A stretch of DNA of 64,000 bases, from positions 930,001 through 994,000 of the forward strand of contig JANJGN010000146.1 of NCBI GenBank assembly GCA_026770705.1, given 5' to 3'. Position numbers and translations under genes: made by a program. Shown here one piece after another: positions 1 through 64,000 of the stretch. The DNA comes from Isurus oxyrinchus. Its lineage: Eukaryota. Under the pieces are notes generated by a model. That model was not told where the DNA came from. It did no database searches and was given only the letters and a program-made list of their open reading frames with translations. Numbering within the stretch: the stretch's first letter is position 1; every line of letters starts with the position of its first letter.

Positions 1-829
1 CACTTAGCCCGCCAGCCCCCCTCACCCCACACCCCACACTTTGAAATGACATGCTTCAGTTACTGCTGCAGCAAGAGGAGGCCTTTGGATCACCTAAGGG
101 TGTCACAACACAGATGGAAGCCCTTAAAGCGTTAGTCTGTTTCTCTCTTCACAAAGGTAGCGAGGGCTGCTGATTATTCCCACATTTCACTTTTTTATTT
201 CAGTTCTGAGCACATTGGCTCCCCCCTCCCTCTCCTCTCCTGAACATACTTTTTCCGGATGTGTTCAGGGGGACATTTAAATTGACGAATTTCACTGAGA
301 CATAATTTGTGCAGTGGAAATAAACCTTTATTTGAAACGAGGAGACTCCCCACTCCGAGGTTCTGGGACTGGAATAAACACTGGAATAAAATCACAGAAA
401 GATTTTGAAAAGCTAACATCACTGACCTTTGAACCTCTGAAAACCACCCTGACATCTGCAGGTTAGTCCGAAATGTTTTGAACAAGGTTTCCCTGGGATA
501 CTGGAGACACTGCGGCATGTCCGCCCCTGGACTGTAACCTGCCCGATTGACCTTGTCCTCAAAGCCCCCTTTGTGCAATGACATGAAACTCGAGCCCGGT
601 GGGTGGGAATTTTACAACCCAGTCCCAAGGCGAACCGGACAGTTGCAATAGACAGAAAACCAGCAGGACAAACAGGACTGAGGTAAATTACTTCCCAAAT
701 GCAGCGTTTCAGGTAGTCACTGAATCCTGGCTGTGAAAGATGGAAACCAGCCTCACCCTGTGCTCATCACCGAGATGAAGAGATTGGGAAACAAACAGGT
801 TAAACTCATATTGAAAATGGAAATTCTTC

Positions 830-1707
830 TTACTGTTTAATAAATTTAACAATTACAGAAAAGGGATATTTCACCACATTCTTCAGCTCCTTTCTGAATT
901 GAGTCTGGGTCACTGCAGAAATAGCTAATTTGGTTCAACAACTCAGGAGCTGAAACATAAACCCCAGTTCGTGCACAAATTTAGGAAGATTTTCAGGAAT
1001 AGCACCTAACTAATATAGCCTATTACAAGCAGAATAGATCATAAAGATTGCCCACCACAGGATAAAATTCCCCGATATAGCAAACAGTAAAATGATGGAT
1101 TTCCTGTGTTTCTCCATCTCTGGGTCACTGGCATTCTCCCCAGTGCAGTGAACCCAGAGTCTCCTGCGGGCTGTGCTCGACACTAAAATATATCTGACAG
1201 TTAAAGCATTCAACACCAAAATAAAAACAAATGGTGCAAATAGAGTTAAAATATAATGAAAAAAATCGATTGCACCAGTCACTAATGTGCAAAACCAAGG
1301 AGCGTTGGGAATTGCATACTGACCTTCATACATAAAGTACCAGCAAGTGCTCTTCACACAGAACAGCAGACTGACTGTTCTGAGAACAATAGCCGCCGTA
1401 TGCTCGGTGCAATAATTTGTTTTCAACTTGTGGGAATAATTGGCCAGAAATCTATCAAAGGGGAAAGAGTCTGTGAACCAGACAGAACAATCTGTGGCTG
1501 CATAAAGCAGGACTGCATGGATAATATACACTGTAATCCTCCATATGAACGGAAACTGAGCCCAGTAACGAATAGCAATTTGCCTGAATATGAGATCAAG
1601 AATAACGACGAGTAGATCCGCAGTTGCCATGGACACCAGGTAACGGGAAACACTTTTTGACAGACCGCACCTTCCCCGAGACCGGGTCACAATAGTCAAT
1701 AAGTTCA
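830..1707 (-). pseudogene. GPR139-like class A GPCR gene 1, exon 2 (pseudogene)
   Basis: Acceptor ...ccttacag|TG AAC at 1707. Encodes NLLTIV..RGRCGLS..YLVSMATADLL..FDRFLA..DPEMEKHRKS..TQFRKELKNVVKYPF, natural stop at 830-832. In-frame TAG at 1010-1012 and a later TGA in TM7. Apparent in-frame deletion in ECL2 relative to genes 2 and 3. Confidence 0.92.
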
Positions 1708-2619
1708 CTGTAAGGAAGAGAAAGACAGGAAATTTATTGATTAACTTAGAGCAACTTTTGCAGACTGAAATTTGAAGAGTTATCCAAGGTTAGAATCTAA
1801 TTACTATACCAGTGTTTGAACTTTCCGCTGGAGGGATGGTTTCAAGTTAAACACCATCCTGTTGTAACAGGAAACCAAATGCAGCAGCAGGTCCCAGCGC
1901 CATTTCCTGACCTTATTTATGGGGTTCGGAGTGAAAATCACTCATCCCATTACTAGTCCTGCTCAATATCCCATGAACATGCTCCAAACTGCATGCACGA
2001 ACATTGGAAAATCATTTATAGGATGGGCTACGATTTGTACTGAAGGAAAATGGTTCATGTTTTATTTGACAAGGCAGCTGAGTGGAATAATAAGGCTGTG
2101 TAAAGAAGTAAATACAGATTTGAATTCATTCATAAATTGTCCTTCAAATCAGGATATCCGAATTTGTCTTCCTGATAATTATTGCTCTCCCAAAAGCCAC
2201 AATGAACCCTGAGACTGTACCCCAGTAACACACACACTCTCGAAAAGAACAAACGAACAGGTTAGGTAAATGGATCGCTAAAGTGAAGAAAATAAATTAG
2301 AATTTGAATCAGAACTGGATACTGGCGAACAGAAAGGAGCAGCGGAGAGTGACAGCATCCCAAATTCAGGTTGGTAAGCAGGAGAGATTTTACCAATGGA
2401 TCGGATGTGTGTGTTTTGGACCAGGAAATAAATGGGCCAGTGGTTGGGATTTGAGGTTGTTACATAGGAATGCAGGAACTAGGAGCAAGAGCAAGCCAGT
2501 TGTTCCCTAAGGCCAAGTCTAATGTAGACTAAGCCTATGGCCTTTTTTCGACCTCTACTTTTCAACACTGTCCTCATTTACATTGATGGCCTTAGAGCCC
2601 AAAGATCTGTCGACCATTT

Positions 2620-2950
2620 TCTTGACTGTATCGAAACCAACAGCCGTAGAGATTTGATAATGCCAAAGATTCTCCACTTTCTGAGAGAACAAGATTCTCC
2701 CCATCTCAATCCTAAATGGCCAACAGCTTGTTCTCAGGCTATGGGCTCGAGTTCTGGACTCCCCAGCTAAGGAAAACATTCTCTCAGCATTTACCCAATG
2801 AGGAGACTAAATAATTTTCTATGACTCGATGAGATAATCACCCATCCTCTAACTTAAAGAAAATGCACGTCTAATTTGATTGATTGATTGATTAGATACG
2901 TATAATGTTCAGTAGGCAAGGAGACCAAAACTGTAAACATTAATCCATAT
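2620..2950 (-). mobile_element. Degenerate CR1-type LINE 3' remnant
   Basis: Minus strand reads like a CR1 ORF2 C-terminus (SRTRAHSL..PFRIEMGRILFSQKVENLW). Mirrored at about 62370-62690. Confidence 0.6.
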
Positions 2951-3114
2951 GGTTTCTCAACAATCACATGCATAATTCTATGAATAGGTTCCTTACTCGA
3001 AGACAGGGATCACTGCCATTTATTATCCTAATCACTTGCTGCAATATTGTATCCTATCCTCATTACAGCTTTGTTTCAAACATGGACAAAAGAGCTGAAC
3101 TCCCGAGAGAGTGG

Positions 3115-4260
3115 CTGCCCTTGACATCAAGGCAGCATTTGGCAGAGTGTAGCATCAAGGGGCCCTAGCAAACCGTGAGTCAATGGGAATCAGGGGGGAA
3201 ATATCTGCTGCTTCTAACCATATCTAGCACAATGGGAGATGGTTGTGGTTGTCGGAGGTCTGTCATCTCAGCTCTAGCAATTCACTGCAGGTTTTCTTTA
3301 GGGTAGTGTTCTCGGTCCAACATGTTCAGCTGCTTCATCAATGACCTTCCTTCCATCATATGGTCAGAAGTGGCATGTTCGCTGATGATTGCACAATGTT
3401 AAGTAGCATTAACGACTCCTCAGGTACTGAAGCAGCCCATGTCTAAATGCAGCAAGACCTGGACAATACAAAGGCTTGCACGGACAAGTGGCAAGTAATT
3501 TGTGCACCGCTCAATTGTCGGGCAATGTCCATCTCCAACAAGGGAGAACCCAATCATCGCCCTTTGTCATTCAATGGCATTCCCATCAATGAATCCCCAG
3601 TATCAAACGCTGGGGTTTGCCATTGACCAGAAACGGAATTGAATGAGCCATCTAAATTCTATGGCTACAAGAGCAGGTCAGAGGCTAGGAATAGTGCGAT
3701 GCGTAACTCACCTCCTGATTTTCCACAGCCTGTCCACCATCTGCAAGGCACAAGTCAGGAGTGTGGTGGAATGCTCCTCGCTTGATTGAATGGGTGCAGC
3801 ATCCAAAGCACTCAAGAAGCTTGACACCATTCAGGGCAACCGTTGTTTTGGCAGCACGTCCAAAAACATTCACTCCCTCCACCACCATCGCACATAGCAG
3901 CAGTGTGTACCATCTACAAGATGAACTGCAGGAAATCACCAAGGCTCCTTCGGCTGCACATTTCAAACCCTGACCACTGCCATCTAGAAAGACACAATCA
4001 GCAGTCAGATGTGAACACCGCCAGATGGATGTGCCCCTCCAAATCACTCGCCTTCCTGACTTGGAATTATATCGCCATTCCTTCACTATTGCTGGGCCAA
4101 AATCCTGGAAATCCCTTCTGAACAGCACTTTTGGTGTAGATACACCACATGGACTGTAGCAGTTCAAGAAGGCAGAACACCACCGCCTTTTCAAGGGCAA
4201 CTAGTGATATGTAATAAATGTTGGCCCAGCCAACGAAACCCATTTCACATGATTGGATAA
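3115..4260 (+). mobile_element. CR1/L2-group LINE, 5'-truncated RT and 3' tail
   Basis: LDIKAAF.RV.H at about 3120, QGSVLGP..F..FINDL, MFADD at 3376, with stops and frameshifts. Ends in the caagggcaa..aataaatg..ggcc..agc tail. Confidence 0.88.
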
Positions 4261-5659
4261 TAATAAAATATATTGCATGTTAGCTTTCTCTAGTTTGTGT
4301 AACTGAGCACCCAAGTTATGAAAATTTACAATTACAGGTGTCTCACCTGTTGAAACGCTGGATGAGGATAGAATGCAACTCGTCTGTGTTACTATCTCAG
4401 GGAAACTAAAGATTATTGTGCAATATTAACACAGGACAGTGATGTGTGTAAATTAAAGCGAAAGATAATTCATAAAATTAATGGTCCTGGCCTCCCATTT
4501 GGTGGTGATACTCGGATGATCAGCGTTGATTGTAAATATAATTAAAGCCCTATTTTTTTCCACCCTTGCAGCATGTTTTTCTTGCCCACGTAGTGGGGTG
4601 GGGGAGATGAGGTTTGCATGAGGTGCGAGGATGTCGGGGTGGTTAGTAGTTGTTTTGGGGATGGGCGAGTAGTTAACGGGCTTTGCAGTCGGTTGGGGGC
4701 GAATGGATGGGCGATGGCTAGTGAGAGGTGTGCAAGTGGGTCGAGGGGAAGGCATTCGGGTCAGATTGCGCATTCTGGGGTGAGTAGTTGGGGGGTGATG
4801 TGTTTTTTTTCGTGTGGGCTGAATGTGGGAGGTCTGTGCGTGGGGGTTGGGCGTGCATGGGCTGCGCCCCACAGTTATTCACTGACACATGCTAGAAATT
4901 AACACCGGGAAAATTCTAGGGCAAGCATGTGTCACACAGCAGGCACAAGAGTCCAAAACTGAAGTCAGTTTTGGGGTCATTGTTAGAGGGGCCCGGGTAG
5001 TACAGATATGCGTATCAGAAGTTTAAAGTTCGCGGATAATTACCATGTATGCTCCTGGATCAAGATTTCTGATGGGTCCTGATGTGCAGAGCGGCAGACA
5101 TTTCAATATTTACCACTGTTGGCATCGGGCGATCCAGGTTAATGATGCAATCAGAATCAAATTCACCACAATGGACTCCAGACACCAGCTTCAGATAGAG
5201 GGAAATTACACAAGAGGGAAATGGAGACCAGGTCAAAGAAGGTTGGCGAAGGGGGAATAACAAAAAAGAACACATGTTAAGAATTATCTTGAAGGATGAT
5301 AAGTTTGTAGCGACGACAACAGATTTAGGAGGTAATTCAGAACATGAAAGTCTTAATATTTCACTGTGGCCACCCATGCCAAAGGCTGCAGACATGTCGA
5401 GAAGAGGAAGGAGAGGGGTTTTGACATTAGCATAGTCACTTAAGATAGAATTTGTGCCTTTGCTAAGGACGGTGTAAGAGTTGTAATAAGGGAGAAAAAT
5501 GGTTAGAAGGATTTAAGCATGGTGTCCCTGGAAGGTGGGGCGGAAACGTGGGGGGGGTAGCAGCAGGGACAAGGAATTTGCAGAGGAAAGAGATCTTAGA
5601 GATGGAGTGTTTGCTTACAAGGACTGAGGCATCAGGGGTTGTTTATTTACAAGAGCAGG

Positions 5660-6340
5660 GGTGATGGCGACAGATTGGAGCAGGAGAAGAACAGTGGCTA
5701 AGCAGATGGAACTATTAACTGTATCAGCAACTGAGGAACATGTTGAAGAAGTTCAATGTTCAGCAGTTTGGTGGGAGTGCACTGAACCAGTCCCCACCAG
5801 CAGCCACCCCTCCGCCCAACCCCCACAGCACGCCTCCCACCAAACCAATCAAAAGCTTGGAAATCTCACGCATGAAAAATGATGGAACGCTCACTACTCA
5901 TCGGTATGGGTATCACAGCAACACACAATAAGCAGAATCACCTTCAAAAATGGAATAGATTTTCCATCAGTGACCGTTCATCATTAAACTCGATATTTCA
6001 CCGCCTCCACCTTTGTGGATGCAGCGAGAATCTCTACATAATCAACAACAACAAAACACCGGGCCTACTTCGACAACACGTACCAGCACAGCAAAATGCA
6101 GAAGGTGTGCGCAAGATTCACCTTCTCTAACGTACCATCCTGACTTGGACCGATAACCTCTCCCTTCATCAGAATTCTGGAATTCCATAATACCAGGTAG
6201 GAGCACCGTCAGCAGAGGGAATAGTTCAGCTCAGCAAGAAGACCCAGCAACAGCTTCTCAGCTCACCTCCGGCTGGGTAATAAACGGAACTTTGTCACAA
6301 GCATCCATGTCCCAAGAACACATTTTGAAAATAAAAACCT
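5660..6340 (+). mobile_element. Older, decayed LINE 3' fragment
   Basis: Contains catcctgacttgga...aataaa 3' tail segments similar to the LINE at 3115-4260. Mirrored at about 58970-59660. Confidence 0.55.
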
Positions 6341-6998
6341 GTGGGAGGGGGATAATGACTTACAGATCTGAATAAAGTAATGCAGAGACAAGCGAAGGAA
6401 ATTAGGTCTGTTGAAAGAAATGGGAACGGAGCCAATTGTTGGTGAGGGGAGCAAGTATTGTTGAACAATTATTACATTTTATACCCTGTCCTAAAAATAT
6501 AGATTTTGTGACTGTTAGGCAAAGCGGGAAATGGTGGAATACAAGTTGCTTGGAGCTGAATCATTCTTGGAGATTCTCTCTTGTTCCTGCCTGCTCCGAT
6601 TGCCACAGATCAGTGCAAATTACAACCTCCAACAGACCGCAAAACCAATACCTGCAAAATATATTTCATCTGTGATATTGGGTTTCAGTTCAAAGAGCAG
6701 ACTGCAGCTGTTCAATATCTATAATCCATCGCTAATATTTATTGCGTAAAATATTCAACCAGCCAAATTATGCAGAAAAAAATCAATTGAAGCAAGTCGT
6801 GAGATATAAAAATGGTCCATGGAACAGCGAACATGGAATCAACAACTGGTGAAATGCTACTTGACAGAAACATAGGGTATCACATGCCACACGACGCAAA
6901 AATTACAGAGAATAAATTAATTAGCTCGCATAAAGCACAAGGACAGCAAACACAGTGAAAGATGTTTTATAAAATACATTTCTAAAATAATCACTCAC

Positions 6999-7095
6999 CA
7001 GGAATACCAACAGCAGCGAGGAGTGGTTAGTAAATCCTTTGTAAATTATAAATTACCCACAGGATCCGAATTTCAGCTGGAATATTCCAAAACAT
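6999..7095 (-). pseudogene. GPR139-like GPCR gene 1, exon 1 (pseudogene)
   Basis: 97-nt phase-1 exon MFWNIPAEIRILWVIYNLQRIY*PLLAAVGIP G|gtgagt. In-frame TAA at 7027-7029 where the paralog at 58208 has TAT. Confidence 0.92.
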
Positions 7096-7188
7096 GATCT
7101 CATTTTCTGTGAGATCTAATGATCGCCTTTAATATTGGGGGCCACTATACTCTTTCAAGCACTGATGTACAGAGTGAACACATTGCCT

Positions 7189-7252
7189 AGATATAGGCAG
7201 AGAAGAGTCTCCAGTGATTCAATTTAACCATACACTGGCTGACATTAAGTAC
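7189..7252 (-). promoter_or_regulatory. Gene 1 proximal promoter module (degenerate HD-18-HD-2-O/E-12-TATA)
   Basis: Minus strand: TACTTAAT-18 nt-AAATTG-aa-TCACTGGAGA-12 nt-TATATCT. Further upstream are a CRE TGACGTCA (7366-7373) and a full O/E-type site TCCCAGGGGA (7536-7545). Confidence 0.6.
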
Positions 7253-7964
7253 AGTCACTTAACAAACAAGATGCCTTAACCCTTTCATTCCATCAATTTC
7301 TATGGAAAAATATAATAAAAACAACATGGCATTCCTGTAAAGATAATTCATTCAAAGCAAGCACATGACGTCAGCCACTTTCGTGAGAAACAGATTATGG
7401 AAGCTTGCAGGCTTGCAGCACACCTTGAGAAATAAATAGATTCAAATGCAGAGTTCTGATTGTTTTGGTGATAAAAATTCTGCCCAGCAATTTCAAGTTA
7501 TCAATTCATTTCTCAGGCGATGAAAATAACACAAGTCCCAGGGGATGGTCAGAAGCAGTAACAGTCCTAAAGGATGTATGGTTGATGATCATCCCGTGAT
7601 CAGAAAGTAAAAAGTGAACTGATAATTTGAAACTTATGTCTGGTCTAACACTAAACGTATAAGTGATACCTCCGAGTGACACTTATTATGGAAATGATAA
7701 AACAGTTTAACTTGAAAACTGGCCTTGCAAATGATACCCCGGGGTAACAAAAACCATGTAATTGAAATCCATGGAATATTAGTGCCCATGTAGAAAACGG
7801 ACAATCTAAAATGACCTTGTGCCTGACACCACAGACTTACAGTGATCACATAACTGATACCTAGTTGCACAGTGCTCATTTAAATGATACCGAAATCCAG
7901 CAGTGGGTGTTTTACAGATAGTCATCAAACGGTTACCATGGGATTGAAACCTGATGTTCTGCTG

Positions 7965-8310
7965 GCCTTGTATCCGACACTCCGATCTAACAGTGACCTT
8001 GTAACCAATGTCCCGATCCACAATTTACCTTATACCAGCAGTCTGTTCTAATCGCCACCTTGTAACTGATAATCCAGCCTAACAGTGGCCTTGTAACTGG
8101 TATCATGATCTAACATTGGCCATGTAATTAATAGTCCAGTCCAGCAGTGACATTTTAACTGATAATTGAATCTAACGGTGACTTTGTACCGGATGTCCCA
8201 ATTTAACCCTGATCATTTATTTGAGGCTCTGGCTGACAATGACCTGGTGACTGATATCCCAGTTTAATAGTGACTTTTTACCCGATCCTACGGCCTGAAA
8301 TTGACCTTTT
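7965..8310. repeat. Degenerate ~31-bp minisatellite (about 11 copies)
   Basis: Unit approximately CTTGTAACTGATAATCCAGCCTAACAGTGGC. An inverted counterpart lies at about 57090-57325. Confidence 0.75.
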
Positions 8311-8855
8311 GTTACGTTAGTGTCATTGTTCAGATGTGTTTTCTTCAATGTAATCTTTAGTTTTGGAAATTAGAGATTTAACTGATGGCAGTGGGTACAT
8401 CTGGTGACGAAACTGGCAAATGCAGCCCTAAATTTAATGCAATGGAAACAGCCTTGGAGTTTATTATTCTTAGAAGGTTGGAGCCATGTTGACTTAAGAT
8501 TTAACAGCCAGGAAGTTAAGGCCTTCATACTGCAGGTGGTCTTAATTAGCTAAGGAACAGGAACAGGACGTCTTAGTTATTCCAATGAATTAAAAGCTAT
8601 TTATGTGGTTTACCAGAATTAAGGAAAGTATTGGAATTAACGGATAATTATGTTGCCATTCTACACGGTAACAGACCATGTGTGTCATGTTTATGTGAAG
8701 ATATCTGGAGCTCAGATGAGAGTTTAGAAAAAGATGGAGTGCAAAAATATATTTGTGATCAAAATTCAGTTCAAGTTCGCGGTGTTTGCTTCAAGAATTA
8801 AAACTTTTGTCAGCTGTAGGGATTTCATACTCTCTCAACCACATGGCCTCACAGT

Positions 8856-8880
8856 CACACACATGCAAACGTGTGTGTGC

Positions 8881-8940
<60 letters not shown>
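8856..8940. repeat. (CA)n microsatellite, followed by CA-rich low-complexity DNA to about 9320
   Basis: Pure acacac run at about 8887-8932. Confidence 0.95.
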
Positions 8941-8941
<1 letters not shown>

Positions 8942-9394
8942 ACAGATACAAATGCAGATATACACAACCCCATAAGCAGACTCATGTTGGACATGTAAAC
9001 ATATGCATGAATATGTTCATTACTATCCTGCAACGAACACAAAAATATAGATCTAAAGACACACTATCATGCACAGTAATGCAAATACATAGGCATTTCC
9101 ATACACACATTAACAAATTGACACACGGGCACTTAGATGAACAGGCAATAACATTTTCACAAACACAACAAGAAACGACGATGAATATATTTACACACCT
9201 ACAATAACACAAACACATAGAAACACACATTTTAGTACACATGGACAACTAAACAGATATAAACACATAGTTATAAACATCCATCAACACATAAAGGCAC
9301 GCCGTAACATATTCACACGCTCATGCAGGCAAAATTATTAACATAGCAAACAGAGACCCTAAAAAGTCAAAATATCAGATACATTAACAAGCAA

Positions 9395-10570
9395 GGACGG
9401 AAACAAACGCAAAAATAGCTGGAAAACTCCACAGGTCTGACAGCATCTGCGGAGAGGATCACAGTTAACGTTTCGAGTCCGCATGAATCTTCATCAGAAT
9501 TAAGGAAAATAGGAATGAGGTGAAATATAAACTGGTTGAAGGGGTAGGGACAGGTAGAGCTGGATAGAGGGCCAGTGATAGGTGGAGGCAAAGAAGAGAT
9601 TGCCAAAGACGTCATAGGCAAAAGGACAAATGAATGTTAATGGTGGTGATGTTAGCAAAGGAACATGCTAATGGTGCTATTAAGGGTAGAAAGCAGGACG
9701 AGCAAGTGACAGATAGCCTCCGTGGGACTGTGGTGGGGGAAAGGGATCGAAATAGGCTAAAAGGTGGAGGTAAAACAATGAGTGGAAATTAAATTAAAAA
9801 TATTAGAAATAGGTGGAAAAAGAAAAACATATTAAAAAATATTTTTTTAAATTATAAAGTATTGCAAATATTGGGCTATACGCAGACACCCATCTCTCCG
9901 CAAGCATGACTCAGACCTCCTGGTCACTTGCCATTTCAACTCACCACCCTGCTTTCATGCCCACATGTCCGTCCTTGGCCTGCTGCAATGTTCTGGGAAG
10001 GTCAACGCAAACTGGTGGAACAGCACCTCATCTTCTGATTAGGCACTTTACCGACTTCCAGACTTAACATTGATTTCAACAACTTCAGATCATCAATTTT
10101 CTCCTCCATCCCCACCCCCTTTCTGATCCCCTATTTCCAAAAATTTACAATTTTTAAAATATGATTTTTTAAAAATATTTTCCTTTTCCCACCTATTTCA
10201 ATTATTTTTAAATTTATTTCCATTCATTTTTTTCTTCACCTTTTAGCCTATTTCGGTCTCTTCCCCCCACCGCAACCCCGTCACATTTCCACCATCAACA
10301 CCCCTTTATCCTTTACTCGTTGACATCATTGGAAATCTCTTCTTTGCCGCCACCTATCATGGGCCCTCTATCCAGCTCTACCTATCCCAACCCCCTCAAC
10401 CAGCTTATATTTCACCTCATTTCTATTTTTCCTCAGTTCTGATGAAGAGTCATCCGGACTCATAACATTAACTCTATTCCCCTCTGCAGATGATGTCAGA
10501 CCTGCTGAGTTTTTGCAGCTATTCTTATTTTTGTTTCAGATTTGCAGCATCCACAGTATTTTGCTTTTAT
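9395..10570 (+). mobile_element. Penelope-like element (PLE) remnant with inverted pseudo-LTRs
   Basis: 9890-10090 encodes a decayed GIY-YIG endonuclease C-terminus (HFNSPP..HMSVLGLLQC..QRKL.EQHLIF.LGTL..LNIDFNNFR). 9395-9870 is an inverted copy of about 10135-10540. Confidence 0.82.
9464..9497 (-). ncRNA. Minimal hammerhead ribozyme core motif in PLE pseudo-LTR
   Basis: Minus strand CTGATGA-A-GATTC-ATGCG-GACTC-GAAAC-GTTAAC (CUGANGA, stem II, GAAAC, palindrome). The plus-strand copy at about 10439-10470 has GAAAC changed to ATAAC. Confidence 0.6.
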
Positions 10571-11029
10571 GGACGTAAACAAACTCTTTGACACAGGCAT
10601 TAATAAGTGAACATAAACATCAACGCATAAACAGGCACACTGATACACAAACATTTACAAATGAACAAACATACACAGGTGCGCCACACATAAATAAGCA
10701 TATCAACATTCATTCCACATCAACACACACATCAGCATTCATACAACATGGCACACAAACACAGTTAAATGCAGAGCACGAGACACCCCTGCATGCTATA
10801 CGCAAATATATATTTAAAAAAAAAACAAATGCCAGACGGAAGTCTATTTCAAGTGTCCTTTTTTAGCGGGCACATCTTCCAAAAATTTCTGGGAGCACAT
10901 AAAGACCCAGGAAACACACTGAAGCAATGTTCTGAATTATAAACTGATTTCAGTTAACTATGTGCCAAACATTACTACCACAAATAAATAAACAAGTTGA
11001 AAATTTACAAAGTTCAGAATCTCAGAATT

Positions 11030-12890
11030 AATAGCGATCAGTACCTACCATTAAAATAATTGTTATCAATTATTAAACGTCCTGCAATTTACTGCATAAT
11101 ATAATCCAATGATAGGCCGCACAAAATTGATCCAAAATGAACTGGTACCGAAGGGGGAAAAGACACTTTTTTCCAATACGGGCAGGATGAGGAAAGTAAA
11201 GTGAGAACAGCTGTGGGGTTAGTGACAGGCAGAGATTGCTGAGAGTCGCCAATTTATTACCAGATATGCACTGAAAATTTAATGAGAAGACAAATCAATA
11301 GTTTGAGGGAAATACAATAGATTTAATATATATTTTAAAAAGTAAGATGCCCTCGGATTCTAACAATGTAATTAAATTTCTTTGGTTATATTCCTGTAGA
11401 TTCCACAGAACGCATGTGGATTGAAGACAATGAGGATGATAACGGGAACGTCTGCACAACAGCTTCCACATCCATTGCCCTGTTCGTCCTGAGCATTTTC
11501 TACAGAACTGCCGTCACTCTAGTGAATGTGAGAAAATTGAATTTACTAACACGACAATCTGACAGAAGCAGTTTGAAAACTTTCTTAACGTTCCAACGAT
11601 TAAGCTCTATAACATAAATGCACCAGATCATAAACATCTGCTTCATTATATTCTCCCTCTTTTACAGATCAAGTGATCGTTTGAATTTCGGACCCCGTAG
11701 CTTTTCCTTTAATTCCAATTTAAAATATGTTCTCTTGGTCACTGTAAAAGTGAAATGTTCTCACTTTGTAATTCCCGATCTGTAACCGAACCTGCCACAG
11801 AATTTCTATTTTTCTGTTTGAAATGTGCGAGATGTTAATGGTCGTAATGAAACTGAAGCATCTAATTTCCATGGACTTAGAATTCCATTTGTCGTTAATT
11901 AACTTTTCTCGTTCCATTTTCACTATTGTTCCCTTCCCTTTCCGTTGAGCCGCTGTTTTCTCTTTCTGATCTATGTTTCCGTGGTACATACGGTTTACCA
12001 ACTCAGAGTGCATGTTCCCAATGTGACACTCAGGCATTATATTCATGTCTGTTAACCATAACATAAACTTTCATGTAAAATATTCTCTGAAATTGCTAAT
12101 GAATGTGGAATGAAAAGTGAACTAACTATGGCTTTGCTGAATTCCTTTTTCTGCGGTCCATCGACACTGCACCATTTTCCCTATTACACATTTCTCCCTA
12201 TTTCACCAGTCCTGTCTGGGATCTATTTGCCCAGAAGGCCCCAATGGGCCACCCATCGCCCCTTCCGTGCAAAGGGACCTTTAGCTCTGCCTGTTTCTGG
12301 CAATTGCCTGAGGCAGAATGATTGAATAGGGAGGGCCACCTTGATGATTTGACTCATACTCTGGGCGGTCACAGTCACATGTCAGGTAATTTTATACAGT
12401 AGCGTTCGGCTTCATCAGAGGCTGACGCATGACAGGATGTTGGATCAGAAATCTTCCTTTACACTGCCCTAGCCAACACTCCCATGGTTGGTACGGCCAG
12501 GGTCATAAGAGGGTTAAGATCCCTCTGCATTGTCCAATTAAACACTTTGAAGGCAGGGATGCCGCTGGCTAGATATATAACACAGGCATAATTGGGAGCA
12601 TTAACCAAGGGGCGATTCCAGAGACTCGAACGTGTCTGGCACTGATATATGATCGAGTAAAAATCCTGTAAATTATTACAGAGCTTTAGGTCTATTGCAC
12701 ATACCAGGGGGACAAAACCGCGAAAATGCCTAAAGACGGGGTTCCACGTGATGCAGCAAGTAAACATAAACATGGGGCTTGTTCCTTGATCCTAGGGCCT
12801 ATCGAATACTGAGACACTGGCTTCGAAGTATTTCTTAAATACATAAACAGGCATTACTCGCACCCCACCAAACCAATGCCTTTCTGTTAA
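11030..12890 (+). repeat. Old dispersed duplicate block, copy A (partner about 24190-25750)
   Basis: Colinear similarity, roughly 70% by eye, e.g. tttaaaatatgttctc..gtgaaatg at 11719 and 24465, and atggctttgctgaattcc at 12128 vs atgactttgctgaattca at 24871. Confidence 0.75.
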
Positions 12891-13134
12891 GAATATCTAC
12901 GGTCCACATTCCGGTAAATACACACTGACTGTCCACTTCCAACTTTTCTTTTAAATCCATTAGCCCTGTCATTCTCCCTTTTCATTCGATTGTGAACTGT
13001 TTCCCTGATCAGCTCATTCCCCTGATACCATCTCCCTGTTCTCACTGAGCATAACCCCAGGGATCCTCTCTGCCTGCTCCATTCCCTCTGATACAATCTC
13101 CCTGAACTAAATGAACATCACCCCACGGTTACGT

Positions 13135-13320
13135 AAACACAGAAAATGCTGCTAAATCTCAGCAGGCGGACAGCACCTGTGGAAGAAGGAATAGAGTTGA
13201 CGTTTCGAGTCTGTCTGATGAAACGTTATAGCTTTGTTTCTGTCTCCACAGATGCTGTCAGACCTGCAGAGTTTTCTGTGTTTCTTTCAGATTTCCAGCA
13301 TCTGCAGTTTTATTCTTTTA
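13135..13320. mobile_element. Short palindromic PLE-terminus derivative
   Basis: Two inverted copies of the PLE terminal segment (agcagg..acagca.ctgtgga / tccacagatgctgtcagacctgc), with a deleted centre. Confidence 0.65.
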
Positions 13321-13632
13321 TCACCCTCGGGTTTTGTTCCATCTGCTTCATTGTTTTTTCAGTGGCTCCTTCAGCGCCTCCCAATCATGGGAATATCAGG
13401 AGAAGTTCTCTTCTCGACCTCATATCTTCCAACATTTTCTCTAAAATCCCAGAGTTCACGGGCGAGGTTCCTTGTTGTTGAAAGTAGGAAGAGTGAGGCA
13501 GGGAAAAATTACCGACGCGTCTTAAAGACTCGGAATGCTGTTTGTTAATCGGTGAAGTTACTGTTAAAGCCTTTATCCCTCCCAATCTGACTCCCATCCT
13601 CTTCCACAGCCATTTCAGGACATTTCAAACAA

Positions 13633-13870
13633 CAACAGAAAAGGCAATAAAAGCTCAGCAGGTCTGACAGCATCTGCGAAGGAAAAGACAGAGTTAATAT
13701 TTCGAGTCCGTATGACTCTTCTTCAGAGTCTTCTTCTCTGAAGAAAAGTCATACGGATTTGAAACGTTAATTCTGCCTTTCTGTCCACAGATGCTGTTAG
13801 ACGTGCTGCGTTTTTCCAGCATTTTCTGTCTGTGTTCCAGATTTCCTGCATCCGCAGTATTTTGCTTTTA
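13633..13870. mobile_element. Palindromic non-autonomous PLE derivative with two opposed hammerhead cores
   Basis: Minus: CTGAAGA-A-GAGTC-ATACG-GACTC-GAAAT (13699-13726). Plus: CTGAAGA-A-AAGTC-ATACG-GATTT-GAAAC-GTTAA (13738-13770). The arms are inverted PLE termini. Confidence 0.72.
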
Positions 13871-14394
13871 CCGTTCAGGATTTCTCTCTACTGTTAGCTG
13901 CATTTATTTTTAGCCACCACCGTTGTGCTCCTGTGTTTCTCTGTCCTTTCCCAGTCTCGGAAACACTCAATGGACGCACGGCCCCAATAAGATGCCAAGA
14001 ACTCACTCCCACGGGCCCACAGTCCTCAGTCAGGAGTCACAGGTGGAACAAACTTTCCCGCTGAGTGGGGGCTGTGGACGGTTCGCTGCTGAATCAGTGC
14101 GGGAAATTATCAATTACGGTCGATATATGTTACGGTTCAATGAGTGTTGAAATTGAGTGGCTATTTTAATGAGAACGGAAGTCATCTTTTAATTCAATTA
14201 AAACACTTTTTAATAAACAGCAGGCATGAGCAGGGTATGACTTCACAATAACAGGGCCTTCGTCGATTGGTCCTGCAGCGAATGATGTCACAATTTTTCC
14301 AACATGTCACTGCACCGTGATTGGTTCTTGTTCCATTAAAGTTGGCTGTGCATAAGTTCATTATTCTTACTCTGGATATTCCAACATGCTTTTC

Positions 14395-14930
14395 GACCGT
14401 CACCCTGCACCTTATGAGACAATGATCGCTGTCTCCTTGATATTCCCCACAGACACTTGATCTACCTGTCTAACCTCATTTGCAAGAGCCAGGTCTAGCA
14501 GTGCCTCCTTTCTTGTTGTACCGGACACATACTGCTATACAACATTCTCCTGAACACAATCGAGGAGCTCTTGCCCTTCCCTGTCCTTTACACTGCGAGT
14601 ATCCCAGTCTATATTCCGGTAATTAAAGTCCCCCATTATTACTATTCTTTCATGATTAGACCTCTGTGTTTACCCTGCAGAGTTGTTCCATTACATCTTT
14701 CCTACTGGCAGGTGGACGGTAGACAACACCTCGCACTTAATGGCACATTTTTTCCCCCTTAGCTCTCGCCAAATTGATTCCGTCCTTCAACCTTCTGGGA
14801 CATCCTCTTTCTGCAGCACTGCAATGCTCTCCTTAAACAATACCGTCACCCCCGTCCTTTTCTTCCTGCATAATCTTTACTGCATACCTTTTACAGAGAA
14901 ATATTTAGCATCCAGTCCTGCACTTCCTTG
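14395..14930 (-). mobile_element. CR1 LINE AP-endonuclease fragment
   Basis: Minus strand IMGDFNY and LDLALANEV.QV..VSVGEY.GDSDH motifs, degenerate. Confidence 0.75.
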
Positions 14931-15703
14931 ATCCTGTTGAAAACGGAAGTCTATGAAACGAAAAGCCAGAGGCAGCGTGGCCGAATTTATGAGAGAATTG
15001 CAGTAAGGTGATGCAGTGCATAATTTCCAAAGCAGTAAGTGTACAATTATCTTGAGGCTGCTTTAAAAACTCGCGTTGTAACTTATAACATTAGACAAGC
15101 ATGTGAACATCGAATATCACATGACAATCCTGCAGCCTGTGTCACATTTCCTGTCCTGTTTGAAAATTCTTGCATCGGGGCATTTTCTACCACAGCGTAC
15201 ATTCACTTGTGTAGCACTCACTTAGTGTTTAAAGGGCTTTTCAAGTATATGAAAGTGTTAGAAAAATTTGAACATTTTTAAAGTCCGTAGAAGTGTTTTA
15301 GATCAGAACAAAACACCCATCTGCCTTTGGCCTGAAAAGGGACCGCAGGGAACATGTATCAGGCTCGTGACGTCAGGAGGGGCGGCCGTCGTCAGAAGTC
15401 ACCCCGATGCTACATTTCACAGATCATTTTGTCCATGGGCCATGCATCAGCCAAAGGCTTAAACTCTGGCGGCAGCCAGTGAACCAGTCAAATTGGGATT
15501 CTCCAGAGCAATCAGGGCCAAAGGCCTCTCATTCACCCCTGACCACAAAATCCAGGTCGGTATCTTTTTATGAGAAAATAAATTGTGATCATGCTGCAAT
15601 CTCTGGGTGTCAACTCCATTGAAAAAAAAACTTTTTATTCTCCCAAAACATAAACGTCAGTCCTGAAGCTGCTGGGCTGAACTGTTCTTATTTAAAATTA
15701 ATG

Positions 15704-15765
15704 TATTTAATGCAAGAGATCAAACCACCTAATTAACTCCCTGGCGCTTCACATCAGTTATAAAT
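15704..15765 (+). promoter_or_regulatory. Gene 2 proximal promoter module HD-18-HD-2-O/E-11-TATA
   Basis: TATTTAAT (15704-11), 18 nt, TAATTA (15730-35), ac, TCCCTGGCGC (15738-47), 11 nt, TATAAAT (15759-65). ATG at 15816. CRE TGACGTCA at 15368-15375. Confidence 0.7.
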
Positions 15766-15815
15766 GTGACAATCTTTCAGTGCAGTGCAGAAGGCGTTCA
15801 GAACATTTGTTGAAA

Positions 15816-15885
15816 ATGCACGGATCACCAAAAGACCTTCTGTCTGCCATTTATTATCCAGTCCTTGCAGCTCTCGGGGTTCCAG
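15816..15885 (+). CDS. GPR139-like GPCR gene 2, exon 1
   Basis: 70-nt phase-1 exon MHGSPKDLLSAIYYPVLAALGVP G|gtaaag, splicing in frame to 18046. Confidence 0.9.
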
Positions 15886-15984
15886 GTAAAGTATTGTAAT
15901 TAGTATTTTGATACGGAAATCGGTTATCTGCAGGAATTCTACCTTTTAAAAGCATTGTATATCCATAACGTTATACCCATGCTC

Positions 15985-16420
15985 CCAGTTCGCCCTTTAT
16001 CTGTACAATTCTCCCCATTAATGGAGCAATTTCCCTCTTTTAACAAGTATATTTTATCCCTCTAAAAGAACATTTTCCCCACTTTATAGGTATAATGTCT
16101 CAATTTTGACAATATAATTTGTTCCCTTTGCCTAAAAGTCTCACCGCTAATGGCTTAATAATATGCTATTAAAGGTGCAATTCCTCGCTGTTAGTGGCAT
16201 AATATAACATTTTTAAAAGCAAAATTTCACAATTTAAGTGCTATCATATCACCCTGCAAAGTGTGCAATTTCTCGCTGTTAATGGAAAAATATTACCCTG
16301 TTCAGGGTGAAATTTCTCGTTGTTAGCGGTATAATATCCCCCTTATAAGGATGTAATTTTTCGTTGTAAGTGGTATTATATTACTGTCTTCAACGGTGTT
16401 TTGCACCATTTAGTACTGGT
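15985..16420. repeat. Degenerate short-period (~29 bp) tandem repeat at the start of the gene 2 intron
   Basis: Recurrent (gtgc)aattt(c/t)c...gtta..ggtataat units. A related tract occurs on the minus strand in the gene 3 intron (about 34840-35130). Confidence 0.5.
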
Positions 16421-16454
16421 GTATTTTCACACTGTTATCGCAGTGCAATTGCCT

Positions 16455-16850
16455 TTCCATTCTGTTACTGGCATTGTTGCTGAAGGAGAATTATCACATT
16501 GTAATCACGGTGCAAGTGTAATTGTCTTCTGTTACTGCAGGTGTATTTTAACAGTGACATTACAGTCTAAATGTTTTTCCATTGTGTTTCCAGTATCGTT
16601 ACTGAAGGTGAATTATCACATTGCAATCACGGTGTGAATGTGATCACCTTCTGTTACTGACAGTCTAACTAAGGTTGAGTGATCACACTTTAATCACAGT
16701 ATGAATATGTTCGTGTTCTGTTACTGACAGTCGAACTGTGGTTATGTTATCATACTTTAAACGCACTGTGAAATGGATCATCTTCTGTTACTGACAGTCG
16801 AACTGTGGATGAGCTATCACACTGTTTTCACAGTGCAAATGCAAATCTGT
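16455..16850. repeat. 67-bp tandem repeat in the gene 2 intron
   Basis: TTCTGTTACTG anchors at 16460/16527 and 16649/16716/16783, a 67-bp period. Confidence 0.8.
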
Positions 16851-18045
16851 TGTGTTGTTCACATTGACAATGATCGAACAATTCCCACGAATGTTTCATT
16901 GATAGAGAGCAATGTAACATTCAATATTCCCCCAATGAATTTGATGGAAGGACATCATGAGCACCCAGTTTTTGACAGATGTATGAGCAATGTAATAATA
17001 GACTTTTGATGAATATTCTATATTAGCACCACGATCACACAGGTGTGCTTCTGCTCTCAGTCTCCAACACTAATTTGTTCATGATCTGCTGCTGACGCTT
17101 TGACTTGACCACTGTTGACGCCGGAAGTTCCTTCTGCTGATATCACCGGGCAATGTCCCACATTTTCCCGTCTCTGCTGTTTATCCATATTGAATGAGGC
17201 TGCCTACTTGGCTGCATCTTTCACATCTCAGGCGCAATGCTTTGATTTGAAATATCCATTACAGGACAACGTTGATAGTTGATCCCGAAATTGCAGTGCA
17301 GTACGGAGTCAGTGCTGCATTGCAAGAGGGACCTCACTCGGAAGGAGACTTCGGCTTCTGCCATTTCCAAAGGTTCAGATCGACACTGATCTTCCAGTTG
17401 ACTATATGTGAGGAGCTAGGATGTATCTTCACATGCAGGCAAACGCCCTGTCTGGAAGATCAGAAATCATTCATTGCCCCTTTACTCCTCGCTGTATGTC
17501 GATATTTTTGAGCAGGTTTAATTCCCAAAGTTCACAACAATGAATAATTTTCAATAATTATTGCCAATTATTATATAGGAAAGGAACTATATTGATCTTC
17601 AGTGAGATATAATCCGCGCCCTTGTTAGTTTCCACACTTCTTGTTGCTTGTTTTGTTACTTACCTTCGTCATTATTTCCTGCAATGCCTTGCAGATGCGT
17701 ACACTTTCTTGTTGCTTATACAAAAATTCTAGGTTGGTTTCTCAGTGTTAACGATGTCTTTTGTTCTCCATTAGTTTTTATTAAACTATTTGACATTCGT
17801 ATAACTTTGACCTGCCCTATATTGAATTAAGATTTCAATTTACAAAGCTGAATCACTTGCCCATTGCAATTGCGCAACTGGGGACCACATCTGAAATGTA
17901 CAAATTCATGCAGAATCCTATACAATTGTTGATTTCTTTATAGTTTGAGCAGTAACCTTCCTGTATTCGTTCTCTCCCAAACTCACACACACACAAACTC
18001 AGTCTCTTTCCAACTTCTCTCTTTCTCTCTCTCTCTTTATTGCAG

Positions 18046-18956
18046 CTAACCTGGCGGTGATTGTGATCCTTTCTCGAGGGATATGCGGCCTCTCCACCTG
18101 TATAACCTATTATTTACAATCCCTGGAGGTGACAGATCTCCTGCTCATTATAACGGCTGTGATATTGAACCGGATTGCTGGTATTTATTTCCCACTCAGT
18201 TTCCTGTCAATCACACCAGTATGCAGTCTCCGTGAAGCCCTAATATATTCAGCCATAGACAGCTCTGCCTGGTTAACTACAGCTTTCACCTTTGATCGAT
18301 TTGTGGCCATTTGTTGCCATAAGCTGAAAGTAAAATGTTGTTCCAAAAGAACGGCGGCATGGGTTATAGGGACAATCTGCGCAATCAGCTGTTTCAAAAA
18401 CACCTTCCAGTATTTTATATACGAATCTTTGTACATAATTGACAATGTGCCCTGGTTCTGCGATGTAAAAGTGATATTTTATACCTCACTTGCATGGATC
18501 GCCTATGACTGCATTCATCACATTTTAACCCCTTGTCTCCCATTCATTCTGACTTTACTGCTCAATGTCCTGACAGTCAGACACATTCTCGCAGCCAGTA
18601 GAGCTCGCAGGAGACTCCAGACCCGGAGAAATGGAGACAATCAGCGTGACCCTGAGATGGAGAAGCGGAAAAAGTCCATCATTTTACTCTTCTGTGTATC
18701 GGGAAGTTTCATCCTGTTATATTTGTTACTTTTTATAACTTTCCTCTATGTGCAAATTGGAAATGTTAAATACTTATCAAGCTCGGAAATCAATCTTTCA
18801 ACATTCATTCTTGAGGAAAAAGCATACATGCTTCAGTTTTTGAGTTCCTGCGTCAACCCGTTTATTTATGCAGGGACCCAGAGTAAATTCAGAGAAGAGT
18901 TAAAGAATGGGGTGAAATATCCACTACTTGAAATTGTTAAATTATTTGGACGCTAA
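18046..18956 (+). CDS. GPR139-like GPCR gene 2, exon 2 (spliced product 326 aa)
   Basis: Polypyrimidine tract plus tgcag|CT AAC CTG. 7TM motifs VTDLL, FTFDRFVAICC, ICL3 DPEMEKRKKS, TM7 NPFIY. 70+911 nt = 327 codons with no stops. Confidence 0.93.
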
Positions 18957-19669
18957 GGACAGCAAAATCCAACTTCAGCTGTACACAAGATTCCATCCTT
19001 TCCCCTTCTTGTCGATGCCACGCATTGTTCTCCATTCTAGTTCACAGTCACTCAGTTTGAAAATAAGACTGTTAAAGGCGCAATACATCCGAGCACAATT
19101 AAGTGTCAGTATCTGTTCTCTGGTAGTTAAATGTTCTCTTGCCCATATTTTCTGTGGTCTGTCTTATTCCCATCAGAATCCAGGGTCCTTGTAGTCCTCG
19201 TAGTATCTCTACGTTCATGTGGACGGCAAAGTGTCGTATATCTGATTTGTTACCACATTCCAACATGAAATGTTGATAAAGCAACCACAATCTCCCCGCG
19301 TCCCGCCCCAGTAATGATTCTGATCTTGATGGTTGGATACGCTTCGAAATGGATGCACATACTATCCTCAGGAATTGTTCTCCACTGACCAAGCACTGCT
19401 TTACAGCAAACACCTGAGCCCCTAAATATACAAACAGCAGACTGGGGGATTGCGATGGCAAAATACCATCAATTCATCTTCTGCACTTTCCGTTGGCCAA
19501 TTGGGAAGAGTCCCATCTCTAAAGGGGCCCCAAAAATGACCAACAAAATCATTTTTTAAAAAGTTAGAAAACTGCATAAGGACATTATCTTCATTTATCG
19601 TTTATAAATCTTCAGCCGATTTCGTTTCCTACTGTCCTGTTAGCCACGTTGATAAAGGTAGAAGGGATT

Positions 19670-19957
19670 TTTTTATTCATTCAATCGCTAAATGCTCTTG
19701 TTCAGAGAGCATTTAAGAGTCACGTAGAGGCCAGACAGCAGATGCTCTTTCCTGCAGGAAATGATTAAACCAAATGGGCTTTTACAGCAATTAGCAATGG
19801 TTTCATGATCATCATCAGACGCTTAATTAAAGATTTTTATTGAATTCAAATTGCCCAACCTTCCACGGTGGGATGTGAACTTCGGTCACCAGAGAATTAG
19901 GTTGGGCCTTATGCAATGTTAACCTGGTCATAATGCTGCTACACCACCACCTCCCAT
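19670..19957 (-). mobile_element. tRNA-derived SINE
   Basis: Minus strand begins gggaggtggtggtgtagcag (A-box-like), has gttcacatcccacc (B-box-like) and ends in a gaatgaataaaaaa tail. Same family as 49085-49445. Confidence 0.7.
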
Positions 19958-21929
19958 CAGTAGTTAACCGGTCCTACCAATTTATCTTAACAGTTATTCG
20001 ACAACAGGCCCAGACGTGATCAACAATAATGTCAGTGGATAGCTTCAATATTCGGGGCGCGAAATTAGTTGTAGCAGTGGTACCGATATTTAGCTGTGGT
20101 TTGCTGAGGCACCGTCTACCATGACCCAGAATTCCATTTGTGAAAGAGGCCTGTGGGAGTATGCCCCGTATTTGCCTGAAAGAGATGAATCGATGTTACA
20201 CTGAAGTCACACATCCTGACGACTGAGGTGATGGCAGTATACCGAATGTGGACTAGAAAACGCATTAATACATCATTCGGCAAACAGAAGCTCCAGTTCT
20301 GCAAAACTGACACTCCACCAGTATTTCACAATGGGCTTGGTACCTTAATATCATGGAATTTAATTTGGAGGAGTTCTCCTGTCACAAACTATTTGGTGTT
20401 ATTAAGGCTTGTTTTTGGAGGCCTTGTGGTTGGTTTCTGGATTTCCCAGATGACTGTTCTGCAGCCTGTAAGGAGAGGCAGCAGATCTGATGATGTGTCC
20501 TCGGGGCCAACGATGCCTCTGGACCAGCAACGTTACAGCTGAAATGCAGTGTCGGCTATGAAGAGACGATGCTCTGGCAAATGCAATCTGTTCAAATGGA
20601 GCCAGACTCTTTAATGCTCCTTGACAGCGGCAGGAGTTGCCATTGCATTGTATGAACCAATATTAAGAATCTCACTCTATCTACTGACAATACTCAATAG
20701 AACCATTTATCAATGATCTGGTGGGCAGGATTTTGGGGTGTGCATAGCGTGAAATGCAAGCGAGTTTAGTTGACACTTAATGGATTCCAGAGAATAACAG
20801 GATGTTGGTGCTGCAGTGTTGCTTTGTAATGCAGTAGGGGCCAACAACTCGGCAATTTGGGCTGATTGGCGAGACGTTCCATTCGTTTTCATTTTGGGCG
20901 GATGCTGGATGACACTGACACTGCTCAGGAGCACATTCGTCTTTCGAAAGGCAGGTTCAGAAAGAATTTGACGAATTTATTAGTCGGGTTGTCTCGTTAT
21001 TTCCGTTGCATCAATTAATCCATTGTAATTCCCAATAAGATCAGTCGTTATTTTTTTCATGTTCTCCTTTACAAACTAGATTTTTTAAAAACTTATTCAA
21101 CAGGAAACATTACCCCCATGATATCTTACAATATCTTTAAAAGTTGCACTTTTCTCACGTTATGATGTTGAATGTTAATGAAGCATGTTGACATTGAATG
21201 TCACATGACAATCTAGAAGCCCCCATGCAAATTCACCACAGAGACATTTCCTATCCTGTGTGAAAATCATTGCTGCATTACAATCAGTCAGCCTAACATT
21301 GCCGCCAGGTGAACGTCCAGTGAGCAGAATCGGGGCAATTTTAATGGTGAATTTGAAGATTTTCGGTTAATAACCGACAGCTAACATGGATTTGTAATAA
21401 GGCAAAATAGACAAACTTGACTGAACTTTTCTCTGAAGTAATAGACTGGATGGTATTCGTGGATCCCAATGGTTTTGCATCGTGAAGCAAGTTAACACAG
21501 TCTCCCACAAGTATCGGTGTCAATTGTCATTTGTGATATCTGTTAGTCATATGGACACGGGAACAAAGGGTAAAAATTTAAGCTTTGCCGATAGCACAAG
21601 ACATGGATCTGGAGAAAACTGTGTGCAGGCTAGTTGACATAATTCAGGAAAGACAGCTGGAATGCCAGGCGCATGAGATATGGAATTTACTGCACAAAAT
21701 ATGATTTGGAATGCTTTAATTGGAAATAAATCGAGTTGGGAAGCAACATAACCCAACAGGCTAGAAACTTCGGTGATGCCAGTACAGTGGTGTATATTCT
21801 GGAAGGAGGGCCTTGGGAGTTCTCAACATCTGCTGTGGAATCCATCAAGTCTCATGACATCAGAGAACATTAAATCAAACATGGATAAGGAAAACTACTG
21901 CTATTAGATATCAGACATCCAGAATCCAA

Positions 21930-23710
21930 TTTTCCAGGATTGGGGATGGAGGTGATTGGCCGCTGGGGGAGAGGGTGGGGGGCAGTGTTCGAATCATCGG
22001 GTGTGTCCAGGGTTGTTACATTTGGATACCAGGAGAGAATTCGGCGTGGTTGGGATGGTTGTCGAGGTGTTCGAGTGATACCCTGGGCTGTACAGGGGGC
22101 TGGAAGGCTTATGAGGTAATGAGGGGTCTGCAGGGTGTTTGGAGAATCGGGGGAGATTGTCGATGTCATGCTTGGCGAGTACTCGATGTAGGGTGGGAGG
22201 GTGTTTGGCAGGTTATCAGGAGTATTTGCGAGGTTGGTTGGGTCCTAACTGGGTGAGGGTGCAGTCGGGTGCTTGTGGATCGTCGATTATTGGGAGGGCA
22301 GCCTGGGGGCGGGAGGGTCGTCAGGGGTTGGGGAAGGTAATGGGGCGTAGTCAGGGGCGGGTTGAGAGGATAGGTGGGGGAGCTTCGGCATTCGGGGAGG
22401 TGGGAGATATATTTGAGGTTTCCAGTGGGGGGGTCGGGGTTCTCATTTCTATCGTGACCCAGGAGTTAGAAGCGATTTTTGTTCTTCTCACTCCTCCTGG
22501 GAAACTATTATGCCGGGACAGGCATAACGAACTGAAGTTTCCCATTTCAATCCACGTGTCGGATGGTTTGGACGGTTCCTGATGTTCTTCAGAAGTTTGA
22601 ATTTTCCGGTCAATACCCATGCAGCCCTCATATGGGGGCTTCCGGACCGGGGGCGGATGGTGGAGGTTGTGCTTCTCCCACAGCATCTTTGGGGTGCCTC
22701 ATGGCTGCGGCCCTACGGAGATCAGAATGTACTTTCAACATGTCCCAGATCTGACCAGTGGATGGCCTGACCCCGAGGTACCAGAGAGATGCAATGTTCG
22801 ATCACTTGTAAGTCCCCACTTCAGGACTGCCCGGCAACTTCCCCCGGATTTTCCACATCCTTTGGGCAATTAGTACTGCATCTGGAACATTCCAGAACCC
22901 TGGGTTAGATTTGGAGGAGTTGGATTGTCCCGGCATACTTAGCAGAATAGGTACCCAGGAAACGTGAGAAGGATTAATACCAGTTCCAGCTCCTGGGTAA
23001 CCAGAATTAAGATCTCCAACTCTGAAATGGACACCCCAATTACTGTCCAGACAGGCCGAGTGTGCCCCAGGACCCCGACTACCATCCAAAACCCAATTAC
23101 CCATACCCTGACTAATACATTGAAACTTCAACTGCCGCCGAGACCAGGGGGACAACACCCATCCCCAAACTAATCCCCCACATTCCCATTACACCCAACC
23201 CCCGACTACCGTCCCGAACACCCGAATCTCCCCCTACCCCAGACAACCCTCCAGATAACCCAAACGCTACCCACACTCCCACCCCACACTGCCTACTCAG
23301 CACGTGAACACCCACCCACTAACCACCCCCCCGTCCAATTGTCTAGCCCCCTTCCCCGACTAAATGTCGACAACCTCGAACTCCCTGATATCCCTCGAAC
23401 TACCCTATTCCCTCACCCCTTTACTTGCCACCCGACTACCTGACCCTGCTGTCTGGCACACTGACCTTCTGTCTGCGCTGTGCCAATCTGGTTTTGGAAT
23501 CATTAAAGCTACTGCTAAGCGGTAGCTAGAGCTACAGAAATGCTCTGGCTCAGCTTTCCCCGACATTCCTGTACGAGGAAGGAGGACTTTACACCTCACT
23601 GTTCCCTTGAAACCCTGTTCTGAAGTGCAGGTGAGAAATGTGGAGCTGCGGGGCAGGGAACGGTGAAAATGGCGGAATGGCCATCCAAAGCTGATTACCA
23701 CTTCCGGGCC
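21930..23710. mobile_element. Two inverted copies of a G/C-skewed non-coding interspersed repeat (probable non-autonomous DNA transposon)
   Basis: G-rich to about 22450 and C-rich from about 23030. The core gtgacccaggag..tcctggg..tatgccgggaca at 22455-22520 recurs inverted at about 22925-23003. Confidence 0.55.
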
Positions 23711-24189
23711 ATCGTGTTTCATATTCCGCAGCTGATGAAAGCTTCCTTTATAAATCTTCAAACCATCAACATGAATATCGATAGTTTATGGTGAGACGGG
23801 ATTCCCCTGTCAGATCCATCCTGTCTGCCCAGAATCTAACATTCACACATTCTGTCCTTGAAAGAGCTGCAGTCAGAGAAATCATTGTCTACCTCTTTCT
23901 GGAATGTGCTTTTGGGAGAAGGTCTGGAAAATGATGGTCCAGCTTCATCCCGATCAGCTCCATAAAACAGGATTTTGTTCTCTCCGGGCCGAGATTATAA
24001 TCCTTTGTTTGTACTTAACAGTTGTACCCTCCAATAATACTTCCAATAACATGCACGCCCTGCAAATACATTGAAACAACGCTCTCACTTAGAAACTGAG
24101 TTAAGTGAATGATTTTCCAAGCATTTCCATCACATATTATGAAAGAAGATGAGATTCCCCAACTGATCACATAAGTGATAACACCCAGA

Positions 24190-25750
24190 GCCTGCAATTA
24201 GTAGCCATAAGTACCTATCGTTAAAATAACCGTTTTGAACTAGTAATTTTCCTGCGTTATCCAGTAATAGGTCATATGAAATTGATCCAAAACACACTGG
24301 CACTGAATCTTTAAAAATACAATGTACTGATACGGACAGCATGTGGAATGTAAAGCAAGAACGGCTGTGGTGTTAGTAACCTCTTTTACAGTTTAAGTGA
24401 TCGGTTGATTTTCGGACCTCCTTGGCTGTTCCTCAGTTGTTTATTGAGATCTCTGTATTATGACTTTAAAATATGTTCTCCTGGTGATGCTAACAGTGAA
24501 ATGTCTTCATTTTATGATTCTGAATCTGTAATTAAGACATTCGTGGACAGTATTTCCGCCTTTCTGTCTGAAATGCGCGAGATAATTATTATTTTAAAAT
24601 AACTGTAGCTTATAATTTCACGATAGCTTGAATTGCATTTGTAAATATGTCTTTTCTTTCGCTGTTATCCCCTTCCCTTTATGCCAAATTTCTGTTTTCT
24701 CTTTCTGGCCTATGTTACACTTCTACTTACAGTTGGCAGCTCAGAGCATATGGGGTTGTCTCAATGTGACCCTCAAACGATAAATTCACTTTTGTGACCT
24801 TTAAATGAACTATTTCTACAAAACATGCTCTGAAATTGTTAATAAATCTTAAATGATAAGTGCACCAAGTATGACTTTGCTGAATTCATTTCTCCTCGCT
24901 TCATCGACATGGCTGCATTTTCCCTATTTCACGTTTTTCTCCTTTCCCGACTGGTATTTATCACGATTCCTGTCTGCAAAGTGTTTGAACTCGAGGCCCT
25001 TCAGTCAAAGAGCGATTCTCCACACAACGCCCCACCCGTGTAAAGAGATGTTTACCCCTTCCCTTTTATGGTGAAAACCAGAAGCAGAATGATGGAATGG
25101 CGAAGAGCAGCTCAGTGACGTCTCTGATCTGTCACAGTCAGCGTCGGGTCGTTCTAAATAATAAAGGCACTCTTCCTCAGAGGTTAATGCAGCACAATGT
25201 TTGAGGAAGAATACGTTCTTTACATATCACATAAAATATTCCCAGGCCTCTACAGCTCTGGTTAGGCGTGGAGTAAACTGCCCCCACCCACGCCACCACC
25301 GCCCCCCCCCCCCCCCACCCCCACCCCCACCCCCACCCCCCTCCGCACTGTCCGGCTAAACACTTACAAAGCAGAGAAGTTGCAGAGCCGATATATAACA
25401 CTGATATTGCCGTTGGCACAACCATAGGCTAATTCCTAGAGGCCGGGAAATATATGGCACATAAACACCATCGAGACAAAATCTTGTCGGCCTTCTTATG
25501 CTGAACCGGGCAAAAAACATGAGAACGATTCCGAGAGATTGGGACCAATGCAGATCTGATATGGACATACTATTGAACAGAAATTCTACAAGCTTTCGCT
25601 AGAATTTGTATTCCCTCAGGCTTGAGAGGGAGCAGAACCCGTTGGACATTGGGGCCTCGATGACACAAAAAGGAAATCAGCCTAAACAAAGTGATGTGGC
25701 CCAAAAACCGGGGCCTCTCCAATACACAAACCCTAATGCCTTCTCTGGCA
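24190..25750 (+). repeat. Old dispersed duplicate block, copy B (partner about 11030-12890)
   Basis: See copy A. Carries an extra C-rich tract at 25281-25345. Confidence 0.75.
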
Positions 25751-27249
25751 CTTTTAGTTTCTTTGATCTGGGTGCTGCATGACTGCTTGAACCCCTTATG
25801 AAGACAACTGCAGATAGTACGTCCACACCATGAAAAGCTGCCTATTCTTTAAGGATTTCACACTGGCAGATTTGGCCTCTTTATGCAGACATGGATTATC
25901 CAGTGAATTGTAATTATTGTTTACCCACTACACAAATCCATGCTTCCCCACATCAACTATTATTACTGAAACTAAAAGAAAACACGAGTTACCAGATTGG
26001 CTAGTCACAACACTTGATATCATGCGAATTGTCAAAACTAGCATGAATTACGTCTTGATTGAAAGAATAAAACGAGGGCTGAGAGTTAAAATTTCGCATC
26101 AGGTTTTGGAAAATTCACGTGTCCACTGGTCGAGAACAGCTATAGAGGCGGAGATTAGAAGTGAAGGAAAGGGGTGAGATGGGCTGTGCTAATGCACAAT
26201 GCACAAAAATTTAACTGACTAAAGATGGTGGTGTAAGGCTGAATATGGGTTGCAATGGGACAGATGTTTCTGCTTGCTGTTTACACAGATACACACATTA
26301 CTCCTGATCAACCAATCACAACTGACCTTCGAAAACAGCACTCCAGTCCGGAGTTGTTTCTTCACTGCAACATATGGTGCAACTCCGCCAGGTTTACAAC
26401 TCGTTTTGTGTTGCAAAGTGGAGAGTGCCTAATTTCCAAATGAGAATACAAATATTACAACTTTGATTTTAAACATTGAATCATGGAACAGATACTGAGT
26501 ATAGTTGTTTGAATTTGCATGGTATTACTAATGATTGAGTAAAAGTTGTTATACATTTGGATATTTGCTGCACATTGACTCTAACATCCTGAAATTCATT
26601 TCAAGCTGAGGCACCAGGCGGAAACCAACAGTTGTCCTGCTGTAATAACTGGCATGGCGCCTGAGTCTAAATATTAAAACCTTCCAAGCATTCTGGTAGA
26701 TCAGTGCTGGCCTGCTTCTAGACCAATGTTTATCATTTCTAATGTTCTGTTCCCAGAACTATACAAGTATTCCAGCATGTAATCTAACCAGGGATTTGTA
26801 TAGCTGTAGCAAAGCTTTTCTCCTTTTCTGTTACAGCCTCAGTTCACGGTACAATAAATAGACTTACATTGTGCATATCCATTCAGAGTAACGAAAACCA
26901 TCTTGATCAGAAAAAAACGACTTTTGGCTCTTTGGTATGAATTCAATTGCATGCTTAAACACTGCATATGTCAAAAACTGTTTAAGAATCACAAGCCCAA
27001 CTCTTCGTGTCTTTCCATCAGGAAAGTTTGTTTATTCAGGCAATCTGTGCGAGCACGCCGCAGAAAATCCTTCAAAATTGGTCAATTACTTGCAAGAAGA
27101 TATGGAGCCCAACACATGTGGTCATTCAACGTATTTGACCAAAGCATCATTTACTCCGTCAATGTTAGAGTCGGATATCAATACTTCGTCACAATTAGGC
27201 ACAATATCAGTTAAAAAGTCAAAGGGTAAAGTGATGCTTCTGTAACAGT

Positions 27250-27910
27250 TTTTTTATTCATTCATGGATGTGGGTGTCCCAGGTTCAGTCAGCATTTAAT
27301 GCCCACCCGTAATTGCCCTTGAGAACATGGTGTTAATGAGCTTCTTTCTTGAACTGCTGTGATCCATGTAGTGTAGGTACACCTATGTTCTGTTAGGGAG
27401 GGAGTTCCAGGATATTGACCCAGAGACATTGAAGGAACAGCGACATATTTCCAAGTCAGTATGATGAGTGACTTGGAGGGGAAATTCCAGTTGTTGGAGT
27501 TCCCATATATCTGCTGCCCTTGTCATTCAAGAAGGTAGTGGCCGTAAGTTTGGAAGGTGCTGTCTAAGGTGAATTCCTGCAGTGCATCTTGTAGATGGCA
27601 AATAGTGCTGCCACTGTGCACCGGTGGTGGAGGGAGTGAATATTTGTGGATGGGGGGGTCAATCCCGCGGGTTGCTTTGTCCTGGATGGTGTCAAGCTTC
27701 GTGAGTGTTGTTGGAGCAGCACTCATCCAGGCAAGTGGGAAGTATTTAATTACACTCTTGACTTGCACCAAGAGCAAGTGGGCCACCTGGTGGGCAGGCT
27801 TTGGGGAATCAGGAGCTGAGTTAATCGACACAGGATACCTAGCCTCTTACCTGCTCTTGTAGCCACAGTGTTTAGATGGCTAGCCCAGTTCAATTTCTAG
27901 TCAATGGATG
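27250..27910 (-). mobile_element. LINE 3' fragment (same family as 3115-4260)
   Basis: ORF 27523-27831 KSVIKYFPLAWMSAAPTTLTKLDTIQDKA. 3' tail atccatgaatgaataaaaaaa on the minus strand. Confidence 0.85.
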
Positions 27911-27919
27911 TGTCAGGGG

Positions 27920-29085
27920 AAGAGTAGATCAGGATTCGAAAAGCCGGCGTGAGGTAGGATGCTTTGAACTGACAGAATGTGTAAGGTGTTGTGAACAGTT
28001 GACGTAGTGTAACTTGTGTCAGGAGTAGGTTTCGTTGGCAGTTGAGGAATGGTCGGGCTTGTAGTCTAGTTCAAGTGGGGCAGGATTGTTCGGGCGTGAA
28101 ATGGTCGGGCGGGTTGGCTGGTTCAGGCTGTCTGTTAGGTCGGGGAGGTAGAGTGGGTAGTATAGGTCCAGTGGGTTAGAATAGTCCAGACTGTAGGATA
28201 GTCCTTGAAGGCAGGATGGGTTGAGGGGGGAAGGTTGGGCTAGGAGAATTGGATGATTCAGGGTAGGATACTTGGAGTGTGTATGATGGGTTGGAGGTAG
28301 GACGGGGCGAGTGGGGTTGGGTGTGCCAGTCTGGATGGTTGGATCAAGGGTAGAATGGTGGAGCGTGGTAGGATGATTCAGTGATGTAATCTGTGGCTGG
28401 CTGGTTGGATGAGTTGAGTGGGGCAGTATGGGTCAGGGGCATAGGATGGTCCCGGGTTTAGGGTAGGTGGAATGGGATAGGGAGGATCGGGTGGTAGCAT
28501 CGTTCAGGGGAATAGGATACGTTGGGATTAGGATAGGTGGAGTGGGTAGGATGGGTCGGAGGGTGTAGAATTAGTCCAGGGGTATTTTGTGTCTGCGGGT
28601 GTCAGTCGAGGCGTGGGTGAGACGATTTGTGGAGGGAGGAATAATAGGGTGATGTTTTTTTAGTCGGGTTACTCACAGGGGTGGGGTTGTAGTCTGGGGT
28701 AGGAAGGTAGTCGGGCTGTCAGGAGGATAATCAGGGCAACCGAGTGAGGAATGGTGGAGGGGAATATTTGGAGTCAAGTGGGGAATTGGGAAGTAGGAAA
28801 TTATTTCAAATCCCCTAACTTTTCCTGGATACCTATTCTGCTAAGAGTGGTGGAGCTACGTATGTTCTGCAATTTAAATTTGATGTCCAGATGATTCCAA
28901 GGCATCCAGGATAATTTCCCATCGGAAGTTTGAAGTTCCTGTGCAATATCTTTGTAATGTTTACATGAGAAATTCCTGTGGGGGCCCCGGGTGCATCTTC
29001 TGGGGCACTCACCATGCACAACCCCTCCCACCCCCACGTACCGAATTCGGAAGTTCGGTGCGAATGAAAATGGTTCCCTGAATAT
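27920..29085 (+). mobile_element. G-rich interspersed repeat, third copy of the 21930-23710 family
   Basis: G-rich tract followed by tttcctggatacctattctgctaag (about 28820-28845), which matches the reverse complement of about 22938-22963. Confidence 0.55.
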
Positions 29086-29089
29086 AGTC

Positions 29090-29335
29090 TGCTCTGCCCC
29101 TAAATACAATGCACTCTGCCCTGTAAATGGAATGATCTCTGTCCCCTAATACAATTTTCACTGTCCCCTAAAACAATGACCACTGTACCATAATCATAAT
29201 GATCACTGGCTGCTAAATACAATCTTTGAATGTCCCCTAACTACAATGATCATCTTCTCCTAAATTCAATTATTAACGTCCCCTGAATGCAATCTTCACT
29301 GTCCCCTAAAAATAATGTTGATTCACCCATAAATT
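29090..29335. repeat. ~23-bp minisatellite (about 10 copies)
   Basis: Unit approximately CTGTCCCCTAAATACAATGATCA. Confidence 0.8.
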
Positions 29336-30759
29336 GAACAATGCGCTCTCTGCAGGGAACATTTGTCAGAGGTCCGCAAGGGATTATTTAGAAGTTTACT
29401 AGAAAAGCATCATATTACCGCTGCTTTAAATGTTATTTATAGATAATTATTTTAAAATAGACTCTGCACAGTCACAGGCCCCTGTGTATTGTACCCAGTT
29501 CGGTGAGTATGTTTTTGTCAAGGAGCTGGTGATGCGATTGATAACTTCCAGCGTTTTTTCTTTTTGTTTCTTTACGAGATTTTCAGATTTATTTCCATGT
29601 TACATAGTTGCCTTTGAATTACTTTCATCTTTTTCAGCTTGTGATTACTGGCTCTAATGACTTAATTACAGTATCACTTTTTACAACCAACGCTTTGTTC
29701 AAATAACTTAAGTGTAAAAATTACAGTAATCAGGGATACAAGCACATCATTAAACCTAGATGAGATACGGACCAAGGTGTGGCTTAAGACAGAGCAATTC
29801 TATTTCATTGAGTTATTAACCTCTGTTTGCTTTTCTACATATAATTTCCAATCCCTGTTTTGTAGACTCCGGCCGATCATAGAAAACACACTAATTTAAA
29901 TCATGAAGTCTTCTTAATTTCACAAAGTTCAAATGAGCATGTAATTAAGAAAATACTTTGAAATGGAAGTCGATCTGTAAGTTTACTAAGCTAGATATCG
30001 GGCATTGTTGTTTACGTGTCGTCTCAGAGGTGAAACATAATTGTTACATGTAACTGCTAACCAGACCTCCACTTTAATAGCAATTTCTCAAAATGCACAA
30101 ATCCAACCAAGAGGATAATTACTTTTTATTTTAAGTTTCAGCTTCTTGTTCCATCGCCAGAACTCTCGTTTTTAAATTTTTTTTTATGTATTTGTAACAA
30201 AGTGTGACACATGTTTTGTGATGGGTGTCCTGCAACAGAAGTGCATCGGTTCCAAGACTAACAGCAAATATGCAAACGGAAATGGTAGGTTGTTTGATAG
30301 TGACAGAGAAACTAACCAATCAATATGGACATTCATTTTGAGTGGAAAGGTTCGTCTCTTTTAAAGATAACAAGTTTATTTAATGTCAGGAGATCTAATT
30401 GTTCTAAATAAACATCAAAGAGGTATTTGAACTTAATCATTATTTAATTGTCACTGGGCCAGTTTGGTGCAGGTCACTTTCTAGTTGTGGACAAAAACGC
30501 CCAACACTTTAAGATTTTTTTTTTCGCGGTATGGCCGAACCTAACTCTGAATGGTGTTAGAAACCTGGAATATTGGCGGAACGGTACGATTCAAAATATG
30601 ATTATGTCAGCCTGTTGCCTGAATGCTCTCTGGGGCAGATCTCATGCATCCACATTTGTGTGAAGAAGACTTTACAGGATCGACAGAGCTAACTGCCTTT
30701 TTGTTGTTTCTGGTGCTTAGCTCGATGCCGGGTGATCCATCGGTTCTATTTTCAAACAT

Positions 30760-31100
30760 TTTCTCCCGCTTGCTAGGCCAGTTAAGGGGGAAGTTGTCAC
30801 TCCACTGCATCTCCCTGGGCGTAGCATCACATAGAGGCCAAACTTGGGAAAGACAACTGAATTCCTTCATGAAAGTAAATGAATGAAACGGATTGTGCTA
30901 ATTCATGAGAATTCTGTAGTTTCATGGTCATCATTCATAATTGCTCTTTTTTAATTTTCAGCTTACTTTCGTGAACTGAATTTATGTTCATCAGTTGACA
31001 TGGTGGGATGTAAATTTTCGTCCCTGAATCACTAACCTTGCCTTCAGATTTACTAGTCCATGAACCTGACCACTATTCCAACATACATCAAGGCAATTGT
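30760..31100 (-). mobile_element. tRNA-derived SINE (degenerate)
   Basis: Shares tttcatggtcatcat, catggtgggat and tactagtcca segments with the 19670 and 49085 SINE family. Confidence 0.55.
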
Positions 31101-31485
31101 CTACCAACGAGATATAGAGACTAGGGTTCAATTGAAAATATCAAAACTGAGATTGATAGGATTTGGTACCAACTGCTTTAAACTAAGGTGTCCAAATGGA
31201 GACATTCTGCATATTAGCAATGCACTAATTGAAGGACAGGGAAGATTCCCGGACCAGAATATCCTTCTCCTTTTGCTATGGGTCAACAACTTCGGGATAG
31301 GATCCAAAATTGCACTGGTAAATGCAGAACTGAAACCAGAAACCAGCTATAGTCAGCAATTTCTGCAAAGCAGCGAGAAGGGAACAAGGAGGCATAGAAC
31401 AGCGCCAAGCAGATTGGAAAAATGGTCGCCAGTATAGTAAGTATGACTATATTTCAATAGTTAGTGTGACAGCAAAAAGAATGTG

Positions 31486-31915
31486 ATGCACACTGGACAG
31501 AGAGTGCTCCAATGCAATGGATGTGGACAACGTTTTAACTAGTTAGCACAATATGAATAAATAAACGCATCGCACCATTCACAGTGGGGAGAGGTCTTGC
31601 ACGTTTTCAATGACTGGACGAAGTTTCAACAAATCATCCAACCTCAGTAGCACAAGGATGCGGTATACTGCGAAACATTGCAAATGAGGACACTGTAGGA
31701 CGGGACGCGCTTCCTCAGCCTGCCTGCAAATTAATCGTTATATTCCCACTGAGAAGAAGTTGTTCACATGCTGCATGGAGTAGGGAAGATGTTAACAGTT
31801 GTTTCTTCTTCTCGCAGTCCGTTATGTTCAAGAGGTAGACGTAGGAAAAACCTTTCAAATGATATGTAGTTGGCGAGTGACTCAGTCGTGCATTTCAATT
31901 GCTGACAGATGAGTG
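31486..31915 (+). pseudogene. Decayed C2H2 (Kruppel-type) zinc-finger array
   Basis: MHTGQRVLQCNGCGQRFN*..THRTIHSGERSCTFSMTGRSFNKSSNL..HKD..IPTEKKLFTC..EKPFK. HTGE-type linkers, with stops and frameshifts. Confidence 0.75.
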
Positions 31916-33030
31916 AAATTTCAAGTAGCAGCAGAATTTCAATTATGTTCTTACTAATGATGTTAATCACATCTGGGGTTATTTAATAATCTGGACAAAG
32001 GGCATATAAAGCGAAGGCTAATGCATCAGTTTCCACCTCGACATTGAAAGACCTTTCGAGGTAAAACAAATAATTACTTTCTTACTCACGCTCTTCCGCT
32101 GGCAACAGTGACAAATATTGAGACCTGTGCCGCATTTTGCATTTGGGGAGCAGGAGAACTGCCATACCCCAAGCGCATGTGCAGTACTCACCCGAGATTG
32201 GGATAATGATCTGTTGCAATGAGTAGCCAATAACTTCTCTGGCGTGAGATTTTGTGGCTATCAGGATGGCAAGAAATGTGTTTGTGCATGGTCAGTGGGG
32301 AGCGGCAGTGCTGTAAAGTGTGGCGAGTCATTCAAAAGCTCATTGGCTTTGGCAGAACCAAACAATCTCGCCGCCGAGAGGGGCCATAAAATTTTGAATT
32401 TGCCATTACATTTGATGAGTTATTTTTAATAATTCTGTTGTTCACGATTGATGCCCGTTGAAAATAAGACACTGTTGTTAGACTCGATTTATGCTGTTTG
32501 ATAACACTGGAAATGTCATCGTAATTGTCCGATTGAAAGTGTAGAAGGCGAATTACTGTTGTTCATTTTTTCCTGCCCCTTATTCCTATGTTTAATGACA
32601 AGGGTTAGCGAGTGTGAAGCGGTGACTAGTGAGTTGAGAACAATGCATGGGAGCAGCATTTGTTACCGTTTCAGAACGCCTTTTACCTATAAGGTATAAA
32701 CTACACAAAGCAATAACATTGAGGTTCCTCCCTTAAATTGTTAAATTTTGGTATCCAATATCAGATCTAAGCCGGACTCTCTGTCTCCCACATGGATTTC
32801 CAAGGCCCTGAGGGCTGGTAGGGATGTACCAGGCCCCTGCTAGCACGAGGAAGACAACTAAAAACTAACAGGGAGCAGGCAACATTCTTTATACATTGTT
32901 AAATTCACACGGAGGAAAAGGGACTCAAAGAAAATGACGCTGCTTCCGGGAGACAAAACTTTTGTGTGAGATAAACAAAAGCAGCAATGGATGGAACACA
33001 CATTATGACTCATGTTGAATTTTATTGTTA

Positions 33031-33941
33031 TCATCTTTTAAATAATTTAACAAGCAGGTTCAGTGGGAATTTCACACCATTCTTTAACTCTTCTCTGAAT
33101 TTACTCTGGGTCCCTACATAAATAAACGGATTGATGCAAGAATTCAGGAGCTGAAGCATACGTGCGCTTTCCTCCATAAGAAAATTTGATTCGTTGAAAT
33201 TGGTAGAGTCTGCATAGCTGAGATTCGCAATTCGGACATAGAGGAAGTTTATAAGTCTTAACAAATGTAACAGGATGAAACTGCCCGAGATACAGAAGAG
33301 CAAAACCATGGATTTCCTTCTCTTCTGCATCTCTGGATCACTTTGATTCTCTCCATTGCTCTGGATCCGGAGTCTCCTGCGGGCTCGACTGGCCGCTACA
33401 ATGTGTCTGATGGTCAGAGCATTGAGCAGTAAAATAAGGAAGAAGGAGAGGCAAAGGGTTAAAACGGCGATTATGCTTTCATAAGCGACCCATTCAGGTG
33501 CCGTATAAAATATTGATTTTGAATTGCATTGCCAGGGTATATTGTCAATTATAAAGGCAGGCTCACACATAAAATACAAGGGAATGCTTTTAACGCAGTT
33601 AAGTACAGAGACAGTTCCTATCACCACAGCCGCCATTTTCTCAGTGCAATATTTAATTTTCAGCTTCTGGCAGCAAATGGCTACAAATCGGTCAAAGGTG
33701 AAAGCCACTGTTACCCAGACAGAAGAATCGATGACTCCATAATTTAGCACAAGTCTGAGGCTGAAGACCGGAGTGATGGCCAGGAGACTGAACGGGAAAT
33801 AAATACCTATAATCCGGTTTAATATCACAACTGTGATCCCGACAAGAAGATCCGTCACGGCCATGGACATCAAGTAGTAAGTAATACATTTGGAGAGACC
33901 GCATCTTCCTCGAGTCAGTATCACAATCACGACCAGATTAG
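33031..33941 (-). CDS. GPR139-like GPCR gene 3, exon 2 (spliced product 326 aa)
   Basis: Acceptor gtcacag|CT AAT CTG. Motifs SMAVTDLL, FTFDRFVAICCQKLK, DPEMQKRRKS, NPFIY. 911 nt, the same length as gene 2 exon 2. Confidence 0.94.
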
Positions 33942-35187
33942 CTGTGACAGCGAAACGCAGCCAGCGAATAGCCAATTTTGAGAAAGAAATTTAGAACATA
34001 AAATGTTGGAAATTCTCAGTCAGGCAGCAGTTGAAAAGAGAGGAACAAGTTAGCATGTCAGAAAGATGATCTGGAGGAAAATATCCTAAAACACAGCAAT
34101 CTGTTCTGTACTGTTAGCAACACTAAGGGCTAACTCAAGGTGAGCATTGAACATCCTGCATTGTGACCCTGAAATACAGTCAATGTTGTTCTCATTCAAC
34201 GTTTAGAGACGGGAAAATATAACAATACTCTGAAACATTGGAAAATCGAAGGTTAACAAATACATTATAGAGCTTGAAAAAAGTTCAGCAAAAAAAAAAC
34301 TACTACTTAACTGAAAAGTAGATGAAGGAGATGTGATGCATCTGAGTTGTAACAATTAGAAGTTAAAGGAACAAGGCTTCACAGCCACGAGTAAAGCTAA
34401 TCATGCTTACTATGGCTCAGTTTACAGCAATCTCACTTTTTAGTCAAAAGGTTTAGCGTTCAAGCCCAACTGTTGGACTTCAGCAACATTGCACTGCCGG
34501 ATATGCTACATTTCAGCTAAAACAAAAGACTGAGGACCGGTAGTGAATACAAAATCTTACTTAAGAAATTGCTGTTATTCACATTCCAGCGCAAGGAGCA
34601 ATATATGCACATGGCAAAGTGAGGTAATTCAACAGCTGTGTCAATAACACCATAGAGCTACATTTACAGCGTGATAAATCAGCCATGGTGACAGTGTCAA
34701 TAATACAATTGATTTACATTGCACTGTGATATTAGTGTGCTAAATACTTCGCCCACATTAATAATGACAATAACAACATCTAATTATGTTTAGACTGAGA
34801 GGCGGCACTGCTAAGTTGGGAGAAAAGATTTAGTTAAAGAGATGAAACGGCATTGGTGAAGCAAACATAGTAATCCCTGAAATGGAAGTAAGTATAGTGG
34901 CAATGGGAAGAAACTGTTCTCGTGAAGGGGAGAAATTGTAGCCTTAAAGTGGAGAAAAGAGACCAGTAATGACCAGTAATATTGCAAGGAAAGGGAAGGT
35001 TTAATCTCATTTAAAAGAAGAATGCACCAAACGTGGAGATAAGGATACTGCAAAAAAGGGAAAACATTATAAAAAAACAAATTATCCTGTTAATGGGGTG
35101 AACCATAGAGAAGCAGTACAGCTAAATTAAAGAAGTGATAGAGTGAAAAATGATTCTGGTAACTGGTAACTAACCCTAATACTTTAC

Positions 35188-35257
35188 CTGGAATACCGAT
35201 AGCTGCAAGAACGGGATAGTAAATGGCGAACACCAGACCTTTTGGTATCCCATGCAT
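35188..35257 (-). CDS. GPR139-like GPCR gene 3, exon 1
   Basis: 70-nt phase-1 exon MHGIPKGLVFAIYYPVLAAIGIP G|gtaaag. An alternative in-frame ATG lies at 35264-35266. Confidence 0.92.
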
Positions 35258-35307
35258 TTCTCTCATAAGCTCCAAGTGCGCTCTGTGCTACACCGAAAGA
35301 CTTTTAG

Positions 35308-35369
35308 ATTTATACATGATGTCGGACTCTAGGGAGACAATGAGAAGGTTTGGCTTTTTACATTAATTA
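35308..35369 (-). promoter_or_regulatory. Gene 3 proximal promoter module HD-18-HD-2-O/E-11-TATA
   Basis: Minus strand: TAATTAAT (35362-69), 18 nt, TCATTG (35338-43), tc, TCCCTAGAGT (35326-35), 11 nt, TATAAAT (35308-14). Confidence 0.7.
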
Positions 35370-35649
35370 CACTAACTGAAAAAAAAACATTTTAGTGCAG
35401 CTGCTGCCACGCTCACGTTTATATTTTTGATGGAATGGAATCTGTTTTCAAGTACATTGGCGCGACAGGAGAGTACGGTCTAAGTTGCATTTTTTCCTAA
35501 AATTTAAATAACAAGCCAAATAAGCCATTGTAATTGTGAATGTGAGCACTGTGCACGAGCATCCATGGCTTTAAACCCCGCAGGAAAACATTACAAAGTT
35601 CTCACCCTTGATCATTTTTCAGCCCGTGTGTACACGGATCACGTGTAAT

Positions 35650-37150
35650 GTGGCTCCCTTTCCCTTCTGCAATGAGGAACCAATCAGTAGCCATCCATCA
35701 TCAGCCTCTCTGCCTGCTTGGATGTCAACTCACGACGAAAAGTGTCTCAATTAACTCTGTAAATGAAACACCAATGCTATGGGAATTGGCTTGTGTCCAA
35801 TTTCTGTTTGGCTTTTGGATGGATTTGTAGCAGAATTATTGATCCAGTCCCATTCAAGCACCTCCATCACACTTTTGCCTGGTATATTCATGACCAGATC
35901 AGTATTGATCTCGTTCAACCCCCAAACTGGAAAATGAGGTTACGTTTGCTTTGGAATGTAACCCTTCCCATGCCCTTACTTGCTCCATGTTTGAAATTTA
36001 TATTTTCTTCTGCCACTTTGATGTGGACACATCAGAGGGAATTGGCTATGGCCCAATATTCAACAGAAGCTCACGAACAACCAGCTATCTTGAATACACA
36101 TCCATGCACATCGTTTACTGGAAAGGAACTTTTCTGTTCTCTCAGAATCTCAGTTTCTGCTGAATATGTTCGATTATCCCTTCTAGCTTTCTCCAATAGA
36201 GCATGCAATTACTTCAGCCGAGTATTTCCAGCGCACCGTGGTTGACAGAACACAGCGCCGTGCATGTATCATGTCTCACACTTCTGCTTTCACACCTTCT
36301 CCCCCTCCAAGATCCACAATAGGCTTCTCCTTGCCCTTGCCTACCATTCCACACACCTCCAGTATCATTTGGTCCACCTCTGCATTTTCAAACTCATCCG
36401 GCATGTTGTCACTGCCCAATATGCCCAACTCACTTCTACTATTTAACATTGAGAATGGGTCTTTGCTCCACTCCGCACTTGTCTCCTCCAAAGTCAAACC
36501 AACCCTTCCTTTTCCGAAGAACGTTCCCATGCACGCAATGAACATGCAACGCCAGCTCCTGTCTCCATGCCCTTCTCTCTGTCCTACGTCCCAAACAATG
36601 CTTCTAAATGGAAAATCGATTTGTTTGAACTTCTGTCCATTGAGTATACCCTGTTCGCTGCTCAATATGCCGTCTGCTCTACATTCTGGAGGTTAAATGT
36701 AGATTGGTGATAATTTCTCAGGTACATCCATTCGGTCCACAAGTGTGATCTTCTGGTCACTTGTCACCCTAATTATCTGTTCCATTCTCACTTTGACATG
36801 ACTGTCATTGACCCCTCCTACTGCTCCAAGGAAATGGAACCTGTGCTCCAGGAGTAAAATCTCATATTTCCTTAAGGCACTTTCTAGGCTTTTGGATTTT
36901 CCATAAATTTCAACAATCGTGATCACACCCACTGCATTTTTCTTCCTTCTTTGCTCTTTGTTATTGCGTTGGGAAAACATCTCTTGATTTTGATTCTGTT
37001 ATAAACAGTTTGCCATCTTTTAGACATTCCTCTTCTGCTTTTCCTTGTTCCATTTTGACTTCCACCATCACTGCTTTTGTCATTTGATTTCTCCTGTTTT
37101 CCCATTTACCAGAAGCATCTCCTTTTGAACCTTTTTCCCCCAAAACCGTT
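35650..37150 (+). mobile_element. Probable decayed DIRS/Ngaro (tyrosine-recombinase) retrotransposon
   Basis: Fragments in order resemble DIRS RT/RNase H (CLLGCQL; ICSRIIDP..F; W..RLLWN; VDTSEGIGYGPIF like TDAS..G.GA.F; NYFSR), followed by a YR-like N-terminus (LAYHSTHLQY). Judged by eye and heavily degenerate. Confidence 0.5.
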
Positions 37151-38479
37151 TTTTGCCTCTACACTTACATTAAAACTGTTCCATCTGTAACTTTTGACTG
37201 ATCTGATGAAAGGTCACATGCTGCCGGATATCTTGAGTATTTCCATCGTTTCCTGTTTAATTCCATTTAGGGTATTTATATTCAGTGTAGAAATGTGCAG
37301 CTCGGCACGGTTATATTCACAGTGCACACGCCTGGTTTGGCACGGTTACTTCCATTGTGGACTAGTTCAATTCAGTTAGTGTAGCCATGTCAATCCCGGC
37401 AATAACGAAAGTGCACAGGTGTGTGAATTTACATTTTGTGTGGCAAGATCCAGCTCAGGACGTGTGTGCTTCGTGCTTTCAGTCTAAGCTCAGTCCACTC
37501 ACATTCAGAGAAGACAACCTCCTGTTGAGCATGATTAAATTAATGATGGAGCGCTCCAAATCAACATGGTTATATACCATGTAGAAAGTCCTGTTCAGCT
37601 CGTTAGCAATCACTGTTTAGTGGAAAACCAGTTTAGGGGATTATCACGCTGGTGTGACTGTCCAGTTCAGTAAATTGCATTCACTGCATTCAGGTTAAAT
37701 TGTGCACATCTCCACTCAGTACGAACAGGCCAATTTCTATCCTGTTACACTAAATGTACATGGACGACTTTTTGCCCGATTATTGTCAACTTTGTCCGGT
37801 GGAACACAACTACGTACAATGTGCACAGCCCCGGCTCTGAACACTTTCTTTCTTGCAGTGGAAAATTTCACTTCAGCGTGATTACATTCCATATAGAATA
37901 ATCAATTTCATTACTGCTGTATTCGATGGAGACAGGACTGGCCGAGCATGGTTATGTTTCGTGTAGATTTATGAAAGTCTGCTCGGTGCTAATAAATGTG
38001 TACAAGGACATTTGCATTCAGACTGGACTGGTTTAGTTCTGCATTCTTACTTTTAATTTGAGCTTCTGTGGTTCACTGTGGTGGACAGTCCCAATTGATC
38101 ACTGTGAACCTTTTAATTTCCCAGCAGCTATGCTTCGTGTGCAGATGTCTTGATCAGTGAGGTTACATTCAATTTGCGTAATTGCAGTTCTGGAGCATGA
38201 TTTTCAGTGCAAGACTGATCTCGGCCGGAGAGATTTTATTCATTGTGATTTTCCACGACAAAATCTAGGTCTATTGTTACTGATAAAGGAAGGTTCATAG
38301 GCAAAAGTACCAGGGGATGAGGAGGTTCTGGAGACTTTGGAATTGTCTTCTCCAGAAAACAAGAGACGGCAGGGGCAATAAATATATTCAAGGCATAGTT
38401 AGACAAATTATTGATCGACAAGAGATCCGATGGTTACTCAGTCTGGCAGGAAAACGGAGTTAAAGCCAGGATTACATCA

Positions 38480-39350
38480 GTCATGAACTCCGATGGGTAT
38501 TACACAGCGTTGACAACAAAATGCATCTTAGGAGAATTGAATGGAGCAGTTAACAGCAGCAACAGAGTTAAAAGTGCTCTTCATAACAGTTAATCGATTG
38601 CAACTATTTGATAAATTTACGAATAAACATGTGGAGGGTAAACAAAAATATGGAAAAATACATACCACTATCATTTATAGTTTCACGCCAATTAGAAAAT
38701 ATGCTGATCTGTAATGGTTAAGCTCAAATCGCCACAAAACAACACCCTCCCACAAATTATATTCCTTCTCCCACAGTTTGCTCTTTCAGTTATCCAACAA
38801 CAACCCTTCGCAATGTCCTCTTCTTAACCAAAATATTTACTGTATCACATGGCTTATTTTTGGCAGCACTTTGGATACAAAACTTACTGTTGCTTCCTTT
38901 TGAGCCTTCTAAATACGGTGAAAAGCTGAGACCCAAATACAAATCGTGCGAATCAGCTGTCACCCCTGTCAATTGAACTGTATTCACATTACCGATCAAC
39001 AAATTAAATGAGCTTTGTACATACCACAGCCATCGCGAGTTAAATTTATGTCGATATCAATTTAAATTAACATCTAGGCATGTAAAATAAATGACCTGTT
39101 TAACTAAGAAATTCTGGTTTTAATGACATTATTGAAGTAACAATTAAACTACATTGTGCAGCATTTGTATCATTACCAAAACGTCCGTCAACACAAGACA
39201 CAGAAATCGCGGACACGCATAGAACCATCTTGAATGTTTTGCTGTTGGAGGACAGCCAAACATCCGGAGAAGCTAGACAGTAAACATCTGACCCTCATGC
39301 TTCACAGTTGAACAAACATTGAAAAGACCTAATTCCGGGAAAAAAAACGT
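38480..39350 (+). repeat. ~870-bp direct duplication, copy 1
   Basis: Colinear with 40355-41240, e.g. ccactatcatttatagtttcacgc and ttggatacaaaacttactgttgcttc. Confidence 0.92.
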
Positions 39351-40354
39351 ATAATTCAGATTCAGAATGTTTCCGTTTCGTATTTTGAGTGGCTCAGGAA
39401 ACTGACTGGAAAATAAACAGCCGTAAACCGGCTTAATACCAGTGTAATGATAATTACTTGGAGATCTGTCACCGCCATGGACTCTGCGTATCTGGAAAGA
39501 CCACATCTTCCTCGGGAACGGATCACGATAGTCAACAAGTTAGCTGTAAGGGAGAGAGAGCGAGAGAGAGAGAGAGGAGAGACAAGGGAAGAATTAGTGC
39601 TGAATCTCCCAGCTACAACGTCCGTTTGGCGGGAGAATGGTATGGCACATGGACCATCAATACTTCATTCAACGCTGGAACTGATTACTTTGCCAATGTA
39701 TTAATGCTGGTCCATTTTTTATTTATATTGTCGCAGATGAAGTGGAAGTCGGAATATAAAATGACACAAAACACTACTTTCCGACTGATGTAAATTTTAT
39801 GTAATCTAGAAGTAGAAGGAATTGATCTTCATTAAATTGACAAAAGGACAACCTGAGAATGGCATAAAAATACAGATAAAAGTTCAGTACATTTATTCAT
39901 TTATAAATACAGTAAATGATAACATTATGAAACGTTAAACCGCTATAACAATGAAAGCAATCGAATGACAGGACATAAGATATGGGTAATAACGAATTCC
40001 TAATAAATATCAGAAGGAACCAAGGTACGATCAAAAAGAAAATTTGGACTTTGCCCCTGTGGAAACAAGTCAAAGCGCATCAAAGGCTTTTTTGCAGTTC
40101 AGTGATTGCAGTAGTGGAAGATCAGGTCTCGCAGCAGTAGTGTGGATTTTCAACTGATAAAACAGCAAGGCCTTGGCTTAGAGCCTCGTCAGAAGGACGA
40201 CAGAATATACAGTGCTGGACAATCTCAGGGGCATGAAGCTCGGCTACGGACACGAGATCGGAAGTAGGGATCAAACCCAGGGCTTTCCGAATGATCACTG
40301 AGGTTTCAAAATTTAGTTGAGCGAAATAAAGTGGCTATGAGCATAATGAATTCC

Positions 40355-41240
40355 GGCTTCGAAGGTTACCACACAGCCTTGACAACAAAGTGCACTTCTA
40401 AGGTGAATTGAATGCAGCTGTTAACCGCAGCAACGGAGTTAAAAATGGTGGTCATCACAGGTCATCGACTGCAATGATTGATGTTAAAGTTACGCATTGC
40501 AAATCGAACAGCAATAAACATGTGGTGGATAAACAATAACATGGAAAATACTTACCACTATCATTTATAGTTTCACGCTAATTAGAAAATATGGTGACGT
40601 GCAATGGTTAAGCTTAAAGCGCAGAGGAAAATTCTCTTCCACAAATTGTATTCCTTCTCCCACAGTTTGCTCATTCAGTTATCCAACAACAATCCTTCGC
40701 AATGTCCTGTTCTTCTCTAAATTATTGACTGTACCACATGGCTTATTTTCGGCAGCAATTTGGATACAAAACTTACTGTTGCTTCATTTTGATCCTTCTA
40801 AATGCAGTGAAACTCTGAGGTCCAAATACAAATCCTGCGAATCAGCTGTCACCCCCTGTCAATTCAACTGTATTCGCACGATCCATCAACAAATTAGATG
40901 AGCTTTGTACACACCGCAGCCATCGTGAGTTAAATTTACATCGATATCAATGTAAATTAATATCTAACCATTTAAAATAAATGACCCGTTTAATGAAGAA
41001 ATTGAGGTGTAAATTACAATATTGAAGTAACAATTAAACTATACTATGCAGCATCTGTATCATTGCCAATAATCCTGTCAACACAAGAAACAGAACGCCT
41101 GGGAACTCATAAATCAGTCTTGAATGTCTTGCCATTGGAGCGCAGCCAAAAACCTGTAGAAGCTACATAGTAAACATCTGACCCTCAAAGATTCACAGTT
41201 AAGCAAAGGTTGATGAGAACTAATTCCGGGAAAAAAATAT
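40355..41240 (+). repeat. ~870-bp direct duplication, copy 2
   Basis: See copy 1. Both copies end at aattccgggaaaaaaa. Confidence 0.92.
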
Positions 41241-42021
41241 GTAGAATACAATGAACAATGCCAGATAGTACAGGAAGCTACAGAGACAAGACGCATGCCC
41301 CTGTAAAAGCCATTACCCAGACACAAAACTAGAGAGGCATAGCTCAGCCATCTTTAGGATACAAAGGGTTGAGTTATGAGAGAATTCCCTTTAAAAGTTA
41401 AGACAAATGTACACTGTACTATTAAGAAATTATATTGGATTTTAAGAATAACTTCTTCAAATCAATATTTGTTTGAATATCCAGATTGTTCAATGCAGTG
41501 GATTTATAATTTTATGCTATCTTACATAGGATTGCTAGGTTATATTCGATGATATAGTATTGATATAGATATGAGTTGTAACCTCATACTGAAATTCTCA
41601 CGAACCCACATATAAGTAACAATATCATAGAAATTGTAAGTTTGCTTTCTAAGTGCGGATATTGGTAAACGTTTAAAGAGTTTTTTTCTTACTGTAATAT
41701 ACCTGTAGTAATATTCTACCCTGGTATAATTTTTCTGGTTCGAAAACTCTGAGGAGTGAAGGTATTTTATTTCGGGTCCACGTTTATAGCTCGTAAAGCT
41801 GACTATATTATTTTAATAATCTATTTCTTTCTGAGATGAGGTTTTAAGCCAACAAAAACATTCAGTGTGTTGGTTTAACTTTCCGTGTGGTAAAGTGAGT
41901 AAAACCATAAATAGGCAGTCAAAAACCTCTTACCAATTTCTTTATAATCTAATTTACATCATCATCCAAAATCGACTTCATTAATTCTTCTTTGTAAAGA
42001 TAGGGTATTAATAGGAGATGA

Positions 42022-42059
42022 CGTTTTTGTACAGCGTTCTCGCTCCTTGCTACACTGTG
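42022..42059 (-). other. Recombination signal sequence (23-type, 22-nt spacer)
   Basis: CACAGTG (42053-59), 22 nt, ACAAAAACG (42022-30), directly after YFCAV. Confidence 0.9.
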
Positions 42060-42376
42060 TGTACAGCACAGAAGTAGGTGGCAGTGTCTGTGAGACTCAA
42101 GGCTGAGATGGTCAGGGAGTTGCTTTTCAACAAACTTCGAATGACGGCTCTAAAGTCATTGTTTGCCGACACCATTAACAGCAGCTTTGGGCTCTGGTTC
42201 GGAGACTGAACTTACCAATATATCACAGAGAATGGGATGGTTTTGCAGCAGTGTATCAACATCGTTTTCTGTTCACCCGGATTCTGTAATGGATAAATTT
42301 GTATAACATCTTCTTTACATTTAACACACAAAGTGATCACTAGACCAAAGCCACCAGCTCTAATCTGTCCCAACAT
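42060..42376 (-). pseudogene. TCR alpha-type V segment pseudogene, leader apparently contiguous with V
   Basis: MLGQIRAGGFGLVITLCVKC-KEDVIQ..LIHC..IYW*VQSPNQSPKLLL..SNSLTISALSLTDTATYFCAV. In-frame TAA at 42212-42214, and a short CDR2/D-strand region. Confidence 0.88.
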
Positions 42377-45300
42377 GTATCTCAGAACATAGGAGCAGCT
42401 TTCAACTCTACAGCCCTGCTCCATATTCAATTAGTTATCATTTCGTCTGATGCATAAATTTATTTGCTTTCCTTAGCCCAATACCCCATGATGTAATTGT
42501 GCTTAGCTAAGGAACATCTTGGAAATATAGCGAAAGAAATACAAAAAACTGTGTTTGTGTGTGTAGTCATTCATTCTTGTTTGAGTTAATAAAGAGGTAA
42601 GATACCCCTTGAGAAAATAGAGCCTAAATGTGGCAGAGGACAAGGGAGTCTGCTGGGACTGTTGCAGGATGAGCAGCGACAGCGTTTATCAAGGCAATTG
42701 GGCACATAAGAAGAAAACTGGGTTTCATTTCTAAAGGGAGGAAAGCTGAAAATCAGAAAAGTTGCTTTTCTGATACACTGAAGTTCGTTAGGTCACACGT
42801 GAATCTCTGTCCTAAGTTCTAGTTTCTATTTCGATGCATTTGTTTTTAATCTCATGACCCGAATTTTGAGATCATACTGGCCAGATACCATGCCAACGAT
42901 TTGTCTCGTATATCTAGAAATGAATAAAGTGGGTTTTGCCCCTATAATAGTCTTTGGGTTACAGAAGTATTCGAGAAAACATATATAAGGAAAACGTCTC
43001 TACTTGTGGGAGATACTAGAAGTAGTAGCATACGTATAAGATAGATGAAGAGTTGTACGGGAATTCTCTTACTTAGCGTAATCAGATGCACAGACTTGTT
43101 GGGCTGAGCACCCTGTTTCTGCGCTGCATATCCTGTCTAACTACTTAACGCTTCGAATGGAGTCAAGAGCTTCGGATTCACAACCTTCTCCATGGAAGAA
43201 ATTCAGTTTTCCCTCAAAAATAGCCTACCTCTAATTTTAAGATTATATACGCTCGTCCTTTATTCTCCTATAAGAAGATTTTTTTTTTCTGTATCTACCC
43301 TGTCAAACAGTTAAACAGTAAACCACCTCTAACAGGTCTCCTTTCAAGACTCGATGGTCAATGGAATACAACGGACAATTCTGCAACCCTTCCCCATAAT
43401 TGCATATCATATCTCCTGCATCCTGCTGGTGAATCTGTGCTGTATTAACTAGGAAGCAAATTAATGTTGCCTTTGGTGAGGCGCAGAGAGCTGAATGCAT
43501 TCATGCAGATACCGTCTGACCAGACAACTGAAGTCTAACTTTTGCTGCTCCATGTCCCAGTTACCTTCTATAAGGACTCACTTTGTTTTCGCCATTCTGA
43601 TGGTATTTTCTGTCCCTCTACTCGCTTTCAATGATTGTAAAAGTGGACACTTAAGCCTCTTTAAATTCCTTCCTTTCTCCACGTTTAGGTTTTGGAGGTT
43701 CAGGGTGAAAGCCCTCACACCTGCACACAGTAAACTCAATCTGCCACATTGTATCCATTCATTTATTCCGTCAACTTCCTCATACAGCCACATACATAAT
43801 TTAATTAAATATGCAATCTTGGGTGTATAATTCACTTTCATTTACTCCAGGTCATTAATAATGTTCGTAATAACTATGCTTACATATTTGGAGGGACAAA
43901 ATGTAATAAAATCTTGCACATTCTGTCAGTATTGTTTTACACATTTAAATACTCACATGTTATAAAACTGACTGGAATGGACACTAATATCAATCTGAAA
44001 TGTTCTTGCATCATGTGCATTGAAAGGGCCTAGATTCTGCTCAAAGTATTGTTGCAGAATTAGAGAAATGTAAGAGGGACTAAAGGATAGGCTGGACCTG
44101 CTTCATTGATTCATACATCCGAAAATCAAACGCACCGACAGCTTCTCCCGCATGTTACTTCGCCATTGCTGGTCACGAGGGTAAGTTCCATCATTTAGGA
44201 AAGGAAGTAATACTCAGTGCAGCGCCGCCCTCAAATACAGCCCCGAGGTTAATGCTGGCGGGTTCAGCAGCCGAGGTTTTATACATTAGCGTGACAGAAA
44301 TTCGACCCGCATCACAATAAGAGACTCGTGTTTCCCTTAAAATCAATAATATACATTATTTCAATGATAATTTTCTCATTGATCTGCTCACACTGCAGGA
44401 ACAATTGATCAGGACCGTCTGATTTCTAAGCGTTCGGCTTTTAAAAAAAAATGTCTTTATTTGAAATATCACCGAGTGGATATAGGATATTTTCGTACAT
44501 TTTGGAAAACGCACGTGAAATTTTGAATGTTGATCTGCTTTATATTAAATGAAGTTTCCAGAAGATATCTTATAGTATTGTTCACCATCTCTGGGGTATT
44601 AAAAACAAATTGTGTTTGAGACACTTTTTACAGCACTCAGTGTGACAATAGCAAGAAGTGCCTGCCATGCTTAAGCTATTACGAGTGACGATCCACAGAT
44701 GAGTCAACATTAGCACATTCTTCCTAACGCTGATTAACAGGCAGTGAATTGTTGGTCCGGGGAACAAAGCAGACATCGGGCCCCATTTAAAGTCAACTAT
44801 TATCTGCTTCCATTTTTAAAACTGCAAACACTTACATTTTGTTTGTTATTATTATTGGTTAGAATGCAAACCAGTTAGGACTTTTAAAGCAACTTTTTTT
44901 GGTTTAGCTTTTCAACCGGGCCGTATCTCTGCAGTGATGAGTGTTCGCAAGCACAAATCCAAAGAGCTACACGGACAATCATGGTCCGGAGGTGTATTTA
45001 CATAGTTTTATATTTTAATTACGTGAATAAGTCATAGAAATGTTCACGCATTAATGACAGAAAAATGTCTCATATTTAACATTAAATTAGCTCGCCTTCG
45101 GCACTGAGCATGGAGACGGAGTCTTGTTGCATGTAACTTATGTGCCATTTGGGAAGCCCAGGACGATTTGTTTGTCCTCTTTCTCAACACAAGCAGGTGT
45201 ACCTCCAGTTGCTCGTTGTCCAGCTCAGGCTCTTTGAGCGTGAAGAAACGCTCAGGCCACATGGAAGGCTGAGAATCATCGAGACCGCACATTAGGATAA

Positions 45301-47447
45301 TTTCAATTGGTTTTCGGGCCATAATATCTAGCTTTGCAGATTATTGGAAGTTATGCAATCCACTAGTGACGTGGGAAATAATTGACGCATTCTGGTGATA
45401 CAGACACTCACATAACAGGTAACACTTATCTCGGAGAAGTATTAAATTCTCTATTTTGGTAGGTATAGTGAGGAAAGGTAATATGGATTAAATACGCGAT
45501 TTTATCAGGGGGCAAGAGCTCCTGGAGTTATATGAAACCAAAATTTGTAGGTCACAGGACGAACAGAGATGGCTGCTCAGGATCATAGATTTCCTAATAG
45601 AGGAATGATTTTCCTCTAAGCCTTTGTCAAATACTGGGTGCTAGTCCAGACTTAGGGTTTTTGGTGTAATTAATATGTTACGTGCTAACTAAGAGATCGG
45701 CCACTTAGAACTGAGGTCGCAATAAATGTTCACACTCAGATATTGTGAATCATTGGAAATCTCGACCGCAAATGGACTGTATGTTTATTCAAGACAGATA
45801 TCGAGAAATCAGACAATCAAATAAATGTTGCAAGGAATTTCAGTCAATAATTTTAGTCTGTATTCTAGCGAGTGACAAAGGAGCCTGGAGTGTCAGAATA
45901 ACCTAATCTTGCTTCTGTATCTTATCTATTTTATCCATATGAATAGGATAGAAAAAATATTAATTCTAACATTCTCTGCCTGTTTTCGTCATCTAGAATA
46001 GAACAGAGATGGTAATGTGTGGGATCTGTTTCGTCCTGATGCCTTTGTAAGACATGTGACAAATATGGCAGACATTTCCTTTTATCGATGTGTTGTAATT
46101 TTAGTGAATGGTCTCCCTTTATGTTAAATTTATGTTATCTGACAATTTAATAAGTTCAAGGCCATATGTTTGCATTCATAGTCATCACCCATACATAGAA
46201 AAATAATATTGATAACAATTTCTCATATAGATTTTCAAAGGACTTTCTGCAGGTTTAAAATGTAATACCTATAAAATGTAATACCTATGAAGGCAGATAT
46301 AGGATAAACAAACTACGTATGAAAACATATTTCATGATGTTTTAACATAATGCAATTTAAATTTATGGGTTTCAACATTATTGCCATTGTTTGTGATGCA
46401 TCATTAAATTCGATTTTCCACCTGGCTGAAATCCTTCTCCACTTGTTTCTGAGTGTTTTAATGAACAGAAGCGCATCATTAACAATGTTAACGGTATGAA
46501 TTTTAGAACAGCACTGAAATTAGTCATCGGTTTGGCACTGATTTTTTTTTCTGAGTTCAGGTGTAGTTTCTACGCTTTGAAAGTTTGAAGTTGCAGAAGG
46601 ATTTTATTCATCATTTGCATTTAATAGAGTGTTTCGGGCAACACAAGTTTCTGGGGAATTCCTATTACAGCTCCCTGGTTGAAGAGGACCGGCTGATGCG
46701 TTCCTGCCCTAACATCAACCCTTTGACCATTACTTTCTCTCTTATTACATGTTACGTGTTCCAGACATTACTTCACCAGGTTTAGCTGCGAAAAAAAACA
46801 GTTTTAGCAAGGATCACTCGAAAAACTTTGCTCTTGGCTGAACTGCCAATCTAATCATTCAACGGACGACAATTACAGCGCCAAACAGGGACTCCCTGCA
46901 TTTCTTATGTCACCTGCCTCGATGGAGGCATTTTCTGAAGTTATACCGTATGGACCTGAAGGTTACCACATACCCAAGAGAGATGAAGACAAGCTCATTC
47001 CTGACCTATCTACAGTAAGCAAAGTGACGTCCCAAGCAAATAAATCTGACCTTGATTGAACTGATCTCCCTTCACCGCTTGGAAATGCTTTCAGTTAAAC
47101 TATGCGTTACGCACTGCAACTCACGTCATCAACAAAGTTTTTTTTAAAAATCACTATAATGTAAACCCAGTCCTTGCTGAAGTCTTTCTTTGCTATTTCA
47201 CTAGAGATGCACCAGAGAAATATGACTTTCATGTTTGGATCGATAACTTGGAAACTAAATCGAACTCAATCCACTCTATAGGCCGTGTTGATACATTTGG
47301 GGCTTTGGTACAGTTTGCAAATATTTATCTGAACCGCTACATTATATTTGTCCTGTGACTCTGACAGCACACCGTAGTGTTGTTCTTCTCACTACCAGGC
47401 TCCACAGTCGCAATGAGAGCTTACCTCCAAGTCACAAGGGCCCATCA

Positions 47448-47486
47448 AGTTATTGTACAAGTGTCGGGCTGGTTCTAATTGCTGTG
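47448..47486 (-). other. 23-RSS
   Basis: CACAGCA (47480-86), 23 nt, ACAATAACT (47448-56). Confidence 0.85.
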
Positions 47487-47797
47487 AGCGTCAAGACGCA
47501 GTAATACATAGGCTGCGTCAGAGAGCTGCAGTTTGGAGAATTTTAAGGTAATGATGGTATTCGTAGTGACCAGTACAGACGAGAAAAGACTTCGAGCAGA
47601 ATGTGCTCTCATTTGGCAACCAGCCGAAACCCTGCGAAGTAGAATTTGTGATTCTTTGCCCGGGTATTGCAGGACCCAGAATAAGCTGAAGGAACCTTTG
47701 GTACTGAAATAGATGCAGTCTGAAATTGTAATGCCTCCTTTTGTCCAAACCACTGTCAGGAGGCGTTGTGTCACAGAGATTTCCTGAGTCAGGCCAG
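47487..47797 (-). pseudogene. TCR alpha/delta-type V segment pseudogene
   Basis: Acceptor taaag|CT GGC. EISVTQ..SDCIY..LFWVLQYPGKESQILLRR..LQLSDAA, then a +1 insertion before ATG TAT TAC TGC (YYC), so the second Cys is out of frame. Same family as the V at 50516. Confidence 0.88.
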
Positions 47798-49084
47798 CTT
47801 TAAATGGAAAATGCAAAAGCTATCCCATTTATAAAGTGCTGTTACGTTTGGTTCAAAATTACTACCAAGAATACTTATCCGTGATAAGTGCTCCAAATAC
47901 GGCACCGAAAAAGAGTAAGTGCACTGCCGCTTTCATTAACACAGTAACCTATAGAAACTGGCACAAATTGACCTCTGAAAGTAGCCGCATTGAGGGTCGA
48001 TGTTCCCTTCTTGTGTCCCCAGTGATATGTTGTAATGTTCAATCTTTCGGGTAAAACACGGCTACGAGTCTCCAGGCAATGAGAGAGGAAATGTTACAAT
48101 CGCACAAGCTGCAAGCATCAAAAATCCAAACAGGATAACGATTTTATTCAGAGGGAAGGAAGCAATATATTTTTATAGTATCTAATTTAGGTTATTCGCT
48201 CTCGACGTATTTGTGAACTTGTTGCAATCACTAACAGCTGGACATTACGATTGAATTTCACCAAATGCATTGAAGTTCACCAACGTCTTGTATATAATGT
48301 AGCGTGTCACAGAACGTGGCATAAGTCAGTAACTTGCACGGGATATTTTGTAAATATTGAACCTTTTTTTTTTGTTTGAGTTCCAGTAAAGGCACTAGAA
48401 TATTAGAGTCCTGCACGAAGTTCACAAAAAATAAACAAGGGACGTATAAATAAAAGGTTTCCCCTGTGGACAATTTTGTTACATTATTAGTTACCAACTG
48501 CTCATCTAAACGGTACTTTGTATTTTACTTCCTTCGGTGACATTAACAAGTGCAATAATTTGCATAGTGAATGAAATACTAACTATATCGCTTTTGCCAT
48601 AGCAAAGCTTCCATGAGACCTGAAACACACGTGGGCATTTTTAGCCGTTGAGGTTATGTTAAAACCACCTCGTGAGGTGACGCTTCTCGCCACTGCTGTA
48701 AGCTGGGAGCGACAGTTGCGGTACAAGGTGGGACAGAACGAGACAGGTGCACTTCCGGCTCTAATGGCGGCTCCTTATCTCCAACTGAGTGGTGACAGAA
48801 GAAAAAGGCTGAATGGAAAGTAGGGCAATTCTATGAGACAAAATATTCAAAGAAAATGATTAAACATTTGAAAACGCTGGTGACACTACATGTTCACTCT
48901 CCAAGTGCATTTCTGGGGAACTGATTATAGAATTTATTTATTTTTTTAAATAAAGGACATGAATTAGGATCGGAACAGACAAGGGGGTGGGGAATGTTTT
49001 CATGGAAAACATGAAACTAAGGCTGCTCTTTACATACTTTACGTGTAAATTTACGCCATGCAACATCACCTCTTAAGAGCAGAC

Positions 49085-49445
49085 AATGGCTTAGTAGCAA
49101 TGTCACTAGAGTAATTATTCAGACACTCAGGCTCATCTTTGGAGGATGCCTATTCAAATCCCACCACAGAAAGCTGGTAAAATTAACTTAAAATCTGAAT
49201 TTATAATTCATTTCAATGATCCTGTCTGTGAATTATCAGTGATTGTCACAAAACCCATGTGGTTCACTGATATCCTTCAGGGAAGGAAATCTGTCGCCCT
49301 TACCTGGTCTGGCCTCTATGTGACTACAGATTGATTGTTAACTGCCCTTTGATGAAACACCCTAACAAGCCATTCAGCTCAGTGACATTTAGGGATGGAC
49401 AGTTTATGCAGGTCTTGTCAGCGACGCCAACATCCTATGAAAGAA
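49085..49445 (+). mobile_element. tRNA-derived SINE with LINE-like 3' tail
   Basis: A-box-like TGGCTTAGTAG, B-box-like TTCAAATCCC. The 3' end (tagggatgg..gtcagcgacgccaacatcc) resembles the tail of the local LINE family. Confidence 0.75.
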
Positions 49446-50476
49446 CTATAAGAGATTTAGGAAGCACGTCAGGAAACTTTAGCCCAGCAAACCCCCAAAA
49501 AGCAGCAATGTGATCCTGAAGATGTCACCCCTTTTTATTATATTGATTGAGGATAGATGTTCACCAACAGATCAGGCAGATCTTTAATTTCCTCCCTTCC
49601 ATCCTACTCACCTTCCTAACTTCACCCTTCCTCGGCCCTTCCTGATTTCGTTCTTCCATTCCTCCCATCGAAATTCTTCAATATGTAATGTGAAGTTTTC
49701 ACTGTCACAACTGAATGTTGTAGCCCACAACTGATACACCACAACTGTTCTGTTATTGAGCAGATTCTGTGTGACTTTAACACTGTCTATTCCTGCACAC
49801 GCAGGTATACCGCGGAGTACCAAGTTATAGACTTGTGAATATCAAATGCAATTTGCCATTTTATACAATAGATATTGATGTTGAATCTGTAGACCGTGTA
49901 TTCGGTGTCAAAAGGTGGGATGAGCCACATTTGCAATAAACAAAATCAAAAATAAAAGTACATCTAAAAACCTCAGCATTTCTGACAGCAACAGCGGGGA
50001 GCAACACAGTTATCGTTTGGAGTCCGCATAACTCTTCAACAGAACGTGCCTGCTGTCCGAATAAGCGTATGCAAATGGTTGTAGTTTCTTCATCTTTGCC
50101 CCTTCCCAATGTTGAGAACACATTCCACCATTAAAGTCATGTTCAGACGGAGTCTGCCGCTCTGCCAGCATGAAGTATTAATTCAGGGCACTGGGAGAGC
50201 TGCAATGCCCTTCTTGAAATATGCCAATGAATCATTTATGTGTAAAGGAGGAAGCAAACGGGGCTACAGTACAATACATTCGAAAGCTCCCACAGTTCTA
50301 CACCGAAATGCCAGTCTACATTAAAAACGCAATCTCCAGACTGGGACTTAAAATAACATTTTCTGATTCTGAGGCCAGAGTGCCACCACTGATCCACAAA
50401 TCTGTAAAGGAATAACAGCAGTGCGACGGCTGATTGAAGCAGGGAATTCAGAGAATTCACAACAACTGGAGCTGAT

Positions 50477-50515
50477 AGTTTTTGTACCAGTGGTAAGGAT
50501 TTATGTAACGTGGTG
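50477..50515 (-). other. 23-RSS with non-canonical heptamer
   Basis: CACCACG (50509-15), 23 nt, ACAAAAACT (50477-85). Confidence 0.75.
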
Positions 50516-50823
50516 CTTCATAGCCGTGCAGTAATACACGGCTGAGTCAGAGAGCTGGGTGTCTGTGATGTTCAAAGGGATGTTTGTGTTGCTCCTATCC
50601 TGTACGGCTGAAAAGCGCTTTGCAAAAGCTGGTGCATTCTCTTCATTCCCAGCCGTGTGTCTGAGCAGCACATACTGAAGGCCTTTTCCCGAGTACTGTA
50701 CATACCAGAATAGGTAAGCAGTTGTGTATGTCGCTGGGTAGATACATGACAACACCGCAGTATCTCCTTCACTCACTGCTACAATTGAGGGTGTTTGGGA
50801 AAGTCTCTCCTGTTGGGCGCATT
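50516..50823 (-). CDS. TCR alpha/delta-type V segment, V exon (open)
   Basis: Acceptor ttttccag|AA TGC. QERLSQTPSIVAVSEGDTAVLSCIY..YLFWYVQYSGKGLQYVL..RFSA..LNITDTQLSDSAVYYCTAMK, with both canonical Cys and the Trp present. Confidence 0.93.
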
Positions 50824-51292
50824 CTGGAAAACAATAACAGAATGTTATCAATGCAACTTTTAGATTTTTTTCATTCGGACAAAATAATCTTTCCAATGCA
50901 CACGCACACGCGCGCACACACGGGCTCAGGTTAAATCATTCCCTTCAATACAACGGTTGACTGCATTTCGAGTGTGAACGACAACAACAAAAACAGGGAG
51001 CTTCAGCGATTTCACCCCTCAGTTAACTGATCCCAGGCCATCATCGGTGTAAATTGCTTCTGGCAGTGTTCAGCCAAGGCTACCGTTTCTGCAGGAAATA
51101 GAGAAGCCCTTCTCCGGCCCGCTGAGACAATGACAGGTCAGCTTGTGACTAATTTAGATAATGTACGAACACTCACTGACCAGTGAGCGAAGTCGAGGAA
51201 GCTGACCTCATCAATGGAGTGAAGAAAAATTGGAGGAAAAATAACAATACAGTTAACAAAATAAAAGCGTTACAATCGCATGAAATACTTAC

Positions 51293-51353
51293 TTGGTTGA
51301 ACATTTATGAGGAAAAGGAACACTTTGACGACACACTGGCGATCAGAAGACAT
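51293..51353 (-). CDS. Putative leader exon of the V segment at 50516-50823
   Basis: 61-nt phase-1 exon MSSDRQCVVKVFLFLINVQP A|gtaagt, splicing in frame to the V exon. Confidence 0.65.
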
Positions 51354-51469
51354 GTTGAAGTTGTATCCTGTGCCAGAATTTCATGCTGTACGGAAGTATG
51401 TGATGTATATTCAAGACATTTGTTACATCCTACCACCACGTTTAGCTGCACATGAGTATGACTCCGAGA

Positions 51470-51525
51470 TTTATAAACAACACAAAAATTGCAAATGGAA
51501 GTTTCCTCAGTTTGATGTCTCCCAG
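51470..51525 (-). promoter_or_regulatory. Possible V-gene promoter
   Basis: Minus strand: AGACATCA (CRE/decamer-like), GAGGAAACTTCC (Ets-like) and TTTATAAA, about 120-170 nt upstream of the leader ATG. Confidence 0.35.
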
Positions 51526-51859
51526 CAGCCGATAGGTGCGATGCTGGCAGGGGTGGGGCAGACAAACAAAGGCAACGAATCAAAATTTAAAAAATCCAAA
51601 TTCATATCTATAGCCCGGCCTCAATATCGAGGTACATCAATGGCATTTGTTCGTTAATAGACACAATTGATCTTTAATATTTCATTAACTCCAATAAATG
51701 CTGTTCCTTACCAGATGCAAGTTGTGTGATGGACACCAATATAACATTGGTGTCATGGACACTCACATAACAATCAACACTGCGCATTGTTATTCAATGC
51801 AGAAAGAATACACTTTGGTTTTTGTTCGGACAGAACTTCAGTATTTCTGAAAAAGAGAC

Positions 51860-52075
51860 AGGTCTCAGCTTATCACCCTGCACTCATCAGGAAACTTGCA
51901 AGAATAAAAATACATGGGAGGGGGGAGCACAATTTATACTGTATGTGAGGAGAATGATGATTGGTTGGCAAGTGGCATTTTCCTGAATAATGCACCACCT
52001 ATGGCGAAGGACAGTTAACTGCCAAGAATTGTTTGAAATTTAAGCCAGACAGCTTGACCCTGATAGGTTCAGGCT
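51860..52075 (-). mobile_element. Second PLE-type terminal repeat remnant
   Basis: Minus strand cctgatgagtgcagg (degenerate hammerhead core) within an interspersed-repeat-like segment. Confidence 0.4.
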
Positions 52076-55000
52076 GACTCGTTTCTCATGATGATGAAGA
52101 AGAAGATGAAGATGATATTGCTGATCTAACTGGTTTGCTCTCCGGAGGTCCGGCAAAGACTGTGTATGTCGAATGCCTCCCTCCCCGCCCCCACCATTCC
52201 GCACCCCCCCCCCAACCCCGCCACCACAGCGCCCCCCTCCCCTCCTTTCCGGCTCCGTGCTGTAATGAGACTGGTGAATCTGGTTGCACCAATCTATGGC
52301 AGAGCTACCCAGCCCCAGTTAGGTGGACCAAAACTGAGCACAGTTCTCCAAATGTGTTGTTAGCAAAATCTTATATATTTGCAGCAAAGCTTCGTTACAC
52401 TCCTTATCCAAACCTCTTGCGACGGCTTCACAAACACTGTTGATTAGTCTTTGTTATTAACCAGTTTGAACTGAGAAAAAAAAACATAAAGACGTTGTTC
52501 TCCTGCATATTTTTGGCTTTTCCCTTTCTCTCTGTACGTATTTAATTCGAAGACTGACAGAGAGCTATAGATACAAAATGGCAACTGAAAAAAACACTAT
52601 GTTCCTCCGAGTACTGAATTAAAAGTGAGGGATGGATTTAGTCTTCATTGTATTGAATCGGAGCTAATCCATTGCACAGCTATGAATTCCATGTCAGAGC
52701 AATAATCGATCAAGAAACAACCCTGGCCTAATTAAGCAGAGCAAGAGCGAGAATATTCATCACACAGAGAGATCAAGGCGAGCAAATGAGAAAAAAAAGA
52801 GCTAAGGATAGAGACAGAGTCAAATAGACAGAGATAAATTGAAGGAGAGTCCTAGACAAAGGAAAGGGAAACAGGCATAGAAACTGACAATTAATGGAAA
52901 GAAGCTGTACATTCATTTCACAATTCCATCTCATTATTCATTCATAGTTACTGGGAGACAGCACCTTCTGAAATTATATAAAGTCCTTCAATAGTTCAGA
53001 GTGTCCCAGGTTGCTTAACGACAAGGGCGTATCTAGTGAAGTATAGTCACTCCTTTAATCTAGTGATAGAGTTAGAGGAAAATACAGAATCTGTTTAAAT
53101 AACATCTTAAGAAAGAGATATAAACGTGATTTTTTCTTTCCATCTATTTACGATGCTTGATGAAGATCCAGGAAATGTAAAGGTCTTTTGAATTTTCAAC
53201 TTCTGCTCTGTTAAAATTTCACTCATACAGCATGAAATTCACAGAAATTTGGAACAAAGAATCAGGCCTCTAAACATTCTCCAATCAATAAGATGTTTAA
53301 TTTTTTTATGTTCTAAAAGCGCAAGGAGAAGTTAAGGAAGTTAAACAATTATAATGAAATCCTTTGAATGATTATAACTGCTGCAAGCTGGAGGGGTCGT
53401 TGGATACCCGCTTCTTAGTTTATTGTCAGAGAAACCAACGGATCTATGATCAAAGGTAATTAACAGCTCTCAGTTACTCTCAGGCAGCATAAATCATGCT
53501 TCCTGCTCCAGTGAATCTTGTCATCTGCTACTTGATGACATAGTTTAACCGTAGACCGCAAAACGTTAAACGAAAACTTATGTGTCACATTCCCACCTCC
53601 TTGCATAGGAAGAACCAGATTAAAATAACCTGGCATCAAGGCGGAGATAAACAGACTCTTGGTCAAAAAAAAATGTTGAAGATCTGAACTATAATAACAC
53701 AGGCAGGCATGTGCACAGATACTTGTCAAAGAGGCTACACAAACAAACACACACACGTACACACATAGGCGCGCTTGCACACACGCAAACACGCACGTAC
53801 CCACACAACCACATGCATTTCGACATCAACACGTATGTATCTGTATATATTTTATGTCGTTTTAAATGGAAATAGAGGCGGACAAACTGCAAGAACATTG
53901 GCTGCTATTTTGACTTATTTTATTAATGCACAGTCTATCAAAATGGAGAACCCAACAACACTGTCAGGGTGCAAGGAGGAGGGGAGTAAACATTGCTCAT
54001 ACACCCGTGATACCACCACCACCGTGTATCGCTAGTGGTGGCGCTGCAGTTGTTCCCTCAAACAGTTCAGGTTCATATTCACTTAACAAACGTTTACATT
54101 CAAGCAGTTACCAAGACCATAAGGATCCCCAAACACAGGCTTTTATGCCTAACATTTCAGAAGGCACACACAACAGTATTAAGTTGATTTTTTATATACC
54201 GCTTGGTGATGAATATCAAGGTCACATGCTCAACGACTATCTATTACTCTTTGGTCCAGTGACTGATCAGTTACCAGTCACATCTGTGTCCACAATTAGC
54301 TACACGTGACGGCTGGCTAAGTTAGTTAAATAGAAGATACCAGTACAGGCATGAACAAGGAGCAATGGATGGTGAGGGAAATCCTCAATTTACATAATTT
54401 AAAAATGCTTGCAAATCTCCAGACTCTGAACAGCATCTTTCAACTCATGTCACTCAAAAATAAATAGAGTAAACTGGATAGATTCTAGAATAATTTTAAT
54501 TCTAAACACCAATCGTTACTCTTCCAGGGGCTTGAAACTATTTTCGTGTTTGCAAATTTGATGCCAATTCAGTTTCTTTCTGGAAGCTATTGTAATATTT
54601 TCGATAAGCAACCAATTGAGGTCCGAAATTGCTCTAAGACTTCGATAGCTCAAACTATGTGACACAATAGTGACCTAACAGCACAGGAAGGACTTCAAAT
54701 TCCCATGAGTCAATTTTCAAAACGTTCTATATCCTCTTTTTCTAGAGTCATATAATGATGTAAATTATAGATCAGGCATTTTTTTCTCTCTAAGAGATAT
54801 TCTGAAAAAATATATCTATATATTCCAGTGCCCTCCCCCCATTACTCAAGGACGTTCGTGTCTCATTGTGAAGGGCAACTATGCACAGCCCATCTCAGAG
54901 CTGGAACAGGTGCATGATATCCCTTTCGCAGTGAAATTTGCTGGTTGAAATCCCACAGAAACGCCAAACAGATATTTGACCTCTTAACAATGTGAATACT

Positions 55001-55527
55001 CTAGTGCATAAGCAGAAAGTAACGCCTGGCCACAGCCCGGACTGTTGCATGTCCACTCTTTGATATCGCTGTGTCAATGAGTCACCAAGTGAAATGGAAG
55101 ATTGAAGTCATTGGGAGTGGGTAACAGCTACTCACCGGTGTGGTTGTATGTATGAGACAGTATTGAGGAGGGGCAGTAGATCTCTTCTTGCTCTTACTGT
55201 ACCTGAATGCAATTATGCCTTCATTGGTGGAACGTGTGAGTGAACTTGGATCTAAATGGTGATTAAGCAATTAAGCCGCATCGCTTGGTCTGCATAGAGC
55301 CACTAGAACCTCAGCAGGTTGGACAGTAGGTGAATTCTCTCCTGCACACATGGCAGGCTAATTACACAGCCCAGGTGTGGACTTATAGGTTTCTCAGCAG
55401 GTTATGAATTCTGAACCCATTTCCAAAGCAAAATGGACTCAAATTAAACTCTCAATTCTCCATCACGCTATAGAGAGTGCAGTTTATGATGAAAGAGATG
55501 GGGGTTTTACCAATGGCCACTAGGTCA

Positions 55528-56420
55528 AAGGGAGGAGTTTTGTCCTCATCGGGCGGACACAGAGAGGTGGACAGGAGCTTTCCGGAACGCGACTGCCAGC
55601 CCGTGATCAGGGCCGAAAAGCGATTTCACGCTGGCTGGTCAATTAAGGGCCACCCCGCGTGAAACTCAGCTGGTGACAGGTTGGAGGGGCCGAGCGGGAA
55701 TGGGAGCCTCTCGGCCGGCGGGTCCAATGGCGATCCGGCCGCCAGTTTGAAAACGGCCCAGGCAGCCCCAGGAAGGCTGCTGGAGAATGACGTCTGTCTG
55801 CTGTTGCAAAGATAGACTCCTGTGCGGCAGCAAACACCAGGCGGGAGGGCATGTTGTTTGGGCATTCGGCCCCCAGTTATACTGAGGTGTGCCTCGCTGA
55901 CCTCATGGAGGGCGTGGCTGCCAGAAGGGACACCCTTGTCCGAAGAGATGGAAGGAGGACGCCTTCCAAACCTCACAAAGAAGCATTGGGAGGAAGTGGC
56001 AGCCTCGGTGAACAGCCATAATGCACACCTGGGTGCAGTGCTAGAGGCGTTTGATTGACCTGCTACACTCGGAAAAGGTGATTGCTGTGTTGGCATCAGT
56101 CAGTGTGTGGAATTGTTTTGAACTAGCCGCCCTCCCCATGCAGTTCAGCGTGTCAGAACCTGAGTCCTAACTGTCAATCACTCCGGCTCTGGCCAAGTTG
56201 CTGAGCTTTGGCTGCTTTGACTGAGTGCCATGCGAATCACCGGCCATGATATGGATGTGGCCTGCAAGGCGCCCCAATGCTGGGGTTCGTCAGGCTGTAA
56301 TGGTGCTGCATGTTGGATGTGGACTAATGAATGCTCCTCTGTGCTTTCAGGAGAAGGCAGCCCGTAACAACATTGAGAGGCCACGGACTGGCGGAGCACC
56401 CCCACACCTTTCAACATCGC
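55528..56420 (+). mobile_element. Harbinger/PIF transposon remnant (Myb/SANT-like gene relic)
   Basis: APSYTEVCLADLMEGVAARRDTL..TKKHWEEVAASVNS..TWVQC*RR..DL..K|gt, intron, then ttcag|EKAARNNIERPRTGGAPP. Frameshifted. Confidence 0.78.
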
Positions 56421-58055
56421 TGTCTCTGGCAATGTTGCAGCCTCCAGCCAGGTCTCCCCTTGCTGTGATCATCTCCGACTATGGAGGGTTGTATCTATAA
56501 ATCATTCCTCCTCTGCTCCCTTAGCTTGGCCATACCAGACATTTAAATCAGGGTTGAAAAAACCCTGAAGATGACAAAAGTTTTAATTCTTTAAGCAAAC
56601 ACTCAGAATTTGAACCGAATTCTGATGACAAATACGTTTCCTTCACTCCACCTTGTTCTAAAATCTCAACTGAGCTTCAGTGATCCTCAAGTGATACATA
56701 AGGTCTGTTACCACTTAGAAATGCAATTTAACTACCGGTTAGCTCCAAAACTTACCTTAATCTTGGGAAACTACGTAACAAGCTTTTTATTTACTGGAAT
56801 AACTTCAAAGGTCCTGCCTCCTTGTCCTTAGCTAATTAAAAGCGCCCACATTATCATGATCTTGTAATTTTAGCTGTGAGCCTCTTAAGTCAACATGGCT
56901 CCAAACTTTTAAGAATAATAAACTTCAAAGTTGGTTAAATTGCATTTAATGTACGGCTGCTTTTACCAGTTTTTGCCACCAGATATCCCCACTGCCTACA
57001 GCTAAATCTTTAATTCCTAAAACTAACAATTGGATTGAAAATCAGCTGAATTATGACACTAGCCATGGGTAACAGAAGGTGAATTTTTCACCGCAGTATC
57101 AGGTACAAATTTACTATTAAACTGGTATACCAGTTCCAAAGTCACAGTTAGACCGGGGCATCAGGTACATGTTCACGTTCAAATTGGGGTATCCGGTACA
57201 AAGCCACTGTTAGACTGAATTATCAGTTAGAATAGCACTGATAGACTGGAATGTCATGTACATGGTCAATGTAAGATCGGGATATCAGTTACAACTTCAC
57301 TGTTGTACTCGATTATCAGTTACGGTGAAGTTTCGGGTGCAAGGCGAATAGGATACCATATTTCAATTCCATGGTCACCGTTTGACAACAGTATCTGTAG
57401 GAAGCCCACTGATGGACCTATGCATAATTCAAATGAGCACTGTATGACCAGGTACTAGTTGCATGGTCACTGTAAGTCCGTGGTGTCAGGTACAAAGTCA
57501 TTTTAGATTGTGTAGTGTCATTCACATGGACACTAATATTCCATGGATTTCAATTACAGGGTTTAGTTACAACGGGGCATCATTTTCCAGGTCAGCTTTA
57601 AAGTTAAACTCTCATCATTTCCATGGTAATTGTTGATCCATAGCATCAGTTTTACGTTTACTGTTAAACCAAGCAGTTTCAAATCATCAGTCTATAATTT
57701 CCCTTTCTGATCACTAGACAATGATCAACTATGCATCCTTTTGGACAGTTACTGCTTCTGTCCATACTCTGGCACTTGTGTTCACCCCCTGAGAAATTAA
57801 TTGAAACCATGAAATTGTTTGGCAGCATTTTATCTCCGGAATAATCAAAGCTCTGGATTTGAGTCTGTTTTTCTTTTCTTATCTGTGCTGCAAGCCTGCA
57901 GAATTCCATAACCTGTTTATCACAAAAGTGGCTGACGTCACGTGCTTGCTTTGAATAAATTATCTTGACAGGAATGCCATGTAGTTTTTAGTATATTTTT
58001 TCCATACAAAGTGATGGGATGAAAGGGTTAAGGCATCTTGTTTGTTAAGTGACTG

Positions 58056-58117
58056 TAATTAATGCCAGCCAGTGTATTGTTTAATTGAATCACCAGGACT
58101 CTCCTCCGCCTATATCT
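58056..58117 (+). promoter_or_regulatory. Gene 4 proximal promoter module HD-18-HD-2-O/E-11-TATA
   Basis: TAATTAAT (58056-63), 18 nt, TAATTG (58082-87), aa, TCACCAGGAC (58090-99), 11 nt, TATATCT (58111-17). Upstream: CRE+E-box TGACGTCACGTG (57933-44) and CCCCCTGAGAAATTAATTG (57785-57803). Confidence 0.65.
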
Positions 58118-58207
58118 AGGCAATGTTTTCAATGTGTATATCAGTGTTTGACAGAGTGTGGTCGCCAGTATAAACAGCGATCATTGGATCTCACAGCAAA
58201 TGAGATC

Positions 58208-58304
58208 ATGTTCTTTGAAATTCCAACTGAACTTCGGATTGTCTGGGTGATTTATGATTTGCAAAGGATTTACTATCCGCTCCTCGCTGCTGTTGGCATT
58301 CCTG
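58208..58304 (+). CDS. GPR139-like GPCR gene 4, exon 1
   Basis: 97-nt phase-1 exon MFFEIPTELRIVWVIYDLQRIYYPLLAAVGIP G|gtgagt. Confidence 0.9.
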
Positions 58305-61049
58305 GTGAGTGATTATTTTAGAAACTTATTTTATAAAACATCTTTCACCATGTTTGTTGTCCTTGCCCTTAACGTAAGTTAATTAATTTTATTCTCTGTA
58401 ATTCTTGTGTCCTGTGACATGTAATGCCCTGTGCTTCTGTGAAGTAGCATTTCAGCAGTTGCTGATTCACTGTTCACAGTTCATTGGACCGTTTGTATAT
58501 CTCAAGACTTGCTTCAAATGATTTTTTTCTTCAGAATTTGGCTGGTATAATATTTTATGCAATAAATATTAGTGATGAATTATAGCTATTGAACAGCTGC
58601 AGTCTGCTGTTTAAACTGAACCCCAATATCTGAGCAGAATATGTTGCGCAGGTATTGGTTTTGCAGTGCGATGCAGATAGTAATTTGCACTGATCTGCGG
58701 AAATTAGGGCAGACAGGAACGAGGGAAGATCTCACATAATAATTCAGCTCCAGGCAAATTCCATTCCACCATCTCCCGCTTTGCCTAACAATAACCAAAT
58801 TTAGATATTTAGGAGAGAATTTAAAATGTAATAATTGTTCAACAATATTTGCTCCCCTCACCAACAATTGGCTCCGTTCCCATTTCTGTCCACAGACTTA
58901 ATTTCCTTCCCTTGTCTCTGCATGACGTTATTTAGAGCTGCAAATCATTATCCCCCTCTCAAAGTTTTTTTTTCAAAATGTGTCCTTGGGAAATGGATGC
59001 TTGTGACAAACTTCCATTTATTACCCATCTGGAAGTGAGCTGAGAAGTTGGTGCTGAGTCTTCTTGCTGAACTGAAGTATTCCCTCTGCTGACTGTGCTC
59101 CTACCTGCTGTTAGGGAATTCCGGAACGCTGATGAAGGGAGATGTTACGGTTCCAAGTCAGGATGGTGCGTTAGAGAAGGTGAATCTCACGGCATTGCAC
59201 GCCTTCTGCATTTTGCTGTCCTGGTACGTGCTGTCGAAGTAGCCCCGGTGTGTTGTTGTAGTTGATTCTGTAGACATTCTTCCTGCATCCACAGAGGTGG
59301 AGGTGGAGAAATAGCAAGTTTAATGATGGACGGACACTGATGGAAAATCTATTCCATTATTGAAGGTGATTCTGCTTATTGGGTGTTGCTCTGATAACCA
59401 TACTGATGAGTAGTGAGCATTCCATTATGTTTCAGATGTGAGATTTCCAGGCGTTTGATTGGGTTGGTGGGAGGCATGGTGTAGGGTGTGGGTGGAGGGG
59501 TGGCTGCTGGTGGGGACTGGTTCACCGTACTCCCACCAAACTGCTGAACACCGAACTTCCTCATCATGTTCCTCAGTTGCTGATATAGTTAATAGTTCCA
59601 TCTGCTTAGCCACTGTTCTTTGCTGCTCCATTCTGTAGTCATTACCCCTGCCCTTGTAAATAAGCAACCTCTGTTGCCTCAGTCTTTGTAAGCAAACACT
59701 CCATCTCTAACCTCTCTTTCCTCTACAAATTCCTTGTCCCTGCTGCTACCCCCCACGTTTCTGCCCCATCTTCCAGGGACATCATGCTTAAATCTTTCTA
59801 ACCATTTTTCTACCTTATTACAACTCTTACACCGTCCTTAGCAAAGGCACAAATTATATCTTATGTGACTCTGCTAATGTCGAGCTGCCTCTCTTCCCTT
59901 TTGTCGACATGTCTGCAGCCTTTGGCATGGGTGACCACAATGAAGTATTAAGAGTTTCATGTTCTGAATTTCCTCCTAAATCCTTTGTCTTCGCCACAAA
60001 CTTATCATCCTTTAAGATAATTCTTAAAATGTGTTCTTTATTGTTATTCACCCTAAGCCAGCCTTCTTTGACCTGATCTCCATTTCGCTCTTGTGTAATT
60101 TCCCTCTATCTGCAGCTGGTGTCTGGAGTCCATTGCCGTGAAATTAATACTGACTATATCATTAACCGGAACTCCTGATGCCAACAGTGGTGAATATTGA
60201 AATGTCTGCCGCTCTGCATATCAGGACCGATCTGAAATCTTGATCCAGGAGCATGCATGGTAATTTCCCATGAACTTTAAACTTCAGATGGGCAGATTTG
60301 TATTGCCCAGGCCCCTCTAACAATGACTCCTATACTGACTTTAGTGTTGGACTGTTGTGCCTGTTGTGTGACAGATGCTTGGCGTAGTATTTTCCCGCTA
60401 TTAATTTCTAGCATGTGTCAGTGAATAACTTTCAAGCAAAGCCCATGCACGCCCAACCCCCACCTACAGAACTCCCACATTCATCCCACACACAACAGCC
60501 CACAACACCCCCAACTACTGACCCCAGAATATCTAATCTGACTCGATTGCCTTCCCCTCGATCCACTTGCACAGCTCTCACTAGCCATCGCCCGTCCATT
60601 CAACCCCCAACCGACTGCAAAGCACGTTAACTACTCACCCATCCCAATCCCAGCTGCTGACCACCCGCCATCTACGCACCTCGTACACAGCTCATCTCCC
60701 CCACCCCGCTACGTAGGCAAGAAAAACAAGCTGCAAGGGTGGAAAAAGATAGGGCTTTAATTACATTTACAATCAGCGCTGATTATCCGAGTATCACCAC
60801 CAAATGGGAGGCCAGGACCATTAATTTTATGAATTATCTGACATATTAATTTAAACACGCATCAAAGCCCTGTGTTAATATTGCACCAGAATCTTCAGTT
60901 TCCCTGAGATAATAACACAGACGAGTTTCATTCTATCCTCATCCAGCGTTTAAACAGGCGAGAAACTGGTAAAAATTGTAAATTTTCATAATTTGTGTGC
61001 TCGGGTACACAATCTAGAGAAAGCTAACATGCAATATGTGTTATTATTA

Positions 61050-62215
61050 TCCATTCATGGGAATTGGGCTTCGTTGGCTGGGCCAGAATTTATTACCCAT
61101 TACTAGTTGCCTTTGTGAAGGTGGTGCGGAGCTGCCTTCTTGAACTGCTACAGTCTTCGGGGTGTAGGCGCACCCAGAGTGCTGTTCTGAAGGGAATTCC
61201 AGGATTTTGGCCCAGAGACAGTGAAGGAACGGTGATATATTTCCAGGTCAAAATCGTGAGTGACTTGAAGGGGAACTTCCGTTTGGTGGTGTTCACATCT
61301 GTCTGCTCCCCTTCTCCTTCTAGATGGTAGTGGTCGGGGTTTGAACGTGCAGCTGAAAGAGCCTTGATGAGTTCCTGCAGTTCATCTTGTAGGTGGCACC
61401 CACTGGTGCTACTATGCAACAGTGGTGGAGTGTGTAAATATTTTTGGATGTGCTACCAATCCAGCGAGGTGCATTGCCCTGAATGGTGCCAAGCTTCTTG
61501 AGCGTTCTGGGAGCTGCGTCCATCCAAGCAAGCGAGGAGCATTCCACTACACTCCTGACTTGTGCCTTGCAGATGGTGGACTGGCTTTGGCGGTGAGGAG
61601 GTGAGTTACACGTCGCACTATTCCTTGCCTCTAATCTGCTCTTGTAGCCATTGTATTTATATGGCTTGTTCAGTTCCGTTTCTGGTCAATAGTAAACCCC
61701 AGGATTTGATAGTGGGGGATTCAGTGATGTTAATGCCATTGAATGACAAAGGGCGATGGCTGGGTTCTCCCTTGTTGGAGATGGTCATTGCCTGACACTT
61801 GAGCGGTGCACAAGATACTTGCCACATGTCAGCGCAAGCCTGGTAATTGTCCAGCTCTTGCTGCATTTGAGCATGGGCTACTTCAGTACCTGAGGAGTCG
61901 TTAATGGCACTGAACATTGTGAAATCAGTAGCGAACATCCCACTTCTGACTATGTGATGGAAGGAAGGTCATTGATGAAGCAGCAGAAGATGGTTTGGCC
62001 CAGGACAGTACCCTGAAGGAATGCTGCAGTGAAGTCCTAGCGCTGAGATGATCGACCCCCAACAAACACAACCATCATCCTTTCTGCTAGGTATGGTTCG
62101 AAGCAGCAGAGATTTCCCCCCTGATTCCCATTGACTCCAGGTTTGCTAGGGGCCCTTGATGTCACACTCTGCCAAATGTTGCCTTGATGTCAAGGGCAGC
62201 CGCTCTCACCTCCCC
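61050..62215 (-). mobile_element. LINE RT fragment in the gene 4 intron (paralogous to 3115-4260)
   Basis: ALDIKATFGRV and MECSSLAWMDAAPRTLKKLGTIQ fragments, at the same intronic position as in gene 1. Confidence 0.88.
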
Positions 62216-63571
62216 CCGGGAGTTCAGCAATTTTTTCCATGTTTGAAACAAAGCTGTAATGAGGTTAGGATACAGCAATATAGCAAGTGAATAGGATAAT
62301 AAATGGCATTCTTCCCTGTATTCGAGTAAGGAACTTTTGATAGAATTATGCATGCGATTGGTGAGAAAACATATCGATTAATGTGTACAGTTTTGGCCTT
62401 CTTGCCTAAGGAAAAATATACTTAAGTAATCAATCAATCAATCAAATTTGACATGCATCTTCTTAAATTTAGAGGATGTGCGATTATCTCATCGTGTCAT
62501 AGAAAATAATTTAGTGTCCTCATAGCATGGATGCTGAGAGAATGTTTCCCTTAGGTGGGGAGTCGAGAACTCGATCCCTGAGATAAGATGTTGGCCATTT
62601 GGAATTGAGATGAAGAGAATCTTCTTCACTCAGAAAGTGAAGAAACGTCGGAATTATCAACTCTAGAGGGCTGTTGGTCGGTAGATTTTTGTGCTCTAAG
62701 GCCATTAAGATAAATGTTGATAGTTTTGGATAGTAGAAGTCGAAGAACGGCCATGGGCTTAGTGAACATTAGAGTTGACCAAAGGGAAATATGGCTTGCT
62801 CTTGCTCCTAGTTCTTGTATTCTGATGTAACAACTTCATTTCCCAACCATTGGCCCATTTAATTCCTGTCCCAAAACACAGACATTAGATCCATTGGTAA
62901 ATTCTCTCCTGCTAGCCAGCCTGAATTATGGGTGCTGCCACTCTCTGCTGTTCCTTCGTGTTGGCCAGAATCCAACTCTGATTCAATCTCTAATTTATTT
63001 TCTTCAGTCTAGCGATCCATTTACCTCCCTGTTCTTTATTTCTTTTCGAGAGTCTATTTGTTACTGGGATACAGTCTAAGCATTCATTGTGCCTTTTGGC
63101 AAAGGCAATAATTATCAGGAAGGCACATTTGGACATCCTGATTTGAAATACAATTTCTGAATTCAAATCTGTATTTACTTCTTTACACAACCTTAATGTT
63201 CCACTCAAATGTCTTCTCAAAAATAAATGAACCATTTTCCTTCAGTACAAATCATAGCCCAACATATCGTTGTGACGCAGTTTGCAGCATGTTCATGGGA
63301 TATTGAGCAGGACTAGTAATGGGGTGAGTGATTTTCACTCCGAATTCCATGAATAATTTAGGGAAGTGGCGATGGGACCTGCTGCAGGATTTGGTTTCCT
63401 GCTACAACAGGATGGTGTTTAACTTGAAACACTCCCTCCAGCGTAAAGCTCAAACACTGGTAAAGTAATTAGATTCTGACCTTGGATAACTCTGTTCAAA
63501 TGTCACTCCATCAGTCTGTAACAGTCGCTCTAAGTTAAACAATAACTATCCTGCCTTTCTCTTCCTTACAG

Positions 63572-64000
63572 TGAACATACTGACTATTGTGACCCTGTCT
63601 CGGGGAAGGTGCGGTCTCTCAAAATGTGTTTCCCTTTACCTGGTGTCCATGGCAACCGCGGATCTACTGGTCGTTATCCTTGATCTCATATTCAGGCAAA
63701 TTGCTATTCTTTACTGGGCTCAGTTTCAGTTCATGTGGAGGTTTAAAGTGTGTAATATCCATGCAGTCCTGCTTTATGCAGCCACAGATTGTTCTGTCTG
63801 GTTCACAGTCTCTTTCACCTTTGATAGATTTCTGGCTATTGGTTCCCAGAAGTTGAAAACAAAATATTGCACCCAGCATACGGCGGCTGTGGTTCTCGGA
63901 ACAGTCAGTCTGCTATTCTGTGTGAAGGATACATTCTGGTACTTTATGTATGTAGGTCAATATTCACTTTCCAATGCTCCTTGGTTTTGCACATTAGTGA
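63572..64000 (+). CDS. GPR139-like GPCR gene 4, exon 2 (partial, open to the window end)
   Basis: ccttacag|TG AAC ATA. NILTIVTLSRGRCGLSKCVSLYLVSMATADLL..CNIHAVLLYAATDCSVWFTVSFTFDRFLAI..NAPWFCTLV, with no stop within the window. Confidence 0.9.

What the first reader, a model, noticed from the sequence alone, without database searches (positions are those of the whole stretch)
15704..58117. All four GPR139-like genes share a rigid olfactory-receptor-style promoter (HD-18-HD-2-O/E-11-TATA): candidate unrecognised shark chemoreceptor family
Seen in sequence: gene 2 gTATTTAATg..TAATTA-ac-TCCCTGGCGC-11-TATAAAT (15704-15765); gene 3 gTAATTAATg..TCATTG-tc-TCCCTAGAGT-11-TATAAAT (35308-35369, minus); gene 4 gTAATTAATg..TAATTG-aa-TCACCAGGAC-11-TATATCT (58056-58117); gene 1 gTACTTAATg..AAATTG-aa-TCACTGGAGA-12-TATATCT (7189-7252, minus). 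The 18-nt and 2-nt gaps are identical in all four, although the spacer sequences are unrelated between subfamilies. That pattern implies selection on motif and spacing. Established knowledge: mammalian OR promoters and enhancers are defined by homeodomain (Lhx2/Emx2, TAATTR/TAATGA) plus O/E (EBF, TCCCNNGGGA) sites, including an adjacent Lhx2-Ebf composite. Chondrichthyans have very few canonical OR genes, and mammalian GPR139/GPR142 respond to aromatic amino acids. Inference: this duplicating, pseudogenising GPCR family may be an amino-acid-type chemoreceptor repertoire expressed in olfactory neurons under OR-like control.
Basis: partly seen in the sequence, partly recalled or inferred. Interest (0 to 1): 0.88.

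Follow-up and report, generated by a model that had tools for sequence, protein, structure and literature searches.

The report
Conserved homeodomain-TATA promoter of shark GPCRs
Four neighbouring shark receptor genes of a very large, poorly described family carry the same short promoter layout, which looks truly conserved, but nothing here shows that it is an olfactory-type promoter or that the genes work in the nose.

Summary
The quoted strings and spacings are in the window exactly where stated, and the derived pattern hits only those four places. The sample is smaller than "four". Genes 1 and 4 are one 7.6-kb inverted duplication (83% identity throughout). Gene 1 is a pseudogene whose two homeodomain sites are both mutated.

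There is real constraint:
- In genes 2/3 only -191..+88 around the ATG is alignable (65-70%, almost gap-free). Flanks and intron are at shuffle level and dS is 0.83.
- Across subfamilies (dS about 1.07) a 20-nt block ending in GTAATTAATG (17/20), an AATT core, the TATA box and the spacing survive. The spacers are random.

The "O/E" element is not supported. It matches 5-6 of 8 consensus positions, which is chance level, and 5/10 positions are conserved across subfamilies.

In the literature, rigid HD+O/E composites mark OR enhancers, not promoters. The main block fits Brn3a/POU4F as well as Lhx2. GPR139 is only a remote best hit.

Expression could not be tested. Other first readers noted similar modules elsewhere in this genome; those notes are unchecked.

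The parts
15703..15765 (+). Gene 2 promoter module: GTATTTAATG 15703-15712, TAATTA 15730-15735, TCCCTGGCGC 15738-15747, TATAAAT 15759-15765
15625..15815 (+). Gene 2 conserved non-coding island (-191..-1 of the ATG), homologous to 35448-35258 of gene 3
   Evidence: 65% identity with 2 gap runs; flanks at shuffle level
15816..15885 (+). Gene 2 coding exon 1 (23 codons plus 1 nt; donor GT at 15886)
18046..18956 (+). Gene 2 exon 2 (rest of the 7TM receptor, intact)
35308..35370 (-). Gene 3 promoter module: GTAATTAATG 35370-35361, TCATTG 35343-35338, TCCCTAGAGT 35335-35326, TATAAAT 35314-35308
35188..35257 (-). Gene 3 coding exon 1
33031..33941 (-). Gene 3 exon 2 (intact 7TM receptor body)
58055..58117 (+). 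Gene 4 promoter module: GTAATTAATG 58055-58064, TAATTG 58082-58087, TCACCAGGAC 58090-58099, TATATCT 58111-58117
58208..58304 (+). Gene 4 coding exon 1 (32 codons plus 1 nt). An out-of-frame upstream ATG lies at 58200.
63572..64000 (+). Gene 4 exon 2; open as far as the window goes and runs off its end
7189..7252 (-). Gene 1 (pseudogene) promoter module with both HD sites mutated (GTACTTAATG, AAATTG) and a 1-nt insertion before TATA
6999..7095 (-). Gene 1 exon 1 with in-frame TAA at 7029-7027
830..1707 (-). Gene 1 exon 2 with two in-frame stops, one of them in the NPxxY region
56559..64000 (+). Segmental duplication unit holding gene 4. Its inverted copy is 8825-1279 (gene 1), at 82.7% identity over 7.6 kb.

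Best explanation
The four sites are the proximal promoters of a two-exon, shark-expanded class-A GPCR family. The promoter was copied along with each gene duplication. In intact genes purifying selection has kept:
- a roughly 20-nt AT-rich homeodomain/POU-type element ending in GTAATTAATG;
- a second AATT-core homeodomain site 17 nt downstream;
- a TATA box 23 nt after the second site;
- a TTTCANTG block 9 nt after the TATA box;
- the spacing between these elements.

The likely mechanism is inferred, not shown. One or two homeodomain-class activators (LIM-HD, POU-HD or a similar class) bind at fixed geometry upstream of TBP/TFIID. Transcription would start about 30 nt after the TATA box. This would restrict the whole family to one differentiated cell type, most probably a sensory neuron population. 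I put chemosensory cells of any kind at about 0.4, with olfactory neurons about 0.25 of the total. An EBF (O/E) contribution is not supported beyond chance.
For: - The motifs are present and unique to the four promoters.
- Each module lies 50 nt (genes 2, 3) or 90 nt (gene 4) upstream of the ATG of a short first coding exon. Its peptide (MHG..KGLVFAIYYP.LAAIGVP) begins most annotated shark homologues.
- In genes 2/3 the conserved non-coding island is only -191..+88. The module is 70% identical with no gaps, and -191..-114 is 66% identical. The region -591..-192 and the intron are at shuffle level.
- dS between genes 2 and 3 is 0.83 and pS is 0.50, so the island is more conserved than silent sites.
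- Between subfamilies (dS 1.07) the first HD block matches 17/20, the second HD site 5/6 and the TATA box 5/7. The spacers match 3-5/17 and 3/11, with no indel in 63 nt. The adjacent 5'UTR needs three indels.
- The pseudogene copy has substitutions in both HD cores.
Against: - No transcription start site, RNA or tissue evidence could be obtained.
- The effective sample is two lineages plus one pseudogene.
- The gene 4/gene 1 promoter identity (87%) is not distinguishable from their neutral 83%, so the decay of the pseudogene's HD sites is anecdotal.
- TAATTA-type sites are bound by many factors, so the activator and cell type are guesses.
- The paralogue contigs laid pile up on exon 1 but not on the promoter bin. 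At the 80% level the promoter is therefore not conserved family-wide.
Confidence: 0.62

Rival explanations
1. One reading: an olfactory-receptor-like promoter. Lhx2/Emx2-type homeodomain factors and EBF bind an adjacent composite (HD, 2 nt, O/E). This would drive sparse expression of an unrecognised amino-acid-type chemoreceptor repertoire in olfactory neurons.
For: - HD sites and a TATA box near the start resemble mammalian OR promoters, where O/E, HD and (in a subset) TATA are enriched.
- A YYYY-NN-RRRR-like string sits 2 nt from the second HD site in all copies. Published composites tolerate pyrimidine/purine runs in place of CCC/GGG.
- The family looks chemoreceptor-like. 2011 proteins reach E<=1e-10 and the 120 listed are all from sharks. 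There are tandem copies and pseudogenes. Variability is concentrated on the extracellular halves of the TM bundle, 1.07 against 0.55 bits.
- Sharks have very few OR/TAAR/ORA genes.
Against: - The O/E strings match 5-6 of 8 positions, which is chance level.
- Only 5/10 O/E positions are conserved between subfamilies.
- HD+O/E pairs occur in the window at the shuffle rate, 4 against 4.2 and 19 against 13.4.
- The composite is enriched in OR enhancers and not in promoters.
- The GPR139 relationship is remote.
- No indexed RNA run of this organism holds gene 3. This is weak evidence because the tissues are unknown.
Confidence: 0.22
2. The same conserved promoter is driven by another homeodomain class, for example POU4F/Brn3, LIM-HD/Isl or Nkx6-type factors. 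Expression would be in a non-olfactory cell type: somatosensory, lateral-line or electrosensory neurons, taste or solitary chemosensory cells, or brain nuclei as for true GPR139. This would parallel lineage-specific GPCR expansions in somatosensory neurons such as the MRGPRs (comparison from general knowledge).
For: - GTAATTAAT is an 8/9 match, on either strand, to the published Brn3a optimum ATAATTAAT. [quoted passage not shown]
- The HD block is the best conserved element, while the O/E part is not conserved.
- Several small shark 'olfactory' receptor families are in fact expressed outside the nose.
Against: - There are no expression data.
- Gene 2's block (GTATTTAAT) matches only 7/9 positions of the Brn3a consensus AT[A/T]A[A/T]T[A/T]AT.
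- TAAT-rich sites do not discriminate between homeodomain classes.
Confidence: 0.3
3. The shared strings are residual homology from duplication, with no regulatory function. Alternatively, they are kept alike by gene conversion.
For: - All four upstream regions are homologous.
- Genes 4 and 1 share the module at the same identity as their introns.
Against: - Between subfamilies the silent sites are saturated (dS 1.07) and the spacers are random, yet a 20-nt block keeps 17/20 and the spacing is intact.
- In genes 2/3 the island ends sharply at -191, and the flanks and intron are unalignable.
- A conversion tract would also homogenise the spacers next to the conserved block.
Confidence: 0.08
4. 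The genes are expressed in lymphoid or other immune cells. The reasoning is that they lie among TCR V segments and EBF1 is a lymphocyte factor.
For: A TCR-type V segment with a 23-RSS lies between genes 3 and 4.
Against: - The EBF-like string is at chance level.
- Homeodomain-plus-TATA promoters are not typical of lymphocyte receptor genes (general knowledge).
- Mammalian OR genes also sit beside TRA V segments without lymphoid expression (general knowledge).
Confidence: 0.05

Closest known systems
Mouse V1R promoters (Stewart and Lane 2007, PMC1955453)
   Same: The promoter region is well conserved within a subfamily. It is not alignable across subfamilies by ordinary methods, yet short shared motifs sit near the start sites. 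The promoter is inherited with each duplication in a large tandem chemoreceptor family (here).
   Different: The V1R conserved regions are about 1 kb and have mapped start sites. Here the island is about 190 nt, no start site is mapped, and the cell type is unknown.
Mammalian OR proximal promoters (O/E plus homeodomain sites, TATA in a subset; PMC3247239, PMC12547500)
   Same: AT-rich homeodomain sites lie within about 120 nt of the presumed start, with a TATA box.
   Different: In OR promoters the strongest signal is O/E, and no fixed spacing is described in the passages read. Here the O/E-like string is at chance level, and the HD sites and spacing are what is conserved.
Greek Island composite Lhx2/Ebf motif of OR enhancers (Monahan 2017, PMC5608512)
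   Same: A homeodomain site lies directly beside a pyrimidine-NN-purine string at a fixed distance.
   Different: The composite marks intergenic enhancers, often several per element, and is depleted in promoters. Here there is one copy per promoter and no enrichment in the window. The published spacing could not be read from the text, so it was not compared.
Brn3a/POU4F1 recognition element ATAATTAAT in sensory-neuron genes (PMC2829025)
   Same: [quoted passage not shown]
   Different: No binding or co-expression evidence exists. Gene 2 matches less well.
GPR139/GPR142 receptors
   Same: GPR139 is the best solved-structure match. It is a class-A 7TM receptor with DRF and NPxxY motifs.
   Different: The score is only 38.6 bits (E 7e-9). 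NCBI names for the family vary: GPR139, capa-receptor-like, GPR15-like, FMRFamide-receptor-like. It is a many-member, shark-only family among the listed hits rather than a conserved single-copy brain receptor.

Membership tests
Mammalian-type OR proximal promoter | Homeodomain (TAATTR/TAATGA-type) site within about 200 nt upstream of the start | tested here: met
   Two HD-type sites per promoter. The first is conserved 9-10/10 across subfamilies.
Mammalian-type OR proximal promoter | O/E (EBF) site near the start, above background | tested here: not met
   The strings match 5-6 of 8 consensus positions. A match of 6/8 or better is expected by chance in 42% of 100-nt stretches. Conservation between subfamilies is 5/10.
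Mammalian-type OR proximal promoter | Transcription in olfactory sensory neurons, sparse and one receptor per cell | not testable with these tools
No RNA run holds the gene and sample names are coded. The runs laid were genomic DNA.
Greek Island Lhx2/Ebf composite | Adjacent HD and O/E sites at a stereotyped distance | tested here: inconclusive
   A fixed 2-nt gap is present in all four copies. The O/E half is weak, and the published spacing is not given in the accessible text.
Greek Island Lhx2/Ebf composite | Located in intergenic enhancers, enriched there over promoters and background | tested here: not met
   The sites sit in promoters. Composite-like pairs occur in the window at the shuffle rate. 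The literature states depletion in promoters.
V1R-type family-conserved promoter | Promoter conserved within a subfamily well beyond its flanks | tested here: met
   In genes 2/3, -191..-1 is 65% identical with 2 gap runs. The regions -591..-192 and the intron are 47-51% identical, the same as shuffles.
V1R-type family-conserved promoter | Short motifs shared across divergent subfamilies next to the start site | tested here: met
   The best ungapped match is 37/63 against a shuffle maximum of 35. The matches fall in blocks: first HD, second HD, TATA and TTTCANTG.
V1R-type family-conserved promoter | Mapped transcription start inside the conserved region | not testable with these tools
   No RNA reads were available.
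GPR139/GPR142 clade | Clear closest similarity to GPR139 (orthology-level) | tested here: inconclusive
   GPR139 is the top solved hit but scores only E 7e-9 and 38.6 bits. The next hits are at 1e-5. Source names are inconsistent.
GPR139/GPR142 clade | Activation by aromatic amino acids | not testable with these tools
   This needs a heterologous assay.
Vertebrate chemoreceptor multigene family (operational) | Large lineage-specific expansion in tandem arrays with pseudogenes | tested here: met
   2011 proteins reach E<=1e-10, and the best 120 are all from sharks. The 64-kb window holds four copies plus a fragment, one copy being a pseudogene.
Vertebrate chemoreceptor multigene family (operational) | Sequence variability concentrated around the ligand pocket | tested here: met
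   Entropy is 1.07 bits on outer TM halves against 0.55 bits on inner halves (p 4e-8, 94 sequences). The helix limits agree with the secondary structure of a low-confidence model.
Vertebrate chemoreceptor multigene family (operational) | Expression in a chemosensory epithelium | not testable with these tools

The most novel reading that the evidence does not exclude
The shark-only 'GPR139-like' family, apparently hundreds of genes per genome, is an unrecognised chemosensory receptor repertoire, olfactory or otherwise. It would be switched on through a family-wide homeodomain (plus possibly EBF) promoter code. That would fill the gap left by the tiny OR/TAAR/ORA repertoires of cartilaginous fishes.
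Probability: 0.2. Interest if true: 0.85.

Novelty: new member of a known kind. Interest (0 to 1): 0.5.

Why it matters
[quoted passage not shown] A class-A GPCR family with thousands of members across shark genomes, pocket-centred variability and a conserved, compact promoter is an obvious candidate for some sensory or surveillance role. I found no paper in the searched library that describes it.

The promoter module gives a concrete handle for three kinds of work:
- a short motif set to test family-wide;
- a small fragment to use as a reporter;
- candidate factors to test.

As it stands, the finding is a well-supported conserved promoter joined to an untested hypothesis about cell type.

Tried and rejected
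The family-wide motif test could not be run.
- The look-up of sequencing runs in RNA mode gave no RNA holder, and run, sample and study names were coded, so no tissue could be read.
- Read laying on four holders showed genomic DNA contigs covering introns and flanks, so it said nothing about transcription. One 1271-nt 'joint' (33912 to 35184) does not sit on the splice sites, and I take it as a paralogue alignment artefact.
- The metagenome scan for relatives returned only proteins 23-51% identical over their best segments (25-32% for the near-full-length matches). I take these to be invertebrate-host GPCRs. None was shark DNA.
- Supplementary expression tables of the catshark 'Sensory Shark' paper are not held.
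- The text of the Greek Island papers does not spell out the composite sequence or gap.
- The only perfect O/E palindrome in the window (7536-7545, upstream of pseudogene 1) is not conserved in gene 4. I rejected it as evidence.
- The AlphaFold model was of low confidence (pLDDT 47.5). I used only its helix limits and ran no fold search.
- The Atlas search added only family names.
- The spliced (exon 1 plus exon 2) protein was not joined or searched. Exon 2 was searched by reference, and exon 1 was checked by tblastn of database proteins against the window.
Full report
WHAT IS THERE

The window holds four copies of a two-exon rhodopsin-class GPCR gene and one fragment.

| Copy | Strand | Exon 1 | Exon 2 | State |
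|---|---|---|---|---|
| Gene 2 | + | 15816-15885 | 18046-18956 | intact |
| Gene 3 | - | 35257-35188 | 33941-33031 | intact |
| Gene 4 | + | 58208-58304 | 63572 to the window end | open as far as seen |
| Gene 1 | - | 7095-6999 | 1707-830 | pseudogene |
| Fragment | - | none found | 39544-39392 and 38314-38249 | fragment |

Gene 1 has a TAA at codon 23 of exon 1 (7029-7027). It also has two in-frame stops in exon 2, one of them inside the NPxxY region.

The short first coding exon (MHG..K.L....YYP.LAA.G.P) matches the N-termini of most annotated shark homologues. The two-exon layout, and hence the position of the promoter, is therefore a family trait. Exon 2 was searched by reference, and exon 1 was checked by aligning database proteins to the window.

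THE OBSERVATION

All four quoted strings are at the stated places. The pattern GTAHTTAATG-N17-WMATTR-N2-TCMCNNG finds exactly these four sites in 64 kb even with two mismatches allowed. Shuffles give 0.01 expected hits. The pattern was built from these sites, so this is a post hoc test.

- The gap to the TATA box is 11 nt, and 12 nt in gene 1.
- Each module lies 50 nt (genes 2, 3) or 90 nt (gene 4) upstream of the ATG.

HOW MANY INDEPENDENT OBSERVATIONS

There are two, not four.

- Gene 4 and gene 1 belong to one inverted segmental duplication. Positions 56559-64000 match 8825-1279 at 82.7% identity over 7.6 kb, intron and upstream DNA included.
- Their exon 2 has dS 0.12 and omega 0.80, as expected if gene 1 is drifting.
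- The gene 4/gene 1 module identity (about 87%) is the neutral level.
- Both homeodomain cores are hit in the pseudogene (GTAATT to GTACTT, TAATTG to AAATTG). This fits relaxed constraint but is a single case.
- Genes 2 and 3 are older paralogues (dS 0.83, omega 0.29).

IS THERE CONSTRAINT

Yes.

Within genes 2/3:
- Sensitive blastn aligns only 15625-15904 with 35448-35169 outside exon 2, apart from three 60-88-nt patches in the intron.
- With one global-alignment procedure for all regions, -191..-1 is 65% identical with 2 gap runs. The module is 70% identical with none, and -191..-114 is 66% identical.
- The regions -391..-192, -591..-392 and two 200-nt intron stretches are 47-51% identical with 8-13 gap runs. 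That equals shuffled controls.
- Silent sites differ at 50%.

Between subfamilies (gene 3 vs gene 4, dS 1.07):
- blastn finds no promoter alignment.
- On one common diagonal, 37 of 63 positions match for gene 3 vs gene 4 and 35 of 63 for gene 2 vs gene 4. The shuffle mean is 29.6 and the shuffle maxima are 35 and 36.

| Element | Cross-subfamily matches |
|---|---|
| 20-nt block ending in GTAATTAATG | 15-17 of 20 |
| Second HD hexamer | 5 of 6 |
| TATA box | 5 of 7 |
| TTTCANTG block 9 nt after the TATA box | partly conserved in all four copies (conservation line; not scored as a separate segment) |
| First spacer | 3-5 of 17 |
| Second spacer | 3 of 11 |

There is no indel in these 63 nt, whereas the adjacent 5'UTR needs three indels in the four-way alignment. 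With random spacers next to conserved blocks, gene conversion is an unlikely cause.

THE O/E ELEMENT

This is the weak part.

- Against TCCCNNGGGA the four strings score 6, 6, 5 and 6 of 8.
- In this window a match of 6/8 or better is expected in 42% of 100-nt stretches, and 5/8 or better in 98%.
- Only 5 of 10 positions agree between subfamilies, and 4 are invariant in the three intact genes.
- HD-plus-O/E pairs within 0-4 nt occur at the shuffle rate: 4 against 4.2 for strict HD, 19 against 13.4 (sd 4.5) for loose HD.
- The one perfect O/E palindrome (7536-7545) lies upstream of the pseudogene and is not shared by gene 4.
- One point in favour: published composites tolerate pyrimidine and purine runs at a fixed distance from the Lhx2 site. 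The strings here are roughly YYYY-NN-RRRR. EBF is therefore not excluded.

COMPARISON WITH OR REGULATION

- OR promoters are AT-rich and enriched for O/E and homeodomain sites. A subset has TATA boxes.
- The stereotyped, directly adjacent Lhx2/Ebf composite is a hallmark of the Greek Island enhancers. It is reported as enriched there relative to OR promoters, and a 2025 review says it is 'not found in promoters'.
- The closest published parallel is the mouse V1R family. Its promoters are well conserved within subfamilies and unalignable across them, yet share short motifs at the start sites.

WHICH FACTOR

GTAATTAAT is one base from the Brn3a/POU4F1 optimum ATAATTAAT. [quoted passage not shown] The same letters also hold a generic TAATTA core that fits Lhx2-type and many other homeodomain proteins (general knowledge). 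Sequence alone cannot choose between them.

THE RECEPTOR FAMILY

- Exon 2 of gene 3 finds 2011 proteins at E<=1e-10. The best 120 are all from sharks: Heterodontus, Heptranchias, Stegostoma, Rhincodon, Scyliorhinus, Carcharodon, Chiloscyllium, Mustelus and Pristiophorus.
- The top identity is 74%, and the source names are inconsistent.
- GPR139 is the best solved relative, but only at 38.6 bits. 'GPR139-like' is a label, not an orthology, and its aromatic-amino-acid pharmacology cannot be carried over.
- In an alignment of 94 family members, variability is concentrated on the extracellular halves of TM3-TM7 and on ECL2/3: 1.07 bits against 0.55 bits on inner halves, p 4e-8. The helix limits agree with the secondary structure of a low-confidence model.
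- Together with tandem copies and pseudogenes this is chemoreceptor-like, but it is equally what any ligand-diversifying receptor family shows.

EXPRESSION

Expression could not be tested.

- No RNA run on record holds gene 3, and run and sample names are coded.
- The four holders laid were genomic DNA. Contigs cover introns and flanks, and hundreds of paralogue contigs pile up on exon 2 and, less so, on exon 1, but not on the promoter bin.
- Earlier follow-ups in this genome report public RNA for other genes. The blank here is therefore a weak hint that gene 3 is not abundant in whatever tissues were sequenced.

Published catshark work is not encouraging for an OR-type (ciliated-neuron) programme.
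- All olfactory neurons appear microvillous (TRPC2 and Go positive).
[quoted passage not shown] - Low, sparse expression would not show up in such a list.

I found no paper in the searched library that describes this family.

VERDICT

It is best described as a family-specific homeodomain-plus-TATA proximal promoter inherited by duplication, like V1R promoters. The 'olfactory-receptor-style, Lhx2+EBF' reading and the olfactory, amino-acid chemoreceptor function remain untested. I give them about 0.2-0.25.

Other first readers flagged similar modules next to paralogues elsewhere in this genome. I could not check those notes, and they are not independent evidence.

Noticed in passing
window 50477-50917 (-): A TCR-type V segment lies between GPCR genes 3 and 4. 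It has a V-set domain (E 2.7e-16) ending in YYC. A recombination signal follows: heptamer CACCACG 50515-50509, a 23-nt spacer and nonamer ACAAAAACT 50485-50477.
   Followed up: partly
window 15368-15375, 57933-57940, 7366-7373: All three perfect CRE palindromes (TGACGTCA) of the window lie upstream of family genes. They sit at -448 of the gene 2 ATG and -275 of the gene 4 ATG (overlapping a CACGTG E-box), plus the gene 1 copy. None lies upstream of gene 3. Two independent sites in such positions is suggestive but was not tested further.
   Followed up: partly
window 7536-7545: The only perfect O/E palindrome (TCCCNNGGGA) in 64 kb sits about 285 nt upstream of the pseudogene's promoter. The homologous gene 4 sequence does not match.
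   Followed up: yes
window 38249-39544 (-): A GPCR pseudogene fragment in two pieces (39544-39392, 38314-38249). No exon 1 or promoter module was detectable upstream.
   Followed up: partly
window 58200-58248 and 7103-7055: An upstream ATG lies 8 nt before and out of frame with the main start codon of genes 4 and 1. It opens a short overlapping uORF that is conserved in both copies.
   Followed up: no
window 15781-15788, 35292-35285, 58133-58140, 7173-7166: A TTTCANTG block 9 nt after the TATA box is partly conserved in all four copies (4 of its 8 positions are invariant). It may mark the initiator region.
   Followed up: partly
L001-L023 (metagenome contigs): JGI metagenome contigs encode GPCRs 23-51% identical over the best segment (25-32% for the near-full-length matches) that share the FTFDRF (TM3) pattern. 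I take them to be invertebrate host DNA. They show that the family's closest non-shark look-alikes are distant.
   Followed up: no

Follow-up and report, generated by a model that had tools for sequence, protein, structure and literature searches.

GPR139-like receptor genes and TRA/TRD V segments share a neighborhood in the shark Isurus oxyrinchus

GPR139-like G-protein coupled receptor (GPCR) genes lie among the V segments of the TCR alpha/delta (TRA/TRD) locus in the shark Isurus oxyrinchus, and a resident clade of these receptors has co-duplicated with the V segments. The reading considered reasonably probable is that the receptor family shares a neighborhood with shark TRA/TRD, with block copying making each family a passenger in the other's array, and that three V segments examined here (V1, V2, and V3) are likely a stranded piece of old V array that was amplified in a receptor array. 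These segments lie in the window, i.e., the whole stretch of 64,000 nucleotides that was analyzed (contig JANJGN010000146.1, positions 930,001 to 994,000, assembly GCA_026770705.1). The contig carrying the window is referred to as C146, and C26, C242, C38, and similar labels denote other contigs of the same genome. The window harbors the following features.

833..1720, minus strand: main exon of GPCR gene 1, a pseudogene; longest frame 259 aa, with stops in frame close to the C-terminus; tblastn to genes 2 and 3, 44-45%
15816..18956 (exons 15816-15885 and 18046-18956), plus strand: GPCR gene 2, open frame; exon 1 located by tblastn with the N-termini of shark relatives, GT/AG sites, Pfam 7tm_1 E 1.4e-21
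33031..35257 (exons 35257-35188 and 33941-33031), minus strand: GPCR gene 3, intact; 38 genomic copies, 89-100% aa
39392..39547, minus strand: GPCR fragment between gene 3 and V1, a TM1-TM2 relic; 55% to gene 3 over 56 aa
42022..42059, minus strand: V1 RSS, CACAGTG, 22-base spacer, ACAAAAACG
42060..42320, minus strand: V1, TRA/TRD-type V pseudogene; in-frame stop, AG acceptor lost
45347..51395, minus strand: 6-kb V2+V3 block, common to all 30 cassette copies by blastn and block tree
47448..47486, minus strand: V2 RSS, CACAGCA, 23-base spacer, ACAATAACT
47487..47790, minus strand: V2, TRA/TRD-type V pseudogene, frameshifted upstream of the YYC motif
50477..50515, minus strand: V3 RSS, CACCACG, 23-base spacer, ACAAAAACT
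50516..50823, minus strand: V3 exon, intact TRA/TRD-type V; open frame, splice sites
51293..51353, minus strand: V3 leader exon; the window copy is without 21 bases present in the other 29 copies
58208..64000 (exon 1 58208-58304, exon 2 from 63572), plus strand: GPCR gene 4, running past the window edge to C146:994,509; open frame 327 aa

V1, V2, and V3 (minus strand; ends at approximately 42060, 47487, and 50516) are bracketed by GPCR genes 3 and 4. An earlier note on this DNA had placed three V segments with 23-type RSSs between these two genes; the three segments are present and the spacers of V2 and V3 are 23 bases long, but that of V1 is 22. V3 matches the Pfam V-set domain (E 2.3e-16) and retains both Cys, Trp, and the YYC motif. 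V2 has no Pfam match and was recognized by its 36% identity to V3 and its placement in the V tree. In that tree (75 rows, 94 columns, without a named TRB, TRG, or Ig outgroup), V1, V2, and V3 fall in three different supported groups of main-array V segments (98/82, 99/96, and 96/91). V1 has seven close copies, and a related dead family numbers approximately 26; the V1 paralogue on C26 carries a perfect 23-RSS. The V2 RSS has four mismatches to the consensus, while the V3 heptamer CACCACG departs from it at 3 of 7 positions and is paired with a good nonamer. Five unrelated places in the window show equally weak RSS-like matches; the signals of V2 and V3 carry weight only because they are placed directly at the V ends. 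Judged from sequence, V1 and V2 are dead and V3 is intact, with a weak heptamer in its putative recombination signal.

V1–V3 are not a recent transposition from the main array, as the nearest sampled main-array V segments are 33-47% identical. A representative protein search found no orthologue of V3, the highest single-domain identity being 47%, and a search of longer proteins with V3 gave only two matches, both multi-V gene models.

The window is an amplified V cassette inside a GPCR-dense array. It had earlier been taken for the distal TRA/TRD end; however, the 204 kb of C146 around it hold 11 GPCR loci and 3 V but no J or C, and TRAC is absent from C146, its single genomic copy being on C242. 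The same 204 kb contain long inverted duplications (90-96%). The V2+V3 block occurs in 30 copies on 11 contigs, with V3 87-100% identical at the amino acid level (10 on C38, 8 on C42, 3 on C49, 2 on C131, and the rest on seven other contigs), although five copy pairs are less than 1% apart, and haplotype duplication in the assembly may account for some of these near-identical copies and inflate the counts. A pure assembly artefact is ruled out, since divergence among the copies reaches 12% and one scaffold carries 10 of them. Gene 3 lies approximately 17-18 kb from V3 in the six cassette copies checked by coordinates, and the window from 8.8 to 52.4 kb is collinear with C26:5.92-5.96 Mb at 80-88%. 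C146, C38, C42, and C242 are unplaced relative to C26; therefore, a cis link to J/C may exist.

Purifying selection acts on the GPCRs, i.e., on the gene 3 copies and on the resident clade described below. The gene 3 copies carry 95 synonymous, 115 nonsynonymous, and 3 stop alleles, with a dN/dS of 0.37-0.51 that is biased downward because it was obtained from the best 30 of the 38 copies by protein score. The allele spectrum of V3 differs (Fisher p 0.004), with 16 synonymous, 46 nonsynonymous, and 3 stop alleles and a dN/dS of 0.9-1.4; its pairwise pN/pS is 0.60. V3 shows no protein-level selection signal. The V2 frameshift is common to all 21 aligned copies, and V2 died before the amplification.

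By analogy with the distal TRAV1 among the olfactory receptor (OR) genes of mammals, V3 could instead be a working, amplified, near-invariant TRA/TRD V family, in which case the GPCR-dense array would form a remote extension of the locus, with V3 joining the single J–C cluster. Half of the copies (15/30) retain the frame, Cys, Trp, YYC, and acceptor, as such a family might, and the nearest public relative of V3, a gar V, is 50% identical, whereas no sampled main-array V exceeds 47%. The GT/AG sites for leader-to-V splicing are matched by one spliced leader–V3 contig (depth 3.1) from another copy, found in the probable RNA run X20, which skips 50824-51292. The V3 exon and RSS also vary less than V2 and the flanks, with 66 alleles compared to 107 in the equal-length dead V2 (p 0.002) and 0.35 per base in the flanks. 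However, this deficit sits in the deep branches, and recent clades have none relative to V2 (28 vs 36 and 19 vs 17). The synonymous allele share is as under neutrality, stop alleles occur, and the YYC motif is damaged in 12/30 copies. The heptamer is CACCACG or CACCATG in all 30, and the X20 contig stops inside the V and therefore reveals no V–J junction. The cassette copy on C26 would place V3 on the scaffold of the main array, yet it is 17 Mb off that array with a zinc-finger gene cluster between. A working V3 family is thus regarded as unlikely.

The main TRA/TRD V array comprises C26:23-40 Mb and C242, and it harbors receptors of the same family. C242 holds TRDC, TRAJ, and TRAC plus one intact GPR139-like gene (C242:211,990-212,895; open frame of 312 aa), which lies approximately 405 kb from TRDC and 537 kb from TRAC. 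TRAC was located via the 12-RSS pattern; a Pfam DUF1968 search gave no TRAC match. Within 200 kb, C242 has 31 V segments and one GPCR, and 240 kb of C26 have 55 V segments and three GPCRs. A main array devoid of GPCRs had been suggested by 11 ten-kb V-centered pieces (25 V, 0 GPCR), a sampling effect that was overturned by the wider search. The claim that GPR139-like GPCRs are interleaved with TCR alpha/delta V segments, as ORs are with TRAV, extends to the real locus (C242 and C26:23.1-40.3 Mb), but not in the form first given, in which the window belonged to its distal end.

The resident GPCR has 68 matches in the genome, approximately 40 with open frames of at least 300 aa. All 43 matches on C26 at 70% or more lie within 23.12-40.31 Mb, a 17-Mb span; the remaining resident-clade matches are on other V-bearing contigs (22) and small contigs (3). 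Two V and two GPCR markers have common duplication offsets of 5.718-5.720 Mb and 1.853-1.854 Mb; the resident clade was co-duplicated with the V segments. In a tree holding shark family members only, the clade has support of 100/100 and is nested within the shark family. Its paralogues have a dS of 0.48-0.57 and a dN/dS of 0.24-0.26. Against 32 public GPCRs, a set retrieved with gene 3 and not suited to finding an orthologue, the best identities are 57-64%, with no orthologue among them. No fused V–GPCR gene model was present among the public proteins retrieved.

That the clade is distinct, restricted to the V array, rich in open frames, and under purifying selection could suggest that T cells use these receptors, such that opening of the locus would switch the genes on and V–J deletion would leave each clone with a different set. 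Local clades are, however, expected from tandem duplication alone, and selection also acts on window-type copies that lie elsewhere than in the V array, leaving this use very improbable. Combined with V3, it would amount to a second somatically varied T-cell receptor set, in which about 40 intact GPCRs in the V array are switched on with the locus and pruned per clone by V–J deletion, and the receptor array supplies V3 as an amplified, near-invariant V chain; this, too, is highly unlikely.

Pfam 7tm_1 is found in all 30 family members searched and Srx weakly in 2, while the olfactory receptor domain 7tm_4 matches none of the 30. Likewise, no OR is among the best 60 of 200 PDB matches to the family profile. 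ORs have a single coding exon, unlike genes 2, 3, and 4, which have two coding exons with a phase-1 intron within TM1. True ORs of the same genome are on C11 and C4. On these sequence features, the GPR139-like shark receptors would not be classed as olfactory receptors. GPR139 and GPR142 are activated by L-Trp/L-Phe. The top solved-structure match is GPR139, with E 8.7e-9 for gene 3 and 1.8e-13 for the family profile; atlas clusters named GPR139, FMRFamide-receptor-like, and Srw-bearing come next. The closest known receptors are GPR139/GPR142 (PDB 7VUG, 9M42) and the unplaced GPR210 sets (PMC6504862), with GPR139 ranking first among characterized vertebrate receptors by its match, which is distant. 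Public sequences include 2057 relatives with an E of 1e-20 or below, most of the shark ones named "probable G-protein coupled receptor 139" by NCBI, and the genome yielded 7757 and 6191 first-look candidates on dozens of contigs. No description of a very large shark receptor family was found in the literature. Of note, run X20 covers gene 3 with a single 63-base piece and matches hardly anything else apart from repeats, and run X23 gave no match; this has no bearing on expression either way.

In human, mouse, and sheep, the first TRAV genes are interspersed with OR genes (PMC4574546), and in the opossum ORs lie at the 5′ end of the locus (PMC2275272). Both there (human OR10G2 and OR4E2; mouse Olfr1507-1509; PMC4574546, PMC2275272) and in the shark, intact non-TCR class A GPCRs stand between V segments, and both families undergo birth-and-death turnover. 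However, the mammalian 5′ tip has two or three ORs, whereas the shark has dozens of GPR139-like genes over a 17-Mb V array. The shark further differs in the co-duplication with V segments, the two-exon non-OR receptors, and the amplification of V into a separate GPCR-dense array. Mammal-like confinement to the distal 5′ tip is absent from C26. An equivalent distal niche, as the earlier note had envisaged, is not supported because the GPCRs run through the entire V array.

The horn shark Heterodontus has a TRAV protein that apparently shares a contig with 60 of 120 listed GPCR relatives (of 2057), and a chromosome-scale TRAV–GPCR link is thus probably present there as well. Because the two appear co-located in Heterodontus, the V/GPCR neighborhood is probably old within sharks. 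Carcharodon, two Scyliorhinus species, and Mustelus show no TRA–GPCR co-location among the same 120 listed of 2057 relatives; given this scope and the small size of several contigs, the result is uninformative.

It could be supposed that a GPCR (chemoreceptor) cluster has stood beside TRA/TRD since the jawed-vertebrate ancestor, with mammalian ORs and shark receptors both occupying the same inherited niche, kept for its function. The placement of ORs in the four mammals, the apparent co-location in Heterodontus, and resident paralogues at a dS of about 0.5 would fit such a history. It is nevertheless rather improbable. Mammalian ORs and these shark receptors have only class A membership in common, the shark ORs are elsewhere, the chicken is without OR synteny (PMC2275272), the shark family is genome-wide, and the resident clade is nested inside it. 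The synteny genes cannot be linked either: METTL3-like exons are on C2225, an 81-kb contig, and DAD1 has 28 matches, mostly intronless, with none on C26 or C242 and none in C242:740-814 kb. Mapping of the flanking genes, as proposed earlier, found TRDC, TRAJ, and TRAC with a GPCR on C242 and no J or C in the 204 kb around the window. Since the receptors are not ORs and the true ORs are on C11 and C4, common ancestry with the OR linkage is not supported, and the likeness to the mammalian arrangement is likely convergent. Convergent co-location, raised as an option at the outset, fits better than ancient linkage, combined with a linkage that is old but specific to sharks.

For the elasmobranch antigen-receptor complex (AgRC) of four sharks and rays, V exons of TCR alpha/delta type have been reported to lie dispersed among IgH clusters, away from the translocon (PMC12227049). 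GPCRs are unmentioned in the main text and two supplementary files of that work; here, the scattered V exons adjoin GPCR genes. Orphon V segments such as opossum TRMV-OR2 (PMC2275272) likewise bear an RSS without D/J/C nearby. In contrast to TRMV-OR2, the shark segments comprise three V subgroups in one block, are old (≤47% to sampled main-array V), occur 30-fold, and include one that is still spliced. No paper describing GPCR/V interleaving of this kind was found.

Under the preferred reading of mutual passengers, two-exon GPR139-like genes and V segments would be copied together as large blocks, likely by unequal crossing-over; each family would therefore ride as a passenger within the other's array. 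A stranded piece of old V array would then have been amplified within the receptor array, with selection acting on the receptors and presumably not on V1–V3. Resident GPCRs between V and J would be deleted in T cells without consequence, and the parallel to the mammalian OR–TRAV interleaving would be convergent. Several findings run counter to a stranded, purely passenger V3, namely an exon more conserved than expected with its deep-branch allele deficit, the pairwise pN/pS of 0.60, the cassette copy on the main V-array scaffold, and the spliced X20 contig with the 15 intact copies.

The shark arrangement offers a second example, seemingly independent of the first, of a TCR alpha/delta locus that houses members of a large GPCR family, at a scale far above that of the mammalian ORs. 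Why such families share TRA/TRD becomes testable, as resident and non-resident clades can be compared. Shark TRAV counts include amplified stranded cassettes, which calls for caution in annotation, and the findings point to a very large GPR139-like receptor family in sharks.

The 64-kb window (contig C146, positions 930,001-994,000) holds five loci of GPR139-like receptors (GPCRs) and three V segments of TRA/TRD type, the latter on the minus strand between GPCR genes 3 and 4. The main features are as follows.

GPCR gene 1: interrupted by stops in frame
33031-35257, minus strand: GPCR gene 3
39392-39547: GPCR relic
end near 42060, minus strand: V1, with a stop, a lost acceptor, and an RSS spacer of 22 bases
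end near 47487, minus strand: V2, with a frameshift ahead of YYC
50516-50823, minus strand: V3 exon, intact (Pfam V-set, E 2.3e-16)
51293-51353, minus strand: V3 leader
V3 RSS: CACCACG-23-ACAAAAACT
58208-58304, plus strand: exon 1 of GPCR gene 4

Genes 2, 3, and 4 each comprise a short exon 1 and a long exon 2 separated by a phase-1 GT..AG intron, a structure that explains why the earlier note ended its interleaved stretch at 58304. The signals of V1-V3 were judged against the RSS consensus. The earlier note had reported three V segments with 23-type signals; all three are present, but the spacer of V1 is 22 bases long.

GPR139 is the top solved-structure match of the receptor family. All 30 members compared match 7tm_1 and none of these 30 matches 7tm_4, the olfactory receptor (OR) family, while the true OR-family matches number three, on contigs C11 and C4. 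Two queries return 7757 and 6191 first-look candidates genome-wide, with matches on C20, C23, C29, C33, C34, C40, and dozens of small contigs. Given this spread, specificity for TRA/TRD applies to only one clade, not to the family as a whole. On the large scaffold C20 (75.9-78.2 Mb), paralogues of genes 3 and 4 occur at 89-93%, and the genome search for V3 found no copy on C20.

A perfect 12-RSS pattern has 38 matches in the genome, versus four for the reversed control. Ten of the 38 lie at C242:671-694 kb, and none is on C146 (the contig of the window), C38, or C42. C242 (814 kb) carries the following segments.

590-608 kb: 7 J segments
617 kb: constant exon labelled TRDC, on the basis of its position and of a basking-shark gene model that it matches at 73%
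660-743 kb, examined parts: 8 and 49 more J segments
749.5 kb: TRAC

TRAC has a single match genome-wide. Its exon shares 93% identity with a Carcharodon protein and 52-54% with proteins of catshark and smooth-hound; two of the matched proteins carry the name TCR alpha chain-like. DAD1 has 28 genome matches on 15 contigs, many of them intronless, which suggests many retrocopies.

On C26 (40.3 Mb), GPCR matches lie at 0.6-12.5 Mb, and a dense V array runs from 23.1 Mb to the contig end. The matches listed in 12 ten-kb samples from 13.5-23.0 Mb include zinc-finger genes, and in all 12 they include no GPCR or V. A long C2H2 zinc-finger cluster occupies 16-23 Mb, between the GPCR-dense arm and the V array, and a satellite-like repeat lies at 14.5 Mb. 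The array itself (23-40.3 Mb, about 17 Mb) has V segments in both orientations every 4-6 kb and blocks duplicated at megabase offsets. At 27.35 Mb (L050), far from the J-C contig, it contains an IgH-like V and, after it, a D-like segment bearing a perfect 12-RSS. V segments presumed to be NAR-TCR-like, by resemblance and a match to P0137, recur with a supporting V at L158, L149-L150, C242:167-231 kb, and C26:40.16 Mb. Elsewhere, three J segments with 12-RSS mark another TCR locus at C5:196.8 Mb (L023), and 24 near-identical perfect 12-spacer RSS lie in both orientations, about 50-300 kb apart, at C16:85.8-88.5 Mb (L025-L048); these are probably V segments of light-chain miniclusters.

Eleven V-centred pieces of the main array, with 25 V matches and no GPCR, had pointed to an array free of receptors. 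This is refuted by an intact family member at C26:40,313,743-40,314,654, flanked by V segments. Used as a query, it gives 68 matches of at least 70% among the best 150 of 6335 candidates scored. Forty-three are on C26, all inside 23.12-40.31 Mb, 22 are on the V-bearing contigs C140, C151, C152, C210, C242, and C301, and 3 are on small contigs; about 40 of the 68 combine a stop-free match with an open frame of at least 300 aa. A contiguous 200 kb of C242 holds 31 V segments and one intact GPCR, and a contiguous 240 kb of C26 holds 55 V segments and three GPCRs, two of them intact. Thus, the interleaving that the earlier note placed at TRA/TRD is true of the main V array, while the 204 kb around the window, with 11 GPCR loci and three V segments, contains no J or C.

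In a midpoint-rooted 40-row tree, the three array-resident genes included group together with 100/100 support; their clade has a long stem and lies within the shark family. Two resident pairs have dS values of 0.57 and 0.48 and dN/dS values of 0.24 and 0.26. Two V and two GPCR markers recur at equal offsets (5.718-5.720 Mb and 1.853-1.854 Mb) and were therefore duplicated together; some blocks may be assembly duplicates, as two GPCR copies match perfectly across 174 aa.

A search of the 4.98-Gb genome finds V3 on 11 contigs, in 30 matches at 87-100% aa; among the best 150 of 1418 candidates scored, the remaining ones reach at most 49% and are mostly at C26:23-40 Mb. The V segments of the window thus belong to one copy of an amplified cassette, and a 6-kb block of V2 and V3 (45347-51395) is common to this copy and the 29 others compared. 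Ten cassette copies are on C38 alone; five pairs are less than 1% apart and could represent haplotype duplicates. In six copies, coordinates place gene 3 at 16.9-17.9 kb from V3. The most divergent copy, at C26:5.92-5.96 Mb, is collinear with window positions 8.8-52.4 kb at 80-88% and has three V segments amid eight GPCR loci in 110 kb. Inverted duplications of 7-17 kb (92-96%) occur in the 204 kb around the window. V1 has seven close copies. A dead family related to V1 is spread over the same contigs plus C326, with 20 copies near full length and 6 truncated. A dead V1-related segment stands in tandem every 2-3 kb at C131:527-538 kb and C38:4.636-4.644 Mb, and a repeat element interrupts both family members inspected. 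Window positions 43729-45002, missing from the C26 paralogue and almost uncovered by contigs of a second organism, are probably an insertion in the clade of the window.

Gene 3 shows 95 synonymous, 115 nonsynonymous, and 3 stop alleles, with dN/dS of 0.37-0.51 (p ≤ 2e-6) in the best 30 of 38 copies by protein score, a set biased to low dN. The 30 copies of V3 show 16, 46, and 3, respectively, with dN/dS of 0.9-1.4, and the allele classes differ between the two (Fisher p 0.004). Frame, Cys, Trp, YYC, and acceptor are all kept in 15 of 30 V3 copies. Two observations count against V3 as a simple passenger: its pairwise pN/pS is 0.60, and it has fewer alleles (66) than V2 (107; p 0.002) and than non-coding DNA, which has 0.35 per base. 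The shortfall relative to V2 sits in the six deep copies (32 versus 57, p 0.01) and is absent from the two recent clades (28 versus 36 and 19 versus 17). In the deep branches, synonymous and nonsynonymous changes are both depleted in the exon, compared with V2 and the flanks, so past constraint or gene conversion could account for the shortfall.

In run X20, probably RNA, the leader and V exon of V3 are spliced together across a 469-base intron in one contig of 263 bases at depth 3.1. This contig comes from another V3 copy, as it has 21 leader bases absent in the window, and it stops within V; it is evidence of splicing, not rearrangement. V3 is covered at about 96% by DNA contigs of the second organism, which also give depth in each of the 30 bins between gene 3 and V3, dropping close to zero at 43.7-45.0 kb; such coverage does not by itself prove contiguity. 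A Heterodontus (horn shark) gene model has two V domains, 71% and 64% identical to main-array V. Its contig is 59,489,666 bases long, the size also stated for 60 of 120 listed GPCR relatives, which are presumably on the same contig; relatives also occur on four further large contigs.

At the level of titles and abstract openings, no published description of a shark GPR139-like expansion, or of its presence in TRA/TRD, was found; figures, bioRxiv supplements, and subscription papers may bear on novelty. The term "GPR139" is absent from the text of bioRxiv 10.1101/2025.06.08.657570 and of PMC11979771. GPR210 has been set near GPR139/142 in a paper whose text does not contain "shark" (PMC6504862). 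V exons of TCR alpha/delta type are reported to lie between IgH clusters in a study whose main text and two supplementary files contain no GPCR mention by term search (PMC12227049).

Most likely, two birth-and-death families occupy one duplication-prone region, as the co-duplicated blocks show, with the blocks probably copied by unequal crossing-over. GPCR genes in the V array, one per 80-200 kb in two mapped stretches, would be passengers that selection acts on in their own right. Conversely, the GPCR-dense array would carry along an old V-array piece of three subgroups, which decays there. Between the ancient linkage and the convergence offered by the earlier note, convergence is the more likely source of the likeness to mammalian OR-TRAV. 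Within sharks, the V-GPCR association is itself probably old, on the basis of a dS of about 0.5 and the horn shark.
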